A stretch of 64,000 bases of DNA. It comes from Obrimoposthia wandeli. Its lineage: Eukaryota. Each line of letters opens with the position of its first letter. Positions within the stretch are counted from its first letter, which is position 1. Location of the stretch: positions 372,001-436,000 of the forward strand of contig CDROCS010001382.1 in assembly GCA_977020255.1 (NCBI GenBank). The letters are read 5' to 3'. The notes under the pieces are model-generated. The model had not been told where the DNA came from. It did not search any database and saw nothing but the letters and a program-made list of their open reading frames with translations. Position numbers and translations under genes: made by a program. Below are positions 1-64,000 of the stretch, piece after piece.

Positions 1-2908
1 CCGCCATCGCCTCCAAAACAACATGTTACATTTCAGAGATGTACTTACAGATCAAGATATGTAAGGAAGATCGGCCATGGCTAAGGTTCTTATGGAGAAA
101 TAGAGAGAACCAGAGGGAAATGTATGAATTCTAGAGAGTAGTCTTTGGAAAAAACGCCTCACCGTTCTTGGCTCAACTGGTAAACAGAGTAAATGCAGAA
201 AATTTTAAAGTGAAGTATCCAAGAGCCAGTGAGACAATTTTGCAATCAACCTACATGGACGATAGTCTAGATTCAGTGTCTTTAGTAACCGAAGCAGATA
301 AGCTAAAAGATCAGTTGGTGGAAATATGGGGGAATGCAGGGATGATTGCAAGGAAGTGGATTAGCAATAGCCCAGAGGTTAATGAAAATATACCCTTTTC
401 AGAAAGAGCAAATGTCTTACAATTAGATGACAAAGAGTGTAACTTAACAGTAAAGACATTAGGCGTACACTGGGATGCCAAATCCGACAATTTTTTCATA
501 ATGACAAAATTTGACGAAGTCGACGACATAACCAAACGATCTTTCTTAAGTTTTTTATCAAAAGTGTTTGATCCATTAAGTTTTGTTAGCCCGATAGTCA
601 TTAGAGCCAAAATTATTATGCAGGAAGTCTGGCTTACAGGGTTGGATTGGGATCAAAAAGTCAATCAAGAATTAACTAAGAGAATAGTACAATGGATAGC
701 GGATTGTATGTGACTGAAAGAGATCAAGATTCCGAGGTGGATGATAACAAGTGAGAAACAGCAAGAAATTCATGTATTCGTGGATGCCTCGACTACTGCG
801 TATGGTGCAGTGGCATACATGCGTAATGAAGACATGGCATAGTGACGATGAGATTGATGGTAGCTAAGAGTAGAGTTGCCCCAGTGAGAATAAAAATGTA
901 CCCAGATTAGAGCTTATGGCTGCAGTGATTGGAGGGAAGTTAGCACAAACGATATGGGAGGCCTTAAATTTAACGGAGGTAAAAGCAACATTTTGGTCGG
1001 ACAGCAAGAACGTATTATGGTGGATACGCCAGCTGGGAAGATACTACAACCCCTTTGTAGCCAACCGAGTGGGGATGATCCAAGAGAATACCGATATAAA
1101 GCTCTGGAGGTAAGTGCACACGAAGCTAAATCCAGCAGATAAACTATCACGGGAAGTCGATGTACAGTTATTGATTGATGAGACAATTTGGTGAGAAGGA
1201 CCGGAGTACCTAAAGGAACAGAAAGAAAATTGGCCAGTTAATTTAGACTTAGAAGAAATACAGTCAGATAAAGAGAAAAAGAGACGGTACAAGGAGGTAA
1301 CAATGTTCATACAGGAAGTAAACTTATTCCGACTTGACGAGGTTGAAGAGAGTCTTAGCTTGGATACTACGATTTGCACGAAATATAAAGTTAATTCAAA
1401 ATCACAGACTTGTAGGCGAGCTGAAGATGGATTAGGTGGAAGAAGGGATGCAGTAGTTGATAAAGCATGAACAGATTCAGTACTTCTGCAAGGAATACCA
1501 AAGGTTGATAAAGAGGAACGAGATTGAGAGAACAAGCTCCTTACTAAGGTTGAAGCCGTAGGTGGATGAAAAGGGATAATCAGAGCCAATACCCGAATTA
1601 TTAATGTGGAGTTTTTAGATAATGACACAAAATATCCCATAGTGTTATAGAAAAAGGTTGGCTGACTAGATTAATCATAAAGATACACAAGAGGTTACGA
1701 CATTACGCCGGGGTACAGCATATACTGAATGAGAGCCAAAAGAAATATTGGATTCCTAAAGTACGAAGAGTAATCAAAAAAATAGAGCGAGAATGCTTAG
1801 ACTGCAATAAAGTAAAGCCGCAGGGATGGTCGAAGAGATGGCCCCCTTGCCCGGATTCAGATTCGAACAACCGTTAAGGGCTTTTGCAATCATCAGAGTG
1901 GACTTTGCAGGACCATTCATCACAAAACAAGGACGGGGAAGAATGAGGACTAAGAGATACCTTTGCCTTTTTACATGCCTGCAAACGCGGGTCATTCATT
2001 TAGAGGTGGCTTATGATCTGGATGTCGATGGGTTTATTAGGGCATTAAAAAGAGTTATAGGAAGAAGAGGAAGACCACGAATGATAATATCGGATAATGG
2101 AACAAATTTTGTTTGGGTAGTTAATGAAGTGAACGAATTGGTACGGGATGGTTATCAGATTCGGAAAGAGTTAGTAAATGAGGAGATACGTTGGGTCTTC
2201 AACCACATTTTGGAGGGGTCTTTGAGATCTTGATAAAATATGCAAAAAGGGCTATATACCGGTTATTAAGAGGAGCTAAAGTGACTGACGCAGAGTTACA
2301 ATCAGTGTTCATCGAAGCGGAAAGCCTTGTAAATTCTAGGCCCATTGGAGTTAAGAGCATGGATGCGAAAGAGAATGAGGCGGTTACACCCAACCATTTT
2401 TTTAATAAATCAGGCGTATGCTGAGACGAAGTTTGGGAGCGAGGAAATAAAGTCGAAGCACAGATGAAAGTTTGTCCAAAGGTTAAACAGTATGCTATGG
2501 AAGCGATGGATGGAGGAGATTGTACCCATGTAGGCACCGAGACAGAAGTGGCATGAGGCATGCACACCGTTACTGATCGATGACATCGTGTGGATAATAG
2601 AGAAAAAAGAGGAGAGAGGTAAATGTAAATTAGGAAGAGTGGGAAAATTAGAGACAGGAGAGGATGGCAAGGTGAGAGTAGCAAAGATTAGGGTGGGAAG
2701 TAAGCTAATAGTTAGAGCGCTACATAGCGTGTGTAGATTAGATTGGGTCTTTTGAGCTGGTTTATAATTTGCTCATTGTTATCATTCTGTCAATGCTGAA
2801 TAATGAAAGTAAGCATGTGATTGGGAGATAATGATGAGTAAAGAGGTTATAGAACGTTAAATAGAATATCAGCCGTAGATTGATCATATCTGATCAAATG
2901 GGGAAGAA
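1..2908 (+). mobile_element. Bel/Pao LTR retrotransposon, decayed 3' part of pol (RT, RNase H, integrase, DUF5641-like tail) ending at a putative PPT
   Basis: ISEMYLQIKI...LRFLWR and YMDD (RT); TLGVHWD...KRSFLSFLSKVFDPL; VFVDASTTAYGAVAY and AKSRVAP/PRLELMAA (Pao RNase H); VDFAGPF...YLCLFTCLQTRVIHLE and SDNGTNF (integrase). Contains many stops and frameshifts. Purine tract ggggaagaa lies at about 2899-2908. Confidence 0.93.
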
Positions 2909-5900
2909 TATTAAAAAACCTCCGAAAGAATTAAATATATTAAAATACTTTTAGAAATAAATTCAATGGTGGGCAGTGAGATGACGATGATGGGCGGGTA
3001 ATGGATCTGGTAATGGGGGTCATCTTTTTATGTAAATATTTTAATCGTTATGTCTTTTAACAGGTTAATTTAATTTAACCTTGGTTATAAAAGTAATGTT
3101 TAAATGTAAATGATTTATGTATCTATGTCAAGAGTTGATATGAAGAAGTAATGAATAAATAAATTAGAGAAAAAGTCTTAATTGTTATGCTTTCCCGCCA
3201 TCACCTCCGAAACACTACTAATTCTACCTAATGATAGACTAAATAACTACTAAATTAAACAATTACTAAATTTCAAAAATCAAATACTTGTCTACTTGTC
3301 GATGTGCTGTGATTCCAACGATTATTCCGTAATCTCAGGATTCGATTTGTACTTGCCTATTTGTCCATGTGCTGTGATTCCGTAACTCTCCAAATTAGTC
3401 TCGAAATTTCTGTAATTGTAAATAGTAAATTTATCTTATATATGTATATATATACCGAATCTACCTGATTATTTCACGGCCGCTAAGTGGATTTTGAGTG
3501 CTCGTTTCTTGTTTCTCTGGGTGGATGATTTTCAAATTTATGTTTTTGATGAGCGTTGGCTTTCGGTTTTTGTTGATGAACGTTGTATAGTTGGTGTTCT
3601 GTCGGATAATGGTGTATGGACCCTCGTATTTTGGGTCTGGTGAGTGATGGTTGTGTATTTTTATATATGTTTGTGCGTGTGTTGTGATAGATTTGGGTTT
3701 CATTTATGTGTTTGTTTGTGTGTCATGTTTGTTGTCTATGCGTGGTAAGTGTCCTTTGAATATTCGATGTGTGGGGATTTTGTTGTCGTCTAGATGAGGG
3801 GTGTTTCTGAGACCCATGATGCAGTTGTGAATGTTGTGTTGCCAATTCTTTGGGTTGTCGAAGCATGTCAAACGTTTCTTAATTCGGCGGTGTAGTCGTT
3901 CTATTTTGTCATTTGATTGTGGATTGTATGTGGTCGTGGTTGTGTGTTTAATGTTTTTGTTGTTGCAGCAGTGATTGAATGCTTTGTTGATGAATTGCCG
4001 TCCCTGATCTGTGATTATCTTTGAAGGGAAACCGTAGGTGGTGAACAAATGCTTATGTATTTTGTTCCCTGTATATGCGGATGATGTTTGATGGGTATGG
4101 CGGAAAACCAGATTGTGTTGTTGTCTATTATTGTCAGGAGGTATGTGTACGAGTTGTTTGAAAGTAGTGGTCCTTCGAGGTCAATATGAATTGTGTGGAA
4201 TGCGTTTTTGCTTGTGACGGTGAGCGGGATTGTTTTGTAATTTTTTTGTGATTTGTTGTTGTTGCATTTGATGCATTGTCTAACGGATGTTTGGATGTCT
4301 TGGCGCATGCATGATCATATGTAAGTTTATTTGATTATGTCGAATGTTGCTTTTATGCCAGGGTGATGGAAGTCGTGGATGTGTTTCATGCATGTCGTAC
4401 GTAGTTGTTTGGGGAGTATGACTCTAGTTAAACCGGGGGTAGTGGTTTCGTACCATATGTCGTTTGTTTTTGTAAGATGTAAGTTTCCTCGTGTGAATTC
4501 GGATATATCTTGTTTGTGTCTGATGTCTGCGCCTGAGAAAATATTTTGTGTTATGATGTTGTTGTTTTGTGGTATGCGTGAGAGTGTGTCTGCTACGATG
4601 TTTGTGTTTCCTGTGATGTGTTTGAGAGTACAATTGAATAGCGAGATGTAGATGTGGCGAGGGTGTTTTCATGGTGATGATGTGTAGAAGGGTTTATGAT
4701 CTGTGTAAATTGTGAAAGTGTTACCTTCTAGATGTGTTTCGAAGTGATTTATGGCCTCGTATAAGGCCAGTAATTCTCTATCGTATGTTTAGTATTTGGT
4801 CTGGTGTATTTTCAGTTTCCTTGAGAAGAATGTGATTGGCTGTGGTGTGGTTTATGTTGTTTGATTTAGAACTGCTCCTATTGCGTGACTTGAAGCATCT
4901 GTGGTGGGCGTAAGTGGCACGTTTGGAATTGGGAAATTTTATGTTTTAGCGTCTGTGAGTGCTTGTTTGGCTGTGTCGAAATGTTTTATGTCGATGTCAG
5001 TTAGTGTAATCGTTGCTTGTTTGTGCGTGTTTTTGATTAGGTCGTGTAGAGAGGCTAGTGTTTATTGCATTTTGGTATGTGTCTGTGGTAAAAATCCACC
5101 ATTTCTAAGAAGCTTCTGATTTCTTTGATCTTGGTTGGCATTGGCATGTTGTTTATCGTGCTTGTCTTGTTTGATAGAGGTTTGATTTGGTTATGTTATA
5201 TGGTATGTCCTAGGAACTCTATTTGTGCTTGGTGGTAAAGGCATTCTTTGGTGTTGATCTCGAGGTTGTGTTTTTTTAGCATGTCTTTTACATTTGGTAT
5301 GTTTTTAATGTGATAGTCATGGTTGTTGCTCCCTATTAGGATATCGTCTATGTAGTTTACAATGTTGTTTGTGTTTGTGAATATGTAATTCATGAACCTT
5401 TGGAACGTGGCGGTGGAATTTTTTAGACCAAATGGCATCTTGATGTATTCGTAGAGTCCGATTGGTGTGATTATTGCTGTTTTGTTGATGTCCTCTGTGT
5501 GCATAGTCATGTTGTGGTAGGCTGATGTGAGATCTATCGCGTCTGTTTTTGTGTATATTGTGCCTAATGCTTTTTGGTTATGTGTTGTTCAGTTTGTTGT
5601 ATAGGTGTGGGGTTTGTATGTATTGGTGTTTTGTTTTTTGCAGTCGATGATTAGGTTGAAATTGGCTAGAAGTCAGCTCCGATTATTGGTTGTATTATGT
5701 CAACTATGACAAAATCCCATTTGTAGGGGATGTTGACTAAAATTATTGTTAGGTTTGACGTACCGAAAGTTTTATTGATCTGTGGCTTGCTGCCATGAGT
5801 GCTATAGGTGGGGTGTGTTGTCTGAGTGTTGACGTGATGGTATATGAGATTATATATATTGAAGGGCAAGTGTCTATGACGAAATGGATGTTATTGATTT

Positions 5901-7302
5901 TTGAGTGCACCGTGAATATGTTGGAGCAATCAACGGTAATTGGTGCGCTTACTGTTGATTTAAGTCGTTTTTATGGTATGTGCAAGGCGTGGCGAATTTG
6001 ATGGTTTTGATTCCGTATGTATTGTGGTAATAGCAGTAGTTTGGATTGGGTTGCTTATTGTTATTGTGTGGTGAGGGTGATCTGTATCTGTTATTAGTGT
6101 ATTGTCGTTTATTGTCGTAATATGATGATGGTGATATGTATCTGTTGGTTGTCTGTTGTTGTTTGTTGTCGTAATATAGTGATGGTGATCTATATCTGTT
6201 GATGGTGTGTTGGTGTATGATCATTTTTAAATTGTCTATTTCTGATTCGATTTTGTTTGTTGGGTTACTTTGTATGTGCAATGTTTGTTTGTTGTTGGTT
6301 GTATGCAATTGTGGCCAGTTCTTCTAATGATTTGTTTTCCAACGTTGTTATTATTTTTTTGTCTTGTGGGAAAAGACTTCTTGGAGTAGTGAATCGTGTG
6401 TGTCATGTGTGTCATGATGTTGGGTTGAATGTGTTTCTGTTTAGTCTTTAATGTGTTTAAGAGATGGCTGCGCTTTTTGTATGGAAGTGATGGGTGAGTT
6501 GAATAGATCTACAAATAAATCGTGTTTATTTATAGTGTAGTGTTTGTTTAAAATGTGTTTGAAATGATCTAAAGGTGAAGTGTGTTTGTGAATGTCGGTG
6601 AGATCATGTGCTATGTCATTGAGTGTGTCGGTGAGTAGTGATGAGATGATTTTGTGTGTGATGTGTTTCGGGTTGTGAGTTCCTGACAGATTTATGAGGG
6701 TTTGGGTGAGAAACAACCAATTATTAGGACTGTTATTTTTGTATAGGAAAAATGCTGGTATAGAAGTTTTGTTGTGTGTCATTTTGGGATTTTATGTAGT
6801 AACTGTGTAAAGATTATGTAAAAAATGTAAATAATAGGGGGAATTTTATGTTGTGGCTCCAGTAATAAATATTTGCTTACAAAGTTGGCTAAAGCTGGCG
6901 ATAAAGTTGTCTAACAAACGTGGATTGGGCGATAAAATTTTGGTACCTGGGGTTGTAGCAGGACTTGTAGTTTTATGCGATTTATTTAGTCGATATAATC
7001 GATGGTCGGCTGTTTCTGTTGGGCTTGGTGCTGCTGTTGCTGCTTACCGGTATCCGGCTGACAGAGTAGAGTATTTAGAGGTGGTTCTGTTGCTGTTGTG
7101 TCTTCTTACTTCGAGTGGGCGAGAATGATGATGTTGGTGGTGCTAGTTGCTGCTTGCTGAGGCTGGTTGCTGTAGGCTGTTGCTTTTGAGACTGGTTGGA
7201 TTCTGATAGTTGGTTGTTGAGGGAAGGTTTTGTAGCCTGACTCGTGTACAGGAATTTGTAGGTGGTGGGGTCAGTGTCCTTTGTTGTATTGCTTCTTTTC
7301 TA

Positions 7303-7319
7303 CCCCACTTCTGACACCA
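7303..7319 (-). promoter_or_regulatory. Primer binding site (tRNA-Leu-like) of the Gypsy element
   Basis: The minus strand reads TGGTGTCAGAAGTGGGG just after the LTR end (...TACA). This is complementary to the 3' end of metazoan tRNA-Leu (...CCCACTTCTGACACCA). Confidence 0.8.
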
Positions 7320-7321
7320 AT

Positions 7322-7531
7322 TGTAAGCGTTGGATGGGTGATAGAGAGAGTTGTGATTGAGAAATTATAGGAGCGACAAATGAAAATAACACGATCTAGA
7401 TTTCGTATCGATTTATTGTATTTAGGTTAATCACAATGATAATAATAATCACAATAATAATAATTACAATAACGTAATAAAACATAAAAACACAAGGTAA
7501 TGATGGAGAGAGAAAGGATAGTGTCACAACA
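7322..7531 (-). repeat. Putative 5' LTR of the Gypsy element
   Basis: TG at 7322 next to the PBS and ACA at about 7529-7531 on the plus strand. No second copy is in the window, so the far boundary is inferred. Confidence 0.5.
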
Positions 7532-7902
7532 CCTACGTTCAACAGTTACTCGCGAAGAACTTGTTATTGTTTGACTTGATGGATTAATATTTTATCTATG
7601 ATTATTTCTATTATAATTCATATTAGCATATAAATTACTACAAGAACCTATATATGTACTTGCTCTATTTTGATTATTTTGATTATTTATTTTCAATAAA
7701 ATCGTTATCAAAATATTTTTTATACTGCTTTGTTCTCGAGGATAAAGACATCATATGACATCATTTGCACATATGTTGCAAAGAGTTGTAAAATGTTGCA
7801 ATGTGGTCTAAAAATAGATTTTCACCTAGTATATAAGCTGTACATTTTTCTCATTCTATTTTGTTAAGACTACTAAATTTATTGGAAATTATTTTTAGCA
7901 AA

Positions 7903-8875
7903 ATGGAGAATTTAGCATTAGACGACTACATTTTGATAAAATTTCAAGAAGAAATGAAGATATAATATCTGAACAGGGAAGATTAGAATCATTACGAAGA
8001 AAGTTTACTGGTTTAGCGGATAAGATAGCATTAGCAAAAGCAGGATTTTATAAACACGATGATTCAAGTGATAATGTAAAGTGTGTTTACTGTTTGGGAG
8101 CATTATCTGAATGAGAGTGGTATCTTAAACCAATGAGGCAACATATGATATATTTCCTGACATGTCCATTTATTTTGAAAATGAATGCACCAAATGAAGC
8201 AATATTTGAAACAAGTAACAAAAAAATTGATTTTGATACAACTCCTATAGATAAAGTAGTTATTGTACGTAATAATTATTTTAATGATATTGAAATACCT
8301 ACATTATTGATTTTCCCGCATGTATATATTTGGAATGATTCATATCGATGTCGTTTCTGTCAGAAAGCAGTACCCCGACTTGAGTTTATTGAGACTAAGC
8401 CAGAGATAATATTTCATATCTAAGATTGTAAAGCATCTAATATTGGTATTAAGAATGGATGTATTATTGAATATCCTATTTTTAATGATGAAATTGATGC
8501 TCATATGGAAACTCGTCAAATATTTTTGCTGAAACGGGATTATAATCATGATAAAATCAAAGCCGTTTCAGTAAATAGGTTTAAAATATTCGGTAAAAAA
8601 ATATGATTATATATTTGAGTTTATAACGGATTTAAGTTCTTTACAAATAAAATCTGAACCAAGACATGCTATAAATGATCTTGAATACCTCTTACCAAAT
8701 CCCGAATCCCGAATGTATTGTTTGCATGACAGATATGATTTCCGTAGCATTTTTACCATATGGACCCTTAAACACATGTATCAAATGTTCAGGATATTTT
8801 ATTTCATGTCCATATTGCAAGAAATTTATTATTAGAAGAATAAGAAATATCAGATTTCACGGGATAAACAATTAA
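7903..8875 (+). pseudogene. Inhibitor of apoptosis (BIR + RING), Polinton cargo, disrupted
   Basis: LAKAGFYKHDDSSDNVKCVYCLGALSE*EWYLKPMRQH...TCPF (BIR) and CIVC...VAFLPYG...CIKC...CPYC (RING). Homologous to the intact ORF at 52861-53760. Confidence 0.88.
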
Positions 8876-8953
8876 CCAAAGAGATCACATGCAATCTAAA
8901 AATAGATTTTCAAATAATATAAATAGAACAAACCTGTTTATAATTAATCAGAA

Positions 8954-9431
8954 ATGCTATTTCACAATATGGTGAATATTAATTATAAGGGATATGTTGT
9001 TAGTGCCATTCAACACTTACCATTTCGGACTTTGAAGCCTCATCAGTATCGACTCAAATGTGAAAATTATTCTATGAAAATTTTCAAATCTGATAATTTA
9101 TTTTACATTTAAATATTAGTATAATTTAGGAACATGTAGAATAATAGGTTGTAAAAGCGTGCTAGATGAAAGCACTCTTTCTTTTGATATTAAAATAGAA
9201 AGAATCCAATCAATCAGTGTCAGTACTAATCTAAAAAAACAAATAAACCTAAGCAAGCTGACCAAATGTATGGGATTGGATGCTGTTTACGAGCGAGAAA
9301 TCTTCCCAGGAGTTCAATACGTCATGTACAATCCACTATGTGTGAACATTTTCGCAAGCAGAAAGATTATGATACTTGGTGTTAAGTCTTTAATTGTTGA
9401 ATATCTGATTGAATTTATTTTCTTAATATAA
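8954..9431 (+). pseudogene. TBP-like protein (two-repeat TATA-binding-protein fold), Polinton cargo, with a 37-nt intron remnant
   Basis: NINYKG...IFKS|GTCRIIG and YEREIFPGVQY...VNIFASRKIMILGVK. Intron 9093-9129 ends in tttag; the donor reads AT instead of GT. Confidence 0.75.
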
Positions 9432-10148
9432 ATATTTACACTTGTGTTATTTATTTCTTAAACAAAGACATCATATGCAAAAAGTTGCAAAAATATGCAA
9501 AATGTTGCAATATTACAAAAATAGACTTCTCTTTGTTTTCTGAGTTATAAACAATATTTTATTTGGATGAAGTTATTAATTGTACAGAGGTGCAAGATGC
9601 ATTACAAGATCTTGCATCAATTATACTTGTAGCATTAAATAGGAAAATTAATGATGAGTAATATTTATTAGTACTTTATTTAACTCATTATTTAGGTTAC
9701 ATCATCAACTAAATTTATATAAGATGTTAAGTACAATGAAAAAGTTGAATAAAAAAAAATCAAATCACACGAAGAGAATTATGAATAAACTGATACTCCA
9801 ATGAAATCAAACCTCGATTAGTATATAAGAGTAAAACTTTCAACTCTGAATTGAAAAATGGAGAAAATTAATGATACATCAGAAAGATCACCAACAGCAA
9901 GATCATCTGCAACAGCGATGAGAAGAGAAGAAACTATTGATGAATTGAAGATAGAAGAAGTTATTATAGAGAAGACAATTATTGAAAAAGATAAGAAACG
10001 ATTAGATTTTTTAAAATGCTTTGGCTTTTATGGAACCCATACTAGCTCATGCTTCCAGTATGGAGGTGAACCACATGACCCATCTTTTTGATAGTTTGTT
10101 TATAGCTAGATTTAGTCAACAAAATGTAGAAAAATAAACAAAACAAAA

Positions 10149-10565
10149 ATGAGTGAGATTTTAGTAAATCAATTATATATTGGTAATTATCGAGATGCTT
10201 TTGATGAAACTAAACTTTTTAAATCCGAATTCACTCATGTAATCAATAGATCTATATTGGATAAGTTATCTTATAAGAAATTAAAGTATACTTCTGTCTT
10301 TGCAAACTCAAAATTAGAAGAAACAAAAATAAAATATTATAAAAAGACTAATAATATAATTAAAGAAACTATCAAAAATGGTGGTAAAATCTTAGTATGT
10401 GGTCATTATGGTAGTTAACATGCTGCTTGTATTGTTATTTCATTTTTATCTCATTCAATGGGTGTTACTGCTGCTTCCAATCTTGTTAAAGCTAAACGGA
10501 TTATTGCTGCTCCTAATGAAGCTATGCTTAATCAAATACATAATTTTAATCGTTATGATATGTAA
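10149..10565 (+). pseudogene. Dual-specificity phosphatase-like gene, Polinton cargo
   Basis: MSEILVNQLYIGNYRDAFD...THVIN...GGKILVCGHYGS*HAACIVISFL...AKRIIAAPNEAMLNQI. The catalytic loop is degenerate and has an internal stop. Confidence 0.75.
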
Positions 10566-10954
10566 ATTTTATTCCTCAAAGTCTTTATTAGTCAGTGTTG
10601 TTAATCAGCAGACAATCATATTTTAGTTGTATAAGCAAATTACTTTTTACTCCTTCTTCATTATTATGTCTACTACTAATTATTTCAATCAAGGTGTTAA
10701 CAAGGCGGTGAAGAGCTTCATTTCAAAAGAGGTTATCGAAAAAGATGTCCTGAAACTCATTGATGCAACAGATCTACCCCTGGGTGAAAAGGTAAGAAGA
10801 ATGATTCACAACAACGCAGTCGATCCTCTCATTCTGGGCTACAACCAGAAGACAGAAGAGTATGCAAAGAAAAAAGAGAAAATGAGCTTTTTGTAGGAGA
10901 AGAGTTTTTTTATTGTTTATTATGAACTTAAAAAATAATTCAGTTTTTCAATTT

Positions 10955-11390
10955 GTAGGTCCGAGTGGTAGTGAGAAAACTGATTTTGTTTGTAAGTTAC
11001 TGCAGAATAATAAATACTTTACTTTCAAGTTTAATTAGATATATTGGCATCAGGGAAAAGATGGAGAAGCTGGTTTAACCAGTAAAGAGTTTAAGAAAAT
11101 CAAAAATATAAAAGTCATTAACAGATTTGATGATAATTGGTCTGAGCGATTAATTTAAATGTGCATTACCTTGTTCTTTTTAAGAATCCGCGTGATCATA
11201 TTGTTATTGATTTTGTTGCAAGGCAAGCTTACCCGAATAATAGAAATTACTAGATTAATGCATTTCAAGATGCTACTACCATTCCTCATGGTTACATTTT
11301 TTTTGAATTTTCCCAAGATTGTCCTGATGGGCTAAGAGTTAAATCTCATATATTCAACCCATCCGGTATTACCATTTACAAACAATCAAA
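10955..11390 (+). pseudogene. Polinton A32-like packaging ATPase, disrupted with internal deletion
   Basis: VGPSGSEKTDFV; LVLFKNPRDH.VIDFVARQAYP; AFQDATTIPHGYIFFEFSQDCPDGLRV. Confidence 0.88.
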
Positions 11391-11408
11391 TAAACAGGTT
11401 TCCCGAAG

Positions 11409-11817
11409 ATGAGTTTTAAAAAGGAAGTTATTAAACCTGAAGTCAAGAAATTGATTAAATCGGGTTTAAGAGCAAGGAAAATGGTTCCCGTAAAACAAAT
11501 AAGAAATCTGGGAGTATTACATATTCCAATTCTCTTATGCAGGGGCCCACTATTCGACGTCTGACTATTCTTAAATCATTTCCTACTTTTGTAATAGATG
11601 ATTTACCTAATATGGTACAGAAAATAGTTTCCGGTATGGTACCCGTTAAGACTAAAATGAATTGACATAAGAAACCTCTACTTGTCTTGTTTCAAGCTAA
11701 AACACAAGCCAGTAAATGTAAGTTGCTGTATAAGCAAAGGGGAAGATTTTTAATATTTCTAGTACTGATTATTAGCTCAATAGTTGGTGCACTCGCTAGC
11801 AGATTAATAAAAGGATG
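11409..11817 (+). pseudogene. Polinton small basic/core protein remnants
   Basis: Ends LYKQRGRFLIFLVLIISSIVGALASRLIKG*, homologous to KQKGGFIGALIPIIATLVSPLIAKLINS of ORF 51223-51552. Confidence 0.6.
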
Positions 11818-11843
11818 ATTATAAACATGAATTTTAATTTTAA

Positions 11844-12714
11844 TTGAATTACAGTAATGATACTAAATTGATTAATCTTGATGCAATTGGGTTTGATGAT
11901 AGTGAAGATAGAAGAGAAGCTTGGATTGCAAAATCAAAGGTATTGTCACTTTGTGGGAGTCTCCATTTAAATATCTTTAAGCAACCAAAGTATATTTTAC
12001 CTGGTGTAAGTGCCCATATTCGAATGAAGAGAAATCCAGTAGGTTATAGCGTTGTTTGTGCAGATACTATTAAATCAGCAATTGAGATTACGGAAGCAAA
12101 GTTACTGATTCGTAGAGTAAAGGTGGAACCATCTGTACTCGTTGGGCATAAAAGGGGGTTAGAGAAGCAGAATGCATTCTATCCTATAAGAAAAACTAAT
12201 CTTGTTTCTCATTATATCCCCACGGGAGTACTCTCTTATTACAAGGATCAGCATTTCGGGGATATGCAGCTCCCAAACTTTGTTTTAATTGCTTTCCAAA
12301 ACACTTCCACCTATGGAGGTGAGTCTAGAAATGAGATTTCTCAATTTTGACATCTGAATGTGAATTCAATCAAACTAGCACGAAATATCGATTATCAAGA
12401 AACTTATACGAATGACTTTGAAAATAATAATTATGTATTTTCTTACGTACAATCTTTAATTATAAATCTTGGTCACTTGGATAAGGATGCTAATGTTGGT
12501 ATTTCAATGACCGATTTTAGTAAACAAATATACACTGTTCACATTTGTTCTCTCTCCTGATCTCGATATTAATCAAGCTCAAATCCCTAAACAGAGAAAT
12601 TTGAAAGTAGAAATCAAGTTAACGAAAGCACTTAAACAACCTACGAATATTATAATCTATGGAGTATTTGATTCTGAGGTCCAAATAATCAAGGCGGGTA
12701 CCGTACTAGTATAA
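11844..12714 (+). pseudogene. Polinton major capsid protein (double jelly-roll), middle and C-terminal part
   Basis: GF..RREAWIAKSKVLSLCGSLHLNIFKQPKYILPGV; AKLLIRRVKVEPSV; AFYPI; LPNFVLIAF. Split by stops, and the N-terminus is absent here. Confidence 0.85.
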
Positions 12715-12759
12715 ACAAAATGACGATAACAAGAAGACATAAATGAAGTAAGTTCGTTT

Positions 12760-13115
12760 GAAATAATCAATTAACATACAATCTAGTTCGCTCGACATAA
12801 TTAAAAGACGGGAGAAAACTACTCGGATCGCGTTTCAATGGAGTCTTGATTATATCCACTCATTGACTCGCCCAGGTGGATATGTAATCAATACACATTC
12901 ATCTAATTTGCGTGGAGAACATTGGATTGCAATACATGATTAAGAAAAAGAAATATTTGTTTTTGATCGCTATGGGATATATTACCCATCTAAATTAGTA
13001 TATACAGTACTTGTCTCTGAAAAGAAAGTACATTTTAGTAAGAAACATTATCAGAATGCTTTAACACGAACATGTGGACAACTCTGTCTATTATGGTTAA
13101 AGCATAAACAAGGGA
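12760..13115 (+). pseudogene. Polinton adenain-like cysteine protease, disrupted
   Basis: RFNGV..YPL..LTRPGGYVINTHSSNLRGEHWIAI...FDRYG...QNALTRTCGQLCLLWL. Confidence 0.85.
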
Positions 13116-13152
13116 TATAAACAATCTTAAATAAAACGAATTGATTAAAAAT

Positions 13153-13640
13153 TTATGTTTATTTTATTGATTTTGAAGCTTTCATCGGGTCAAATAATGA
13201 ATTCCTTATGAAGGAATTGTACATAATGAATGTGGATAATATTTTATTTCCTGACCATTATGTTTTTAAAATGTACCCTATATGGTATATAATGAGTAGA
13301 AAATCTAGAAAAATAATTATATATCTCATTAAGTATAACCATCGATTAAATCTAGCTTATAGGAATAGTTATTTAGGAGAAACAAAATAACTGAAGAAAT
13401 AAAAAGTCAATGTAATGTATCCAAATCAATTTTCTTTGTTTTGGATGAATATGACGGGGCTAAAATAAAGACATACAATAATTTTTTTCCTGAATTTAGA
13501 CTCGTAAATTACTCTAAAACGTTGAAAAAGCTATACCCCATTCCACCTAATATTAGTTGCCCATATATTGAGCACAGGGATACATTGTGCATACAAGAAA
13601 TGCTTTGCGGCTAGTTTGGATTATTTAAACTACTTACAAT
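13153..13640 (+). pseudogene. Small DEDD-exonuclease-like Polinton accessory gene
   Basis: FIDFEAF...MKEL and C-terminal CPYIEH. Homologous to the intact ORF 63415-63903. Confidence 0.6.
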
Positions 13641-13879
13641 AGAAAAAGCAATATTAAAGAAAAATATACTACTTTCAAGTAAAATCAGCATTTTCTATTA
13701 AAATGTATTGATTGGATTGAGAGTTTTGAATGAATCTCATTGGATTTATACTACTTTGAAAATAGTATTTAATGAAGCAGGATTTATTTAATAACTCCCC
13801 TTTATATAATAATATCGAAAATGGTAAGATTTTTTGATTTATTTTGATTATTTTTGATTATTTTTGATTATTTTTAGAA

Positions 13880-16800
13880 CTGCTACATGAACAAGGAATT
13901 ATGTTTTGAAGTTATGCACGTGGATTGCCGAAGAAGGATGGAGGAGTATTTTAAGAAAAAATTAAAATAAAAAAAAATTGAATATGCCCAATCTGCCAAT
14001 TAAGTGACAAAGTAGACGGGGTCAGTTTCTGTGATAGGCATCGGGACCATTTAGTGCACTTCCAGAAAATTGAGAAATTGACGATTTTCCGAAAATGCCC
14101 GCAAAGCAGTATGTCTTTCTATGGGCAATCTACTCGGGCTCCTATTACCGAATCGACATCAGCTGCTCCTGCTCCTGCTTCTCCATTAGCTGATGGTATG
14201 CCTGTGGAGGTATCTACTTCGTTAAGTACTAGCGTCGGTGGTTCCGGCCCACCTATGCCTAGTTTAGTGGCGGTGTCTACACCATTAGGTAGCACCGTCG
14301 GTGGTTTCGGCCCACCTGTGTCTAGTTTAGCGGCGGTGTCTACATCCGCCGGTGTTAGGAAGTGGAATATGCCGTTAGTTGGAGGAGCGTTAGGGAAGCA
14401 GGGAATGATCGGGAATGTAGTCAAGAAGTGGGGATTGAATGGAGTATATTGCTCGCTTTCATTGGATGTAGGAAATAAGGATTTGGTGAATATTATAGTT
14501 CCTCGGGATCTTCTGGATGCCTTAAGAGAAGTAGTAGATCAGCTGTAAAATTCAGTTTGGGGCTAAGGTACAGTTCTTGAATGGGACTGATACGAAGCAA
14601 TGGGTTGTCTCCAATAGAGCAATCCTTTTTTCTCCATCATTTCTTAAAGATGGATCTGCGTTACTGACTTCGAAACTAGAGCAGTATTCAGAGCGCGGTC
14701 GTAACTGATATTGTGGATAAGTTACTAGAGATTTACTTACAGTCACCAAGACTAGTGAAATTAATTACATGCAATGGTATTTGTAAATTCCTTTTCCGGA
14801 GGTATGGTTAATGCGGTAATTAATGTTTGAAATATAGGGAATAATTTATGTTTCATATTTAGTATTTTGGCTATTTGAAACGTAATTTATTCCCTAGAAA
14901 TAGACATAGACCGCAAGCGTATGAGCCTTACTTGTCTGAGCTAAATTATGATGAAAGTGATATGCCTATGAAATTAGGGAAAATTCCGCGCTTTGAGAGG
15001 GAAAACTCCGAACTTTCCATCAATGTGTTCACGTACAATCACATAGGAAATTTACCACTAGGAACGGACATTTATAAATATTCATAAACTGATGTGATTT
15101 ACCGAAGCAAGAATTCAGGAGGCCAGCCCATAAATCTCATTCTTTTGGAGGATAAGGATAGGTTTCACTATGTTGCAGTTCCTGATTTGAATAGGCTTTT
15201 AAATGTGCATCGAAGTTTTTCAGCTATTATTCAATGCAAGTAGTGCCATAAGTGTTTACATGGTTTTAGGCATACCGAATCATTTAATAAGCACGTCCCA
15301 CTGTGCACTGGAAATATTGAAAGTACTACGCTGTATACCATGCCTGAGGAGAAACATATAGAGTTTAATGATTTTTTCGAAAGTTATATTTCTCCTCCTC
15401 ATGTCATATATGCTGATTTTGAGGTGGTGCTTACCCCTCATAGGATTCACCATCAGCAGCATCTCCCAATAGCGGCAGGTATGCTGTTATCGGTAACAGG
15501 ACAATTACCCGCCGGACATTTACCCGCCGGACAATTACCCCCCGGACATTTACCCGCCGGACAATTACCCGCCGGACAATTACCCGACTAGGACAAATAC
15601 CCGCCGGACAAATACCCGCCGGACAATTACCCGACTAGGACAATTACCCGCCGGACAATTACCCCCCAAAAAATACAGGGCGAGTTTATGCACTTTTAAT
15701 ATAAACAATAAATTAAAATTTTTTACAAAGAGGGGTAATTTAATTGTATTTATTTATTTAGATTAATTAAATTAGTAAAAAGTTATTAATAAGTGGGTAT
15801 AAAAACCTAAAAATTAAAAAAGGAAAAAAGTTAAATAAGGATAAACTAAAAAGGGAGGTATTAACATGGTAAAAAGTTGTATTACTGGCGTCTAAATATA
15901 CATGAGTCATACTAGACCAATTCCATTATCATATGTTAGTATATGTCATTTAATTTTGTAACACTTTAAAGTTTTTACCATGTTAATACCTCCCTTTTAG
16001 TTTATCCTTATTTAACTTTTTTCCTTTTTTAATTTTTAGGTTTTTATACCCCCTTATTAATAACTTTTTACTAATTTAATTAATCTAAATAAATAAATAC
16101 AATTAAATTACCCCTCTTCGTAAAAAATTTTAATTTATTGTTTATATTAAAAGTGCATCAACTCGCCCTGTATTTTTTGGGGGTAATTGTCCGGCGGGTA
16201 ATTGTCCTAGTCGGGTAATTGTCCGGCGGGTATTTGTCCGGCGGGTATTTGTCCTAGTCGGGTAATTGTCCGGCGGGTAGTTGTCCGGCGGGTAAATGTC
16301 CCGGGGGGTAATTGTCCGGCGGGTAAATGTCCGGCGGGTAATTGTCCTAGAACCGCTGTTATCATCAATCAGGGCTGCTCCAATGCAAAATTACTCATTT
16401 TTCACCGGAGAAAATTGTGTAGTAGATTTTCATAGGAATATCGAAACAATTGCAAAGGAGACTGTTCTTCCGTGGTACAATCAGCATACACAAGCAATTA
16501 TGCAGCAGCGAACACCGGTGCAGGAAGCTAGTTACAATGCTGCAATTACTTGTTATCTCTGCAAGAAACGATGCATTAGAAAGGTTAGGGATCACGATCA
16601 TATAAACGATCATTCTCAGGTGCTACTCACTCTACGTGCAATTTATCCAGCCGGATAAGTCACGTTCTCCCAGTCGTTTTCCATAACCTTAGAGGATACA
16701 ACATGCACCATATTCTGAAGCATGCGTTGAGCAAATTCCCGCATTGGTTCATTGGTGTCATTACCCAAACTTACAGTCAAAATCATTGATTCGCTACAGT

Positions 16801-17080
16801 TCCTGAATGCCAGTCTCGACCAGCTAGTGGAGAATGTTGCTGCTGTTCCTATTACGAAAACAGTGTTCCCGGCTCATCTCATAGGAAGAAAAGGGATATT
16901 TCCCTAAGACATGGCAATATCAGAGACTGCTCTCAGAAACATTAACAGTCTACCGCCTAAATGGAAAGCAGAAATCACAGATGGCCAATATGAACTTACG
17001 AAGAAGGTGTGGCTCGAGATGAAGTGTACATCACTTTTGGACTATATGATCCATTACCTGAAGCTAGACGTCTACCTTAA
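13880..17080 (+). pseudogene. Protein-primed family B DNA polymerase (PolB) of P1, decayed, interrupted by a foldback element and 3'-truncated
   Basis: N-terminal CPIC...H..H zinc motif; LEQYSERG (terminal-protein region); vOTU-like NLCFIFS; VIYADFEV (exonuclease I); CYLC...KVRDHDH; VVFHNLRGYNMH; KGIFP; YMIHYLKLDVYL. Confidence 0.88.
15492..16354. mobile_element. Non-autonomous foldback/MITE, Mutator-like (9-bp TSD GCTGTTATC, about 390-bp inverted arms with 15-bp subterminal tandem repeats)
   Basis: TSD at 15483-15491 and 16355-16363; termini GGT...ACC; GGACAATTACCCGCC arrays mirrored at both ends. PolB reading (PIAAGMLLS|SIRAAP) is restored when the element is removed. Confidence 0.92.
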
Positions 17081-17269
17081 CAAAAAGTACCTTAAAATAG
17101 ATCTACTATAGTATATAATGACCTTAAAATGACCTTGATCTTAAAATATCATGTGTACTCGGGAAAATTTTGATCTTCAACTTGACCTACATCTGCCCTA
17201 AAAAAAGATTCGCGCAAATTTAAAAAAAAGGACTTTTCGCTAGTGGGAGGAACCTTTTACATTGAGTCG

Positions 17270-18780
17270 AAGTCATCACATCTCACTACTCAACTATTCA
17301 AAGAATGGCGATGGCGATATGTTCTCACTAAGGATAACCCAGCGGATCTGTTATCCAGGGGAATGAGTGTTGATGAATTGGTAAACTCAAGAAAGTGGTG
17401 GGAAAGGCCGGAATTTCTAACATCAGATGAAGCAGCATGGTCCCAGAAGCCAATAAAGAGGGTTCAATCACGAGAGGAGCTCAGCAAGAGAGATGTGTAT
17501 TTACAGCAAGGATTGTGGAAATAAAGTTAAAAGGAGCGACTGATTGTTTTAAAAGTAACACATTCTCAAGTTGAAGATGACTGATTCGAGTACGGACATG
17601 GGTAAACAGATTAGTGAACTAAGCCGGAAATATTGGATTGAACCTGGTGAGAGTAATCATTAAGAGCTGTCAGAACCAATGCCTAGAATGCAGAAGGAGA
17701 GCTGGACGTGGAACGATAGTGAAGATGGCGCCATTACCAAAACTAAGGTTTTTGAATCCTCTGCGAGCCTTCTATAAGGTGGGGTGGATTTTGCTGGGCC
17801 TTATTTTGCGAAACAGGGGAGAGGTTTGTACGGAATAAGAGGTATTTGTGTCTATTTAACTGCTTACAAACACGGGCCGTGCACTTGGAGATAGTGTAGG
17901 ATTTGGAGACAGATGGATTTGTACGAGCCTTTAAACGGTTTATGGGAAGACGGAGAAAGCCGAATTTAATCATCTCTGATAATGGAACCAATTTTAAAGG
18001 CGCAACAGATGCTGTACAAGAACTCAAGGTGGATGATTATCAAATGAGAGAAATGTTAGATAAAGAAGATATTCGTTAGGTATTTAACCCACCTGCTGCG
18101 CCTCATTTTGGTGGAGTGTTTGAGAGCTTAATAAAGAGTGCTAAGAAGGCGATAGGCATTGTACTGTTGGGTGCGGATTTAAGTGATGAAGAGTTGATGA
18201 CGGTGTTCGTGGAAGTGGAGGAATTGTTAAATTCACAACCGATAACATTCCAATCAGCAGACAGTAAGGAAGACAAACCGTTACGGGAAGGACAGCTGGA
18301 GTAGATATTTGACTGTAAAAATGAGCAAGAAGCATGACTCCTAGAAAGGATCAAAGAGTTAAGAAGAGACAGTGATTAGAAGCAAGGAGCTGTGTGGTAG
18401 TCATAGAAGGCAAGGAATATGTGCGACCAGTAGTAAGATTCTGTCTGCTAGAGGCAGAGGGTGAAGCATAAGAGAGAGAGGGACTTTCTGATGTGTGGGT
18501 CGGTTGTGTTCTGGATCAGTTCCTCAGTCACACGCTGTCTCCAGAGGGGCTTAACGTGGCGTATTAGGTCATCCCCCGAATATAGTTGAAAAATAAACAA
18601 TAAGTTGATAAAACTAGGAGACCGGGTTTAATCAAGGGGAGGAGAATGTTCTGACGTGAGGAGATTGTTTTCTTTATTAAATTACTAATATTACATTTAA
18701 TTTGTAATTTTTGTTTTAATAATTCTACGTGTTAATGACGTAAAAAGTAAATAAGCAAAATATTAATGATTATCGACTTT
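17270..18780 (+). mobile_element. Second Bel/Pao fragment (RNase H end, integrase, deleted tail, PPT and start of 3' LTR)
   Basis: WRYVLTKDNPADLLSRG; VGVDFAGP...YLCLFNCLQTRAVHLE; ISDNGTNFKGA; PAAPHFGGVFESLIKSAK. PPT aaggggaggagaa at 18634-18646 is followed by TGTT. Confidence 0.9.
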
Positions 18781-18789
18781 TTTGTAAAT

Positions 18790-19060
18790 GTTATGCATAT
18801 GGCTAATAAAATAGCTTCTACAGATGAAATTTGGGGGAAATTAGCCCAACGACTTGGGATGAAATTAGCAATGAAAGTCAACAATTAAGACAAGATTGTG
18901 AATGCTATGCATCAAGGGGCCTTAGTGGATGATGAATACATACCTTCGCTGTTGGTTAAGGAGATTGAAGCCATTGTAGGAAAATATGAAGTAGTCGTTC
19001 TTGATTGATTTCCAAGAACAGTTAATCAATTAGAATATTTTTTTAAAATGTATATCCATT
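18790..19060 (+). pseudogene. Adenylate-kinase-like pseudogene fragment
   Basis: KLAQRLG...NAMHQGALVDDEYIPSLL...VVLD*FPRTVNQLE resembles the AK motifs GxLVPDE and LDGFPRT..Q. Confidence 0.65.
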
Positions 19061-19249
19061 ATGCAGTATTTTATTATTTATATGGATGAATTGCCTCTCT
19101 CAATTCCCGGTAAAATATTTTGTAGTTGTGATATATCCGGTTTATTTGTTGTATGGATCGAGAAAATGCCTTGGTATAAAGGATGGACTGTTAAAAGTGA
19201 TTTATGTGAGTTAGTTGAAAATAAATAAAAAAAACATTTTTATTCTTTT

Positions 19250-21050
19250 TTATTTTCCGAAAACACAAAGTATCCTTCAAGTCTAAATAATTACTATTGA
19301 AACCATTAATATTAAATTCTAACTCGGTTAAGGTGGTTCCTGAAACAGAGTTAACTAGAAATATTTCTTCAAAGGAAGAATTATCTACAACAGAAGAGGT
19401 TAATCAAAAATACAGTTCAGTTTTGGCGCAACTCGTTTTTTAAATATTGTTCCTTCAACTTTCTTACGTTTGTTTATATTAATTTTTGCTTCTTTTTACT
19501 TTTAAATCCGCTACCTTCTTGGCTTTTATTTGATTTACCTTTTCTAATAGGTAGTCCCCCTACAAGCATCGGTTCGAGTATATGCAAATAACTGATTAAT
19601 AGCATTTAAAAGTTTTGCTTGATTTTTAAGTTTTATGGATTTTACTGTATGTGTTTCAAAGGTATTTCCTGTTAAACCAAGGTTTTTAGCGAGTTTATCA
19701 TCAAAGGAAACCCATTTTATATAGCGCTTTACTATTAACGTCAGCCATTATTTAATGTTCCACATTTACCCAAATATTCACTGAATTCCTTCATTATAAA
19801 TTTACATAAATCAACTTGCCTATCTTTTTTTATAATCTTTGGACAAAAATTTCAGTTCCAATACAAATTTAGTAATAGTTTCAGCTTGGAAACGTTTTGC
19901 TTTTCTACCATGAACATTTTTAATCTATTTAGATGAGAAAGTTTATCTTTCTTATTACCTACTGAATGTTCGCTATCAAAACCGATTTAAACAGCTTCTT
20001 TTTTAGATTCAAATTTGAACTGAATAACTTCTAATAAATTTTTAAATAATAACATATTTATTTTAATATAAAACTTTCACATTTTTATATATACATTTAA
20101 AATAGAATTTTCCTTTACTAACAAACCCAATCGCAATATTATTATCTTCGTCATACCTCATTTGTTTTGAAAACGAAATATGTGAGTTTTTTCTGATAGT
20201 AATTGGAGAATAATAAAAAAACTCTTTTAAAGCTGCTTCTATTCTCCTTGAAGATTTATAGTATTTTCACAATCGATAATAACGCTACTAGCATCATTAT
20301 CCGGCTGAGTCTTCAGGCATCCATTACTAGGTAAATCCATATACAAAGATTTCATATTATATAAATTACTGATGTCCAAGTAGGATCTGAATAACCATGC
20401 CATTTAACAAAGTATTGCTTTTGTTTACCAGTAACCTTAGATTTTAATTTTTTTTGAATACGGAAAACGTCAGGTTTTTTGATATTACTTGTAGTTCTTG
20501 TTCGTAAAATTTACCCTGGATGATATTATTGTCAGCATCTTTAATAGTATACATTATCGAATTACTCTTTTGATCAATTTTAGTTATACAAAGTATTTCA
20601 TTGCTACAATTCAGATCAAAATTTTTTAAAAAAGGAGTAGAGCTGATTTTAGAAATTCTAACTTATTCATTTTTCTTATATTTCGCCTTTCTAATATTTT
20701 TTTTACTGTTTACCAAATATCCAGAGAATTTGTTCACTAACATCTACCGGTTCCCTTGAGACTTCTATGTTTCGAGTGGTTTTATGTGTGTATTATTTTT
20801 GGTAAAACTTGGATTCACTTCTTATTTCCTTCATTTGTGAAATAATTTTTTTTCAATCTCTTTCTACTTATGCTGCTTTGAACTACGAAAATACCAAGTA
20901 GTGATTTATATATTTTTGGTTAAATAATGATTGAACTTGTTGATTATAAAATTATTTCCCTAAATCAGTTTGCACATTTTACGGAATATCCTCTTTTAAT
21001 ATAAAATAAGATAAGATAAGAAGGATAGCATTTGAAGACTTTGCTTTAAT
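19250..21050 (-). mobile_element. Polinton fragment P3 (integrase C-terminus, minor capsid, core-protein C-terminus, MCP N-terminus), decayed
   Basis: VRISKISSTPF...IQGKFYEQELQVI...QYFVKWHGY (INT/chromodomain); MKSLYMDLPSNGCLKTQPDNDAS (mCP, ATG at 20355); SQEGSG...; CAKTEL...LEFNING..NYLDLKDT (MCP N-terminus). Confidence 0.85.
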
Positions 21051-23679
21051 TGAACTGCACATGCAAATCTACTAAATACATGTTAAAATATGAATGAAAG
21101 AATATTAAATCATCTTCATCAAATTCATCAAATTCATCTACCATAAATTATTAGGCCTTCTGGTTTTGTACGCTCTAGTTCGACACCTCCCCTTCGGCTT
21201 GTACAGAATGTAAGCTAACTGATTGCTCAGTCAATTATGCGTTTGTTGAGTTAAATTAATAATCAATTAAAATAAGATTTTTGTCAATTTAAATTAACAT
21301 TTAATTAAAATTACCGAAATGCTAACAACTGAGGTCATTTTATCAGCCTCCGACGGGTAAAAATCCCGTTTCACATTGCCAGGCTCGTCAGGAAGGCAGC
21401 AGAAAAAATAAGTATTTTGATAGACAGAGTGCTGATAATGAAGTGTTCTAATCCCACTAGAATTTTCCACCCAGCTCTCCGGACCTCTCAGCAGAATTGG
21501 TTGTCCTCCACCATCCTTCCCCATCATCTTTCTCCGTACTCCTAATCGGCCATGAATGTGTGAGCAGACGGTGAAATTTTCCGCCTGCACATGTGTGTGT
21601 GTGCGCAGAGTCGGGAAATACCAGTTTTCTCGCCGGTCCAAATCCCCATCATCTGCACAGCAAGACAATTTCCCCATCGTCACTTATCTATCTTCCTGAT
21701 GTTGTGGGATCTGGAGATCGCAAGCTGAAGCCGGACAGAGGTGAATTGTCGGCAGAATACAGCAGCAGTAGAAGCAGTTGCCTGATCACCATTTTATGTG
21801 TTTGTGTGTGGATGTACTTCTGTGCAATCTGTCCATCTTTGTCGGATGATATAAAAGATGAAACCCAGTGTCTACAAGCACTAAAAATAATTATTTTTAC
21901 TTTGATGTCAGAAACAACGTATTTGCACAAATATATCAATCATTTTCAGTTTTGTTTGCAAAGGACACTTAACTTTTCAATCTTAGAATCACTTGCACGT
22001 TTTATTGTAATTATTTTTACCAATTTTGTAACTCCTGTGTAATCAATTGTAACTTTTGGATTGAACCATACCTTCTCATAACAACAACTTGAATATATAG
22101 AAATTTTAAATTTAGGTAAAGAAAGGTTAGCACCCATATATTTAGGTGATTTGTAAAATACTTGTTTATATCCGTGTCGCGCCTATAATACTAATAATAA
22201 TTGAAGCAACTGGTATAACAGCCCTATGAAATCTCCATTATGTTTATTAATATTTCGTTTCCTATTTTACTTTTTACATGCGCAATAAATAGAAGTTTAT
22301 TTTATATTTCTTCGATACATTTATTTTACTCTACCAAAACTTCCAATATATCTACAACAAAAGAAATGATTTAAGAATACTCTTTTGAGTAAACTTTATA
22401 CAAAGCTGAAAAATAGAGTGCTTCTTTGTACTTTCATCATTAAAATTTTTCAAGTCATTTCAGTTTATTTTATTCACTTTTTTCTTGCTGTTTCTTTTGA
22501 TCAATTAGGCTTTGCTTTAACTTTGATATATTTATCGATTTTACAAAAGCTTACCCAGATTATTTATAAGGCAGTAACTGTTTATAAACAAATAGAACAA
22601 TTATAAAAATAAATATTCAATGTATTTTAAGATGTTGACAATAAAGCGTAAACGCTAAGTAAAACAAAGCCTAAGATCGAGAAAAAGAAACCGCAAGAAA
22701 AAAGAAGTTAATAAATTAATCAAGTCTGTAGTTCGAAGTAAAAGAAAACTGAAATGGCTTTGAAAATAAACAAATATACGCGGGATGGGCTTTCCAATTC
22801 CATGATCTATACAATAAAAGTCAAGACAATTGAACTGCATAACATAATACTTTAATTCCAACAATCTTGAAACCCAACTTACATGCAAACATGATTTTAT
22901 CATGTGATATGAAAGAAGTAGTAATAACAACCGAATCAACCAAAAAACTATAAACAAGTTTGTCAACAAACAATTAGGTACACTAAAATATTTATCTGCG
23001 TATTTGGACAATAGAAAAGATGCAGGATAGTAATAATCATAATAGCAATATAATAATCTAACTTAGCGGTAGATAGATTATTTCTTCTGGCATCGATTTC
23101 TGTTCAAATTTGTGAGTGGTGTGAAATCATACAACATACAAAATCTCTCAACAAAACAAAGTAGTAAAAAACCAACAGTCAACAAAAACGATAATTGAAA
23201 TATGTAATAATAGTAGCAGTATATGTTAATTCTGATGAATCGTAGAAAATGAGAGAATTGTAATGTGAAGAAATCCTCCATACTTCAATGCATTTAGACC
23301 AATATATACCCAAACAGAATTCCATATTGTCGGTGTATATATATAAAGAAACATACGTGTTAGATTAGGTTTAGTACAGGATGAGACTATGTACACATAA
23401 TATACAGAGAATTCAATAAAACACAGTGGCGTTAGTTATCAAGTTTAATAGCAGAAATCATCATCGTTATAAGACACATAATCTCCATAATAGCACAGCT
23501 AGGCTTTTATCAGCATCGGAATATATTAGTAGAAAAGATTCCACGTTTACTAGCAAACTGGATCTTTTGAAGCAGGAAACCTGGGAGAGGAAGATGTGTA
23601 CATAGGAAGTTGCGAGTCTATGTACAGGAGCTGCTCTAGAGAGATAAGGACAACATCTGTGTGGCTGTACACCGTTCAC

Positions 23680-26600
23680 TCAGCCTTCTGACAACCGTTC
23701 TGCTTCAGAGTAGTTGATTCTGGATGTGAGAAAAAAAAGTTAAATTACAAACTAAAGTTTCAAAGTGTAATATGTAGTAACAAAAATAACATTTATTTCG
23801 TATATTAATTTCATCAATTTAACTAATTATCTGCTGTCCGTATCATTTTTACACTGGGTTACGAAAGCAAATCAAAAGAATATATTAGCAGATATTATCT
23901 CAGTATTTTACATATCAGGTATTAATAACGTTGTCACTGACCTGTTTTTAAGGACGCGTCCACGATTGGAGAGTCTTGGCTGGTTGTTGGCTTGAACGGG
24001 TTCCTGAGTGACTGTTGAGTCATCAAGTGAATGTTGACCAGGGGCGGTCACGACAGTAGCAACTGGAGAAAAGGATGAGTTGTGATATTGCTGCTGTTGG
24101 GAATGGCGTCTCTTCTTATGGTGAGGAGTCTGGCGTACATCCTTGTTTTTGCGAGGTCGTCCTCGTGGTCTACCAGCGGCAGTGGTGGAGTTGAGGGATA
24201 GTTGGGAGTGACTGAGGTGGTGGTGATGATTGGTCGGTGTGTTGGTAGAACCTGCTGAGTGAGTGGAAGTGGCATCGAAGACAGCTGCTGCAGAGGGGTC
24301 TAAGCTGACCTTGTAATTGTGCAAGGGAGCCCATACTTCGTCAGACCCAGGGAAGACACGAGAGACCATTTCGAGCATAATCTTTTTGTCAGGCTGTGTG
24401 AGCTTGTTGCTGAACTCTGCTGCCAGTTCGAGAATGAGGATGTTAGCTGGTGGAGAAGGCGATGGAAGTCGGGCCAGAACGCTGTCAATGGCCATCTTGT
24501 GCAGTTGCGTCATCGCCTCACGGATCTTAACAAGGTCGAGACCGAAGCTGAGATTGAGTCGTCGAGCCAGCTCCTTCAGAGCCTGGAATCCATCACTGGT
24601 TCTCTCTAATCCAGCGTCTTCAGACAACAACTCATCAAGACCAGCCGAAAGACAGTCCATCACCATTTGACCAGTATAGACACGGTTGATTTCGCGTGCC
24701 TTGGCCAGACCTTGCTTCATGATATCGCCGAAATCATTGAAGAACCTAATGTAGAAGCGGTAAACACAGCTAACTGATCGAATAGAGATGACATTATAAA
24801 CCATAAGTTTAAGGAACATGGCGAGATTTGTACGTCGGTTATGTAGCTCTTCTATCTTCACGTTTTCGTCTTCTTCCATTTCATCTTCAACGAAGACACG
24901 TTGTTCTAGAAAAAGAATTAGGGCATTTGTGAGGTCGGGGTCTGGCACATACACGAATGGTGCATGATCAATATTGTCATCTTTGAGTGTACGAGAGCAG
25001 ATGACCAGCAAGTCACATATGCTCTTATAGCTTTCCTCGGCTATCTTATGCGACTTGTGTTCCAGATAGCCGTGAGAAGTGGCTACAAAGTCTGCCAGAT
25101 TGTTGTTAATGGTTGTCAATTCCGAGTTGCTCAGCGACTGCGGCTCGTCCGTGTTCAACTGCCACAGCAATCCGAAATAACATGTCGAAATGGAGTTCGC
25201 CACGATTTCTTCATGGAAAACAGCCTGTGAAAAGGTTAATAATAAATGCAGCAGTGATTTTTATTTAAATCTAATAATATTATACTAAGCTACGATATTA
25301 GCATAAACTTTACCCATAATACATCATAAAACTACACATTCTTTGTAAAAGATAACGATTTTTTAATATATACCATGTAACGAAAATTTATAGCAATTTA
25401 AATAAGAAACATACTTAATAAAAAGATTGCACAATACATTATTTATTTGAATCGTCAAGTTTACCTGATTCTGAGCACTCTTACTGATCATGATGAGCGA
25501 CTGCCACAGATTAAGGGAGCGCAAGTCATGGCAGGTATAGAAAGCCTGTAGCTTGCGAATGGCCGAGTTGAGTCTATAGGCGTCCTGTTGGCTGGGTTCT
25601 TGGCTAGTGTTGTCGTCCTCGTTATTGTTATCACCACTGTGTAGCTGGTCGGGTTGCAGTGTGTGGTAGTACTGGTTGTAGTTTTGTCGGTAGCTCATTA
25701 CCAGCTGATCCAACAGCGAGCCCAGTGCGATCTGGCATTTGGTACTGATCGACAGCTGGTCATCGCACAGACAGCTAAACACCTTGGAGATGTGCAAGAG
25801 TAGCTCGGAATTTGTGTGTCTGTCCACGAGGTCCTGAGAGGTGATGTAACGTGACGTTAGTGTCGATATACTTAAATTTAAAGTTATAAAATAATTTTTG
25901 TGACATAAAATCGTTTATAATATGAAATAATCACATTATATAATCATAATCAGTGAATAACAAATTCAAAAAATAAAGATCACAAAATTTTTGATTATTT
26001 TAGCCATAATATTAATAACAATTTAAATTAATGAAAAATAAAACATATTTAATATACAAAATATAAACCGTCATGAACTGGTCTGTTGATAACTTTTAAC
26101 AGAAACTGTTTATTTCCTTGATGAAAACATGTTTTGAACATACAGTGAAAAATCTCCTGAGGCCCATTTTGGCAATCTCGAAGCTGTTCCATTAACTCAA
26201 ATAAATAATAATCCAACGATGCTAGGTTCAAACTATATAATACCAGTTATATTAACTGGATTGTAACTTTTTTTTGTATTTATTGAATTATTTTCAGATA
26301 TGCGGACGAGCATTATGATGTTTTACTCGCTTTTATTCAATAAATCGGGGTAACGTTTAGCTAACACTTCAAAGACTTGCCATTTGTGTATGATAATATA
26401 CTGTTTCATTTTTAGGTGACAAATCAAAATGAATAATAATTTCTGAAAACGGTTAACATGATTTTTTTTCCCCTCAAACTATCCTGACTTACACATGAAT
26501 AATTAGAAAAAACAAATTTATTCGATAGTTCACGACTACTTTGGGTTGAATGAGACTGTAATATTTTGTAAATCCGTATCGCCACTATTAAATTGTTATA

Positions 26601-29600
26601 TCAACGTATATATAATTATCACATTCTGATTCATTAATTTTAAACACAAATCCCAATAATATTTCAAAACTACTAAAATGTCTTATTTTACTGGGATTTT
26701 AAAGACTGATATTTAAACAAGACAAATAAAATATACCTAAATAAACGTACTTTTAAAATATAAAATATTTCGTGATTTCCTTACAGTTTCTTTTGTATTC
26801 CTTGCTGTATTCACCATTTTTGTTGAAGTGTCAACTACAAATGTAATGCTTTTCGCGTGAATTTATATTTAAGTAAAGAAGTATCGTTCAGGTAGGGATT
26901 ATGCACCAACCTGTAGATGCTTGATAAGCAGGTCGAGATATCTCTCGTGTCGCCCACTTGTGTACAGCTCCAGATTCATGTAGAGTGGTAGCTGCACAAT
27001 ATTGAGCATCTTAGCACTGTCCTCGCCATATTTGGCGATGAGAGCCGGCAAAGTGGGGATGAGTATATCGGTGAGCTTGTTACGCTCTTCTTGGATTGGT
27101 TTGGGTAACTTAGTTCCGGCGCCATGGTGGTGCATAGCGTGCATTGACGGAGGAGGAATCGTCTGGTTGTGATGGTGACTACCAGTGCTACGGCCTACCG
27201 GCGATTCTCCTGTTGCCGCCTGACGCACCGACCAGTACAGGATTTCAAGCAGAGCTGTCTCCTGGCTGGGAGAAAGTGGCGTCTCGCCCTTACCGGGCTC
27301 TTCTAGTAGCAGGTCTGTCATACACTCCCAGTCGCGCACCATGCTCAAATGGTGACCAGTAGCACTGTTGTTGATATTGGTGCTGTGCACGTCCCATAAA
27401 CTGTCCACAAGGTATCCTGCGTGCTCGTGTAGCTCAGACTCAATAAAGAACTGCACAAGATCGCGAACCAGTGGCGTATTTTCACTACGACGCTTTCCTT
27501 TGCGTGACTTCTTTACAGGGGCATCGAGATCTACCTGCATACATGAATACAAATCAATATCAATGTACCGACCGACACAAGATATTTATCAACTGAATAA
27601 GTAAAGTGCTACGCTACCTGGAAGAGCTTGAGAGAAAGGAAATCACCAGCAGCCTGGGCCAGAGAACGATTAGTACAGTATACGAGTTCATAGATGTTTT
27701 CGCAGTCTCTGTCGTCGAGGATAGAATCGTTGTGGCGTAAAATGCAACAAACCACTCTGACAGCCAGAACAGCTACATCAGCCTCCTTGTCCAGAGTCAT
27801 ATCTACCAAACGAGCCTGGAATTAAGAAAACAAAATGATCTAAGATTGTTAGATAACAAAACAAATAGAATTTTAAAAATCATGTTTTTGACTAAATTTC
27901 TGCGTGGAATTAGGTGTTCGATTGTCAGACAAAAATATGTGTACAAAAGTTACTATTTCTCATGATTAATCCATAATATTGATTATTGCTACATAAATTG
28001 ACTTACATTTTACAATCTCTAGGACGATTTTATAATTCATGAAATCAATCACAATGTTCATAAGTTAGAAAATATTGTATGATTAAGAAATTAAACACTA
28101 AGAATTTGTGCAAAGTTTAAAGAATCTTTCAGTTAGAAATTATTTTAAAATTTTTAAAAATAACCCATAAATCAAAAATGCACCTTAAATCTGCTGGTAA
28201 AGAGCTCCAACTTAGAGACAAGCCCAGCTTCTTCGTAGAGAGGCTGCAATGTCCGAAGACATTGAGCGCGAACACTGCCTATGCGGTCATACAATGTCCA
28301 GCCAACATATTTTAGGTACGAGTCGTCGAGGAATATTTCGGGGAGGCGCTGCATCCAGACACCGATTTCTTGCATACATATGCAGCGTATATCGGCCTGT
28401 GAGTCGCGGTACCGATGCACAAAGACGCCTTTGACGAGGAAGGTGAGCATATTGCGCACCTCAGCAACATTGTCGTCTAATTCTCGCTGTCGATTTGTGA
28501 GTAGAGTAAGACGAGCCTGGCTTTGTTGAGGCTTGTTGCGTTCCGCGTCTAATTGACGGCGATTGTTATCCCGGTTAATGCTGATGTTGAGCGCAACGTC
28601 TACTAGAGCAGTCATCAGCTTCATTGAAGCCAGGGTTCCAGTGTGCCTGAAAGCGCGCACCTAAATACAGATATTACCGAGTCATTGTTTTGACAATTCA
28701 GTACAGTTAGGCTTTAATAACATCGGCAAAAGTAGCAAATCAGTTTTAGTAACATAGAATTCTGCATATAGACAAATTTATTTTTGTCAATAGTAACAAT
28801 GCATTTAAGACTTGTATTGGTTGTTTCGAAAAAACTTTGCTGATTCGACGTTGACAAATTTGTAAGGAACGAAAGAAATTTTAGATATTTTAAATAATTT
28901 CATATTGATTTTTAGTTAGACTTATGATTTTTTTAATATAGATATTTTCTTTATATATCACCTTCAACCGAAAATTGTAATAAAAATATCAGGGTGGTAA
29001 TAAATTTAAATAATAATAAAACAAAAATCATAAATTAACAATTTAAAAATTTCAAATTACTATATAAAATTACGATGTTGTACTTGATTCCTACCAAAAT
29101 ATGAATTCGCGTATTAAAAAATTAAAAACTAATTTGTAATAAATTGTATTTTATGGATTTGATTTCCTTTCGTATTTTTTCAAAAATATTATTTTAATAT
29201 ATTTTAACAAATTCAATACAAATGTTTGTAGGCCATAAGAACAGGATGAATCGGCTTTAAAGAATTAAACCTTGGTATCAAACTAACTTTTTAAAATAAT
29301 GATCAGTCACCTGCACTATTTGCAAAGTCGAAGTAATACATTGATATCAGAGCACTTAATTATACTCTATGGTGACTTTATATAGTAATACAACTTTAAA
29401 AGATAATATTTTAAAATATTTTTAGCATGCCCCATTTATAAAACGACAAAAATCAGAGCACTAATCAGCATTTACAGTAATATATCTTAGATTTTTTATA
29501 ATTCTATAAACACACTCTTCTAACTAATTTGGTACAAACGAAACAATTGCAAAGATTTAATATTTGCTTTGAACTTATAATATTATTTAAAACAGTCTCA

Positions 29601-32600
29601 TTTAGAAGAATGATATGTTCTCATCATTTGTATATCAAAGAGGCGTTTTTAGCATGACAGGAATTGGTCTATAGGTACAAAGTACAAACATGATGTATGT
29701 GACGTGTGCGATTAGACACCATTTTTGTTAGATGTGGCCAAATGAATAAATAAAGCAATAAAAACTAACAAAAATTAGTAGTATTTCTTTTAATATACAA
29801 TACATATATAAAAGGTATAAAAAATTAAATATATTTTTCCTTCTGAATTGATATTATATATACACTAACTTTCTTTTAATCTTATTTTCAATAAATAGGA
29901 TGATTTTCTACATTAAGCTCTAACCTGTGAGTCGGTGAGAACAGTCAAAAGGGAAGTTAATTGATCGATCATATGCTGGTCGTAGATAATGCTATATTGA
30001 CACTGCCGAATAAGAACTGTAATAAATTCCACAAAATTGGATCGAAATCGCTTAGCTTGTGGCGTGGTCTGGATCAAGGGGTATTCACAATTATCTTCAT
30101 CGAATTCCTCTGTAAGCTTACGCACGACTTGTGCTAACGACACTTGTGGTGTGAAAATATCTTCTGTGAGTTTGCCTTTGCAGCCGCAGCTCGAGATAAA
30201 CAGCTGCATCAAATCGAGCATGGCTGCGATGCGGTCTGTATTGTAATGCTCAATCCAGTCATCGACGATTGTCTGAATCGGAGCTCGACCGAATCGAACC
30301 GCAGTATACAGATTGTTTTCACTGTCTGAAGATAAGTTGAATTGTTTGTAAACCTCTTGATATTTAGGATAATAAAATTTTAAACTATAATGGGTGAAGT
30401 AATATTGAAATGCTTCATATATAATCAAATTTAGATTATTTTTAAAGGTTGTTTTTAAGCAGCGGTTTTTTTTTGTTTTTTTTTAACTTTGAAAAATTAG
30501 TAACACAATTATATTTATTAATTCAAAAGCTTCTTTTAATAAACAAAATTCTAACTTAAAAAATAGATTCGTAAAATTATTGAACATTACACTTTCGTAC
30601 CATGTGAAAATTATATAAAACTACATGATCTCTACTTTTTTAATCTCTAACTTAAAAAATAGCTTCGTAAAATTATTGAAGATTAGTCATTCATGGGAAT
30701 GTTCAATATTTTATTTGAAGTATCGAAATATTTTTAATGCGACCCTTTTGGAAAATCTGTCAACCCCCTTCGAGGGTCGCCCCCACCCTTTGGAAACAGC
30801 AGATTTAATACATAATGCACTGTTTTTAATATTCCTTTTTGTGGTTCAAATCATAAATTAGTTTCTGAGGTTTTTAATTATATAATGATTTATTATTTAA
30901 TGTATTGATAATAAAAATAATAGCCTTTTCTTTTGTTTTACAAACATAACTTAAATACAGTAAGAAGCCTCTTACCATTTACTGGACCATTGCTAATATT
31001 GTTTTGTGTTGACTGTCGACCTCGGCGTTTTTTAATCACTGGAGGGCCCATGTTGCCCAGATTATCGTCTGTAATCTTATTTTTACTTTGTTCTGTGTGA
31101 TTTATAGTAGCAATATCGAACGGCTTAGCACGATTGTCATAATTGACTTGGTTGTAACCTGTGAAAAATCAAAGATATGTATTATTTATGTAGATTTTTA
31201 ATTATATTTGTAATATTTTAATTAAAAAAGCTGCTTCAAAAAATATATTAACAAATCTGCAATAACTCACCTGTATTCATATTCATTTGCAATCCATAAT
31301 CAACATAAGTTCCTTCATTTATTGGCATCATATTCCCACTTGTATTTTGACTATAGTAACTATTATAATGTGGTGCAGCTAAATTCTAAATAAAATTAAA
31401 AAATTAAACTAAAGTTGTGATTAAAAAACGGAATATTTTATTGCAATATATGATGAACAAAGCAAACTTAATAACATGACAAAATCATTTAGAAATGTAC
31501 TAAAATATAATTTTAAAACATCAAAAATGTTTAGTTATGAATAAATAACATAATCCAATATTTGGAACTAAGCTAAAACTTAAAATTCAATATTTAGATT
31601 TTTTTTCTCTGTATTATTTCTAGGACTAATATCAATTTTAGTTAGGTCTATGGAATCCTACAAAGTTTGGTCACAAACATATCTAATACTTCGTTAAGAT
31701 AATCATTATATTACTGTTATTTGATTGGCATTTATTGGAAATCAAAATTTAGAAATTCAGTTATTTAAAGTATTTTTCCTCAAAAACGTCATATTGCTAA
31801 TTACACTATATAAATTGTTAGTCAATATACATAATTAAAATAACTCTAAAAGAGATACAGTGATTTAAAGATGTTTTTCAAAACTTCATATAGCTAACAA
31901 TTACAATATACAAATAATCAGTAAATATATATGTTGAAACCATTTTTTTAAATCCAGTGATTTAAAGTTGTTTTTCAAAACATTTTACAGCTAACAATTA
32001 CACTATAGTAATTATCAGTCAATATATATGTTTTAAAAAATATTTAAAAGAAATCCAGTGATTGAAAGATTTTTTTTTCCTCATAAACGTCATACTGCTA
32101 ATAACACTATATAAATTGTCATTCAATATACATGTTTAAAAAAACATTTAAAAGAAATCCAGAGATTTATTTTTTTTTCTTAAAAAATGCACTGCTAACA
32201 ATTACACTATACAAAATACATGTTGATTGTCAATAAGAAACATTCTAATATTGTTAAAATGTTATTTACATCTCAATACCATAATAGTATTGAAAATTAA
32301 TAGATTTAAGAAATGAAAGTACAATAATTTTTAAAGATATATCATGGCAACTCTAATTAAGTTTTATCTATATATTTGTTGCAAAAAGTTCGTATATGCC
32401 AGTTTACTCGATAATCTATTATCCATGCAATTTAGAATAAAAATTATATTTAATGTGCAAGACAAAACAAACATTTCATAAACATGCCCATCCGTCGTAT
32501 GCAATCAAATTCTATAGATTTTTCAAACTATTTTTAAAGAATAAAGATAGAAAATCAATATTAAATTATGTGATTCTCGTAACATGTTAATCTTTATAAA

Positions 32601-33326
32601 CCGACTAAGAAAATATATTCTAAAATTATATAGTTCAAATAATAGTCAATTTATAAGTATGATTTCAAGTGCTGACTTAGAAATATTCCCAAACTTACCT
32701 ATGTATTTTGCAATAATATTTAGTGCTATCTGCCCAGTATAATAATTATGATTTATGGTGTATGATAAAAACAGTTAAAACATTTTAATGACTATTAAAG
32801 TTTTATTTGATAAGTAATTAACTGGAATAATCCATAAAAATTATGAGCGCTTTAACTAAACGTATTGGCATATTTCAGTATTAAATATTTATATCTAAAA
32901 TTTGACAACACAAACCATTGTCACATACGACATTCATTACTCTAATTAAATTACAATACATAAATTCCTAAATAACTCATTACCTGAACATGTGGATTGT
33001 TTTCAACATTATTTCCCACTGTATGCTGAAAGGTATTAGAATCTGTAATAATTATCTTAGAATTTGCATCTTCTTTTGCTTTTCTTGACGGTCTAGCAAT
33101 CGCCATAATCTTTTAGATAAAAATAAATATCAAATAATTTTTTTTTTTTTTTTTAATTTTAAATCAGAAAAGAAATGTTTTTAAATTAATATTATATAAT
33201 TCAAAGTTAAACAAATTATTTAAATTAAATCAAATTATTGCTTATCAAAACATCATTCTACGGAATTTTAATGTCTAAATATTTTACCTGATCCATTTGA
33301 ACATTTAAATCCATAGAAGCTGCCAT
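23680..33326 (-). CDS. STAG: Cohesin subunit SA (stromalin/STAG), multi-exon host gene
   Basis: Contains VDDWIE..., [69 protein letters not shown]. Inferred GT-AG exons: 33326-33288, 33109-32984, about 31378-31271, about 31158-30976, 30355-29925, 28660-28184, 27815-27618, 27534-26911, 25833-25465, 25224-23942, 23719-23680. The 5' exons are less certain; a phase mismatch suggests a missing exon between 31.4 and 33.0 kb. Confidence 0.95.
31770..32220. repeat. Degenerate intronic tandem duplication (about 130-bp unit, 3-4 copies)
   Basis: Recurrent atccagtgatttaaag.t.tttttcaaaac...gctaacaattacactata units. Confidence 0.65.
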
Positions 33327-34949
33327 AATAGAATTAAATTTTCAAATGATTTATATAAACACGACAATATTTAAACTAAATGCATTTTCCGTTCTTAATC
33401 TTTTTTTACTTTGTATCATTAAATATATTATAATACGTCATATTGCTAAATCAGTATATTAAAAATAATCATTGATATATAAAATATTAAAATCAAAATA
33501 TTACCTTTTTAAGATTTTTACTTTTTAAATTTATTGAATTTAATTACATAATAGAAATTATGTAACTATTATCACTTTAGCTTATAACAAACTTATTATT
33601 TCACGAATATTTACATATGAATTTTACATTATTTTATTAAAATATTTTATTGTTTATTAAAACTGTTATTATAAAACAATTAGCAACTGTATATTATTCA
33701 AAATATTTTCTTCCACTTTAATATTTTGTGGATTTGTAAGATTAAGGAAAATAGAAATAAGATAAATAAAAACAAATAAAATGTTGACCTTAAAAATCAA
33801 AGATCGAAACAAATTAAAATTAATTTTTTTTAAAATAAATAGATTTTTTGAAACAAATGGAATTAAAAATAAATTGAATGGGTCGTGTGGAAATGTATAT
33901 AAATTAAGTAAAAACAATGTAAAAACGTCCAAAAAGAAGAGAAATCGGGAAAATAATCAATTAAGCTAGGTAAGTTAAATAAGAGGAAGAAGCTATTTGT
34001 GGATAAATTGCGTGGAGAAGTAAATTAATTTTGTTGTGAGAATTGACATTTGCAGTAGTACTTAGTGCCAAGCATAGCACTTAGTGACATGCTCAGATCG
34101 AAGTCAATTAGCCACAGAGAAATTTCGCCTGATCAGCAGGCCAGTCTCATCGCCTCTTGTCTAAAGTAAATTTTAATATATAAGTAAATTACTTTGAAAA
34201 TATTCACAGAAAAAACTCATATCGATCCAAAAGACAGAACAATTGTTGCCTAGTTCAGACGTGATATCAATCAGCAGAAATTATACCAATCGAAAGAGGA
34301 GAGCCTATATTGTTGCATTGAAGCAACTTGAACCAGCAGAGCTCGTACTAAATTACAAACACATAGTGATTTGAATAAAGACAGGTGAGCGAATTCAAAG
34401 CGAATAACAGAAGCGAGTAATTACACGATTGAAGCACGGAACCAGCGCAGCAAAACTTACAATACCTGGTGAGAAAATAAAGAGTAATTACATTAATTTT
34501 GAAAGTATATATAAGTATATATAAAAAGCAACTACACCGATTTTTGAAAATAGCTGTATCGATTTCATAAAAGTATCTTGAGGATCATATATTGTTATCA
34601 TCACCGTTTTTATTACTGTAATTGATTTAGCTAGTTTAAGACGTCCCTACTTGTGTAAAGTATTTGGGCAAGTTTTAGTGTTTTTCGTAAATAAAATATG
34701 TCCTACTAATATACTAGTTGACTGCGGGTCACCACCCACGTAGACGTAAGTACTCCTAATATATCTGTCAGCTGAGGGACAACCACGTGACGGTGTTTCA
34801 AGCACTGGGATATTTGCGGATTGTTGTGTCCCTAAAAACCTCAACATATTAAATTGGGGCTCCAAATGAGGATAGCTCATCGGATACAGCAAATTCACAT
34901 AGAATAAGACAGCAAATTGAGAAAAGGTTATAGAAGAAGAATATATAAA

Positions 34950-35135
34950 TATATTGAATAAGTTTCTCAAATTAATTAATTTGAATAAAGCCGAGTTGTA
35001 AAAGTTCCTCGAAGAGGTAATTGATATAAGTTGTAAAACCGAATTAAAAAACCGAGTTGAAAGAGTTCCTCAAAGAAAAAAATTGAATAAGTTTGATAAA
35101 CCGAGTTGAATAAGTTCCACAAATAGATAAATTGA
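34950..35135. repeat. Degenerate short tandem repeat at the truncated end of Gypsy element A
   Basis: Repeated accgagttg.a.aagttcc.c.aa and aattgaataagttt units. Confidence 0.55.
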
Positions 35136-38100
35136 TATGGTGTTTCTCCTGTGGATGCATGTACTGATGTTCTGTAAGCAAATAAGCATGGTGCATTGTG
35201 TTAATCCCAATCTGTTTGATTGTTATTTGTATATGATGCCATCATATCTTCTAAGGTTCTGTTAAATCTTTCTACTAATCCATCAGTTTGAGGATGGTAT
35301 GGTGTTGTGTTGATCTTTTTTATTTGAAATATTTCAGCAATTGACGCTAGTGCGTTATTTATAAATTCTGGACCTTAGTCCGTCAATAATTTTTGGGGTG
35401 CACCGAAAGTAAATATTATTTTTTCAACTAAAACCTTCGCGATGGTTTCAGCCTTGTGATATACTGTTGGAAAAGCCTCTGGCCATAATCGGAAAATACT
35501 ATTATATATCGATTTCCTCGGGGTGTTTCAGGTAATGGCCCCATTACATCCATGGCAACAGTTTCCATGGGGGCTGATGGATACGGAATTGGTTTTAATG
35601 GTATTTTAGTAGTTCTTAATGTATTTTTCCGTCATAGACATATTTCACAAGTCTGGCACTAATTTTTTACATCTTCTTTCATGTCAATCCAATAGTATTT
35701 TAAGTTTAATCTTGAGTGTGTCTTTTTGGTTGAAAGATGTCCTCCTAAAACTCCGTTATGATATTGAAGGAGTAATTGGCCTTGTATTTCTTTAGGAATA
35801 ACTAGTGAATACAGATTTTATCGTTTAGATAATGTAAAATATTGTTACGGAATTTATAACGAGATTCATGAATTTTTAAATGTTTTCTTAATTTTTCATC
35901 TGTTGGAACTTGATTGATGGTGATGTACTTAATTATTTGTTGTATTTCCGTATCTTTGCTTTGAATATCGGTGATTACTTTTTCATCATATCGAGCCTTG
36001 ATTATTGTAAAAATATTTAATTCGGTGTCATTGGAATTTATTACATTTACTTCTTCTCTTATTCTAGATAGGCAATCTGCGTTGGCATTTGATTTACCTT
36101 TTCTATATTTAATTTCAATATCATATTTTTGTAAAATTAACGCCCATCTCATTAATCTAGATGTCGTATCTTTATGATTTAAAAGCCTTTTTTTACGTCT
36201 TTGATCTGTATAAACATAAACTTTTCGACTTAATAAGTAATGTTTAAAGTGTTCCATAGCAAAGCAAATAGCTAGGCATTCTCTTTCTATTGTTGAGTAA
36301 TTTATTTCATGTTTTTTAAGACTTCGGCTTGCGTAAGCTATTACATGATCTTTTTCAATTTTGTCTTGTTGTCCTAGTACTGCTCCTAACGCATAGCCAC
36401 TTGCGTCAGTCATTACTAAAAATGAATTGTTGAAATTAGGATATCTAAGTATAGGGTTTTCAATCAATTTTTGTTTTAAGTACTCGTATGACTCTTGTTG
36501 TTCCGTTTCCCATTCAAACTTTTCATCCTTTTTAATAAGTTTATTTAACGGTGTCGCTATTTGTGCGAAGTTTCTGATAAATCTGCGATAATATCCTGCA
36601 AGTCCTAAAAATTCTTGTATATTTTTTACTGTTTTTGGGATCGGAAAATTCTTTATTTTTTCTATATTACTTTCATCTGGTTGAATTCCTTTTGCAGACA
36701 CTGAGTGACCTAGATAATTCACTTTGTCTTTCATTCATTCACACTTTTTTGGTTTTAATTTTAAACCTGCTATTTTTAATCTAAGAAATACATTTTCTAA
36801 ATCTTTTAAGTGTTCTTCAAAATTTTTTGAAAAAATAAGAATATCGTCGATATAGACCATGACATGTGGCTCATGCATCTCTGAAATGTTGCTGGAGCAC
36901 CTGTTAATCCAAAAGGTAAAACATTAAATTCGTATAATCCTTCTCCTGTTGAGAATGCTGTTTTTCTTTGTCTGATTCGTCAATCTCTATTTGCCAGTAT
37001 CCCCTTTGTAAATCTAAGGTTGTAATTATTTTTGCATTTTTTAGTTTATCCAAGATTTCATCGATTCTTGGGAGCGGATATGTGTCTTTTTGTATAACCT
37101 CGTTTAATTTTCTGTAATCTACGCAAAATCTTAGTGAACCATCTTTCTTTTTTACTAAAACAACTGAAGATGTCCATGCTGAAAAACTTCTTCTTATGAT
37201 TTTATTCTCTAACATTCCTTCTACCTGTCTTTGAGCTTCTTCTCTGTAAGCGTATGGGATACGGTAAGGTCGTTGTTTAATTGCTGTATTAATAGTTAAA
37301 GGAAGATTATGTTTAATTAAATCTTTTCGTCCAAGGTCATATTCATTTTTTGCAAAAATTACGTCATATTTTTCTATTAATGATTTTAGTTTTGATTTCT
37401 CATAATCATTTAATTTAATATTTTCAAATTTTACAGTGGAATTGTCTTCTATTTTTTCATTATTAATTAATTCTATATTTTCTATAACACTTATTTTTCC
37501 AAGGCGCATTCCTTCTTTTAGATGAATCTCGTTTATGTCTGCATTTAGTAATCTGATTGGTATTGTATTATTTTTTATTTTACAAATTATATTTGGTAGA
37601 ACGTAATTTAGTGTTTCTTGTTGATATTTATAAGGTTCGAATAATATGTCTTTTTCTGTAATTATGTTAGTTTCTAGTTGTAATATTGTTTCTGTTCTAG
37701 GTTGAAGGATGATGTCTCCTTTTATTTCTAATTCGTATTCGCTTTTAGCGTTTGATCTGTAAATGTCTTTAATTTGATTTTTCTCGAAGTCAAAATGAAA
37801 TTTTTTTCGTATTTTCTTTATGTATCTATTCCAATTATCATCTGGCATGGACAATTTTTCATTATTCTAGTAGGTATTTTTATAAATTTATCTCCTATTT
37901 TAAAAATGCAATCTAATTTACCAATAATATTTACGGGTTGACCGTTTGCTGCTGTTATTTGACTATTATCTCTGAGAAGTAGTAATATTTGGTGTGATTT
38001 TAAAAAAGACTCGTCCAAAACTGTTACTCTTGATCCTGTGTCAATTAGAGCTTTTAATTTGTACTCATTTATTTCAACTTTTACATAAGGTCGTCTATCA

Positions 38101-39778
38101 TTATCCATTTGATTTATAGTATATATTGTTGGTTCAGTTGATTTTTGAACTATTATTTCTTCTTTATATCTTTCTAAATCGGGGTATTGTGCAGATTCTG
38201 TATTCTCTTTATTTTTATTGTCTACCATCTTCTGTAAATTTTTTTTCTCGCATTTCGTTCGATAATGCTTTCACTGTATTTTGATGATGGTTAAATATAA
38301 GAAATTTTGCTAAAAATAGAAAACATCCCAAAATTAGTTTCCATTTTAATCCACCAACTTTATAAATGTAATATGTAGATAAAATTTGACTCAAAAGGAT
38401 CTTAAAGCATATAAGTAGTGCATATATTCCTACAAGTCCAGAAAATGCTTGACCAAAAATTAAAAATTTTCCCATATTTTTGATATTGTATTTTGTGTAT
38501 CTTTTATAAAATGATTTGGAGAAAGTAATAAATCCTAATCAGGACGGCCAATTCCGCCTGGTACTGATCTTTCAATAATTTGTGTTAAAATTCGTGATCT
38601 AATTTGAGGAAATAAAATTTATTTTCTTAATTTATCTATGTCTTCTTGTATGTATATGCCTTTTGTATTTAGTTCATTGTCTGATTTTATTTCTATGTCG
38701 TTATTGAGGTTGGTTAATTGTAATTTTAATGGTTGAGCAACTATGTCTCTCCTTGAGAGTGATATCCAAATATCTTTTGAGATTTGATAATGAGGTGCCA
38801 TTATGTTTGAGCAATTCATTTCCTTTATACTGAATGTATTAAAAAGTATTATTCTACAAATAATGAATGATTTTTGTATGAAATTGGTAATTCTTTAGTG
38901 CATTTATTATGATTTCATATATTAACTATTACTTTTTTACATTGATAAGTATATAGCACTTATCCCATTACTCTTCCAAAATTACCATCAGCTAGCGGTA
39001 ATAATGGTGTTATTAATTCTGGATTTGTAGCAATAATTGCCAATTTTGTTTTCAAATTTTTTTGGTTTAATTTACAGTCATTCATTATTGTTTCTCTATA
39101 AATTGCTTCTATTGTCATTAATCCTTTGTGATAAAAATAATCTAATTTATTATTAAAATAATCGTAATTTTTTATGTTAAATTTTGTTGGTGTCGTTTTT
39201 GCATTATATATTTTTTCTTTACTTAAATATATTCCTTTATAATTAGTTGTATAAATAGAGTGTCCACATCGGGATTCCTCTTTCTTTTTAATAAATCGCA
39301 TTCCAGAACCTTGTTCTGTTGACATTAAAATAGTTGGGGTTGATGTTTTTTGAATTTTTCTTGTCCTATATTTTTTATGTATATCTTTTGGCACTCTTTG
39401 ATCAAGTTCCGAGTCATCTTTAAATCTTTGACCTTGAATTATTTGAAAATTTTCAGATTTAAGGAGTATTAATTTACATTGGTCTGTTTTTAACTTATAA
39501 TATAAAATTGAGGATCCTGTATTGCAATGATCTATATTTGCTTCGCAAAATGGCATAGTTACCATATTATTTGTAGATGGGTCAAATGTTGCCTTGAACG
39601 TTCTGAGTTCTACCTCAAAGTTTTTTATAACGACTAAGCCACTTTGTTTGACTCCCATCACAACGTATGTACCTGTTGTACATGCACCGTCAGATTTTAT
39701 TGTTCCTACTACTGTAATCATTTGTTGTATAATTTTATTTTTTACTGCTCGTACTTTAATTTCTCTATCTATTCTTAG
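35135..39778 (-). mobile_element. Gypsy-type retroelement A with a glycoprotein (env-like) gene directly upstream of PR-RT-RH-IN; no gag or LTR visible
   Basis: Env-like 39778-38215, PR 38228-37818 (KALIDTGS), RT 37300-36500 ([19 protein letters not shown]), RNase H (TDASGYALGAVL, ERECLAI), integrase 35800-35135 (HLSTKKT..RLKLKYYW, VAMDVMGP). Contains frameshifts. Confidence 0.92.
38215..39778 (-). pseudogene. Chuvirus-like/herpes gB-like (class III) envelope glycoprotein with C-terminal TM region, 5'-truncated
   Basis: GTIKSDGACTTG; RCGHSIYTTNYKGIYL; YFNNKLDYFY; DCKLN..NLKTKLAI..TNPE; GNFGRVMG; GIY..EDI..LR..ILFP; TM FLIFGQAFSGLVGIY...YYIYKVGGLKWKLILG. Confidence 0.8.
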
Positions 39779-42240
39779 TGTCACGTTTCTGGAGTGGAAG
39801 ACGGCAATGTTTTGCAGCGACATCGTGAAGTTCTTCCCTTGCAGTATGGCTCACAAGCTCATCAGAACAGTTAAGCATTCTGAAAGCATGAACCACCGCT
39901 TGGACGGCGTAGTCGTCAAGGGCAGAAGTTAGGCCAAGGCCACATTGTTTGTTGGATGCATATAGATAGGAGTTACTGGTTGTTTTCGGCAGATGAACTA
40001 TACTTTTGATAACTCCTCTAATACGAATATCATAGCCACCTTGAGACAATTTTCGACTATCTTCAGAACGCTCGTAAGAGTGCAACAGTGCAAGTCGTAT
40101 CCATGCCAGTCTCAGAGTGAATGTAAGCCTAGAGATAATAAAAGTTTTTTAGGTGTCGATCATTTGCCAAGGCCGAAGTGTGCTTTTGGCAATCTTCTCC
40201 ATGTCGAAAACGGCCGTATCGAGAAGTTCTTTAGGATCTTGTCTGTGAGAATGACCAAATTCTACACCTAAGTAGCGATAAGGCGGGTCCAAAACTGTCG
40301 GCATCTCGCTTCCACTGATCATAATTCGGTACACCGGACTCACAAAACGCGGCTGGGGCAGGATATTACGCCTGCTGCAGTAGAGAATACTGGGGTTCGA
40401 AGTTTTCTCAGGAGAGGCTGGATCAGCAGGGAGTCGCAAGTATCCGCACTTTCCAGGGTTAAATTTGAGATTTGACCAGGTTGCCATCTCTTCAGCTTTG
40501 TCAACCATAGCTTATAGGACATCATTGGTGCTGGCAAATAAGGCCAAATCATTGGCATAGGACAGTACATCGATCCTCTTACCATGTAATTGAATGTCTG
40601 TATCTGGAATTCTAGATATTTCAGAAAGGACCGGGTAACCTGAAAAAAAAGTAACATTGAAAGTGGGCAACCCTGTCTAACTCCACGACTGATCGGGATT
40701 GCTCCAGTTGTAAGTAGTCCACAGAAGTATCTGGAATCACATTCAGAGTAGAGTGACTTGATCAGCTTACATGAGTTATCACTTATCCCCATTCGTCGAT
40801 ATGTCAAGGAAGCCAATGTGGACCTTCAAAATGAAGTTGTCTCGTTTCCGACTCTCGATGATGCTGTTCAGGATGAATGTATGCTCAGTGCACTCCTCGA
40901 AATTCCCAGCACGTTTCTGGAGAGGATGCAGCAGCTGGTTCTTGGTAATTCATTCTTGTATTTGCCAGGCAAGACATGACGTGAATACCCTGTAGCATGT
41001 ATTCAGCATGGCAATAGGACGCCATGAAGAAACCTGGTCGTACTTACCATATTTGTTTGGTTTGGGTATCATCAATGTCCTAAACTGCCGCCAGGTTGTT
41101 GGCATGATTATATCAGTCATAATCTTGTTGAATAAGCTGGTGAGTAGAGCACAGCTTCGGTCGCAGTATCGTATGTCTGAGTAGAGTATATTGTCCTCTC
41201 CGGGTGAGAAGTCAGATATACTCTTCAGAGTCATGCAACCTCGGTAGGAGTCATGTTTCCAAAGCAGAATTCCGGACCGGGCTTAATATTGGGACAGCAG
41301 TTCCAATCAGTGGCGGCCAGAGCTGGAGACTTCGATTCACAATATTGTGTAAGATTCTCCAGAAATGGATATGTTTCAGCAGATGTGGAATCCAGGATCT
41401 TGTCAATGACTGACTTCCGATTATGCCAGTACAACTGTGGAAGACTGTTAATGTCATCGTCATCTCTAGGGATAACATATGGTATAAAGAGAGACTTCTC
41501 CTTTCTGTGTCTGGGACGGTAGATGTGAGATAGAATCCCATTAGAGAGCTCCTCAATATCAGCATCGACACTGTTAGTCAGCAAGTCCTTTGCGATTTCG
41601 ATCCAGAATGCTTTACATAACAAAGGTTTCTGCTGTTCAACAACAATTTTCCTTTTAACAGGAGCAAGTTTTTTGAGATTCAACTCAATCAGCTTCTTCC
41701 TGATATTCCGGACGTCTATATTAAGCAGAGGTTACTTACTGGATAACCGTGATGCAATGCCACATATAACGGGACCACTGTCGCCATGGGTAGTGCGGCA
41801 CATCTGGAAGTCGTCACATATAGAAGAACTAAATGTAACATTGTTGGCCCGTGTAAAGATATCGATGTATTGAGTGAGTTTCTCTCCCAAACACTTAATA
41901 TCCAATTGCGGGGTCAGGCCGGTGTAGTTGAAGACGCAAGAGATCAATCTAATCCTGTTGTAAGTGAACAGGATCCAGCCTCTACCAGATATTTTGTGCG
42001 GGGCAATGACCAAATCGATGTCTTTGAACATTTTGAAAGTAATGTTCTCGTCAACGAATGATTCATCGCCCAGAAGTAAGCACCTGGTGGCGACAGGAGA
42101 GAGCACAAGTCCCCACTCGTTGTTGATTGTTCTGTTAAGCAGCACCTCCACATTTTTGGGCGAGAAGAAAACAGTACTCCTAATTTCCTCAATGCCGTCG
42201 GTGCTGCTCACTCAAGCGAAGACTGTCCAGAATCACAGCC
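39779..42240 (-). mobile_element. Non-LTR retrotransposon (R2/NeSL-like RT), decayed and 3'-truncated
   Basis: IPKPNK...SSWRPIAMLNTCYRVFT; GVRQGCPLSMLLF; SYANDL (YADD equivalent); NLKFNPGKC; PYRYLGV; LRPWQMID. No endonuclease domain is retained. Confidence 0.88.
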
Positions 42241-42339
42241 ATCAAAATTAATAGTTAAAGGTGTAAAATACTATTTTGTATATCAGGAAGTTGATAAAAT
42301 ACTAATAAAATGTTCAGTTCACTGAAGCTATCATGAATG

Positions 42340-43790
42340 TTACTGTGGCCATATAAGTTTCTTGTCGAAAATCACACCTACCACACCGTATAAACCACAC
42401 AAGGTTTTTCCAAGAGATTGAGAATACGCATTTCGAACAGAAAAATAGAAATAGATAAGAATTACACACCTGATGCAAAAATTGGTGTGAGACGATATGA
42501 AACAGTTACAAGAATAGGTCAACGATAGAATGATGGATCGTGCCGTGGAGGAACAAAAAAATGTGCGTGGTACCAAAGTAACATCCTTAATAATGGACAT
42601 GACTTACTAGATTGAATTAAAAACATGGACAGCCAGTTTTGATAAAACTACAAAAAGTATGATGAAGTTTCCGGAGAATAACAGTTACATCTTGTGATAC
42701 AGGCGAATCCACAATTGTATATCAAGTAGACCCAAAACAATTTTCGTTGATATTTTTGAAAGAAATCAAATTTAATAAAATAAAAGGTTTCCTGTATAAT
42801 AAAGGAGGAGAAGGATTCCATAACAAAACAGGACCAATTCCTACGACGCCAACACCTACGCTGTTAATGGCAACATCAACAGAAGAAGGATTGATATTTA
42901 TCAAAATAGGAAATAAAGCGCGATGCGGAATGACTGTTAGTACTACAAACTATCCTGGAATAGTTTTGTCAAAAGAATCAATAGCGATGACTGGAACCAA
43001 ACTAAAATCTAGTGATATGCAGCTACACATGTATTTTAATAATAAAATTGATTTCTATTATCATAAAGGATTGATTCAAATGGAACAGTTATATCAAATG
43101 ATGGTTGAGAGAGATTGCCAATTAAATAAGGAGATCATAAGAACTAAGTTGGCACTAGCTATTACAAATCCAGACACGGTAGCCCCATTATTGCCTCTAG
43201 ACGAAGGAGTATTTGCTAAAACTATGGGAGAAGTAATTTATACGTACAGGTCTAAGAAAAGTGCTGGTACAATTGAGAAAAACGACTTGATGTACAAGTG
43301 AATTACTTGTAACGTATAACTCAAAACCACTTTTTGTAGAACCAATAACAAGGATGATACTTCCAAAGGACACTCCAACTAAAGAGATAAGTTGCTCTAA
43401 TATAATGGCAGTTGAATACCAATTATCGAGAGACTTATGGATAACGTTGCCTGACCGTAAGTAAACAAACACTCCAACTAAGATTTTTAAAGTGCAGGTT
43501 TATATAATGAGGAAGATCTAAAAGTGGCCTGGAACGAAATAATGTTTCCAGTAAGAACATCCAGAGTACTTAAGGAAATGGTACATTGTACATTACCACC
43601 AGGAGCTACATATGCGAATTTTGATATGATATTGTCGGCAAGTCATTTCAAAGAAGCGGCACACCATACTCGTAGAAAATGTGAGGAAAATTCCTTGTAT
43701 TAGGACAATTATTTTCAGGTATCATATTTATTTATGTTATAATAAAATTTGTACATTAAATTATAACTCAAGTGTTGTCAGAAATTCAAA
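42340..43790 (+). pseudogene. Chuvirus-like/gB-like envelope glycoprotein of element B
   Basis: DGSCRGGT; RCGMTVSTTNYPGIVL; YFNNKIDFYY; DCQLNKEIIRTKLALAITNPD; FAKTMGEVIYTY; GLYNEEDL...IMFP; TM FLVLGQLFSGIIFIY. Clearly homologous to 38215-39778. Confidence 0.8.
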
Positions 43791-44570
43791 CAGGAAAAGC
43801 ACCTAATTTTGACAATAGTGACCAGATTCCTGAAGAAAAAAATAATCAAAATAAACTGTGTTGTTATTTAAATAGTCGAATTGAAGATATATTCGAAGTA
43901 ATGCGAGAAATAAACGAATGTGACAAACAATATCGAGAAGTAACTTTCGAAGATCCAAGACTTAAAAAATGGGCAAAAAAGGGATTTTTTGCAACGAAAA
44001 AGGATGGTAAATATGTAATTAAATGCCACGAGTGCAAGAAAGAACGAATTATTTACAGATATACTCTTGAGCTACCTAAGAAATGTTTAAATTGCGAATT
44101 TTGTAATTAAAAAAACAAAAAGAAGCAAAAAGAACGAATAACAGAATGTATAGTCGAATATCAAATCACACTTAAAGAGATTTTGGCTCAATGTCATTCA
44201 TGAGAAGATTATATCCAAAAGAAGTAGACAGAATCAGAGAATTGGTAGAATTAAAAATAAAAACAACGCTAAATGGATAGAGATAAATTTTAAAATTATT
44301 ACGAGATAAAATTGACAGTACAATTGAACCAAAGCAGAAAGAGTACATACATGAACTAGAATACATGCTAGAAGATCCAGAATGCGCAGTATACATGGTC
44401 AACAAAGTAGAAGTTGCCTTTTTACCGTGTGGACATGTGAGAACATGTCGGATATGTGCAAACGAAATGGTAACATGTCCGATTTGTAGAACAATAATAG
44501 ATCGACAATTGAGAAATATCAGATTTCACTATCCAAACAAAGAAATTAGACCGATAAAATGTAACAATTC
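43772..44570 (+). pseudogene. IAP-like (degenerate BIR, linker, C3HC4 RING) between env and protease
   Basis: KWAKKGFF...VIKCHEC (BIR-like); KEYIHELEYMLEDPECAV...VEVAFLPCGHVRTCRIC...CPICRTII..LRNIRFH. Confidence 0.78.
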
Positions 44571-44963
44571 GATAAATACTTTATACCACATGGGAAATAT
44601 ACATGGAGCACAGCGACCAGCAGCTATCATTAGGATGAACAATTTAAAAATAAAAGCCTTAATAGACACAGGCACAGTAGCATTGATAGTGAGTGAAGAT
44701 TATTTGACAGAGGAACAGAATCAACAATGTCAGAATCAGATAAATTCTTGGTATCGGTCAACGGAAACCCTGTAAACGTGACGGGAATATTACCATGTAC
44801 ATTTGTAATATGATGTAATACGACCACTATACCAGTTAGAATCATGAGAGAGTGTCATGAACTAACCATTTTAGGAATGGGTCAACTGTCACAACTCAAA
44901 GGAATAAGTATCAGAAGTGTAAAGTGTCGGTTCTAAAACAATAGCACACAAAGCCCCCCCCCC

Positions 44964-47700
44964 AATTAGTGCAATCTCTAAAGTTTAACATGTCATTATT
45001 AGTAAAAACCATAGGAACATTAATACTATTTACCCAAAAATCTGCCACTTCACCATTTATCAACTCAGTTAATTTATCTACAAAGTTTTTAGCACACTGC
45101 AGACCGTAATAACTGAAATATTGTATTGAATTATTAGTGTTGTTTTTCAAAATCATCCCTATAGATATTGGTTTATGAATGTGTTTGAAAGTATTATGTG
45201 GTTCGAGTATTGACTCAAAGTCGGCATATACAACAAATGGTGGCGCAATAGATTTAGACCAGTCGGAAAATTGACACTTGATCTCTTTAGGCATTGTAAA
45301 CAAGGTTGTTAAATCTGTATTAATATTACAATGTGCTCTGTGTTTGTCATATGAAATCGTGGTTCGAAATCCAAAAAGACATTTCTCACACCAAAAGAGA
45401 CGCACATTATATTTTTGAGTATTTAAAAGTCTATTCAGGTTTGTAATCCCTGTATAGTGATAATTACCGCTCTGTTCCAACAGCAACAAGTTTACTACTT
45501 TTTCGCACTGTTTAAGACTCGTTCTATAAATAACATTAACATCTGGGTTTTTAAACACTAGATGACTACTATGAGGCTCTACCTTTGTAGGTTTATAGGA
45601 GAATACTGTTATCGCTATATTATTGAGTTTTTTAAACGCCTTGATACCGTCTATCCTCATAGGACCAGGCTCACATATAAGTTCATTTAAATAATCATTA
45701 TAGTTTTCAACTCTTTGTCTGTTTCGATTGAAATCTTTATAGTGTAGGATACTGAGAACAGCGTATTTAAAACACTGATCATCAGTATTATTTACGTTCA
45801 CTATAGATAGTGTTTTAGCAAGCGCAACCGGGGTTTTTATAAATGATGATCCTGCTACGTTTGAAAGTGCGGTAAATTTAAAGGATACCAACAGAATTTT
45901 AAATGCTGACCATCCCGAACTCATATCCTTATAAATTTCAATTTTATTGTTGAGCTCAACTGTTCTTGTAGTGATAAAATCTTGTTCAAAAATATTTGCT
46001 TTACAGCTTACATGCTATGTTTTATGTTGACCCTCGTTATTGACAAATTCGGTTTCAACACCAAACTGTATTTTACAGGGACCAAACACATCTATACTGC
46101 TAGTAAGTTCAGTTAGCATAGTATCGTTAATGTATAGTTTAAGCATGTTTAATCCACTAACATCAAAAACAAGGTTTGATTGAATTGCACCTCCTATTTG
46201 ATTGTTAAAAGTTAATGTATTATCTGAATTAATTGTAACAATATTATCAAAGTCATCATCCGTAATAGTTAGGAGTGAGTCGAAAAAATCATTTTCTGTT
46301 ATAAACTCGTCCTGATCTATAAGTTCATCAATATTATTATTATTTAAGATTTCATTAGGGCTTAAAGGCTCAATAATTTTTACAACTTCAGGATAAGTAT
46401 CAATTTCTACAACACTATCCGGTTCCCACGAGTCTACCACATCAAACTCTTCAGTAAAATTATTAGTTTTTGCTATTTTATTGTTGTCTATTGTTGGTAC
46501 TCTCATTACTTTACGTTTGTATGCTGACTTTTTAGACTTAAAATACGTCAGATGATCCTTATGATCATTATAAAATGTTTGATAGTCAATACAATATAAC
46601 ACATCACAATGTGGACAAATAAAACCGCTTTTAAATTTATAATATTTAAGCATTTCACTATGACATTCTATTCCATGATTAACGTTTGTGCAATACTTGT
46701 ACAATGTACATAAGTTACTTCCTCCACGAAGTTTAGGGTATACATGGATAATAGCCCCCTCATGTAAAACATCACCGATAATAGCTTCCCTTTCAAAGGG
46801 CATGCCATTACGGTTAAAATAAATTTGATCAGTCTCAAAGACTTCATATAATTTATTTGCCAGATCTGTAATTTTCAGACCTGGACTAATATTAATGGGT
46901 TTGCAAGACCCTAATAAATTTGCAAATATTGTTATATCTGCTGGTAGTTTTCTCAATCTACGCAGCTTCTGACGAAATCTTTTACCTTTCCTACCTTCTG
47001 TTTTAAGTTTACTTAAATCAATATTTTGATTTTTTACTTTCTTTAATTGGTTAAAATATTTTTTAAACGGGATATTTTCAAAACCCGAGTATATCTCATT
47101 TACGTTGAAATTTTCTACTGAATTAACAGGTGACCCAACAGGTGTTCCTGGTTTAAAAAGTAAGGGGTAACCTCTTGATTTAATTAACTTATTCTGCGAC
47201 CCCATTCCAGGAGTTAGACTGCCCCGCGTTACTGGGCAGCTATCGCAGTCGGGAGAATAAGATTTTATATCCCTTATATCCCCAAAAAGTTTATATAAAT
47301 GAGTATCATATGGAGAATGAGAATGAGAATGAGAAGATGAAGAAGAAGAAGAAGGAAGTTGAGAGTGAGAAGATTTCTCAAGAGATAAAAAAACTTTTGA
47401 CATTTTCTTCTTTTCATCATCATCATCATATATTGTTGTTGGCATATTCTTCTTTTTCTTCTGCTTTCGGCTTCTTTTCTTAGTAGGAGCATGGTGCGTT
47501 GAAAGCCATGGTGCGATTGATATTGGCAGTGGTGTGACACTCTGTATTGCTAAAATAAATTAAAAATAATAATAATAATAATCAAAATTACCTTTCTTCA
47601 CAGGTGTCGCATCCAAGTCGACATCATCATCATCATCAGCCACTGCAGGCTTCATCGTCCATCTTTTCTTAGCATTATACGCGAAAATAATTTTTGACAT
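44964..47700 (-). pseudogene. PolB N-terminal part (spliced leader exons, ubiquitin-like domain, zinc motif, terminal-protein region, vOTU-like domain, exonuclease I), one in-frame stop, truncated by the TIR
   Basis: ORFs 47445-46015 and 45924-44911 are in the same frame, separated by one TAG. Motifs: SSGW, GSSFIKTP, NNTDDQCFKYAVLSILH, YHYTGI, VVYADFESIL. Leader exon 47700-47592 is flanked by 39-nt and 42-nt GT-AG introns. Confidence 0.9.
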
Positions 47701-48163
47701 CTAAAAAAATAATAATAAAAATAAAATCAAAATACTTACTTTTCGAATTGTGAATGAAATTGATAAATGACACTACACTGATTGTTTATATATGGTTCAC
47801 AATCAGTGTAGTTGCTGCCCTAGATGTACACGTCACACATCACGTGTGTACTTACAAACTAGGAATGCGTAATAAAGACTCTTTATTCCCTAGTTGCTAC
47901 ACACGTGATCATAAAGGTTAATTACGGTCAATCAATTATGAATATTTTCATAACCGATATTCACACCGTTAAACTTTAAATTTTTTAAAATAATTAACAC
48001 CATTAATTTTCTCTTAATTAGTAGATTTTAAATCTATTTTTTAATTTATCAAAACTCAAAAAAAAAAAAAAATTTAATTTCGATGGGACAGCTATTTATA
48101 AAACAAATACGATTTTGAATACAAATTTTATTACCAATCAACACAAATAAAAAGGTTTGACAT

Positions 48164-48487
48164 TTATATAGTTTGATCATACAACCATAAGATACATAGT
48201 GGACCGCAATTAGTAGTCAGTGGGTTTTGAGAACGAATTTTGTTGTAATATACATGTTTTCCTTGAGACTCTACATGCTTGATAAGTTTTCCCGGATAGT
48301 ATACTCCAAGAGGGTCATACACATGTACAGAATTCCGTCTCACGAATAACGCAATCCAGTGTTCTCCAGGAAGATTTGAGGTATGTGTATTGACAATATA
48401 TCCCCCAGGCGTTAATGTTGGGATTTTTTCCAACGGGTATACACCCTTAAATCGCGGTCCGAGCAGCAAACTAGTTATTTCATTCAC
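48164..48487 (-). CDS. Polinton adenain-like cysteine protease
   Basis: FKGVYP...YIVNTH...GEHWIAL...YDPLG...QNP.T.NCGPLCILWL (His, Asp, Gln, Cys). Confidence 0.9.
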   Translation of the reverse strand: MNEITSLLLGPRFKGVYPLEKIPTLTPGGYIVNTHTSNLPGEHWIALFVRRNSVHVYDPLGVYYPGKLIKHVESQGKHVYYNKIRSQNPLTTNCGPLCILWLYDQTI

Positions 48488-48571
48488 CTGAACAGTACTT
48501 TGGATTAATAAAATCTTAAAACATAAATTAAAAACTCACTTCATACAATCACACGTCGGCCTTTAGTTATT

Positions 48572-48982
48572 TCAAACTCGTTTTCTTCGTTTGTTTATAC
48601 TAGATGCTTTCTTTCTACCACTACCCTCTTGCTTTTTAGTTTCGGGTTCAACCGTTTGTGCTGCTTCACTTGCTTTACGTTTACGTCGATTTTTAATAAT
48701 TTTAACAACTGTACCAAAAGCTTCCTTAGCCTCCGGTATGGCTCCGGCAACTTCCCCTAGTGCATGTTGTTTAAGCATTGGTAACACAGATTTGTTGTTC
48801 ATTATTACATCTTGAACTGTTTTAACTCCAACACGGCCTAATCTTTTCAGTATAGGGAATGCTAACCGTCCCAATGTTTTCAACCATCCCGAACCGTACT
48901 GTTTACCTACAAAATATGGTAATTCACCACCTTGTTGAGGTCCACTAAATGTCTCAATTATATTCATAACTGTAATGGACAA
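48572..48982 (-). CDS. Polinton core/structural protein with QxGxG motifs, C-terminus cut by a deletion
   Basis: QQGGELPYF.GKQYGSGWLKTLGRLAFPILK; KQEGSG. The P3 homologue continues past KRRKRV. Confidence 0.75.
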   Translation of the reverse strand: MSITVMNIIETFSGPQQGGELPYFVGKQYGSGWLKTLGRLAFPILKRLGRVGVKTVQDVIMNNKSVLPMLKQHALGEVAGAIPEAKEAFGTVVKIIKNRRKRKASEAAQTVEPETKKQEGSGRKKASSINKRRKRV

Positions 48983-49003
48983 CTATTTTTGAATACAGAT
49001 TGT

Positions 49004-50173
49004 TTATACCTGATCTATACAACGGACATGTATGGTAAGGGATACTTTTGCATTGTTGGAAAAACTTATTGGAACACCTGCATCGTTTCTAATATTAATT
49101 TCAATGTTTGAGATTACATTTGATGCTAAAGGGATATACATGGGTCTGTATATTGCGATATTAACCGTGTCTCCTGGTGCTTTATTTTTATCTAACCATA
49201 TAGATTTTAATAAGGGTATCATTTGACCTCCAACGTTTACAGGTTCACACAGACTAGAATACAAGTACATGTGATCAAACTCGTAATTTAATCGAGGTAG
49301 TCCAGACCCGTTGCCCGTAAATCGTGATTTATCTAACCCTAATACATACCATAAACGTTGATCAAATCCAATATGCTCAATTCCATTCTTTAATACAAAT
49401 TTTATTAGCTTATCATTATCATCAATATAAAATCTTTTAAATATGACGTCGCATTTAGATTTAATGTATGCTACTAATGCATTTACATTATTATTATTTA
49501 AATCTTCTGTAAATACAATTTTCTTGTTGTATGAACCGGTTTTATAATGCATATATTGTAAATTATGTGCACTGCAATCAGGTCTGATAGACGTTGATCC
49601 AAGTAAAACTCCTTTATCATCAGACTCGAAACCTTCTGAAGTTAATGTATTGAAAATGAATCCTAATTCATTTTTAGCGTCAGCATCCATCTTGATATAG
49701 AATTTTTTGTTGTTGACGGATTTTATTAGTACAACATTATCCTTTTTATCAATACCTACACCAACTGTGCTTAAGGAAATAGAAAGCTTTGCAATCTTAT
49801 CTTTAGACGTGACGGTGAGTTTTGATATTTTATTAATTGTCTTTTTAATAACTTTTGGTTCTGATTTATCACCATGCAATTGCGGTTCTTTCTTTTCTAC
49901 TTCTACTTGAGTATGAATTACTGATAAAGATATTTGATCAGTCTGTTGATTGGAGAATTTAATAGAATAATTAATTTCACTGCCCTTATTTAAAATAACA
50001 GGAGTGTTTGTGTACGTAAATTCAGTTAATGCCGCCTCCCATTTACCATTTAACGTAATTGGATTCTCCCAATCTACAGTGAATAAGGAAGCCATATTAT
50101 TAGGTTGAGTTTTCGGACAACTATTACTCGGTAAAATCATATAGAAGTCTCTATCTGGCTTGCTTTGATCCAT
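49004..50173 (-). CDS. Polinton minor capsid (penton) protein
   Basis: FYMILPSNS...QPNN.ASLF...ITLNGKWEAALTEF; YLYSSLCEP..VG..IPLLK...YIPL...IEINIRND.G. Confidence 0.9.
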   Translation of the reverse strand: MDQSKPDRDFYMILPSNSCPKTQPNNMASLFTVDWENPITLNGKWEAALTEFTYTNTPVILNKGSEINYSIKFSNQQTDQISLSVIHTQVEVEKKEPQLHGDKSEPKVIKKTINKISKLTVTSKDKIAKLSISLSTVGVGIDKKDNVVLIKSVNNKKFYIKMDADAKNELGFIFNTLTSEGFESDDKGVLLGSTSIRPDCSAHNLQYMHYKTGSYNKKIVFTEDLNNNNVNALVAYIKSKCDVIFKRFYIDDNDKLIKFVLKNGIEHIGFDQRLWYVLGLDKSRFTGNGSGLPRLNYEFDHMYLYSSLCEPVNVGGQMIPLLKSIWLDKNKAPGDTVNIAIYRPMYIPLASNVISNIEINIRNDAGVPISFSNNAKVSLTIHVRCIDQV

Positions 50174-51171
50174 GTTGATTCAGAATATCCATGCCACTTT
50201 AGGAGATATTGTTTATTCTTACCACGGCCTTTAGATTTTACGACTTCTTGGATACGGAAAAGTGTAGGTTTATCAATTACTTGTAGTTCAGGTTCATAAA
50301 ATTTCCCTGTTATTACATTACAGTCATCATCAACTATAGAGTACATTACAGGATTTGCACGTTTGTCTATTTTCTCTATCCTAAACACTTCATCACTCCA
50401 ATTCTGATCAAAGTTTTTAATAAAGGGGCTACCACTAAACTTTGATATCCGAACATAATCACCAGTCTTATGTTTGGGTTTATTAACTTTATCGACTTGA
50501 TTACGACTCAACCAAATTTCCATTGCATTTTTATCATTAATATCGACAGGTCTCAATCCGTCTAAACCTCTATGCTTACTGTGATTGTATGAAGTCATAA
50601 CTTTTGGTAAAACGTCAACCCATCTTTTATTGCCTTGTGCAATAAAATGTCTTTTTAATCGATCTCTCAATGTTCTATTAAACCTTTCAACTAGGGCAGC
50701 TTTGAATTGTGAAACTACAGAGTAATGTTCAATATTTAATTTTTTAAATAAACTACCTACATTTTTGTTGTAAAACTCTTTACCCTTATCAGTTTGCACA
50801 TGTATGGGGACAGTTTTATCAGTCATTATACTTAGAGCAGCCTCTATATCCTTACCTGATTTAGATTTTACAGGTAATGCACGCGCATACCTTGTAAACA
50901 CGTCAATACATGTTAAAATATACTTGTTACCATCATTTATACTTGCATATGGTATCATTTCCATCAAATCGGCCTGCCATAAATCGTTAGGACCGCTTGT
51001 TCTGTATGCTCGAGTCGGGAACTTCCGCTTCATTGGCTTGTTTAGACTGTATGCTAGCTGATTGCTCAGCCATTTCTGAGTTTTCTTTTGACTCGATTGA
51101 CTTTTTAATGATAGTTTGCCAATGCCGCTGTACCCAGCTGGGTTTTCGGGATCGTACCATATCGTTTCCAT
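50137..51171 (-). CDS. Polinton retroviral-like (RVE) integrase with C-terminal chromodomain, intact ORF
   Basis: WYDPENPAG; WQADL...YILTCIDVFTRYA; QTDKGKEF; KAALVERFNRTL; GDYVRISK; YLLKWHGY. Confidence 0.95.
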   Translation of the reverse strand: METIWYDPENPAGYSGIGKLSLKSQSSQKKTQKWLSNQLAYSLNKPMKRKFPTRAYRTSGPNDLWQADLMEMIPYASINDGNKYILTCIDVFTRYARALPVKSKSGKDIEAALSIMTDKTVPIHVQTDKGKEFYNKNVGSLFKKLNIEHYSVVSQFKAALVERFNRTLRDRLKRHFIAQGNKRWVDVLPKVMTSYNHSKHRGLDGLRPVDINDKNAMEIWLSRNQVDKVNKPKHKTGDYVRISKFSGSPFIKNFDQNWSDEVFRIEKIDKRANPVMYSIVDDDCNVITGKFYEPELQVIDKPTLFRIQEVVKSKGRGKNKQYLLKWHGYSESTWIKASQIETSI

Positions 51172-51222
51172 TACAACAAGTGAATTTAAAATCGATGTTT
51201 GGTATGTTATTACCCATTTTGT

Positions 51223-51552
51223 TTATGAGTTTATCAATTTTGCAATCAAAGGAGATACTAAAGTAGCAATTATAGGTATTAATGCACCGATAAAACCACC
51301 TTTTTGTTTTAGAATTACTCTACGTTTACCAGTTTTACTTTTAGTATTCACTAAATCAAGTAAAGCTTTTTGATGTTTTCTAAGGTTATGTTTATGATTA
51401 CCGATTTTTACAGTACCTTTTGTAATATTAAACAAGACTTCAACCAACTTATCAATAACAAAGGGTGGAAATGACTTGAGTATACGTTGTCTATATATGC
51501 TTGGAGCCTTGATTAAAGCCTGAAAGTAGGGAAGTATAGATTTTGATAACAT
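51223..51552 (-). CDS. Polinton small core protein with KGG site and amphipathic C-terminal helix
   Basis: LVEVLFNITKG...KRRVILKQKGGFIGALIPIIATLVSPLIAKLINS. Confidence 0.75.
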   Translation of the reverse strand: MLSKSILPYFQALIKAPSIYRQRILKSFPPFVIDKLVEVLFNITKGTVKIGNHKHNLRKHQKALLDLVNTKSKTGKRRVILKQKGGFIGALIPIIATLVSPLIAKLINS

Positions 51553-51583
51553 GTTTAATGAATTAAACTATTTGCAATATTGT

Positions 51584-51904
51584 TTATAGTTTAATCCATT
51601 TACCAACTAGTTTATTTACACGCTTTTTATCCGACTTCTTAACCGACTTTCCAACTGCTTTCTTAACAGGTTTCTTCTTTAATGGTTTCTTTTTTACAGG
51701 TTTTCTCTTTACTGTCTTTACCGATTTCTTTAATGATTCATCGACTACTTTACGCTGATGAAGCACTGATTTAATAAGATTTTTAATATGAGCATTCTTC
51801 TTTAACATCAATTTGTTATCATTAGCGTGTAATTTATCACCCGGTCTCCATTTAGGTCCAACTCCACTAGGCATTGTTTCTTTCATAAATGACATGATTA
51901 ACAA
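51584..51904 (-). CDS. Lysine-rich basic protein (possible DNA-condensing core protein)
   Basis: KKPVKKKPLKKKPVKK repeats; lies between the ATPase and the core protein. Confidence 0.6.
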   Translation of the reverse strand: MLIMSFMKETMPSGVGPKWRPGDKLHANDNKLMLKKNAHIKNLIKSVLHQRKVVDESLKKSVKTVKRKPVKKKPLKKKPVKKAVGKSVKKSDKKRVNKLVGKWIKL

Positions 51905-52548
51905 GTAGATAGGCTTTTCTTTTGTTTATATACAAAATCATTATTGAAAATATCGGTTCTCACGCGTAAATCGTCTGGACATTCCTGTGTAAAATCTAAA
52001 AACAAGTATCCATGAGGGTTAGTTGTTGCATCTTGAAATGCGTCAATCAAATATTGCTTATTACAAGGGAAAGCTTGACGGGCAACAAAGTCGATAACCG
52101 TTTGATCTCGCGGATTTTTAAATAATACTAGATAATGTACATTTAAATTCCGAGTACGGTGTTGACCGCCTTAATGAAAGAGATTTTGAGTGATAAAAAT
52201 CACTGTTACATTTGTATGTCTAGCTATTTTGGTAAACAGGTTATTAAAACCCGACTCTTTATTTGCTTCATCAAACAAATCATCAATTACAATGACATCT
52301 CCTGAATTTAACCTCTCAGACCATTTATTATCAAAACCATTAATAAAATGAATACCCTTCAATTTACCTAATTCTGTTCGTGTTAGACCAGATTCACCTA
52401 CACCTCCGTAATGCCAGTATATTCTACTAAACTTTTGATTAAACATGTTTTTATTTTGAAGTAATTTAGTTACAAAATGTGTTTTCCCACTCCCACTAGG
52501 TCCTACTGTTTGGTAAACCGCGTTATTTTTAAGTTTTATCATCATCAA
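51898..52548 (-). pseudogene. A32-like packaging ATPase with one in-frame stop
   Basis: VGPSGSGKTHFV; IVIDDL; VIFITQNLFH*GGQHRTRNLNVHYLVLFKNPRD...DLRVRTDIF. Confidence 0.92.
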
Positions 52549-52575
52549 TAATAATAAATCAAAAGAAACGATTGT

Positions 52576-52842
52576 TTATATACGTTTTATTAATATATAC
52601 AACAACAGAGAATTAAAAATTGATGTAGAAAAGGTTATATACATCATGTTTGAACGATTAATTTGAACAAATTTTTCAAAATCCTTAATCCGTTTGATAT
52701 CTCTATAGACATGGGTGCAAACAATTTCCTTTATATTATTACGAGAAAGTCCATCAAAACTAGAAAAGTATTGAACTCCATTTATTGTTCCGTTTATAAT
52801 TTCCTCGACTGCATCATCAACTAATTTATCGTTTTCATCCAT
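52576..52842 (-). CDS. Hypothetical Polinton accessory protein
   Basis: 88-aa ORF co-oriented between IAP and ATPase; no motif recognised. Confidence 0.45.
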   Translation of the reverse strand: MDENDKLVDDAVEEIINGTINGVQYFSSFDGLSRNNIKEIVCTHVYRDIKRIKDFEKFVQINRSNMMYITFSTSIFNSLLLYILIKRI

Positions 52843-52860
52843 TTATATAAATCATAAATT

Positions 52861-53760
52861 TCAATTGTTTATACCATGAAATTTTACATTTCTTACTCTC
52901 CGTTCGATCAGACATCTGCATACTGGACATGAATGTAACATTCTAGAACATGATATACATGTATTTACATGTCCACAAGGGAGAAATACTACTTCAATAT
53001 GATTATTTAAACATACTACACATTCGGGTACCTTTAAAATGTATGAAAGTATATTTATATATTGTTTCTCAGGTTTCATTTCTAAATTAGATAAATCACA
53101 AAGCAATTCAAATAGTGAATTGTATTCACCATATCGCATCATTTTATATTTTAAAACAGATTTTATTCTATCTTTTGTGAAAAACTTTTTCAAATATCTG
53201 ATTTGGTTTGTATCCATCAACATATCGAATTTCTCGATAGTTAAAGGATATTCAATTATACAATCTGTTTCGATTTTCTCAATAACATTAGCCTCATTAT
53301 AGGGTTCTAAACTGTTTGAATAGCATATATCAGGTAATTTTATATCAATATCTGATACATGTACTTTTCCAATCAATGGTGATGTATCAAAATCGATTTT
53401 CTTGTTCATAGTTTCAATTATTGGTACATTTGAAACATTTAACTTTAAAAGAAATGGACATGTAGGAAAAAATTTCATATGTTGCTTCATTGGTTTAAGA
53501 TACCATTCCCATTCGGATAACGCACCTTGACAGTATATACATTTTACTTTATCGGTTGAATCATCATCATGTTTATAAAATCCGGCTTTAGCTAAATCAT
53601 TTACAGATTGTTTCCCTTTAAAATTTATAATTAATGATCTTAATCTTTCACTTTCATGTCTATATTTCCAGTGTAAAACTTTCATTCTAGAATAACCTAC
53701 TTTTCGTCTAACTAAAACATCATCAACAGTTGTATAATGAAGTATATAATCAACTAGCAT
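52861..53760 (-). CDS. Inhibitor of apoptosis (single BIR + RING), intact ORF
   Basis: LAKAGFY...VKCIYCQGALSEW...PMKQHMKFFPTCPF; CVVC...VVFLPCGHVNTCISC...CPVCR. Confidence 0.93.
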   Translation of the reverse strand: MLVDYILHYTTVDDVLVRRKVGYSRMKVLHWKYRHESERLRSLIINFKGKQSVNDLAKAGFYKHDDDSTDKVKCIYCQGALSEWEWYLKPMKQHMKFFPTCPFLLKLNVSNVPIIETMNKKIDFDTSPLIGKVHVSDIDIKLPDICYSNSLEPYNEANVIEKIETDCIIEYPLTIEKFDMLMDTNQIRYLKKFFTKDRIKSVLKYKMMRYGEYNSLFELLCDLSNLEMKPEKQYINILSYILKVPECVVCLNNHIEVVFLPCGHVNTCISCSRMLHSCPVCRCLIERRVRNVKFHGINN

Positions 53761-53801
53761 TTCAAATCATGTAAGAATAAAATTCAACTAAAATTTATTG
53801 T

Positions 53802-54293
53802 TTATATCAAAAGTAAAATATCAGTTATTATCAAAGTCACATCAAAGTGATAATCCAAATCCTTGAGACCGAGTATGACCACTTTCCCGCTTGCAAATAT
53901 GTTGACGCACAGAGGATTGTGTTTTGTAAACCTTAAAGCAGGAAACAACTCAGGTTCGAACATGCATGCAGCTCCACACTTTTGAGACAACTTGTATAGG
54001 TTCACCTTCTTACCTAAATCAACAGTAACCGTTACGGATTGAATACGATCAATCTTTATTCTAAATGGACACTTGAGCAAAGTTGTAGTAATAGGTTTCT
54101 TGCAACCCATTATCCTGCATGCTCCTAATAATAACTAACTAACTAACTAACATAAAAACATACCTGAACGGAAGATTATAAGGGTATAATCCTTACACCT
54201 GTGCACGTACTGACATGGTTTCCCGGTTTTGAAGGGTAAGTGACTGATGTCTCCTTTAACTTTACCTTTATAATTAATATTTGCAAGATTCAT
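53802..54293 (-). CDS. TBP-like protein, two exons (39-nt intron at 54163-54125)
   Basis: Splicing gives LIIFRSG|ACRIMGCK. The second repeat is IQSVTVTVDLG...MFEPELFPALRF...VNIFASGKVVILGLK. Confidence 0.82.
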
Positions 54294-54416
54294 GATTGAA
54301 TTGATGGAAATAACCCAATCTATATATAAAATTTTTAAGCTAAAGATTATCCAATCAGAATCGAGTATGATATATATATAAGCTACCACTTTTGGTATAG
54401 AATTCATTATTTTGAT

Positions 54417-55067
54417 ATGAACTCTAAACAAACTAAATCTCTTAAGTTCGAGAAGCCACCACCAACAAGGCTTACAGACACAGATGTGGATACCGATGAT
54501 GATGATGTAGTTTTTATATCAAAACCAAAGAAGCAAACTATGACAAGCAACAACCATAAACAAACCAAGACTATCAAGATTGAGAAGCAAGCAACAAATG
54601 AGGATCTCTTTATTGATGATATAGTCTCTACACCCAAACATAAGAAACCGTTCAACAATAAACCATCAGATGTAATATTTGAGTCTAATGATTTGAAGTA
54701 TACCAAGCCGGTTATGTTTTATAACTGGCAAATTAATTTTTTGAAGACTCCAATCATATATGGATTCATGTTTCCGGTGGCTCTGAATAAGTCAAAATAC
54801 GATTTCAAGATACATAGATTAAATCCGTCAGATATTGATGATCTTAACAAAACCTTTGAGTCGATGCATCTCAACATCATAGTTGGGAATCATATAATAA
54901 TTCGAGCTGATCCTAATCTTTTCAAGCGAGATCACGACTTTAATGTTGACAATATGGGAACTGGACTCAAGTGGATGATCGTCATTTCAATACAGGGATA
55001 CAAAATCAACTGTACAGGTCTTCATAAACCAATCTGGAAAATTACTGATGGACAAGTTCGCTTATAA
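54417..55067 (+). CDS. Hypothetical Polinton protein (216 aa), possibly OB-fold/SSB-like
   Basis: Intact ORF opposite to the core genes; acidic and basic N-terminus; C-terminal beta-strand pattern VISIQGY...PIWKI. Confidence 0.55.
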   Translation: MNSKQTKSLKFEKPPPTRLTDTDVDTDDDDVVFISKPKKQTMTSNNHKQTKTIKIEKQATNEDLFIDDIVSTPKHKKPFNNKPSDVIFESNDLKYTKPVMFYNWQINFLKTPIIYGFMFPVALNKSKYDFKIHRLNPSDIDDLNKTFESMHLNIIVGNHIIIRADPNLFKRDHDFNVDNMGTGLKWMIVISIQGYKINCTGLHKPIWKITDGQVRL

Positions 55068-55254
55068 TTGTACTAATATATATTTATCGATGTTACTTTG
55101 CTTTCTTCAATATAGACTCCTACTATAAACAATAACGTTTCTTAAGATAAAAACTGCGATAGCTGTCCGGTTATGCGGGGCAGTCTAACTCCTGGAATGA
55201 GGTCGCAGTACTAAGTAAATTAAATAGTTGCAAATAAAAATTTGGGACGGTCAA

Positions 55255-55425
55255 TTGTGTTTAATTTCAAAATTTTAATTTTTAATTTTCATATTTAATT
55301 TGAATTAAAATTTAAATTTTTTAATTTCCATATTTAATTTTTTAATTTTTAAATTTTTTTAAATTTTAAGTTTTAATTTTTAAAATTTTAATTTTTAAAT
55401 TTTAAAATTTTGAATTTTTTAAACC
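55255..55425. repeat. AT-rich low-complexity tandem repeat ((T)nAA units) near the Polinton end
   Basis: ttttaatttttaattttcatatttaattt... array. Confidence 0.7.
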
Positions 55426-55496
55426 ATATACAAATGTTACAAAATATTAACCTACATAATCGTAAGTGACGCATAAGACCAAACAAATTTCGAGAC

Positions 55497-55666
55497 GTAA
55501 AGTGTCGGTTCTAAAACAATAGCACACAAAGCCCCCCCCCCCCGAACAAGGCACAAGGAAGAAAGCACATCTGTATGACTAAACAAATTTCAGATGTGCT
55601 TTGTTCCTTGTGCCTTGTTCGGGGGGGGGGGCTTTGTGTGCTATTGTTTTAGAACCGACACTTTAC
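55497..55666. repeat. 170-bp near-perfect palindrome at the right end of P2
   Basis: Arms of about 76 bp (TIR, poly-C/G, gaacaaggcacaaggaa, aaagcacatctg) around a 17-nt loop. Confidence 0.93.
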
Positions 55667-56499
55667 ACTTCTAGTATCGATTTACAAGATCCAAGATTGA
55701 AGGATAGCACGTCAAACAGACAGATAAATCAAATAGACGTGATCATAAAGAATCCAATAACAATCGGTAAAAGATCACAATTTGTCATCCAAGGTCACAC
55801 CTTGTCGGAAGATAAAGGACCAATCATATTCGAACCATCACGAAATTTTATAGAAAAATACGGATTGCCAATCGTAAGTACAGTATGTCTGATCGAGAAT
55901 CACAAAATACCAGTTAGACTAATGAACACAATTACATCCTGTTATATAGAGGAATGAGGTTGGGAAAGATAGAACAATTAGAGAATTCCACAGTATGTGC
56001 TATGAAATAGGATAAGAATGTAAATGATTCCGAAGAAATAATAATCAAATCAGAAAGACTGACAACAAAAGAAAAGAAACAACTACTTGATCTAATACAT
56101 AAATTTCCAAAAGTAATAGCTAAAAATCCGTATGACATAGGAGAAACCCCTGTCATAAAACACACAATATCACTGACAGAAAACAAAGTAGTCAGAAGAA
56201 GACCATATCGAGTACCATTACAGCTACAAGATAAATTAAAACTCAGATAGAATATATGTCTAAAACAGGAGTAATTAGACCTAGTTTTTTACCATTTTCT
56301 GCAGCAGTAGTGTTAGTAAAAACATAAAGATGGAAAAATGAGATTATGTATAGATTTCAGAGAATTGAACAAGATCACAAGAAAATACGTATACCCATTA
56401 CCCAGAAACGAAGAGATGCTTGATAAATTAGGTAATTCAGACTATTTTACGACATTGGATTTGCAAAGTGGCTACTGGCAAATTGAAATAAAGGAAGAA

Positions 56500-57312
56500 A
56501 TTTTTTTGTCAGAAATTAGAATTGTGTTTATTCTACTTTATGTTGGTGGTTTATGAGTTCCTTTTAAAATTTGTGTCTTAATTCAAACCCTTCATTATTT
56601 TTGAACAATACCACCACTATGTTTTGGGTTTTTGAGTTTTTTCTGGGTTCTAGGTTTTTTTAGGGCTATATTTAAATTTTTCTTATTTTTTCTGGGAGTC
56701 TTTGTTTTCTATTAAATTTTTTAGTGGTTTGGGGGAGTCAAAATATTTGGTATTTCTAGGTATTTCTATATTTTTTATTTTATTTATTATAAAAATTTTA
56801 GTATCTAGCACTAAAGTTTTAAACATTTTATTAAAAACTTAAAGATGAAAGCTTTTTTGTTAAATTAAAGTTGTTGGGGTTTTAGACTTTCTTTATTTTA
56901 TAAACTTTTTATTTTATTTTTTTGTCTATTATTTTAGGGTATTTTGGGTTTTTTTCAGGTTTTTTGAGTTTTCTCCTGTATTTATATTATTTTTTTAAGG
57001 TTTGGTTGTTTTTGTATTCTTTTTAGGATTTATTTTCTTCAGATTTTGTTTTTAATTGTTTCTAGTGTTTTTTCTTTGTTTATTACTATACATAAACCGG
57101 GACCGTAATTTCAGTATTGTTCTTAAACGTTTTGTAATTTCTATAGTTTTTTTGATTGTTTTTCCTAATTTTTTCAGTTTTATAATTGGTTGGAATGGCT
57201 TAGGTTTTAGTAGATTTATTTTGGTTATTTGGTATAGGAGTAACAGGTACTTTTTTCTGGTATGAAGACTTTTTTAGTCAATCGTTTTAGTGATGTTTTG
57301 TTTTTACTTGAA
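56500..57312 (+). other. NUMT: mitochondrial nad6 (3' part) followed by nad5 (5' part), inserted in the Gypsy RT
   Basis: Abruptly T-rich segment; ILLYVGGL(TGA=W)V (nad6); YM..D...SM..LI..PN...IGWNGLGFSSFILVIWY...GMKTFLVNRFSD (nad5, AGA=Ser). The RT is split between WQIEIKEE and ICEDGLYE. Confidence 0.88.
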
Positions 57313-60086
57313 AAAAATCTGTGAAGATGGATTGTATGAATGTGAAAAAATGACATTCGGACTGAAAGGAGCACCAGCAAAATTTCAGTGTTGCATGAAT
57401 TTTGTACTCGCATCGTGTGCAAACACGATGATTTATATTGATGACATCATAATATTTTCTAAGTCATTCGAAGAACATCGAAAAAATTTAGAAGTTGTAT
57501 TTAAAAGATTAGAAAATGCCAAATTAAAAGTAAAACCTACAAAATGCGAATGGGCTAAAAAGCGAGTAACATTTTTAGGACATATAATATCGACAGAAGG
57601 CATCCGACCTGATACAGCGAAGATCAAAAGAGTAAAATCGCACCAGCTCCAAAGACTGTTAAAGAAATACAGAGTTTTTTAGGTCTTGCGAATTATTATA
57701 GACGATTTGTTGAAATATTTTCCGATATAGCAACACCATTGAGGAATTAGACAAGGAAAGATAAAAATTCATATGGGGAAAAGAAACACAACAAGCGTTC
57801 GAAGATCTAAAGGAAAGACTGATAAAAGCACCTATATTAGCATTTCCGGATATAAATGACAATTCATACTAATGACAGATACAAGTAACTATGCTGTAGG
57901 AGCAGTATTAGGACAAGAAGACGAGGAAGGAAGAGAACACATCATCGCATATGCAAGCAGAATATTAAATAAAGCAGAGAGAGGATACTCTGTTATTGAA
58001 AAGGAATGTCTAGCCATAGTATATTCATGTAGACAATACAGACACTATCTGCTAGGACAAAACGTATTCCTGTATACAGACCACAAACCACTACAGTTCT
58101 TATATAAACATAGAGATGAAATGATCAGGTTAAACACATGGTTTCTAAAACTAGCAGATTTCGATCTAGAAATCTGATCTAGAACCGGAAAGTCGATTGG
58201 TAACGCAGATTGTTAGTCAAGATTGGCAAATGTAGACGAAAGAGGAAACATAATTCCAAAAGAGGGTCAAGATGAAGTCAACAACCGAGAAGGAGAAACA
58301 AATATAATAATGTTTTTTCTGAAAACCGGAAAATAGACAAAGAAATTATCAAGGAACAAAAAGAAGATGAACAGTTGAGTTTAATCAAAGAACTGTTAGT
58401 GAAAGAAGATCTAAATGATGAAATGACGAGAAAATACACGATAAAAGAAGAAATCTTGTATATTGTCAACAATGTTGGAAATATAGTAGTAGTAATTCCG
58501 AAGTCATTGAGAGCAGTAGTGATGATCTAGTACCACGACGGAACACTGGGAGGACATCTGTCAGGTCAAAAGACGATATCAAGAATCAAAGAGAAATATC
58601 ATTGGGATGGTATGGAAGATGATATAAAACAATGGTGTAAACAATGTAAAGTATGTTTAACCAGAAAGGAAACAGGAACTCGTACTAAAACTCCACTGAA
58701 ACCGATGCCAGTTCCTTTGGCACCAATGGAATTCACAGCGATGGACATATTTGGACCATTTAGAGAATCAAGTAAAGAAATTATGTATGTCATAGTATTT
58801 ACTGATTACATAACGAGATGGGTGGAAGCATATCATATGCAAAACCAGAAGGCTGAAACAATAGCACAAATCCTGGTAGAAGAGATAATATTTCGATACA
58901 GAGTGCCTAGAAAACTATTAACGGATGAAGAAAAGAATTTCACCGGATAAGTAATAAAAGCAGTATCGAATATATTCGGAATCATGAAATACCCTATGTA
59001 TGATGGTACAATCTTATTACTCCGATAAGCAAGATGATTGGGATACGCATTTACCTTCATGTTTATATGCTTACAAGAATTCAGTTCGAGAAGGCCACAC
59101 ATACTTTTATCTGATGTATCGCAGACTGAACAATATGCCAATAGATCTGGAGTGGACTCAACCAACATATCAGTACCTAGAAACTGAAAAATACATTGTC
59201 GTCATGAAAGAAAGACTAAAAGAGGCTTGGAATAAAGCAGGATTGAAATTGAAATTCAATCAAGAAAATTATAAGGAACAATTCGACAAGAAAGCAAAAC
59301 TACATGAATTTAGAGTCGGAGAGCAAGTGATGATATTCTATTCAGTCATCGAACCAGGTATATCGTTTAAACTTCACAAACCATACAAAGAACCATACAA
59401 AGTGATACAGACAACCTCAAAGAATTTGAAAGTAATCAATGAGGAGATCAGGAACAAAGACCAATGATAGTACATACGAACCGATGTAAACTGATACCAA
59501 ATAAAGATAATGCATCACGATATGAACTGAGATTGCAGAAATTGAAGCAGAACACCAATACAATTAAACTTACACAAATGGTAAGCGATCGAAACTACAT
59601 AAATGTGATGACCAACAGCAACAGTGCAAAACCAGTGAGAATTGGTATGCCCAGGATGAAGCACCAGGAGGAAAGAGAAGTCATCAGACACATCGCACCA
59701 CAAGAGATATTAGAATAAGACGAAGAGATTATTGTTGTTTTCGAAAGAAAACAACCAACTGATGTAGCTAAAAAAAGTCATTGGGAAAAATGCATTAACA
59801 AAAGAATTATTGTGCGAACTCAAAGTGTCAAATTTCGATGGAAATACATTAGTAGCAGAACTTCATCAAAATTCCAATGTGTTTACGACTGAGAAAGTGA
59901 TTATAGAAATCACAATAACACTAAAAATAGTTGCATGACCGAACTATGACAGTACTGAAGTAGGAATAGTCAGGAGGAAAAAGAACCGACTGGAGGTCAT
60001 ATACTCCATGGAACACTGAAAAGACTCAGACAAGAATATCATGATGTGATAATGGTATTACGTAATACACATGGAAAAAAGACATA

Positions 60087-60635
60087 ATGAGAGTTCATTT
60101 AATCGATGCAGATACAGAGAACATAATATGTCAAATGGTTCCCAAATATTTTGATAGAAAGACCATTGTATGTAATATACTGACTAGCACTCAACTAGAA
60201 ACAGATCAAACGGAAGTATCTGTGAGATTGAGCGTAATAGAAGGTTTCTATTCGCCAACCAAGCCGGAAGTAACGAATAATATAATAATTAAACCAATGG
60301 CAGAGTTACGCATTGACAGTGGATATAGAAAGTGGGAAGCTAACACTAAACCACAACGAATAAACATGATCAGACAACGAGTGAATGACTCAATGCCACC
60401 AAAATATCATGCCGAAATAGTATCATCCGCACCCAGTACAATTACATCGATAAACGACGAAATAATTATATTGTTGAGAAATCGACGGCCCTTGTCAACC
60501 GAAATACAAGTAAACTTGGTAAATTATGCGAAAACACCAATATCAAAATTAAATATCACCTATTTTGATGGACTTTCCATCATGGGTAAATTGAAAACGA
60601 TCGTTATCTGCTATGGAGAACAGTTCCAAATCTAG
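60087..60635 (+). CDS. Hypothetical accessory ORF 3' of the integrase in element B
   Basis: 182-aa open frame with the same A-rich codon style as the element; no motif recognised. Confidence 0.45.
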   Translation: MRVHLIDADTENIICQMVPKYFDRKTIVCNILTSTQLETDQTEVSVRLSVIEGFYSPTKPEVTNNIIIKPMAELRIDSGYRKWEANTKPQRINMIRQRVNDSMPPKYHAEIVSSAPSTITSINDEIIILLRNRRPLSTEIQVNLVNYAKTPISKLNITYFDGLSIMGKLKTIVICYGEQFQI

Positions 60636-61112
60636 ATACTTAAGGATAGCGTAATACTTTATCCAATTTCCATCGACTTTGGACCTTCCAATCAATTTAT
60701 TGTACCCTCGTCATTAATTTCAGTTGAAACAGACATACCAGAACAACCTTCGAGCAAGTCTACCCAAAGCAGCGAATCAGAAAACAGCGATTTGGAGTCA
60801 GAAGAATCTGAAGACGACAGAATAGAACGATTCGAAAGAACTATGGAAGTTGAATTTGGTAAAGAGAACAGGAAAAGACGAAACATAGATTTCGTTAAAG
60901 AAAATATACAAGGACAGCGGATCGAATCTGAAGAAGAAACATAGTCAGAAGAAGAAAAAATAAAGGAACAAGCACCTGAGATGAAGAAGAGTATTACTCC
61001 AGTAATACGAATGCTGAGAGGGAAGAAACGGGCGAAACTAGTCATCACAGATAAACAGATAGAGAAACGGTTAGAAAGACTAAACCTTGACGATTCGAAA
61101 ATGACGCCAGAG

Positions 61113-61530
61113 ATGAGTGAGATAATTCCAGATATGCTATATCTAGGGAACGTAGAAGACGCAACAGACGAAAACAAACTGTTAGAAAAAAGAAAAACAT
61201 ATGTTTTCAATGGGACAATGTATCACGAATCTCGGTACAAGACAATCAGAGCTATGACATAAAGAATAATAGACTCAATAGAAGCTGACTCTTTCGAGGG
61301 GTTCGAGAAACAAACGAGATAATCTACAACGAACTTCTAAACCAAGGAAAAATATTGGTATATTGCCAGAAAGAAATTTCAAAATCAGCTACCTCGGTAA
61401 TGGCATATATTATAAAGAGTATACAAATGCAGGTGCTGGAAGCATTGACATATCTACAAGAGAGACGAAGTATCGTGAACCTAAACATAATATTTTTGGG
61501 ACAATTGTCAAAATATCAAATCTTGTTACA
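61113..61530 (+). pseudogene. Dual-specificity phosphatase-like gene in the 3' region of element B
   Basis: MSEIIPDMLYLGNVEDATDENKL...GKILVYCQKEISKSATSVMAYII...EALTYLQERRSIVNLNIIFLGQL; frameshifted. Confidence 0.85.
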
Positions 61531-62708
61531 AGAACGAAGACGCATGGACGATATCCACGAAGATTTAAAAGAAAATAATTTCCTCCAATCATTATTGTTG
61601 ACTGGATTATTCATAACATGCGTCAAGAAAATCACCGAGATAATGCCGAAACTATTTCTATGTCACCCAGGAGATATAGATACTACTGGATTAAAGTTCC
61701 ACAGTATAAACCGAGTAATTACCATTGTTGAAATCGGAATCAAAATTATGAGTATATGTCAAAATACCGAAGATGATACAACACGATACATACATGCTTC
61801 GAGCCAAGAGATAACTGATGCACCAGAACATTTGACGAAGTTGACTCAAACCATTCAAGTCGAAGTCATAGAATGAAACGATGTCCTGATATATCAAAAG
61901 AAAGACACAATGTTAGCACCTACTACATGCGTAGCATTGTTGGTAGAATACCATTGTCACACACTAGAGGAAGCTATGGTAAACATCAAGCAGAATAGAC
62001 CAGACACGGAATTCAAACCGTTACTCGTTCGAGAAATATAGAAATATTCTGAAAAGAGGAAGAAACAACAAGAAGCGAATGCTAATGTAGCAATAGTATC
62101 GAGAACTCAGTATCAAAATAGTATCGAAATAGTACCTGGTTTAAAGAAATAAACGACAACATCATGCAGTATAATACATCGACACTGATGATTTTATTAG
62201 TGTTGGTAGGATTGATCGATCTTTGGCTAATTACGAAAATAATTCGACTCATAAAAAATGACACAGAAGGATTCCAGTACGTGAAAATGAAGAGACCAAC
62301 CGGTGAAGCCGAAAAAGAAACCGGGCCGGCCAAAGAAGAATGAACCAGTACCGCTTTCTCCATTAATACTTAGTCGGAGGGATTTCAATCCGGATGATCC
62401 CAATGATGACTTCGTAAAGATGTTTAAAAACATAATTTATAAAAATTAGTTTCATATGTTTTCTTGTTAATATTTATTTAAATACCATCTTTAAGTTTAT
62501 TAAAATATGAAGATGAAAAAAATATTTAATTATTCGACTGTGATTGGATTAATAAGGAATCATTTAAAATTTTTTAGGTTTAAATATAAATGCAATGATT
62601 AGTTATAGATTTATTAAACTTTCATTTGATACATAAAAATATATCATTTCATTGCTTGTGATTGGATTGAAAATGTCTTAAATTTATTAACCTCTTCATA
62701 ATTAAAAA

Positions 62709-63026
62709 ATGGAATTCATTAAATTGCAAAGCTTGGTAGCGAAGATAGAAGCAAACATCAGAATAAATGAGAAGAAAGGGGACTTAAGAAAAAGGGTCCT
62801 CAATCAAAATTTGTATGCTGCTGTCGCGACCAAGTGGAATCACCGGGTGGAGATACAAGATAGGGGGCTAGCAGAACGACATCGAATCGTGGAGTGGAAT
62901 AAGAAGATCGAATTGGAAAAAAGGAAGGTGGATGAAAAAATAAGAGAAGAGATGGATATTCGGCGAGCAGCAAGAAAAAGAATCCTCCAGATTAAACCGG
63001 AAGAGGGTCCTTCTACAAAAAGATAA
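62709..63026 (+). CDS. Hypothetical coiled-coil protein, weak SERTA-like motif
   Basis: KLQSLVAKIE...DLRKRVLNQNLY; next to a Polinton-type accessory gene. Confidence 0.4.
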   Translation: MEFIKLQSLVAKIEANIRINEKKGDLRKRVLNQNLYAAVATKWNHRVEIQDRGLAERHRIVEWNKKIELEKRKVDEKIREEMDIRRAARKRILQIKPEEGPSTKR

Positions 63027-63414
63027 ATTTTTTGAATATTATTTTGTCTTTATTGATTATGTTACAAAATTGTCTAAATATAAACAAATTTATATATAAT
63101 GTTTTTGTAAAATGGATAATAAAAATTGGAATAAATTATACATAAAATTATCTCCCGATTTAATGGAAGATTATAAAAAAAATTACTTTTCAGAAAATGA
63201 TACTGAGGAAATTGTTGGATATAAATTATGTAATTTATTTTCGAAATATTTAGGTATGTTTACATTTAATATAATTTATTTTAATATTCATAGGAGAATC
63301 GACAATATATACCATTCTTAACATGAAAGATTGAATCCTGAATACTTTGTTATTTTAATAATTTTTTTATTTTTTCGTTATAAACAACGGGATTTGCTGC
63401 AAATTTAGATAATT

Positions 63415-63903
63415 ATGCAGGAATATATCATAGATTTTGAGGCTTTCATTAACAAAAATGGTGATTATATTATAAAAGAATTATGTATTATGGATGTATG
63501 TGACGTTTTTCATCCTTTGCATTTCATATTTCAAATAGATATCCCGTTTAAAAGTTTAGATTATAAAAAAAAATTTACTAATTTATATCTAACTAATTAC
63601 TTTCATTTATTAAAATGGAAAGAAGGATATAAGGCTTTTTGTGAAATATGTATTTTCGATACAATAACATCTAATTTTGATATAGAAAATGGAATTTTTT
63701 ATGTTTTAGATGAAATGGATGGCAAAAAATATAAGACTTTAAAAAAATATTTTCCCAAATTGAGGTTGAATACTTTAAATATTTCACGTGATCATCTATT
63801 AAAAATTCCACGAAATATTTGCTGTCCATATCGTAATCATGGTGACCATTGCGCATATAAAAAATCTTTAAGTTTTTCTTATTATTACTTGACATGTAGA
63901 TAA
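63415..63903 (+). CDS. Small DEDD-exonuclease-like Polinton accessory protein (segment P4)
   Basis: IIDFEAF...IIKELCI; C-terminal CPYRNH..HCA. Homologous to the decayed copy at 13153-13640 in P1. Confidence 0.65.
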   Translation: MQEYIIDFEAFINKNGDYIIKELCIMDVCDVFHPLHFIFQIDIPFKSLDYKKKFTNLYLTNYFHLLKWKEGYKAFCEICIFDTITSNFDIENGIFYVLDEMDGKKYKTLKKYFPKLRLNTLNISRDHLLKIPRNICCPYRNHGDHCAYKKSLSFSYYYLTCR

Positions 63904-64000
63904 ACAATTCTTCTAATTGGAGAAATTCATTATTAAAATTTTACAACTAATTACAAATAAGCCTTTTGATTGGAGGAATAAACATATTTTTTTTAACCAA

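Follow-up and report, generated by a model that had tools for sequence, protein, structure and literature searches.

Truncated copies of two flatworm Ty3/Gypsy families with a gB/chuvirus-type envelope gene between gag and pol, likely kin of Burro

The window, a 64,000-nucleotide stretch of the Obrimoposthia wandeli genome (contig CDROCS010001382.1, positions 372,001 to 436,000), contains remnants of two Gypsy-type elements with env directly upstream of pol, as a sequence-only reading had proposed; the Pfam order in both elements agrees, and no gag lies between the membrane anchor (TM) and the protease (PR) of element A. Element A (35139..39779, minus strand) is a 4.64-kb internal fragment covering codons ~625–2192 of its family's ORF, and aligns with full copies in a single collinear blastn match at 92–93% identity. 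Neither LTR is present, nor are gag, the env N-terminus or the 3' part, and 9 stops and 8 frameshifts break the sequence. Its env ectodomain, a class III fusogen without ~100 N-terminal residues (38480..39778, minus strand; PF24664, tblastn and the fold of a full copy), is followed by a membrane anchor with two hydrophobic stretches (38251..38499; PF24664 positions 533–614 and hydropathy), and PF24664 (Monjiviricetes_fusion) matches three ORFs of the element between 38218 and 39850. Further along the minus strand are an aspartic protease (37824..38087, within 37821–38270; PF09668/PF13975), a PR-RT spacer (37400..37800) that is dUTPase-like by position, a frameshifted reverse transcriptase (RT) and RNase H (RH) (36123..37160; PF00078 and PF17917, with Pfam spans for RVT_1 in 36907–37866 and RNase H in 35805–36734), and a 3'-truncated integrase (IN) (35139..35817; tblastn). 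The protease had been placed at 38228, which is merely the first Met of the ORF; the domain itself begins near 38090. The reported passage of TM straight into PR holds as adjacency, but in the window the two are out of frame with each other (frameshifts at codons 1064 and 1140), and the single frame is found in other copies.

Element B, on the plus strand, begins with a 5'-truncated env (42215..43779; PF24664 at 42666–43298) that ends at a 1.23-kb deletion, evident as a blastn gap against five B copies and from the domain map, which eliminated protease 1, BIR1 and the greater part of the TM region. The IAP module that remains (43780..44510) consists of a second BIR-like repeat and a RING (zf-C3HC4_3, and BIR PF00653 in an unbroken copy), the RING match lying at 44287–44772. 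The env, TM, IAP, PR layout described earlier is not the order of the family; it results from this deletion, at 43779. Protease 2 (44611..44912; blastn and domain map) is interrupted at its C-terminus by a Maverick/Polinton of 10.8 kb (44913..55672, minus strand) with 51-bp perfect terminal inverted repeats and a 6-bp TSD, which carries Pfam matches to rve with chromo, A32 ATPase, BIR-RING and TBP and a weak match to adenain, and is a secondary insertion separate from element B. The spacer, RT, RNase H and integrase follow (55673..59490; Pfam and blastn), with Pfam matches at 57278–57679 (RT), 57860–58174 (RH) and 58531–58947 (IN), the RT being split by an unrelated stretch of ~0.8 kb at 56499–57318. 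Past the integrase, an accessory region that encodes a dual-specificity phosphatase (59491..62300; DSPc PF00782) is collinear with full B copies, and the element is truncated near 62300. Between the two truncated env genes lies a non-LTR retrotransposon fragment (39780..42214, minus strand) with a weak RVT_1 match and non-LTR RT motifs visible in translation, its junctions set by blastn comparison. A family-B-like 5' LTR end with a decayed primer binding site (PBS) and 5' leader (34833..35124, plus strand; blastn 71–75% to the LTR-end/leader region of the B copies C693 and C3212) is probably what remains of the 5' end of element B, now orphaned; a partner LTR was absent both from the window and from the 10 kb flanking it on each side. 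Both window copies are dead, and their gag was lost through local rearrangement: it is missing because both are 5'-truncated fragments.

Copies elsewhere in the genome supply what the window lacks, and the LTRs, PBS and gag that the sequence-only reading had proposed to look for were located there. Family A is a high-copy Ty3/Gypsy family with full copies of 13–15.5 kb. TG..CA LTRs with a 4-bp TSD were found in 13 of the 16 copies tested (20 were fetched at length), LTR pairs are 0–1.8% apart (12 copies), and the PBS matches host tRNA-Trp(CCA) over about 11–13 nt. One copy has a single 2,779-codon frame spanning gag to IN, in the order capsid, three zinc knuckles, signal-like stretch, Env, TM, PR, RT, RH and IN. 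Its gag matches Retrotrans_gag at E 0.0013, under the curated cutoff, and the three CCHC motifs were read in the sequence; the family also carries a DEDD exonuclease ORF2. Because the capsid gene lies upstream of env in the same frame, one of the locations that had been considered for it, the order is Gag-Env-Pol, and not Env-Pol with gag downstream or supplied in trans. The closest PDB match of the family RT (phmmer) is the Ty3 RT 4ol8 (E 1.7e-94), followed by the next family, 8r0s (1.3e-57), which we take to be a caulimovirus-type enzyme. The Pol order PR-RT-RH-IN, the RT match, the LTRs with TSDs, the PBS and a Gag with CCHC knuckles place the families in Ty3/Gypsy (Metaviridae). Contigs of one sample cover 30/30 bins of the A ORF, an observation with no bearing on transcripts or splicing. 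The best 14 named matches of the host's cohesin are all from flatworms.

Family B is likewise high-copy, with elements of 20–26 kb (20.2 and ~25.9 kb measured), and has the same order as A plus a second protease (TM-PR1-BIR-BIR-RING-PR2). Its gag matches Retrotrans_gag at E 3.3e-05 and includes zf-CCHC, its BIR matches PF00653 at E 6.4e-12 in an unbroken copy, and its PBS matches host tRNA-Met(CAT) over about 11–13 nt. TG..CA LTRs with a TSD were recovered by script in one of four copies, and in a second by reading. Among 10 B copies, not one stays open all the way from gag to IN; the junctions are open in different copies, from which we infer that B, too, probably had a single ORF over this range. 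The region before env has a weak UBX match (E 0.032); it has a homologue in a part of P0004 that itself weakly matches ubiquitin. Searches of Pfam, PDB and the Atlas failed to recover a Bcl-2-like domain suggested by eye in B. The PR-RT spacer is conserved, being homologous among A, B and public polyproteins, which bears out the similarity between the elements noted earlier; the dUTPase name given to it found no match in Pfam, and none in PDB or Atlas searches.

The Env of a full A copy was modelled with a pLDDT of 91.7, and the model matches chuvirus G (E 4e-38, TM up to 0.77) and herpes gB (E 9e-13), indicating a gB-like class III fold; the Env sequence itself gave 0 matches in PDB. To quantify constraint, we compared shared-variant pN/pS, which is 0.07 for env, 0.04 for RT-RH and 0.34 for the gag-env linker. 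Env is therefore under purifying selection nearly equal in strength to that on RT. These results bear on an explanation in which the layout is the same, but Env no longer fuses membranes and is retained to anchor or scaffold assembly at the ER, within a cell that the elements never leave. The A ORF contains no furin motif (R-x-K/R-R), as this explanation might predict, and a single ORF forces equal Gag, Env and Pol. Retroviruses do not make these three products in equal amounts. A signal and a TM would suffice for an anchor, whereas missense changes have been purged along all 530 residues of the ectodomain (shared variants: 22 N vs 79 S) and the model is that of a complete class III fusogen. 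Moreover, the A and B env and pol genes are homologous yet diverged, as had been recognized from the window, and all 14 A cysteines align with B cysteines even though the Env ectodomains are only 40% identical. We consider the loss of fusion unlikely.

The long ORF could also be real in the DNA while Env is made apart by splicing or internal initiation, leaving a separate Gag-Pol and no membrane-spanning polyprotein. Errantiviruses, which make Env from spliced RNA, offer a parallel. Conservation of the frame would be needless were env spliced out, and both junctions of family A are open about as often as the RT interior: no stop or frameshift interrupts gag-env in 26/37 copies or env-PR in 24/37, compared with 15/20 for the RT control, in a sample picked by likeness to the window env and hence biased toward intact env cores. 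The earlier suggestion that env-TM and PR might form one ORF is correct for these unbroken copies. Public relatives with the same order also have an in-frame, internal signal-like stretch after gag, and no programmed frameshift or stop is conserved at the gag-env or env-pol junction. We regard separate production of Env as quite improbable, and a membrane-anchored polyprotein, as had been envisaged, as the likely product given the reading frames. An env stop at codon 1015 is shared by 12/39 copies; a non-autonomous A sub-lineage was rejected as its source, the carriers being scattered and their common ancestor holding 38 tips. The stop lies in a 7-bp inverted repeat in 12/12 carriers, compared with 1/40 singleton stops with an arm of at least 7, and we read it as a mutation hotspot, the alternative being recombination between copies; the only other recurrent stops in A are at codons 473 (3/37) and 1200 (3/37). 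Finally, the absence of gag from both window copies, which begin inside env beside the non-LTR fragment, could suggest Env-Pol elements that obtain their capsid in trans, or env and pol pieces of different origin joined by chance, but this can practically be dismissed, given gag upstream of env in 10/10 of the first long A copies and most B copies examined, eight public proteins with capsid, env and PR in one chain, and an env-PR junction that is collinear in every A copy covering it and has no gag between env and PR in full copies, making env directly before pol a family trait, as had been supposed.

Other features of the polyproteins recur among public relatives. Ahead of env, both A and B have a hydrophobic stretch, as do 15/15 public polyproteins examined. 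Repeated proteases occur in family B and 10/15 public relatives, and each full-length protease domain listed for them retains its catalytic motif. The protease tree is mostly without resolution, and B PR1 forms a long branch. The post-IN domain of A has no Pfam match and no PDB sequence match; in the Atlas, 18/30 matches were FN3 (score 0.91), a weak recognition. Its model is poor (pLDDT 39.7), and the beta-sandwich fits C2 domains (Z 8.3, rmsd 3.4, 99 aligned), a match tied with many others. In a narrow literature search, no account turned up of repeated proteases in elements of this kind, of selection on env, or of a second membrane protein after IN; Sacco 2022, Grohme 2018 and Repbase may cover them.

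Taken together, we consider it probable that A and B are truncated copies of two flatworm Ty3/Gypsy families, likely kin of Burro, in which a gB/chuvirus-type fusogen lies between gag and pol in one frame (whole in A, inferred in B), and for which we predict a polyprotein that spans the ER membrane and is cut into parts. Gag would be made first, in the cytosol. Serving as an internal signal, the hydrophobic stretch behind the zinc knuckles would then direct Env to the ER lumen, and signal peptidase would release the Env N-terminus there. Transfer would halt at the Env anchor, leaving PR-RT-RH-IN in the cytosol, attached to the tail of Env until released by PR; the anchor has two hydrophobic stretches, and if both crossed, PR would be luminal, so this topology assumes one crossing. 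Beyond IN, a second signal-like stretch may target another membrane protein to the lumen. One polyprotein on one membrane would mean that Gag, Env and Pol are made 1:1:1, and capsids would likely bud at that membrane, producing enveloped particles able to pass from cell to cell within the animal. A more elaborate proposal, which we put forward tentatively as possible but rather doubtful, is that these elements are enveloped, cell-to-cell spreading retroviruses with a flavivirus-like plan, in which the ER-stitched polyprotein carries repeated retropepsins that divide the work or pair within the chain, Pol is freed from the Env tail before assembly, and the post-integrase membrane protein is the attachment partner of the gB-like fusogen. 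If repeated proteases and this membrane protein work as proposed, retroviral assembly would have a route that needs neither frameshift nor splicing, in hosts whose stem cells rely on piRNA control. The young and very abundant family A makes the Gag-Env-Pol single frame visible in natural copies, and constraint on env near the level of RT supports the published hypothesis that Burro-like elements are proviruses, not env-decorated transposons.

The predicted plan has a counterpart elsewhere among viruses. The flavivirus C-prM-E-NS polyprotein joins capsid, internal signal, envelope, anchor, and cytosolic protease and polymerase in one chain. This is a functional analogy only, given the class II fusogen, RNA replication and serine protease of flaviviruses, and implies no homology. 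Among retroelements, Anakin elements reportedly carry env as a separate gene. They share the chuvirus glycoprotein family with A and B, but on a Bel/Pao backbone (Dezordi 2020, PMC7642597). Non-canonical nematode ERVs (Sacco et al. 2022, cited in PMC13524379) are likewise Metaviruses with an RNA-virus glycoprotein before pol, but in another host phylum. Troyka, with CG..CG termini and a 3-bp TSD (PMC12440569), was ruled out by the TG..CA termini and 4 bp found here.

The nearest counterparts are flatworm elements, and the novelty implied by the sequence-only reading does not hold: an in-frame env between gag and pol was described in planarian Burro in 2019 (Arkhipova & Yushenova, PMC6431247), and in 2026 GAG-ENV-POL 'ancient errantiviruses' whose Env is of gB type were reported from flatworms, nematodes and bryozoans (Chary & Hayashi, PMC13524379). 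The gene order being already in print, no new class is opened. Smed_errantivirus_1-6 share the GAG-ENV-POL order, gB-type Env and platyhelminth host, and their listed spans of 14.5–18 kb are similar to A (PMC13524379). By eye, A has the same eight cysteines in the same order as the Env domain I-II rows of that paper, and the Env rows have in common with it the motif run TP-x-LMST...GMRFIKK...CG...Y-TNY-G. Its main text does not discuss a single frame or repeated proteases, and it gives no PBS for the Smed elements; in the present families the PBS match tRNA-Trp (A) and tRNA-Met (B). The paper also reports that GAG-ENV-POL elements are not monophyletic. Like Burro/GYPSM1 (PMC6431247, citing Grohme 2018 and Jurka 2007), A and B combine Retrotrans_gag and CCHC knuckles, a PR-RT spacer, a flatworm host and high copy number, and env is in frame between gag and pol, as a whole in A and junction by junction in different copies in B. 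Burro env matches mononegavirus fusion proteins, and family B alone shares the BIR accessory domain of Burro and shows a weak match that may correspond to its ubiquitin-like one (PMC6431247). Burro is also reported to have Bcl-2-like and dUTPase-like domains, which the searches described above did not recover here. Unlike Burro (>30 kb, ORF ~4,900–5,100 aa; PMC6431247), A is compact and without BIR and Ubl, B reaches only 20–26 kb, and neither has a MATH or ankyrin match; the two proteases around the IAP module and the post-IN phosphatase of B, and the DEDD exonuclease of A, go unmentioned in the Burro account of that paper. Since both families are shorter than ~30 kb, they are Burro-like and not Burro proper, and the layout, together with the match by eye, points to a likely kinship with Burro and the Smed elements.

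A query with the env of element A, the minus-strand Gypsy-type element of the window, scored at least 132 places at 95–100% identity in the 1.35-Gb genome of Obrimoposthia wandeli. Our sample of this family (family A) comprised 10 copies with long env-bearing frames, then 10 with a common env stop. One copy carries a single frame of 2,779 codons that encodes, in its 5' part, a capsid (Retrotrans_gag, E 0.0013), three CCHC knuckles, a basic stretch, a signal-like hydrophobic stretch and the Env ectodomain, followed by two hydrophobic stretches, the protease (PR), a spacer, RT, RNase H (RH) and integrase (IN), and, 3' of IN, by a second signal-like stretch, about 300 residues in which Pfam names nothing, and a transmembrane segment (TM). 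The sequence-only reading had raised the prospect that env-TM and PR form one ORF, as they do here; across 39 distinct places, the env-PR junction was free of stops and frameshifts in 24 of the 37 copies covering it and the gag-env junction in 26 of 37, compared with 15 of 20 for a 156-codon control stretch of RT. The stretch from IN to the second signal was open in only 9 of 17. A separate minus-strand ORF of about 380 amino acids (ORF2; 2041–3180 of L035, a stretch fetched from elsewhere in the genome) encodes a DEDD exonuclease (PF00929) upstream of the 3' LTR.

Family A elements are 13–15.5 kb long. Four copies without an LTR pair were set aside; of the 16 that were tested, 13 had TG..CA LTRs with 4-bp TSDs. 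LTR pairs diverged by 0–1.8% (n = 12 copies). The PBS fits host tRNA-Trp, the polypurine tract is weak, and the closest solved structure to the RT is that of Ty3. Despite coding cores more than 90% alike, LTR interiors are very unlike, each with its own tandem repeats, and the post-IN domain is just 63–77% identical between such copies; these comparisons suggest that the 3' end is subject to fast change or exchange. A stop at env codon 1015, at a short inverted repeat, recurs in 12 of 39 copies scattered across the copy tree, and is likely a template-switch mutation hotspot. In four other fetched stretches (L122, L124, L126 and L127, near position 1500), PBS-like sites adjoin LTR-like ends, and the tRNA-Trp 3' half, CCA included, extends into the DNA for as many as about 40 bases, far more than the usual 18, which suggests that the primer tRNA is occasionally read through. 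Tandem arrays of dozens of copies were seen for tRNA-Trp (L133, contig G000:C5734; 207-bp unit) and tRNA-Met (L134, contig G000:C2252; unit of about 285 bp).

Family B, the relatives of the plus-strand element B, yielded at least 150 places at 81–100% identity to its env. Copies of 20.2 and about 25.9 kb have 4-bp TSDs and a tRNA-Met PBS 7–8 bases away from the LTR, with gag 5' of env. The order env-TM-PR1-BIR-BIR-RING-PR2 occurred in 7 of 10 copies, the other three being truncated or deleted; PR1 retained its catalytic motif in 9 of 9. The region 3' of IN encodes a phosphatase and additional hydrophobic segments. We infer a single Gag-Env-Pol frame for this family because, while no copy examined was open from gag to IN, every junction from capsid through RT was open in at least one. 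Among 156 related public proteins, 19 had at least 800 residues, and 15 of these had env then protease, eight with capsid ahead of env; RT or IN preceded env in none of the long proteins. Ten of the 15 had two to four protease matches each, D-T/S-G was kept in all 31 full-length protease domains listed, and a hydrophobic stretch before env was found in 15 of 15 proteins examined.

The window copies of A and B are fragments. Pfam matches lay at approximately the positions claimed from sequence for both elements, and the layout of env before pol without intervening gag was borne out in A (minus-strand PF24664, Monjiviricetes_fusion, at 38218–39850, then protease, RT and RNase H) and in B (plus-strand PF24664 at 42666–43298, next RING, then after a long gap RT, RH and IN). 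Relative to full copies, A is a single collinear 4.64-kb piece (35139–39779, 93% identity) that starts about 100 residues inside env and carries 9 stops and 8 frameshifts. B starts within env at 42215, ends near 62300, and has a 1.23-kb deletion at 43779 that was found in none of the other B copies compared. A minus-strand non-LTR retrotransposon fragment (39780–42214) occupies the whole gap between them; its ORF at 41735–42211, which has no Pfam match, resembles by eye a Ulp1-type cysteine protease of the sort found in NeSL-type elements. A B-like LTR end and leader remain at 34833–35124, so the gag of B was probably replaced by the inverted A segment together with the non-LTR segment.

The protease of window B holds an inserted Maverick (44913–55672; 51-bp inverted ends, 6-bp TSD) with a TATA-binding-protein-like ORF (53805–54134; PF00352, E 2.9e-13) and its own BIR-RING IAP gene (52864–53766). 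Its left terminal repeat directly abuts a polymerase-like ORF, named by eye, which suggests an internal deletion; an additional inverted terminal-repeat copy lies at its right end (55497–55541). Older remnants of a related Maverick at 8058–8245 and 11152–11357, in opposite orientation, are 73–80% identical to 53378–53565 and 51944–52149, and further pieces lie near 20000–21250. The window also contains a minus-strand cohesin SA/STAG gene (25366–30482; several long ORFs; the 14 best named matches are from flatworms, which makes a platyhelminth host likely), a foldback element with long inverted arms of 15-bp repeats (15484–16350), and remains of a Bel/Pao element and another, distant Gypsy pol (135–2230, plus strand, and 3700–5540, minus strand).

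The A Env ectodomain model (pLDDT 91.7, 107-row alignment) best matched chuvirus glycoproteins (E 4e-38, TM up to 0.77) and, among solved structures, herpes gB (E 9e-13, TM about 0.45); A and B Env are 40% identical and have 14 cysteines in common. Counting only variants common to at least two A copies, pN/pS was 0.07 for env, 0.04 for RT-RH and 0.05 for IN, versus 0.34 for the gag-env linker and 0.25 post-IN. In B, where counts are small, values were 0.17 for env, 0.28 for PR1 (9 N, 10 S), 0.89 for the adjacent spacer and 0.06 for RT. Copies were selected by similarity to the window env, a choice biased to intact env cores.

Order, frame, termini, fold model and constraint are the observed basis of the scheme that we consider likely. 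Gag would be in the cytosol, and the internal signal would direct Env into the ER and be cut by signal peptidase. The Env anchor would bring the chain back, leaving Pol cytosolic and tethered to the Env tail, provided that the two hydrophobic stretches 3' of Env make one net crossing, as we assume. PR would then free the parts, and capsids would bud at that same membrane, carrying a fusogen. Enveloped particles from such a flavivirus-like polyprotein with cooperating proteases are a tentative proposition, which we consider rather unlikely as a whole. Env might instead be a non-fusogenic anchor; we judge this improbable. Separate production of Env through splicing seems very improbable.

By membership tests, families A and B belong to Ty3/Gypsy and to the GAG-ENV-POL elements. 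In Chary & Hayashi (2026; PMC13524379), such elements that carry a gB-type Env are listed for nematodes, bryozoans and flatworms, and the six Schmidtea Env rows given there resemble A in cysteines and motifs in a by-eye comparison. Our literature search, with Sacco 2022, Grohme 2018 and Repbase outside its scope, found no description of the repeated proteases, post-IN membrane protein or env selection. Because A and B are shorter than Burro proper, the giant planarian Gypsy elements, we call them Burro-like. The Gag-Env-Pol finding is real and well supported, and is largely known already.

Follow-up and report, generated by a model that had tools for sequence, protein, structure and literature searches.

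IAP genes carried by mobile elements have been described in settings that bear directly on the locus analysed here. BIR cargo is on record for the Burro giant Gypsy elements, of which Burro1/GYPSM1 of Schmidtea mediterranea exceeds 30 kb (PMC6431247), and the Burro1 BIR-RING protein, ‘B-IAP’, is reported to protect planarian stem cells and to aid regeneration (Lee et al. 2026 Dev Cell, as cited in PMC13465017). In Polinton-like adintoviruses an IAP has been noted as a stand-alone accessory gene, with a TBP-like gene listed too, and the parts of that report covered here contain neither a flatworm element nor a link to an LTR-element IAP (PMC8502044). Nematode Mavericks carry captured cargo genes, which move between host species (PMC10680173, a meeting report), and Burro elements and Polintons are treated as piRNA targets only in the covered parts of PMC8532177. 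The window considered in the following, i.e. a stretch of 64,000 nucleotides from Obrimoposthia wandeli, contains a Gypsy-type element with an IAP (element B) that is interrupted by a Polinton with an IAP of its own. A sequence-only reading of this window had pointed to IAP cargo in planarian Burro elements, and this precedent is real (PMC6431247; PMC13465017).

Element B and its IAP

Element B of the window represents, in decayed form, a Burro-like Gypsy family of about 23 kb that is abundant in the genome. A search with its RING frame over the 1.35-Gb assembly containing the window returned 15,994 candidates, and all of the best 150, which were scored, match at 81–100% identity, the longest open frame being 4,996 aa. 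Two of the copies, read from end to end, measure about 23 kb from LTR to LTR and have LTRs of about 2 kb; their open frames are 4,996 and 4,873 aa long. In an unbroken copy, Pfam places gag, env, protease, IAP, protease, RT, RNase H, integrase and phosphatase in this order within one frame of about 5,000 residues: the env (Monjiviricetes_fusion, E 1e-94) lies in frame after zf-CCHC and before the protease, BIR and RING are both present in the cargo, and the phosphatase (DSPc) follows the integrase in tandem. The two aspartic proteases that flank the IAP (residues ∼2039–2128 and ∼2590–2680 of the C772 polyprotein) each exhibit the catalytic triad motif and are 29% identical.

The window copy retains, all on the forward strand, remnants of (i) the mononegavirus-type fusion glycoprotein, or env (42215..43779; Monjiviricetes_fusion E 1e-18; 79% DNA identity to unbroken B), (ii) the IAP (43766..44530; 72–78% to the unbroken copy by tblastn; RING E 4e-11), (iii) the second aspartic protease (44600..44912, assigned by comparison with unbroken copies), where the Polinton interrupts it, (iv) pol with RT, RNase H and integrase (55673..59464; Pfam and alignment to unbroken copies), and (v) the dual-specificity phosphatase (61050..61876; DSPc E 9e-15). 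With 79–87% DNA identity to young copies across most segments, this copy is old. The RING-region peptide quoted in the sequence-only reading maps to 44287–44530 (+) and continues in frame into the aspartic protease, and the statement that element B carries an IAP holds for the family and for the remnant in the window. It does not extend to an intact BIR in the window copy: a deletion of ∼1.2 kb at about 43779 took the intact BIR together with the first protease, Pfam finds no BIR over 43760–44110, and what is left (post-BIR linker, degenerate second BIR, UBA, RING and tail) is interrupted by stops and frameshifts.

The IAP is a family-wide feature of B at a fixed position. We inspected 65 B loci, 30 from the RING-frame search (the window's own included), 25 from a search with the stand-alone protein P0001 introduced below and 10 from a further search; all were chosen by IAP similarity, so that the count cannot cover IAP-free copies. 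UBA and RING were found in 65/65, the second protease in 64 (62 of them within 150 nt), the first protease in 56, and a Polinton marker in just one. The IAP sits at the same place in B copies that lack an adjacent Polinton, and the succession of RING and protease in 64 of the 65 loci identifies it as a family feature and rejects a local rearrangement at the window locus. Over 86 codons of the UBA-RING region, comparison of the window copy with young B yields dN 0.079 against dS 0.409, which shows that the IAP gene has been under purifying selection in B.

Element A (35802..39850, reverse strand; env, protease, RT and RNase H from Pfam and comparison with an unbroken copy) is a related Gypsy that was correctly read as being devoid of this insert. 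The one unbroken copy examined encodes gag, env, protease, RT, RNase H and integrase, with the protease directly after env and without BIR or RING. Since the A-to-B alignment runs up to B's first protease and resumes from B's second, the protease-plus-IAP block is extra in B; A's protease is closer to B's second (38%) than to its first (29%). Downstream of an element A polyprotein, a 387-aa exonuclease frame (RNase_T E 9e-7; L308:880-2043) is possibly accessory cargo. The window further contains exons of a host STAG/SCC3 cohesin gene (25363–30482, −), a foldback-like element whose long inverted repeats end in 15-nt tandem units (15484–16367), a BEL/Pao remnant with a Peptidase_A17 match (135–2233, +) and, between elements A and B, a non-LTR retrotransposon remnant read by eye (39765–42211, −).

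Polinton families 1 and 2 and their cargo

The element inside B belongs to Polinton family 1 (44913..55672, reverse strand). It is bounded by terminal inverted repeats of 51 nt that begin with AG and by a 6-bp target duplication (AGTATC), both of which are hallmarks of Polintons/Mavericks; these show that it entered element B by insertion and interrupted the protease region there. Pfam matches in the window copy represent an integrase (rve, E 3e-12), a packaging ATPase (Pox_A32, E 3e-6) and an adenovirus-like protease (Peptidase_C5, E 0.008). Judged against complete relatives, this copy appears to be devoid of the putative major capsid gene and of part of the putative polymerase. Other Polinton copies have long frames where the protein-primed polymerase and the capsid are expected, and the window's own frames gave no Pfam match; these frames are putatively assigned to polymerase and capsid by their motifs. 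About 1.2 kb present in other Polinton-1 copies is missing at window position ∼48577, and is probably the major capsid gene. At the right end (55497–55672), which is palindromic, the terminal repeat recurs internally, and the same arrangement is seen at C515 and C3375.

The Polinton-1 IAP is unbroken in the window (52861..53757, ORF to 53766, reverse strand; BIR E 2e-13, RING E 6e-11) and comprises BIR, UBA and RING in a frame of 301 aa. All 131 scored genome matches are 98–100% identical to it, 130 of them free of stops, and in 30/30 loci examined the gene lies between the TBP-like gene and the ATPase. Polinton family 2 is represented by an IAP remnant on the forward strand (about 7830..8880, ends approximate) with BIR, degenerate BIR, UBA and RING; unbroken 341-aa frames occur elsewhere and retain, as in B, the decayed second BIR. 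A small TBP-like gene adjoins the IAP in both families (window 53802–54134 and 9120–9431). The B and Polinton families are mutually nested: Polinton-1 resides inside B in the window and at C515 (466424), and B resides inside a Polinton IAP gene at C772 (48657–50216, 73549–74293).

Polinton family 2 and element B may also have a phosphatase in common. A phosphatase-like remnant in the window (9888..10565, forward strand) is 67% identical to an unbroken Polinton-2 frame (L274:6296-7087; DSPc E 1e-12), in which the catalytic motif is degenerate; B's first phosphatase has kept it. The Polinton-2 protein reaches 66.4 bits with that of B, as compared with 41.6 bits for the highest-scoring of 34 solved-structure matches, and weak similarity to B reaches about 40 aa further upstream. 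B's phosphatase, however, finds its best match in human DUSP10 (90.6 bits), above its score against the Polinton protein, so that the link is one-sided. A family search for host phosphatases, with the best 150 of 14,211 candidates scored, was swamped by apparent B copies. In B, some 1,700 residues separate the IAP from the phosphatase, and the two cargos were not one block. A common phosphatase cargo in Polinton-2 and B is thus suggestive only.

Kinship of the Gypsy-borne and Polinton-borne IAPs

The sequence-only reading had matched the RING-region residues of B to the Polinton ORF at 52861–53766 (−) and to a broken copy at about 7830–8880 (+), and both matches are real. Compared with the IAP of unbroken B, the window Polinton IAP is 48% identical over 138 aa (E 2e-35) and 34% identical over 140 aa of the BIR region. 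The C-C-H-C zinc ligands of the BIR are present in unbroken B and Polinton IAPs and missing in the window B copy. At the DNA level the similarity between B and Polinton IAPs is confined to short patches (at best 68% over 114 nt), and synonymous sites are saturated (dS 2.2 or undefined). A recent transfer is thereby rejected: judged from this saturation, the shared ancestry of the B and Polinton IAPs is old, and no trace of a recent event is seen.

The two segments that had been singled out as shared, i.e. the ‘unusual linker’ and the post-RING tail, fared differently. The match over the linker is real; the linker itself is the ordinary UBA domain of cellular IAPs, and alone it is no sign of special kinship, so that its status as a unique insert common to B and Polinton had to be rejected. 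It aligns with the same pre-RING region of 13 cellular IAPs, and its profile, run against 177,635 solved sequences with a cut-off of E 10, retrieved two matches, namely XIAP (2kna, E 0.097) and cIAP1 (3t6p, E 0.15), each weak alone; Pfam reports no UBA match. A structure model with a mean pLDDT of 49.5 predicts a clear BIR (Z-score 12.3 to XIAP BIR2; r.m.s.d. 1.8, 81 aligned residues) and a small helical bundle for the linker, for which no UBA is among the matches listed of this low-confidence model (best Z-score 4.5). The post-RING tail, as had been proposed, is common to B and Polinton IAPs: its pattern occurs in 7/7 clade rows and 0/120 of the cellular IAPs sampled, with the proviso that it was derived from the clade rows themselves and is hence not an independent test.

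A protein search of 1.84 billion representatives, with 150 matches listed, revealed three further proteins, P0001, P0108 and P0133, that share the derived layout, i.e. a single canonical BIR, a second BIR that is decayed or lost, a short UBA-RING spacer and an extended RING tail. P0001 (UPI000602CAF0), a stand-alone protein of 483 aa, has an additional segment at its N terminus; P0108 and P0133 are likewise stand-alone, on assembled contigs that measure 1.9 and 16.0 kb, respectively; P0157, a near-duplicate within the set of these three, was omitted from the trees. Of 167 other proteins, the 120 having two canonical BIRs and a terminal RING served as cellular rows; no flatworm is among those outgroups that could be named, and the tree is one without a flatworm host IAP. 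An IQ-TREE analysis of 40 rows (the clade rows, the 15 nearest cellular rows and every sixth of the others) unites B, Polinton-1, Polinton-2, P0001, P0108 and P0133 in one clade with support of 100/100. The same clade is obtained with FastTree from 127 rows including all 120 cellular segments, from the BIR only and from UBA plus RING only (22 rows; 100/99 each) and, at a lower support of 79/97, after six-state recoding. The clade rows are long-branched and differ in composition from the others. Placement of B with two cellular IAPs is rejected (AU p 4e-6), that is, the B IAP does not join the cellular IAPs sampled, among whose named members there is no flatworm. These alignments and trees thus give good support to a shared ancestry of the IAPs in Gypsy and Polintons.

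Within the clade, the two Polinton families pair (100/98) with B outside, and a grouping of B with Polinton-1 is rejected (AU p 0.004). P0108 and P0133 branch within the clade or at its base; a clade of the four rows from the genome itself is absent from the free tree, yet not rejected (AU p 0.097). With synonymous sites saturated and B not nested among the Polintons, these trees and distances point to neither direction of a transfer.

Routes of the gene and relation to described elements

We are inclined, on balance and from sequence comparison, to the view that a derived IAP entered mobile elements by a single capture from an animal host and subsequently moved, long ago, between Burro-like Gypsy elements and Polintons of the same host lineage. 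The mutual insertion of the two families would have supplied the contact for such an exchange. The direction from Gypsy to Polinton appears to be favoured, because reverse transcription would explain why a DNA element has a gene free of introns, and because of the two phosphatases that of the Gypsy is intact and that of the Polinton degenerate. From polyprotein biology one would expect the B IAP to be made between the two aspartic proteases and then cut out, and the Polinton IAP would be the product of a stand-alone gene. By analogy to what is reported for Burro1, either protein would target caspases or IAP antagonists for binding and ubiquitination and thereby prevent death of the cell during replication of the element. 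A bolder extension, in which Gypsy and Polinton traded both the IAP and the MAP-kinase-type phosphatase in a host without a cIAP/XIAP-type gene, whose BIR-RING anti-apoptotic function would then reside on thousands of mobile copies of two unrelated element classes, we consider rather unlikely.

The foremost alternative, possible but in our estimate doubtful, is that the host lineage itself evolved the derived IAP and that the Gypsy and Polinton ancestors each took it, the host gene being unsampled, missed or lost. B and the Polintons do branch deeply and apart from each other in the clade, viruses often capture IAPs, with many large DNA viruses carrying them, and P0001 with its extra N-terminal stretch could be such a host gene, as could P0108 and P0133. 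A planarian gene named xiap was, moreover, included in an RNAi screen, according to the part of PMC4993586 covered here. Against independent captures, the phosphatase would have to have been captured twice as well, and neither a close P0001-like gene nor a conventional host gene is among the scored genome matches. The search with P0001 returned B copies at 32–33%, and two conventional IAPs used as queries reached at best 45.5 and 41.8 bits. For the first, the eight highest-scoring loci that were read are Polinton copies; the matches of the second were judged by frame length alone. A BIR family search (best 150 of 12,110 scored; 30 loci read) gave one survivin-like and one BIRC6-like BIR, the rest being Polinton copies. 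These two host BIR domains, at L075 and L076 and labelled by reading of the sequences, are the only non-mobile BIRs among the 30 loci. No conventional host BIR-RING IAP is thus among the scored matches of four genome searches, which is not proof of absence: 72–150 of 10,000–20,000 candidates were scored in each, and intron-split genes can escape.

It is quite improbable, in our view, that a third mobile donor, e.g. a large DNA virus of these animals, supplied both elements. P0108 and P0133, located on assembled contigs and within or basal to the clade, might point to such a donor, but scans of viral contigs (3 loci) and metagenomes (80 kept loci) gave neither a locus scoring like a clade member nor a relative of the phosphatase, and fold matches to viral IAPs are generic (14–34% identity). 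The ESM Atlas returned generic IAP clusters only, and protein database searches with the B IAP and with the clade profile at greater lengths returned one and two generic IAPs, respectively, and no Burro protein. Finally, a copy taken locally from the Polinton 380 bases downstream, or a tree misled by the long branches of the clade rows, has a vanishing probability given the position of the IAP across the B loci, the patchy DNA similarity, and an architecture and tail that are common irrespective of tree inference.

Direct transfer thus is the better reading, and it draws on the absence of a host gene from non-exhaustive searches. Of the proposal that a gene passed between a Polinton and an LTR element, the common origin of the IAPs stands; direct transfer itself is likely and, with B outside the Polinton pair, not proven. 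If Polintons carry the IAP lineage of Burro1, with at least 130 unbroken and nearly identical copies in this genome, they would be a second candidate source of anti-death activity, and to ask where B-IAP came from would be to ask about traffic between RNA-based and DNA-based elements. If true, an exchange of cargo between both classes in one animal genome would constitute a clear case of a route that is usually only proposed. An IAP in Burro1 and IAPs in Polintons have each been published already, whereas the shared IAP lineage and the shared phosphatase appear to be new: no paper linking a Burro or Gypsy IAP with a Polinton IAP was found by title or abstract start, and Lee 2026, Grohme 2018 or their supplements may discuss Polintons.

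Compared with Burro1 by published description, not by Burro sequence, element B is alike in having one frame near 5,000 aa, CCHC knuckles in gag, a mononegavirus-type env in frame, the order gag-env-protease, BIR and RING cargo, and a very high copy number. Going by this architecture, the host would be a triclad. It differs in its length, about 23 kb with LTRs of ∼2 kb as opposed to more than 30 kb, and is hence termed ‘Burro-like’ and not Burro1. Two proteases around the IAP and a tandem phosphatase after the integrase, as found in B, are not named for Burro in the covered part of PMC6431247. In B, MATH, BCL2 and ankyrin gave no Pfam match and ubiquitin a weak one (E 0.13), Pfam being less sensitive than the HHpred of that study (PMC6431247, as covered). 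When compared with XIAP and cIAP1, the B and Polinton IAPs share the BIR fold, UBA and RING, but have a single canonical BIR, a short UBA-RING spacer and a different, longer post-RING tail. The Polinton IAPs described here resemble those of Polintons/Mavericks (adintoviruses) in being stand-alone accessory genes. Whereas the cargo of nematode Mavericks crosses host species, the Polintons described here have their IAP cargo in common with a different class of element.

Follow-up and report, generated by a model that had tools for sequence, protein, structure and literature searches.

A probable ubiquitin-like module ending in LRGG in the polymerase gene of a defective Polinton from Obrimoposthia wandeli

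The polymerase (pPolB) of Polintons and adintoviruses is described as a TP-vOTU-EXO-PALM chain (10.1101/2024.03.18.585575; PMC8502044). Krupovic and colleagues inferred that the vOTU protease cuts between the terminal protein (TP) and vOTU (10.1101/2024.03.18.585575), and the TP label used here follows the same source. In the available parts of the published text, pPolB has two N-terminal domains (D1, D2), no cleavage motif is named, and the vOTU cut is so far a hypothesis with no site assigned. Ubiquitin-type fusions are described elsewhere. In cytopathic pestiviruses, host hydrolases cut ubiquitin and thereby generate the authentic NS3 N-terminus (PMC8310069). Natural ubiquitin-ribosomal protein fusions are processed on translation, and natural and engineered ubiquitin fusions are reviewed in PMC9703124. 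Among Mavericks, nematode WASP and KRMA proteins carry ubiquitin-like domains (UBLs), and the main text of 10.1101/2022.07.12.499685 mentions neither cleavage nor a diglycine for them.

A UBL in a Polinton PolB was not reported in the open literature searched. A term search for ubiquitin gave two mentions in PMC8502044 (OTU and UCH) and a single one in PMC12721341 (vOTU). It gave no mention in PMC10748475, 10.1101/2024.03.25.586562 and 10.64898/2026.10.13.758929, and PMC4092849 held no relevant content.

The locus compared here with these systems lies in a window of 64,000 nt from Obrimoposthia wandeli (GCA_977020255.1, contig CDROCS010001382.1, positions 372,001-436,000 of the forward strand). 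The features of the window are collected in Table 1.

Table 1. Features of the PolB locus and of related sequences, in window coordinates.
Feature	Position	Strand	Remarks
Polinton/Maverick deletion derivative	44913..55672	.	Ends in 51-nt inverted repeats; AGTATC (6 bp) duplicated at the target
Predicted first coding exon of PolB	47592..47700	-	109 nt from ATG; phase fits long ORF
Predicted T-rich introns around the 109-nt exon	47739-47701 (39 nt), 47591-47550 (42 nt)	-	Inferred from sequence
Leader ahead of UBL	46939..47549	-	Basic, acidic and Ser/His-rich stretches; coding-like
71-nt GC-rich motif in leader	47179..47249	-	Second copy in non-coding DNA, 55153-55223 (+)
Probable ubiquitin-like (beta-grasp) domain	46720..46938	-	73 aa, ends LRGG (46731-46720)
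Cys/His zinc-binding domain, YY..F.CP.C..F...H..H	46510..46719	-	No curated Pfam family
QIGG, candidate adenain-type site upstream of TP	46189..46200	-	GG in relatives compared with shuffles
Terminal-protein (TP) region	45859..46188	-	Relatives' TP HMM E 3e-10; interrupted by TAG
TP/vOTU junction	45847..45858	-	VAGS here; LRG[SG]S-like in many relatives
vOTU-like cysteine protease domain	45406..45846	-	Cys 45774-45772, His 45459-45457
Zinc finger and exonuclease start (YADFE)	44964..45405	-	Remainder of PolB deleted
BIR-RING (IAP-type E3 ligase) gene	52861..53760	-	BIR E 1.9e-13, RING E 6.2e-11
P1, other Polinton of the window	13821..14065	+	ATG 13821, 54-nt intron, zinc domain directly; broken downstream

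The element is inserted in LTR-retrotransposon sequence. Its terminal arms (44913-44963 and 55622-55672) are 51 nt long and 100% complementary, with AG..CT ends and AGTATC on both sides. A Pfam scan of its ORFs gave an integrase (rve, E 2.8e-12, plus a weak chromo match), a packaging ATPase (Pox_A32, E 2.6e-6) and an adenain candidate (Peptidase_C5, E 0.0078, weak and below the cut-off). No capsid family was found among the ORFs scanned, in an element that has deleted part of its sequence. A search at E<=1e-10 gave 52 relatives for the protein-primed PolB, and several of them match PF03175; of PolB itself, the 5' half alone is left in this copy. The left terminal repeat adjoins the middle of PolB, and the element is therefore a non-autonomous Polinton deletion derivative; the polymerase palm is missing and the copy itself is defective.

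The right end of the element (55497-55672) is a 176-nt foldback with an extra copy of the terminal repeat, and the left end keeps 51 nt only. The BIR-RING gene and a TBP-like gene occupy 52861-54134 (-), and ORFs that resemble them by eye only lie near P1 at 8115-8423 and 9120-9431 (+). Envelope-like ORFs (Pfam Monjiviricetes_fusion, E 1e-15 and 1e-18) were observed in the LTR-retrotransposon regions 38960-39850 (-) and 42666-43301 (+), with a RING ORF (44287-44775) and a DSPc phosphatase fragment (61289-61876) in the same nest. Exons at 23908-30482 (-) may be those of a host cohesin SA/STAG gene, which they resemble.

The initial annotation had described a ubiquitin-like segment of 73 residues ending in LRGG inside the PolB ORF, and its coding status was borne out. 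The run from DITIFANL to PKLRGG (46938-46720, minus strand) is open over 73 codons. Its codon score, with four regions elsewhere in the element as training set, was +0.21 bits/codon in its own frame and -0.01 to -1.12 in the other five. The 276-codon frame of leader and UBL was kept open in 0/20000 shuffles. L[RK]GG occurs once in all six frames of the 64-kb window, at the end of this segment, and LRGG is expected 0.004 times by the composition of the 844-residue frame. The segment is real coding sequence. As had been claimed, the zinc motif, the TP region and the vOTU Cys and His lie downstream in its frame. The frame is shared, but it is not a single ORF: the TP region, which separates UBL and vOTU, contains an in-frame TAG (46017-46015), and the terminal repeat of the element truncates the gene at about 44963.

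The predicted introns suggest that the PolB gene is probably spliced at its 5' end. If the 42-nt intron is removed, 240 codons precede the UBL, which is then internal and not N-terminal; if the ORF is left unspliced, its first ATG lies 169 codons ahead of the UBL. The leader matched no NCBIfam or Pfam family. Excision of the UBL by a T-rich intron was considered and rejected, as the minus strand of the element yielded only two such introns and the UBL lies downstream of both; GTAACT directly after GG is a possible splice donor by its sequence. Short T-rich spliceosomal introns appear at the PolB 5' end in both Polintons, at 47739-47550 (-) and 13824-13877 (+).

The leader also contains a 71-nt motif that is possibly a cis-acting RNA or DNA signal. 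Its second copy stands after the ORF 54417-55067, and both copies are in the sense of the nearest gene. The motif folds as a closed multi-stem in which several differences between the copies keep pairs via G-U, with weak folding z values of -1.1 and -1.6. A known ribozyme was rejected, since no such Rfam family was among 10 weak rows at E<=5, and the motif pattern had no copy in GTDB genomes.

The alignment to ubiquitin over its whole length, made by eye in the initial annotation, was not recovered by sequence searches. The segment matched no Pfam family at E<=1 and none in NCBIfam, and phmmer against PDB gave three rows at E<=10, none of them a ubiquitin-like chain. Structural comparison was more suggestive. 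A single-sequence AlphaFold2 model (pLDDT 45) had the order strand, strand, helix, strand, helix, strand, and LRGG came after the last predicted strand, at the diglycine position of a type I ubiquitin-like modifier. With this model, 41 of the 45 Foldseek rows shown were ubiquitin, UBL, PB1 or RA domains (best E 0.047, none at E<=0.001), and in structural alignments of 76-82 columns the ubiquitin chains were 17-21% identical to the segment. The best VIA-align match had Z 4.7 and rmsd 4.0 over 72 residues, and the top eight rows were PB1, RBD, Ufm1, MoaD and Mth1743 chains, which we take to be beta-grasp members. The pLDDT, Foldseek E and Z values are all under the trust levels of these tools.

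In the ESM Atlas, the segment resembled a ubiquitin/Rad60 cluster at 0.91 (166/256 features), where shuffled proteins reach 0.9 in 4-10/100, and the top three rows were unnamed clusters of 74-82 aa at 0.92-0.93. The UBL together with the zinc domain resembled Ub-L40, Ub-AN1 and Ub-S27a at 0.75-0.79, as weak look-alikes; both Atlas comparisons count as one source. In a second model of 341 residues, the UBL had a pLDDT of about 37-61 and beta-grasp rows reached Z 2.3-2.7, under unrelated folds. Foldseek and VIA gave no significant match for this longer model, in searches that barely probed the zinc domain. A predicted vOTU-UBL complex scored 0.02 with the alignment left unused, and it counts for neither side. 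As judged from the fold comparisons together, the segment probably has a beta-grasp fold.

The distribution of the UBL among relatives was narrow. With UBL and zinc domain as query, a full HMMER search across 1.84 billion representatives returned 10 hits, nine on the zinc domain (query residues 78-157) and one repetitive artefact; the UBL part (residues 5-77) was covered by 0/10. A TP-vOTU-exonuclease search found the 52 PolB relatives among 3531 candidates. The UBL scored in 0/62 of these proteins (best E 1.7), and the ubiquitin Pfam family was found in 0/28 of those scanned. Of the 28, nine were the hits on the zinc domain, 17 were PolBs chosen for a long N-terminus, and two were additional. 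Word-based searches, in which blanks are weak evidence, gave 0/64 candidates for longer proteins with UBL and zinc domain and 0/3602 with a zinc alignment. In GTDB genomes, 0/66 pattern matches were confirmed as relatives, as expected for an animal element. Conservation across the family, raised for LRGG in the initial annotation, fails on the more distant relatives (0/62) and on P1. The UBL is known from one decayed copy and is in none of the relatives checked; it therefore looks like a lineage-specific add-on.

The zinc domain marks where this addition was made. One related Polinton PolB lineage (P0054-P0063, P0003) has it N-terminally, as a single unit or as up to three in tandem. About 50 residues of the domain had a pLDDT of 76-94 in the model. 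Among 10 relatives with the domain, six have a Met 1-12 residues ahead of it, three begin inside a partial repeat or shortly ahead of one, and the last carries a C2H2 leader of 300 residues that ends in QRGS. These are gene-caller starts, which would miss upstream exons. One of the six, P0058, has QEGG just ahead of the domain. N-termini of the PolB set are modular, with C2H2 fingers, Rho_N or the zinc domain. As had been noted earlier, the P1 PolB has the zinc domain without a UBL (13878-14065 (+), HMM E 5e-6), and the domain begins Asn-Cys (N-C-Y...). The position of LRGG is where these relatives and P1 start their protein with Met. By this comparison of sequences, the leader-UBL looks like a lineage-specific addition with LRGG at the ancestral protein start.

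Including the LRGG-S before the zinc domain, the N-terminal half of PolB has three Gly motifs, and the other two are QIGG before TP and the TP/vOTU junction. A GG 100-175 aa upstream of the TP/vOTU junction was found in 10/35 relatives long enough, compared with 10% in shuffles. The catalytic Cys is present in 50/52 relatives and the His in 52/52, and the element has both. The junction residue is present in 51/52 relatives and is Gly in 48/51; the junction reads [RK]G in 27 of the 51, RG[GS][ST] in 17 and LRGGS in four. It resembles a ubiquitin tail and so fits an OTU enzyme. The motif is a candidate vOTU self-cleavage site, the cut bond being a proposal. The junction of the element itself is VAGS and not LRGG, and its vOTU therefore need not prefer LRGG. 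In its mu- and pVII-like ORFs, labels that are in part provisional (Adeno_PX E 3e-4 for the mu-like ORF), four GG/GS motifs were found, with Gln at P4 in 4/4.

The diglycine of the UBL is internal, and it therefore needs processing. We favour, at slightly better than even chances, a ubiquitin-fusion-type processing signal in which UBL-LRGG is cut by a host deubiquitinase (DUB) or by vOTU. A leader ending in a diverged UBL would have been fused ahead of the ancestral PolB start in one Polinton lineage, and a deubiquitinase-type protease would cut after LRGG. This would free zinc domain-TP-vOTU-polymerase with a nearly ancestral N-terminus (Ser) and release a separate leader-UBL protein, so that two proteins would arise at 1:1 from a single spliced mRNA. 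The terminal protein would be freed by additional cuts, an adenain-type one at QIGG and one by vOTU at the TP/vOTU junction. The UBL has kept its tail in spite of a body with little resemblance to ubiquitin, and the tail may thus be under selection. Given cleavage, a host DUB and the element's own vOTU appear equally eligible, each somewhat short of an even chance. Adenain, also named as a cutter in the initial annotation, is a doubtful third and the least likely, because the GG/GS motifs of the element have Gln rather than Leu at P4.

The initial annotation had proposed a cleavage tag that sets the N-terminus of TP-PolB. The tag is still the best reading, with the cut at the start used by relatives, but its predicted product exposes the zinc domain and not TP: the LRGG cut would fall ~175 residues before TP, which has its own QIGG (46200-46189) and junction (45858). 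A free ubiquitin decoy, as first put forward, is an unlikely product, since a leader of 240 residues would stay attached to the piece that is released.

The UBL might instead be an uncleaved or slowly cleaved degron, or a proteasome or p97 handle, through which PolB abundance is kept low, a role suggested for the UBLs of nematode Maverick cargo; this is unlikely, and it is the alternative that we rate highest. Maverick WASP proteases and KRMA kinases have modular N-terminal UBLs of low identity, and a Lys mutant of MSFT-1 acts as if dosage rose (10.1101/2022.07.12.499685). The UFD pathway degrades uncleaved internal ubiquitin fusions (PMC9703124). The UBL here has four Lys, and its strongly diverged body may defeat host DUBs. 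However, its LRGG is intact and has Ser after it, the kind of site at which DUBs cut, and the predicted cut coincides with the ancestral start. Integral UBLs usually lose the diglycine. A private UBL system, in which vOTU cuts the UBL at LRGG, host E1/E2 and the BIR-RING protein conjugate leader-UBL through its freed diglycine, and vOTU acts as eraser, is the most improbable of the readings. If it were true, targets could be host or viral, and the LRG[GS]S mimicry of a ubiquitin tail would be a general processing code of Polinton polymerases.

There may also be no ubiquitin fold at all, with LRGG a short linear protease site of the junction type, or a chance match, and the alignment by eye illusory. 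The missing HMM match, the low-confidence models and the similarity of YPKLRGGS to the family junction motif YxPLRG[GS]S speak for this; the language-model features and fold searches, which indicate a beta-grasp across all 73 residues, speak against it. A duplicated TP end was rejected as the origin of the UBL, which scored -0.6 bits on the TP profile where the element's own TP scored 28 bits. We consider the reading without a ubiquitin fold improbable and rank it just after the degron. Ranked after both, and also improbable, is a recent neutral fusion, in which an upstream leader-UBL gene with a natural LRGG end, like a modifier, came in frame with PolB in this copy or its family. Such an event would agree with the absence of the UBL from every relative, the modular PolB N-termini and the origin of the element as a rearranged deletion derivative. 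It fits poorly with the join itself, where only three codons lie between GG and the first zinc Cys and include neither a stop nor a spacer, a T-rich intron or an in-frame Met. A PolB deprived of the leader would also lack a start codon ahead of the zinc domain.

The processing-signal reading would matter in several respects. UBL-LRGG stands in the same polypeptide as vOTU and is thus a candidate substrate close at hand. The TP/vOTU junction, with its likeness to a ubiquitin tail, points to a particular candidate bond throughout the family. If host DUBs cut at LRGG, the element would provide a DNA-virus parallel to the ubiquitin trick of pestiviruses. The weight of the case is limited by a single defective copy and weak fold evidence.

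Compared with the descriptions of Polinton/adintovirus pPolB (10.1101/2024.03.18.585575; PMC8502044), the element has the same TP, vOTU Cys and His, and exonuclease start, and the same neighbours (rve-chromo integrase, ATPase and, by a weak match, adenain-like). It differs by additions ahead of TP, namely a leader, UBL-LRGG and the zinc domain, and by being a broken and truncated copy. Like the ubiquitin/UBL insertions of pestiviruses (PMC8310069 and PMC13517609), the UBL is an internal unit directly ahead of a replication protein, and the predicted cut falls at the N-terminus of relatives and P1, 1-12 residues before the zinc domain by gene-caller starts. Pestivirus insertions, as described there, are recent host mRNA captures in an RNA virus with cleavage shown, whereas the UBL here belongs to a DNA element with its own OTU-like protease and lacks near identity to host ubiquitin/UBL (17-21% to ubiquitin chains). 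It shares with the WASP/KRMA UBLs of nematode Mavericks (10.1101/2022.07.12.499685) a modular and diverged UBL on a Maverick-borne protein. Those UBLs are N-terminal, on cargo genes and tied to abundance control; the present one is internal, on the core replicase and carries LRGG. The order of UBL-GG and then a zinc-binding domain recalls Ub-L40, Ub-S27a and FUBI-S30, but these are host genes with an N-terminal UBL, and the zinc domain here is Polinton-type and unrelated to theirs by the searches run. Maverick cargo UBLs and ubiquitin processing signals of pestiviruses are known already; the papers searched describe no Polinton PolB polyprotein with a UBL-LRGG unit such as the probable one of this defective copy.

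Follow-up and report, generated by a model that had tools for sequence, protein, structure and literature searches.

A Polinton-encoded TBP-like protein and a candidate late-gene promoter box in Obrimoposthia wandeli

We found that Polintons in the genome of Obrimoposthia wandeli carry a gene for a reduced TBP-fold protein and that a short box, TATAAACA, recurs before several genes of the same elements. With a probability of roughly 0.6, we read the protein as the element's own late-gene promoter factor, which would act through TATAAACA, host TFIIB, and RNA polymerase II (Pol II). The gene for this "mini-TBP" and the TATAAACA box are linked by co-occurrence only, and the labels "early" and "late" are assigned from gene function. 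The window (the whole stretch of DNA analyzed, 64,000 nt, to which all coordinates refer) contains two copies of the gene:

54293-53802, minus strand: TBP-like gene of family A (copy A), ATG to TAA, 150 codons
54164..54293, minus strand: exon 1 of copy A, a reduced N-terminal TBP repeat with strands S1-S4
54125..54163, minus strand: intron of copy A, 39 nt, spliceosomal-type GT..AG, phase 1, in the Gly codon of IFRSG
53802..54124, minus strand: exon 2 of copy A, with S5, a short linker replacing helix H2, a complete C-terminal repeat, and the EPELF stirrup
8954-9431, plus strand: copy B, a decayed family-B TBP-like gene with a Pfam TBP match in exon 2
9093-9129, plus strand: intervening stretch of copy B, 37 nt, at the same codon as the copy A intron, with a noncanonical donor

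Exon 2 of copy A matches the Pfam TBP profile (PF00352) above the cut-off (E = 2.9e-13), the C-terminal repeat alone scoring, and also matches 35 solved TBP sequences; for exon 2 of copy B the profile match has E = 1.9e-10. Exon 1 alone has no Pfam match in either copy. The preliminary description of this DNA had reported both TBP repeats as visible in the two copies. The profile search bears out a TBP-fold gene, with an N-terminal repeat more reduced than that description implied.

The same description placed an intron at one codon in both copies (39 and 37 nt). Site and lengths stand, with the qualification that copy B is decayed and its donor noncanonical. The copy A intron contains in-frame stops. 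Across 30 family-A loci, the intron is GT..AG in all 30 and 34-43 nt long, a multiple of three in only eight; exon 1 is open in 30 of 30 and exon 2 is identical. Among 30 family-B loci the intron measures 37-38 nt and is GT..AG in 28, copy B having the sole noncanonical donor of its kind. Metagenomic homologues in the databases are contiguous through the intron-bearing Gly codon. Judged by sequence, the intron is real, since its length varies while exon 2 is identical and since homologues read straight through that codon. One metagenomic Polinton (L096:376-415) has a 40-nt GT..AG intron in the identical Gly codon; out of 55 metagenomic loci, the TBP ORF is continuous in 46 by a strict pattern and in two more on inspection. 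The intron would imply that the gene is transcribed in the nucleus and spliced by the host. In the databases, eight proteins of 99-109 aa have the exon-2 Met as their first residue, perhaps a sign of the same split. In Polintons L071, L078, L079, and L084, short GT..AG stretches rich in A and T run directly up to the ATG of an SSB-like gene, which suggests a second small intron 5' of that ATG.

The TBP-like gene is abundant and belongs to a family of its own. A 24-nt family-A marker has 1,082 exact matches in the whole genome, and family B has at least 150 matches. In a third Polinton family (C) of the same genome, the TBP gene is divergent from PolB and has no intron, as seen in all five of the five PF03175-matching elements whose flanks were read. 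There are >100 metagenomic relatives, many of them in Polinton contigs: Among the 55 loci, 23 have a core Polinton gene, another 20 have accessory Polinton genes but no core gene, and 12, most of them short, have neither, and core genes are present in nine of 11 contigs of at least 4 kb. Two within-family pairs have dN/dS of ~0.38 and 0.31; between families dS is saturated. A recent duplicate of host TBP or TRF, or a passenger fragment without a function in the element, would agree with the eukaryotic type of the EPELF stirrup. However, exon 2 shares 29-33% identity with TBPs of the host and of giant viruses versus 37-64% with family members, and in a 32-row tree (one partial host row, L121, left out) 27 family rows split from four host rows and one NCLDV row with support of 100/99. 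Host TBP genes, moreover, are uninterrupted at the homologous codon, and the gene occurs in three Polinton families here and in metagenomic Polintons. Identity, tree, and distribution refute the duplicate or passenger reading, whose probability is practically nil, and with it the recent, single-locus host copy that the preliminary description had named as the outcome contrary to its proposal. These comparisons set the gene apart from any recent or local copy of a host gene. The eukaryotic-type stirrup points to a TBP of cells or of giant viruses as its probable ultimate origin; with its long branches, the tree favors neither the host nor a giant virus.

The host genome itself has at least four TBP-type genes (L117-L121; C60, C1092, C238, C968), two of which form a divergent pair that lacks introns and has altered residues in the N-lobe; it also has several TFIIB/Brf-like genes, the host TFIIB gene being split into exons. 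Queries with the ATPase and the putative major capsid protein (MCP) found no relatives in viral-contig scans, and none were found in the phage collection; the viral-contig scan for the TBP family had a full-length giant-virus TBP as its sole match. In two loci, L113 and L116, the TBP gene beside a distant ATPase (36%) encodes a variant that is less reduced and has a longer N-lobe; a box lies at -38 before that ATPase, and L116 also has a PLA2-domain gene. This variant may be an intermediate form, and the two loci suggest that both module types of adintoviruses have the TBP/box system. When the Obrimoposthia genome was queried with a distant ATPase, all matches were at 39-41%.

Both copies in the window lie among Polinton genes, as the preliminary description held. 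Copy A sits in a 10.76-kb insertion with 51-nt terminal inverted repeats (TIRs) and a 6-bp target duplication, and the hallmark rve integrase, PolB, packaging ATPase, and protease genes are all present:

44913..44963, plus strand: left TIR, 51 nt, preceded by the 6-bp target-site duplication at 44907-44912
44914..46119, minus strand: protein-primed PolB, N-terminal fragment, the remainder missing in this copy; PF03175 match in related elements
48167..48535, minus strand: adenain-like protease (E = 0.008; homologue, E = 1.1e-7)
49004..50173, minus strand: putative penton/minor capsid gene, labeled from gene order; variant box at 50209-50216
50137..51171, minus strand: rve integrase with chromodomain; variant CATAAACA box at 51220-51227
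51552-51223, minus strand: pX-like gene
51901..52545, minus strand: A32-like packaging ATPase, whose frame a stop codon interrupts in the window copy
52861..53760, minus strand: IAP gene (BIR + RING)
54294..54416, no strand: divergent intergenic region with canonical TATA-like boxes at ~54320 and 54371-54381 and CCAAT at 54315 and 54351; putative early promoter of host type
54417..55067, plus strand: ORF216, a frequent TBP-gene neighbor whose C-terminal domain is predicted to be an OB-fold, ssDNA-binding-like
55622..55672, minus strand: right TIR, followed by the same 6-bp duplication at 55673-55678
~7970-17080: copy B element, a broken Polinton with IAP, ATPase, pX, capsid, protease, and PolB remnants

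IAP and ORF216 flank the TBP gene in 30 of 30 family-A loci. The putative penton gene has no significant Pfam match. A putative MCP gene is absent from the window copy and present in seven of eight sampled family-A copies; its label comes mainly from gene order, one of eight homologues matching PF21738 weakly (E = 0.039) and none matching the PDB. The model of an ORF216 homologue has a pLDDT of 92, and its best BFVD matches are uncharacterized giant-virus proteins, with phage SSB rows weaker. ORF216 was considered as a TFIIB-like partner and rejected, the model being a beta-rich OB-like fold; there is no TFIIB Pfam match in the element ORFs scanned, among which several small ORFs have no assignment. 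An exonuclease label for a conserved 160-aa ORF, taken from a D-x-E motif, was likewise dropped for want of Pfam or PDB support.

The surroundings are rich in mobile DNA. The insertion at 44913-55672 carries a hairpin duplication of its terminal repeat at 55497-55672 and sits within a gypsy-like retroelement; an ~880-bp palindromic element with 15-nt subterminal repeats (15484-16367) is inserted in the PolB remnant of the copy B element. Gypsy-like elements with an env-like fusion glycoprotein gene of Monjiviricetes type are located at 38963-39850 and 42666-43298. A host STAG/SA cohesin subunit gene with large exons lies between mobile elements at 21300-30500 on the minus strand, and dual-specificity phosphatase ORFs are seen at 10116 and 61289.

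The fold was modeled on P0026, an intronless homologue that is 54% identical to the window protein over exon 2, rather than on the window protein. The AlphaFold model (56 sequences) has a pLDDT of 96 and aligns over 147 of its 147 residues with human TBP 164-336 (7egb_P) at an rmsd of 2.4 Å (Z = 13.9, against 6.9 for the next unrelated fold), and Foldseek gives a TBP match with E = 2e-9. The TBP fold proposed from the letters thus reappears in this homologue as a predicted two-lobed saddle. The N-lobe of the model consists of strands only, helices H1 and H2 being absent (no helix of four or more residues). Its linkers are ~10 and 13 residues below the canonical lengths, the H2 linker having 19-20 residues versus 32, and the family has a median length of 150 aa without any extension.

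We counted residues in 125 homologues of 135-200 aa, out of 145, with yeast numbering derived from the structure alignment and local alignments, a global hhalign of the N-half being uninformative. The E186-equivalent is Glu in 120 and Asp in five, and the E188-equivalent is Glu in all 125. F116, F190, and F207 are kept in 123-125 of the 125, and N69 and P191 are kept too; at the F99-equivalent, 96 homologues have Lys and 11 have Arg (107/125), though the internal-repeat alignment behind this assignment is weak (probability 31%, E = 5e-4). The preliminary description had singled out the DNA-contacting Phe residues for inspection; of the four that intercalate, three are kept and one is replaced, mostly by a basic residue. 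The rest of the DNA face is extensively altered. A100 becomes Pro in 122, V71 Asn in 120, V122 Arg in 123, T124 Met in 125, N159 Ser in 122, I194 Arg in 123, V203 Cys in 125, and L205 Asn in 125. V161 and T215 are also replaced, and most of the replacements are near-invariant. By a mapping to yeast numbering that we take to be correct, eight of the 15 base-contact positions listed in a Giardia TBP paper are changed nonconservatively. With one Phe and N159 lost, the protein may bind DNA weakly or in a different way.

The Glu pair is the TFIIB contact, and the N-lobe is the surface for TFIIA, TAF1, Brf, and Mot1, according to Ravarani et al. (PMC7221094), who find the first of these Glu residues only ~40% conserved in other viral TBPs. 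I194, V203, and L205 are described as the altered-specificity (TBPm3) positions; the C-half of TBP is reported to read the 5' half of the box and the N-half the 3' half, in which C is disfavored (PMC1636458). The second Phe pair sits between box positions 7 and 8 (PMC1935006).

A role outside transcription is conceivable for such a protein, namely as a DNA-bending or ssDNA-binding factor in replication, integration, or packaging, together with the neighboring SSB-like protein. The SSB-like gene is present in 21 of the 55 metagenomic loci, and a Giardia TBP that lacks three Phe residues is reported to bind ssDNA (PMC12209930). However, the protein retains three of four Phe and the TFIIB stirrup, and the box tracks gene starts rather than element ends, so that we hold this role to be quite improbable.

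The box itself was first noticed as TATAAACAA upstream of element-A genes, and ATAAACAA has 35 matches in the window versus 11 expected. The TATAAACA boxes of element A are as follows:

53799..53806, minus strand: 45 nt before the IAP ATG, overlapping the TBP stop codon
52866..52873, minus strand: 30 nt before an 88-codon ORF
52573..52580, minus strand: 34 nt before the packaging ATPase ATG
51923..51930, minus strand: 34 nt before ORF103
51581..51588, minus strand: 35 nt before the pX-like gene
49001..49008, minus strand: 40 nt before ORF131
48592..48599, minus strand: within the end of ORF131; other family-A copies have it 41 nt ahead of the putative MCP gene

Elsewhere in the window, the start of a further Polinton (63415-63903) has, like locus L129, a conserved Cys/His-rich 160-aa ORF without a family assignment, preceded by a box at 63380.

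We scored the box as ATAAAC at -60 to -25 of the ATG (mode ~-35) in the 55 metagenomic loci and nine stretches of the Obrimoposthia genome, after removing identical 40-nt duplicates. It is present before 18 of 18 ATPase genes, 10 of 11 pX genes, nine of 11 putative MCP genes, and 13 of 14 of the conserved 160-aa ORFs, and is rare before TBP (two of 46), PolB (zero of four), and SSB-like genes (two of 12). It is also missing before most integrase (present in three of 11), putative penton (three of 10), and ORF131 (three of 10) starts, where the choice of ATG is uncertain. The background is 3% of windows, and 50 of 55 observed compares with a shuffle maximum of seven; since the counted loci are related, these counts are not independent. 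The base before ATAAAC is T in 57 of 63 cases and the base after it is A in 59 of 63. Family-wide, the TBP genes have TATAWAD upstream in 26 of 47 cases and CCAAT in 19 of 47.

The genes being tightly packed, the box might instead signal polyadenylation or termination, with the TBP-like protein a general booster of element transcription. It does overlap the upstream TAA at five element-A junctions, and it is found near 14 of 82 stop codons that have no following ORF. Near stops with a following ORF, however, it is found in 44 of 83 cases; the box tracks the next ATG and not the previous stop, which favors a promoter. The distance to the next ATG is constant at ~35 nt, whereas relative to the preceding stop its position ranges between +103 nt and the interior of the coding sequence. 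In family C no box follows the final gene of the run, and none is seen at the PolB end. The box also precedes divergent SSB-like genes that have no co-oriented gene upstream. We judge the termination-signal reading very unlikely.

The near-invariant TFIIB-contact Glu pair combined with a diverged DNA face, and the several divergent TBP paralogues of the host, would also suit a decoy in host shut-off: The protein would titrate TFIIB or occupy host TATA boxes, and a host factor (forkhead-type or a TBP paralogue) would read TATAAACA. ATAAACA, which resembles a forkhead consensus, counts on the same side. However, the altered residues of the DNA face hardly vary among 125 homologues with identities of ~40-70%, which is better fitted by a fixed ligand, and the box is on the coding strand at a TATA-like fixed distance. 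A decoy is unlikely in our estimate. Between the two actions offered in the preliminary description, redirecting or blocking Pol II initiation, redirection is favored by the position-fixed, element-specific box before packaging and putative capsid genes and by the conserved TFIIB-contact Glu pair; blocking has less support.

A late-gene promoter factor would work as follows. Host TBP would transcribe the TBP-like gene early, from a putative host-type TATA/CCAAT promoter, and the message would be spliced in the nucleus. The mini-TBP would then bind TATAAACA, which lies ~35 nt ahead of the packaging genes and the putative capsid genes, favoring it over TATAAAAG. Read as a TATA box, TATAAACA has C at position 7, under the most-changed lobe, and the rewired DNA face would accept this C, which host TBP disfavors. 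TBP and TFIIB are a textbook, DNA-dependent pair; host TFIIB would dock on the two stirrup glutamates that are kept, and host Pol II would be recruited, while the loss of the N-lobe helices would free the mini-TBP from control by TFIIA, TAF1, Brf1, and Mot1. This simple model leaves the rewiring of the C-lobe DNA face unexplained, since the 5' half of the box is canonical TATA. A broader proposal, to which we would give slightly less than an even chance, is that the orthogonal mini-TBP forms a one-protein late switch in animal Polintons/adintoviruses, reading TATAAACA, recruiting TFIIB and Pol II, and being immune to Mot1, TFIIA, and TAF1.

These results bear on how Polintons time their capsid genes and on whether Polintons are viruses with staged expression. 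A conserved TBP of their own and a matching box make the question directly testable with one small protein and an 8-bp site. If the late-gene reading is true, the protein would be a TBP of naturally altered specificity that, in contrast to the TBPs of giant viruses, still works with the TFIIB of its host, and late transcription in herpesviruses would have an independent parallel. Should the one-protein switch hold as well, no smaller viral pre-initiation factor would be known, and a staged life cycle that produces virions would be implied.

Cellular TBPs (human 7egb_P, yeast 1ytb) share the two-lobed saddle, the EPELF C-lobe stirrup, and three intercalating Phe residues with the mini-TBP. Their core has ~180 aa with H1 and H2 in the N-lobe, whereas the mini-TBP has ~150 aa, no H1 or H2 in the model, and Lys or Arg for the first Phe. 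The TBPs of NCLDVs and mirusviruses are also virus-encoded TBP folds, for which loss of the N-lobe regulatory signature is reported too; these are generally described as accompanied by a TFIIB of their own and as variable at the TFIIB-contact Glu, whereas the mini-TBP keeps both Glu residues.

The elements resemble Polintons/Mavericks/adintoviruses (Starrett et al. 2021; Barreat and Katzourakis 2021) in their TIRs, 6-bp duplication, rve, PolB, A32 ATPase, adenain, pX-like, and IAP genes. The preliminary description knew of no TBP in the standard Polinton gene set. Searches of the open-access literature for a TBP in Polintons, or for its promoter, yielded one trace, a "TBP" label in a map legend of Starrett et al. 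(PMC8502044; bioRxiv 697771), in a section on non-animal data sets that covers MELD viruses with adintovirus-like PolB; the carrier element is not identifiable from the legend. The supplement of that paper has no TBP match, and the accessible text of other Polinton papers has no TBP or TATA term, so the claim largely stands, the label lowering the novelty a little. Intact vertebrate Mavericks are reported to be intronless (Barreat and Katzourakis, PMC8097293), unlike the TBP-like gene here, whose intron, common to two families and one metagenomic element, departs from that report.

The proposed function resembles that of the beta- and gammaherpesvirus TBP mimics (ORF24 of KSHV, BcRF1 of EBV, and UL87 of HCMV), where a viral TBP-like factor and a modified TATA box before structural genes likewise use host Pol II (PMC6541308), and models of BcRF1 and UL87-like proteins are weak fold matches. 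The herpesvirus factors are large, bind Pol II directly within a six-protein complex, and read a TATT box at late promoters. The mini-TBP, in contrast, has 150 aa, keeps the TFIIB contact, and has no known partner, and its box differs from TATA at position 7 and not at position 4. By this analogy, the mini-TBP would be a functional analogue of the ORF24/BcRF1/UL87 system rather than a member of it.
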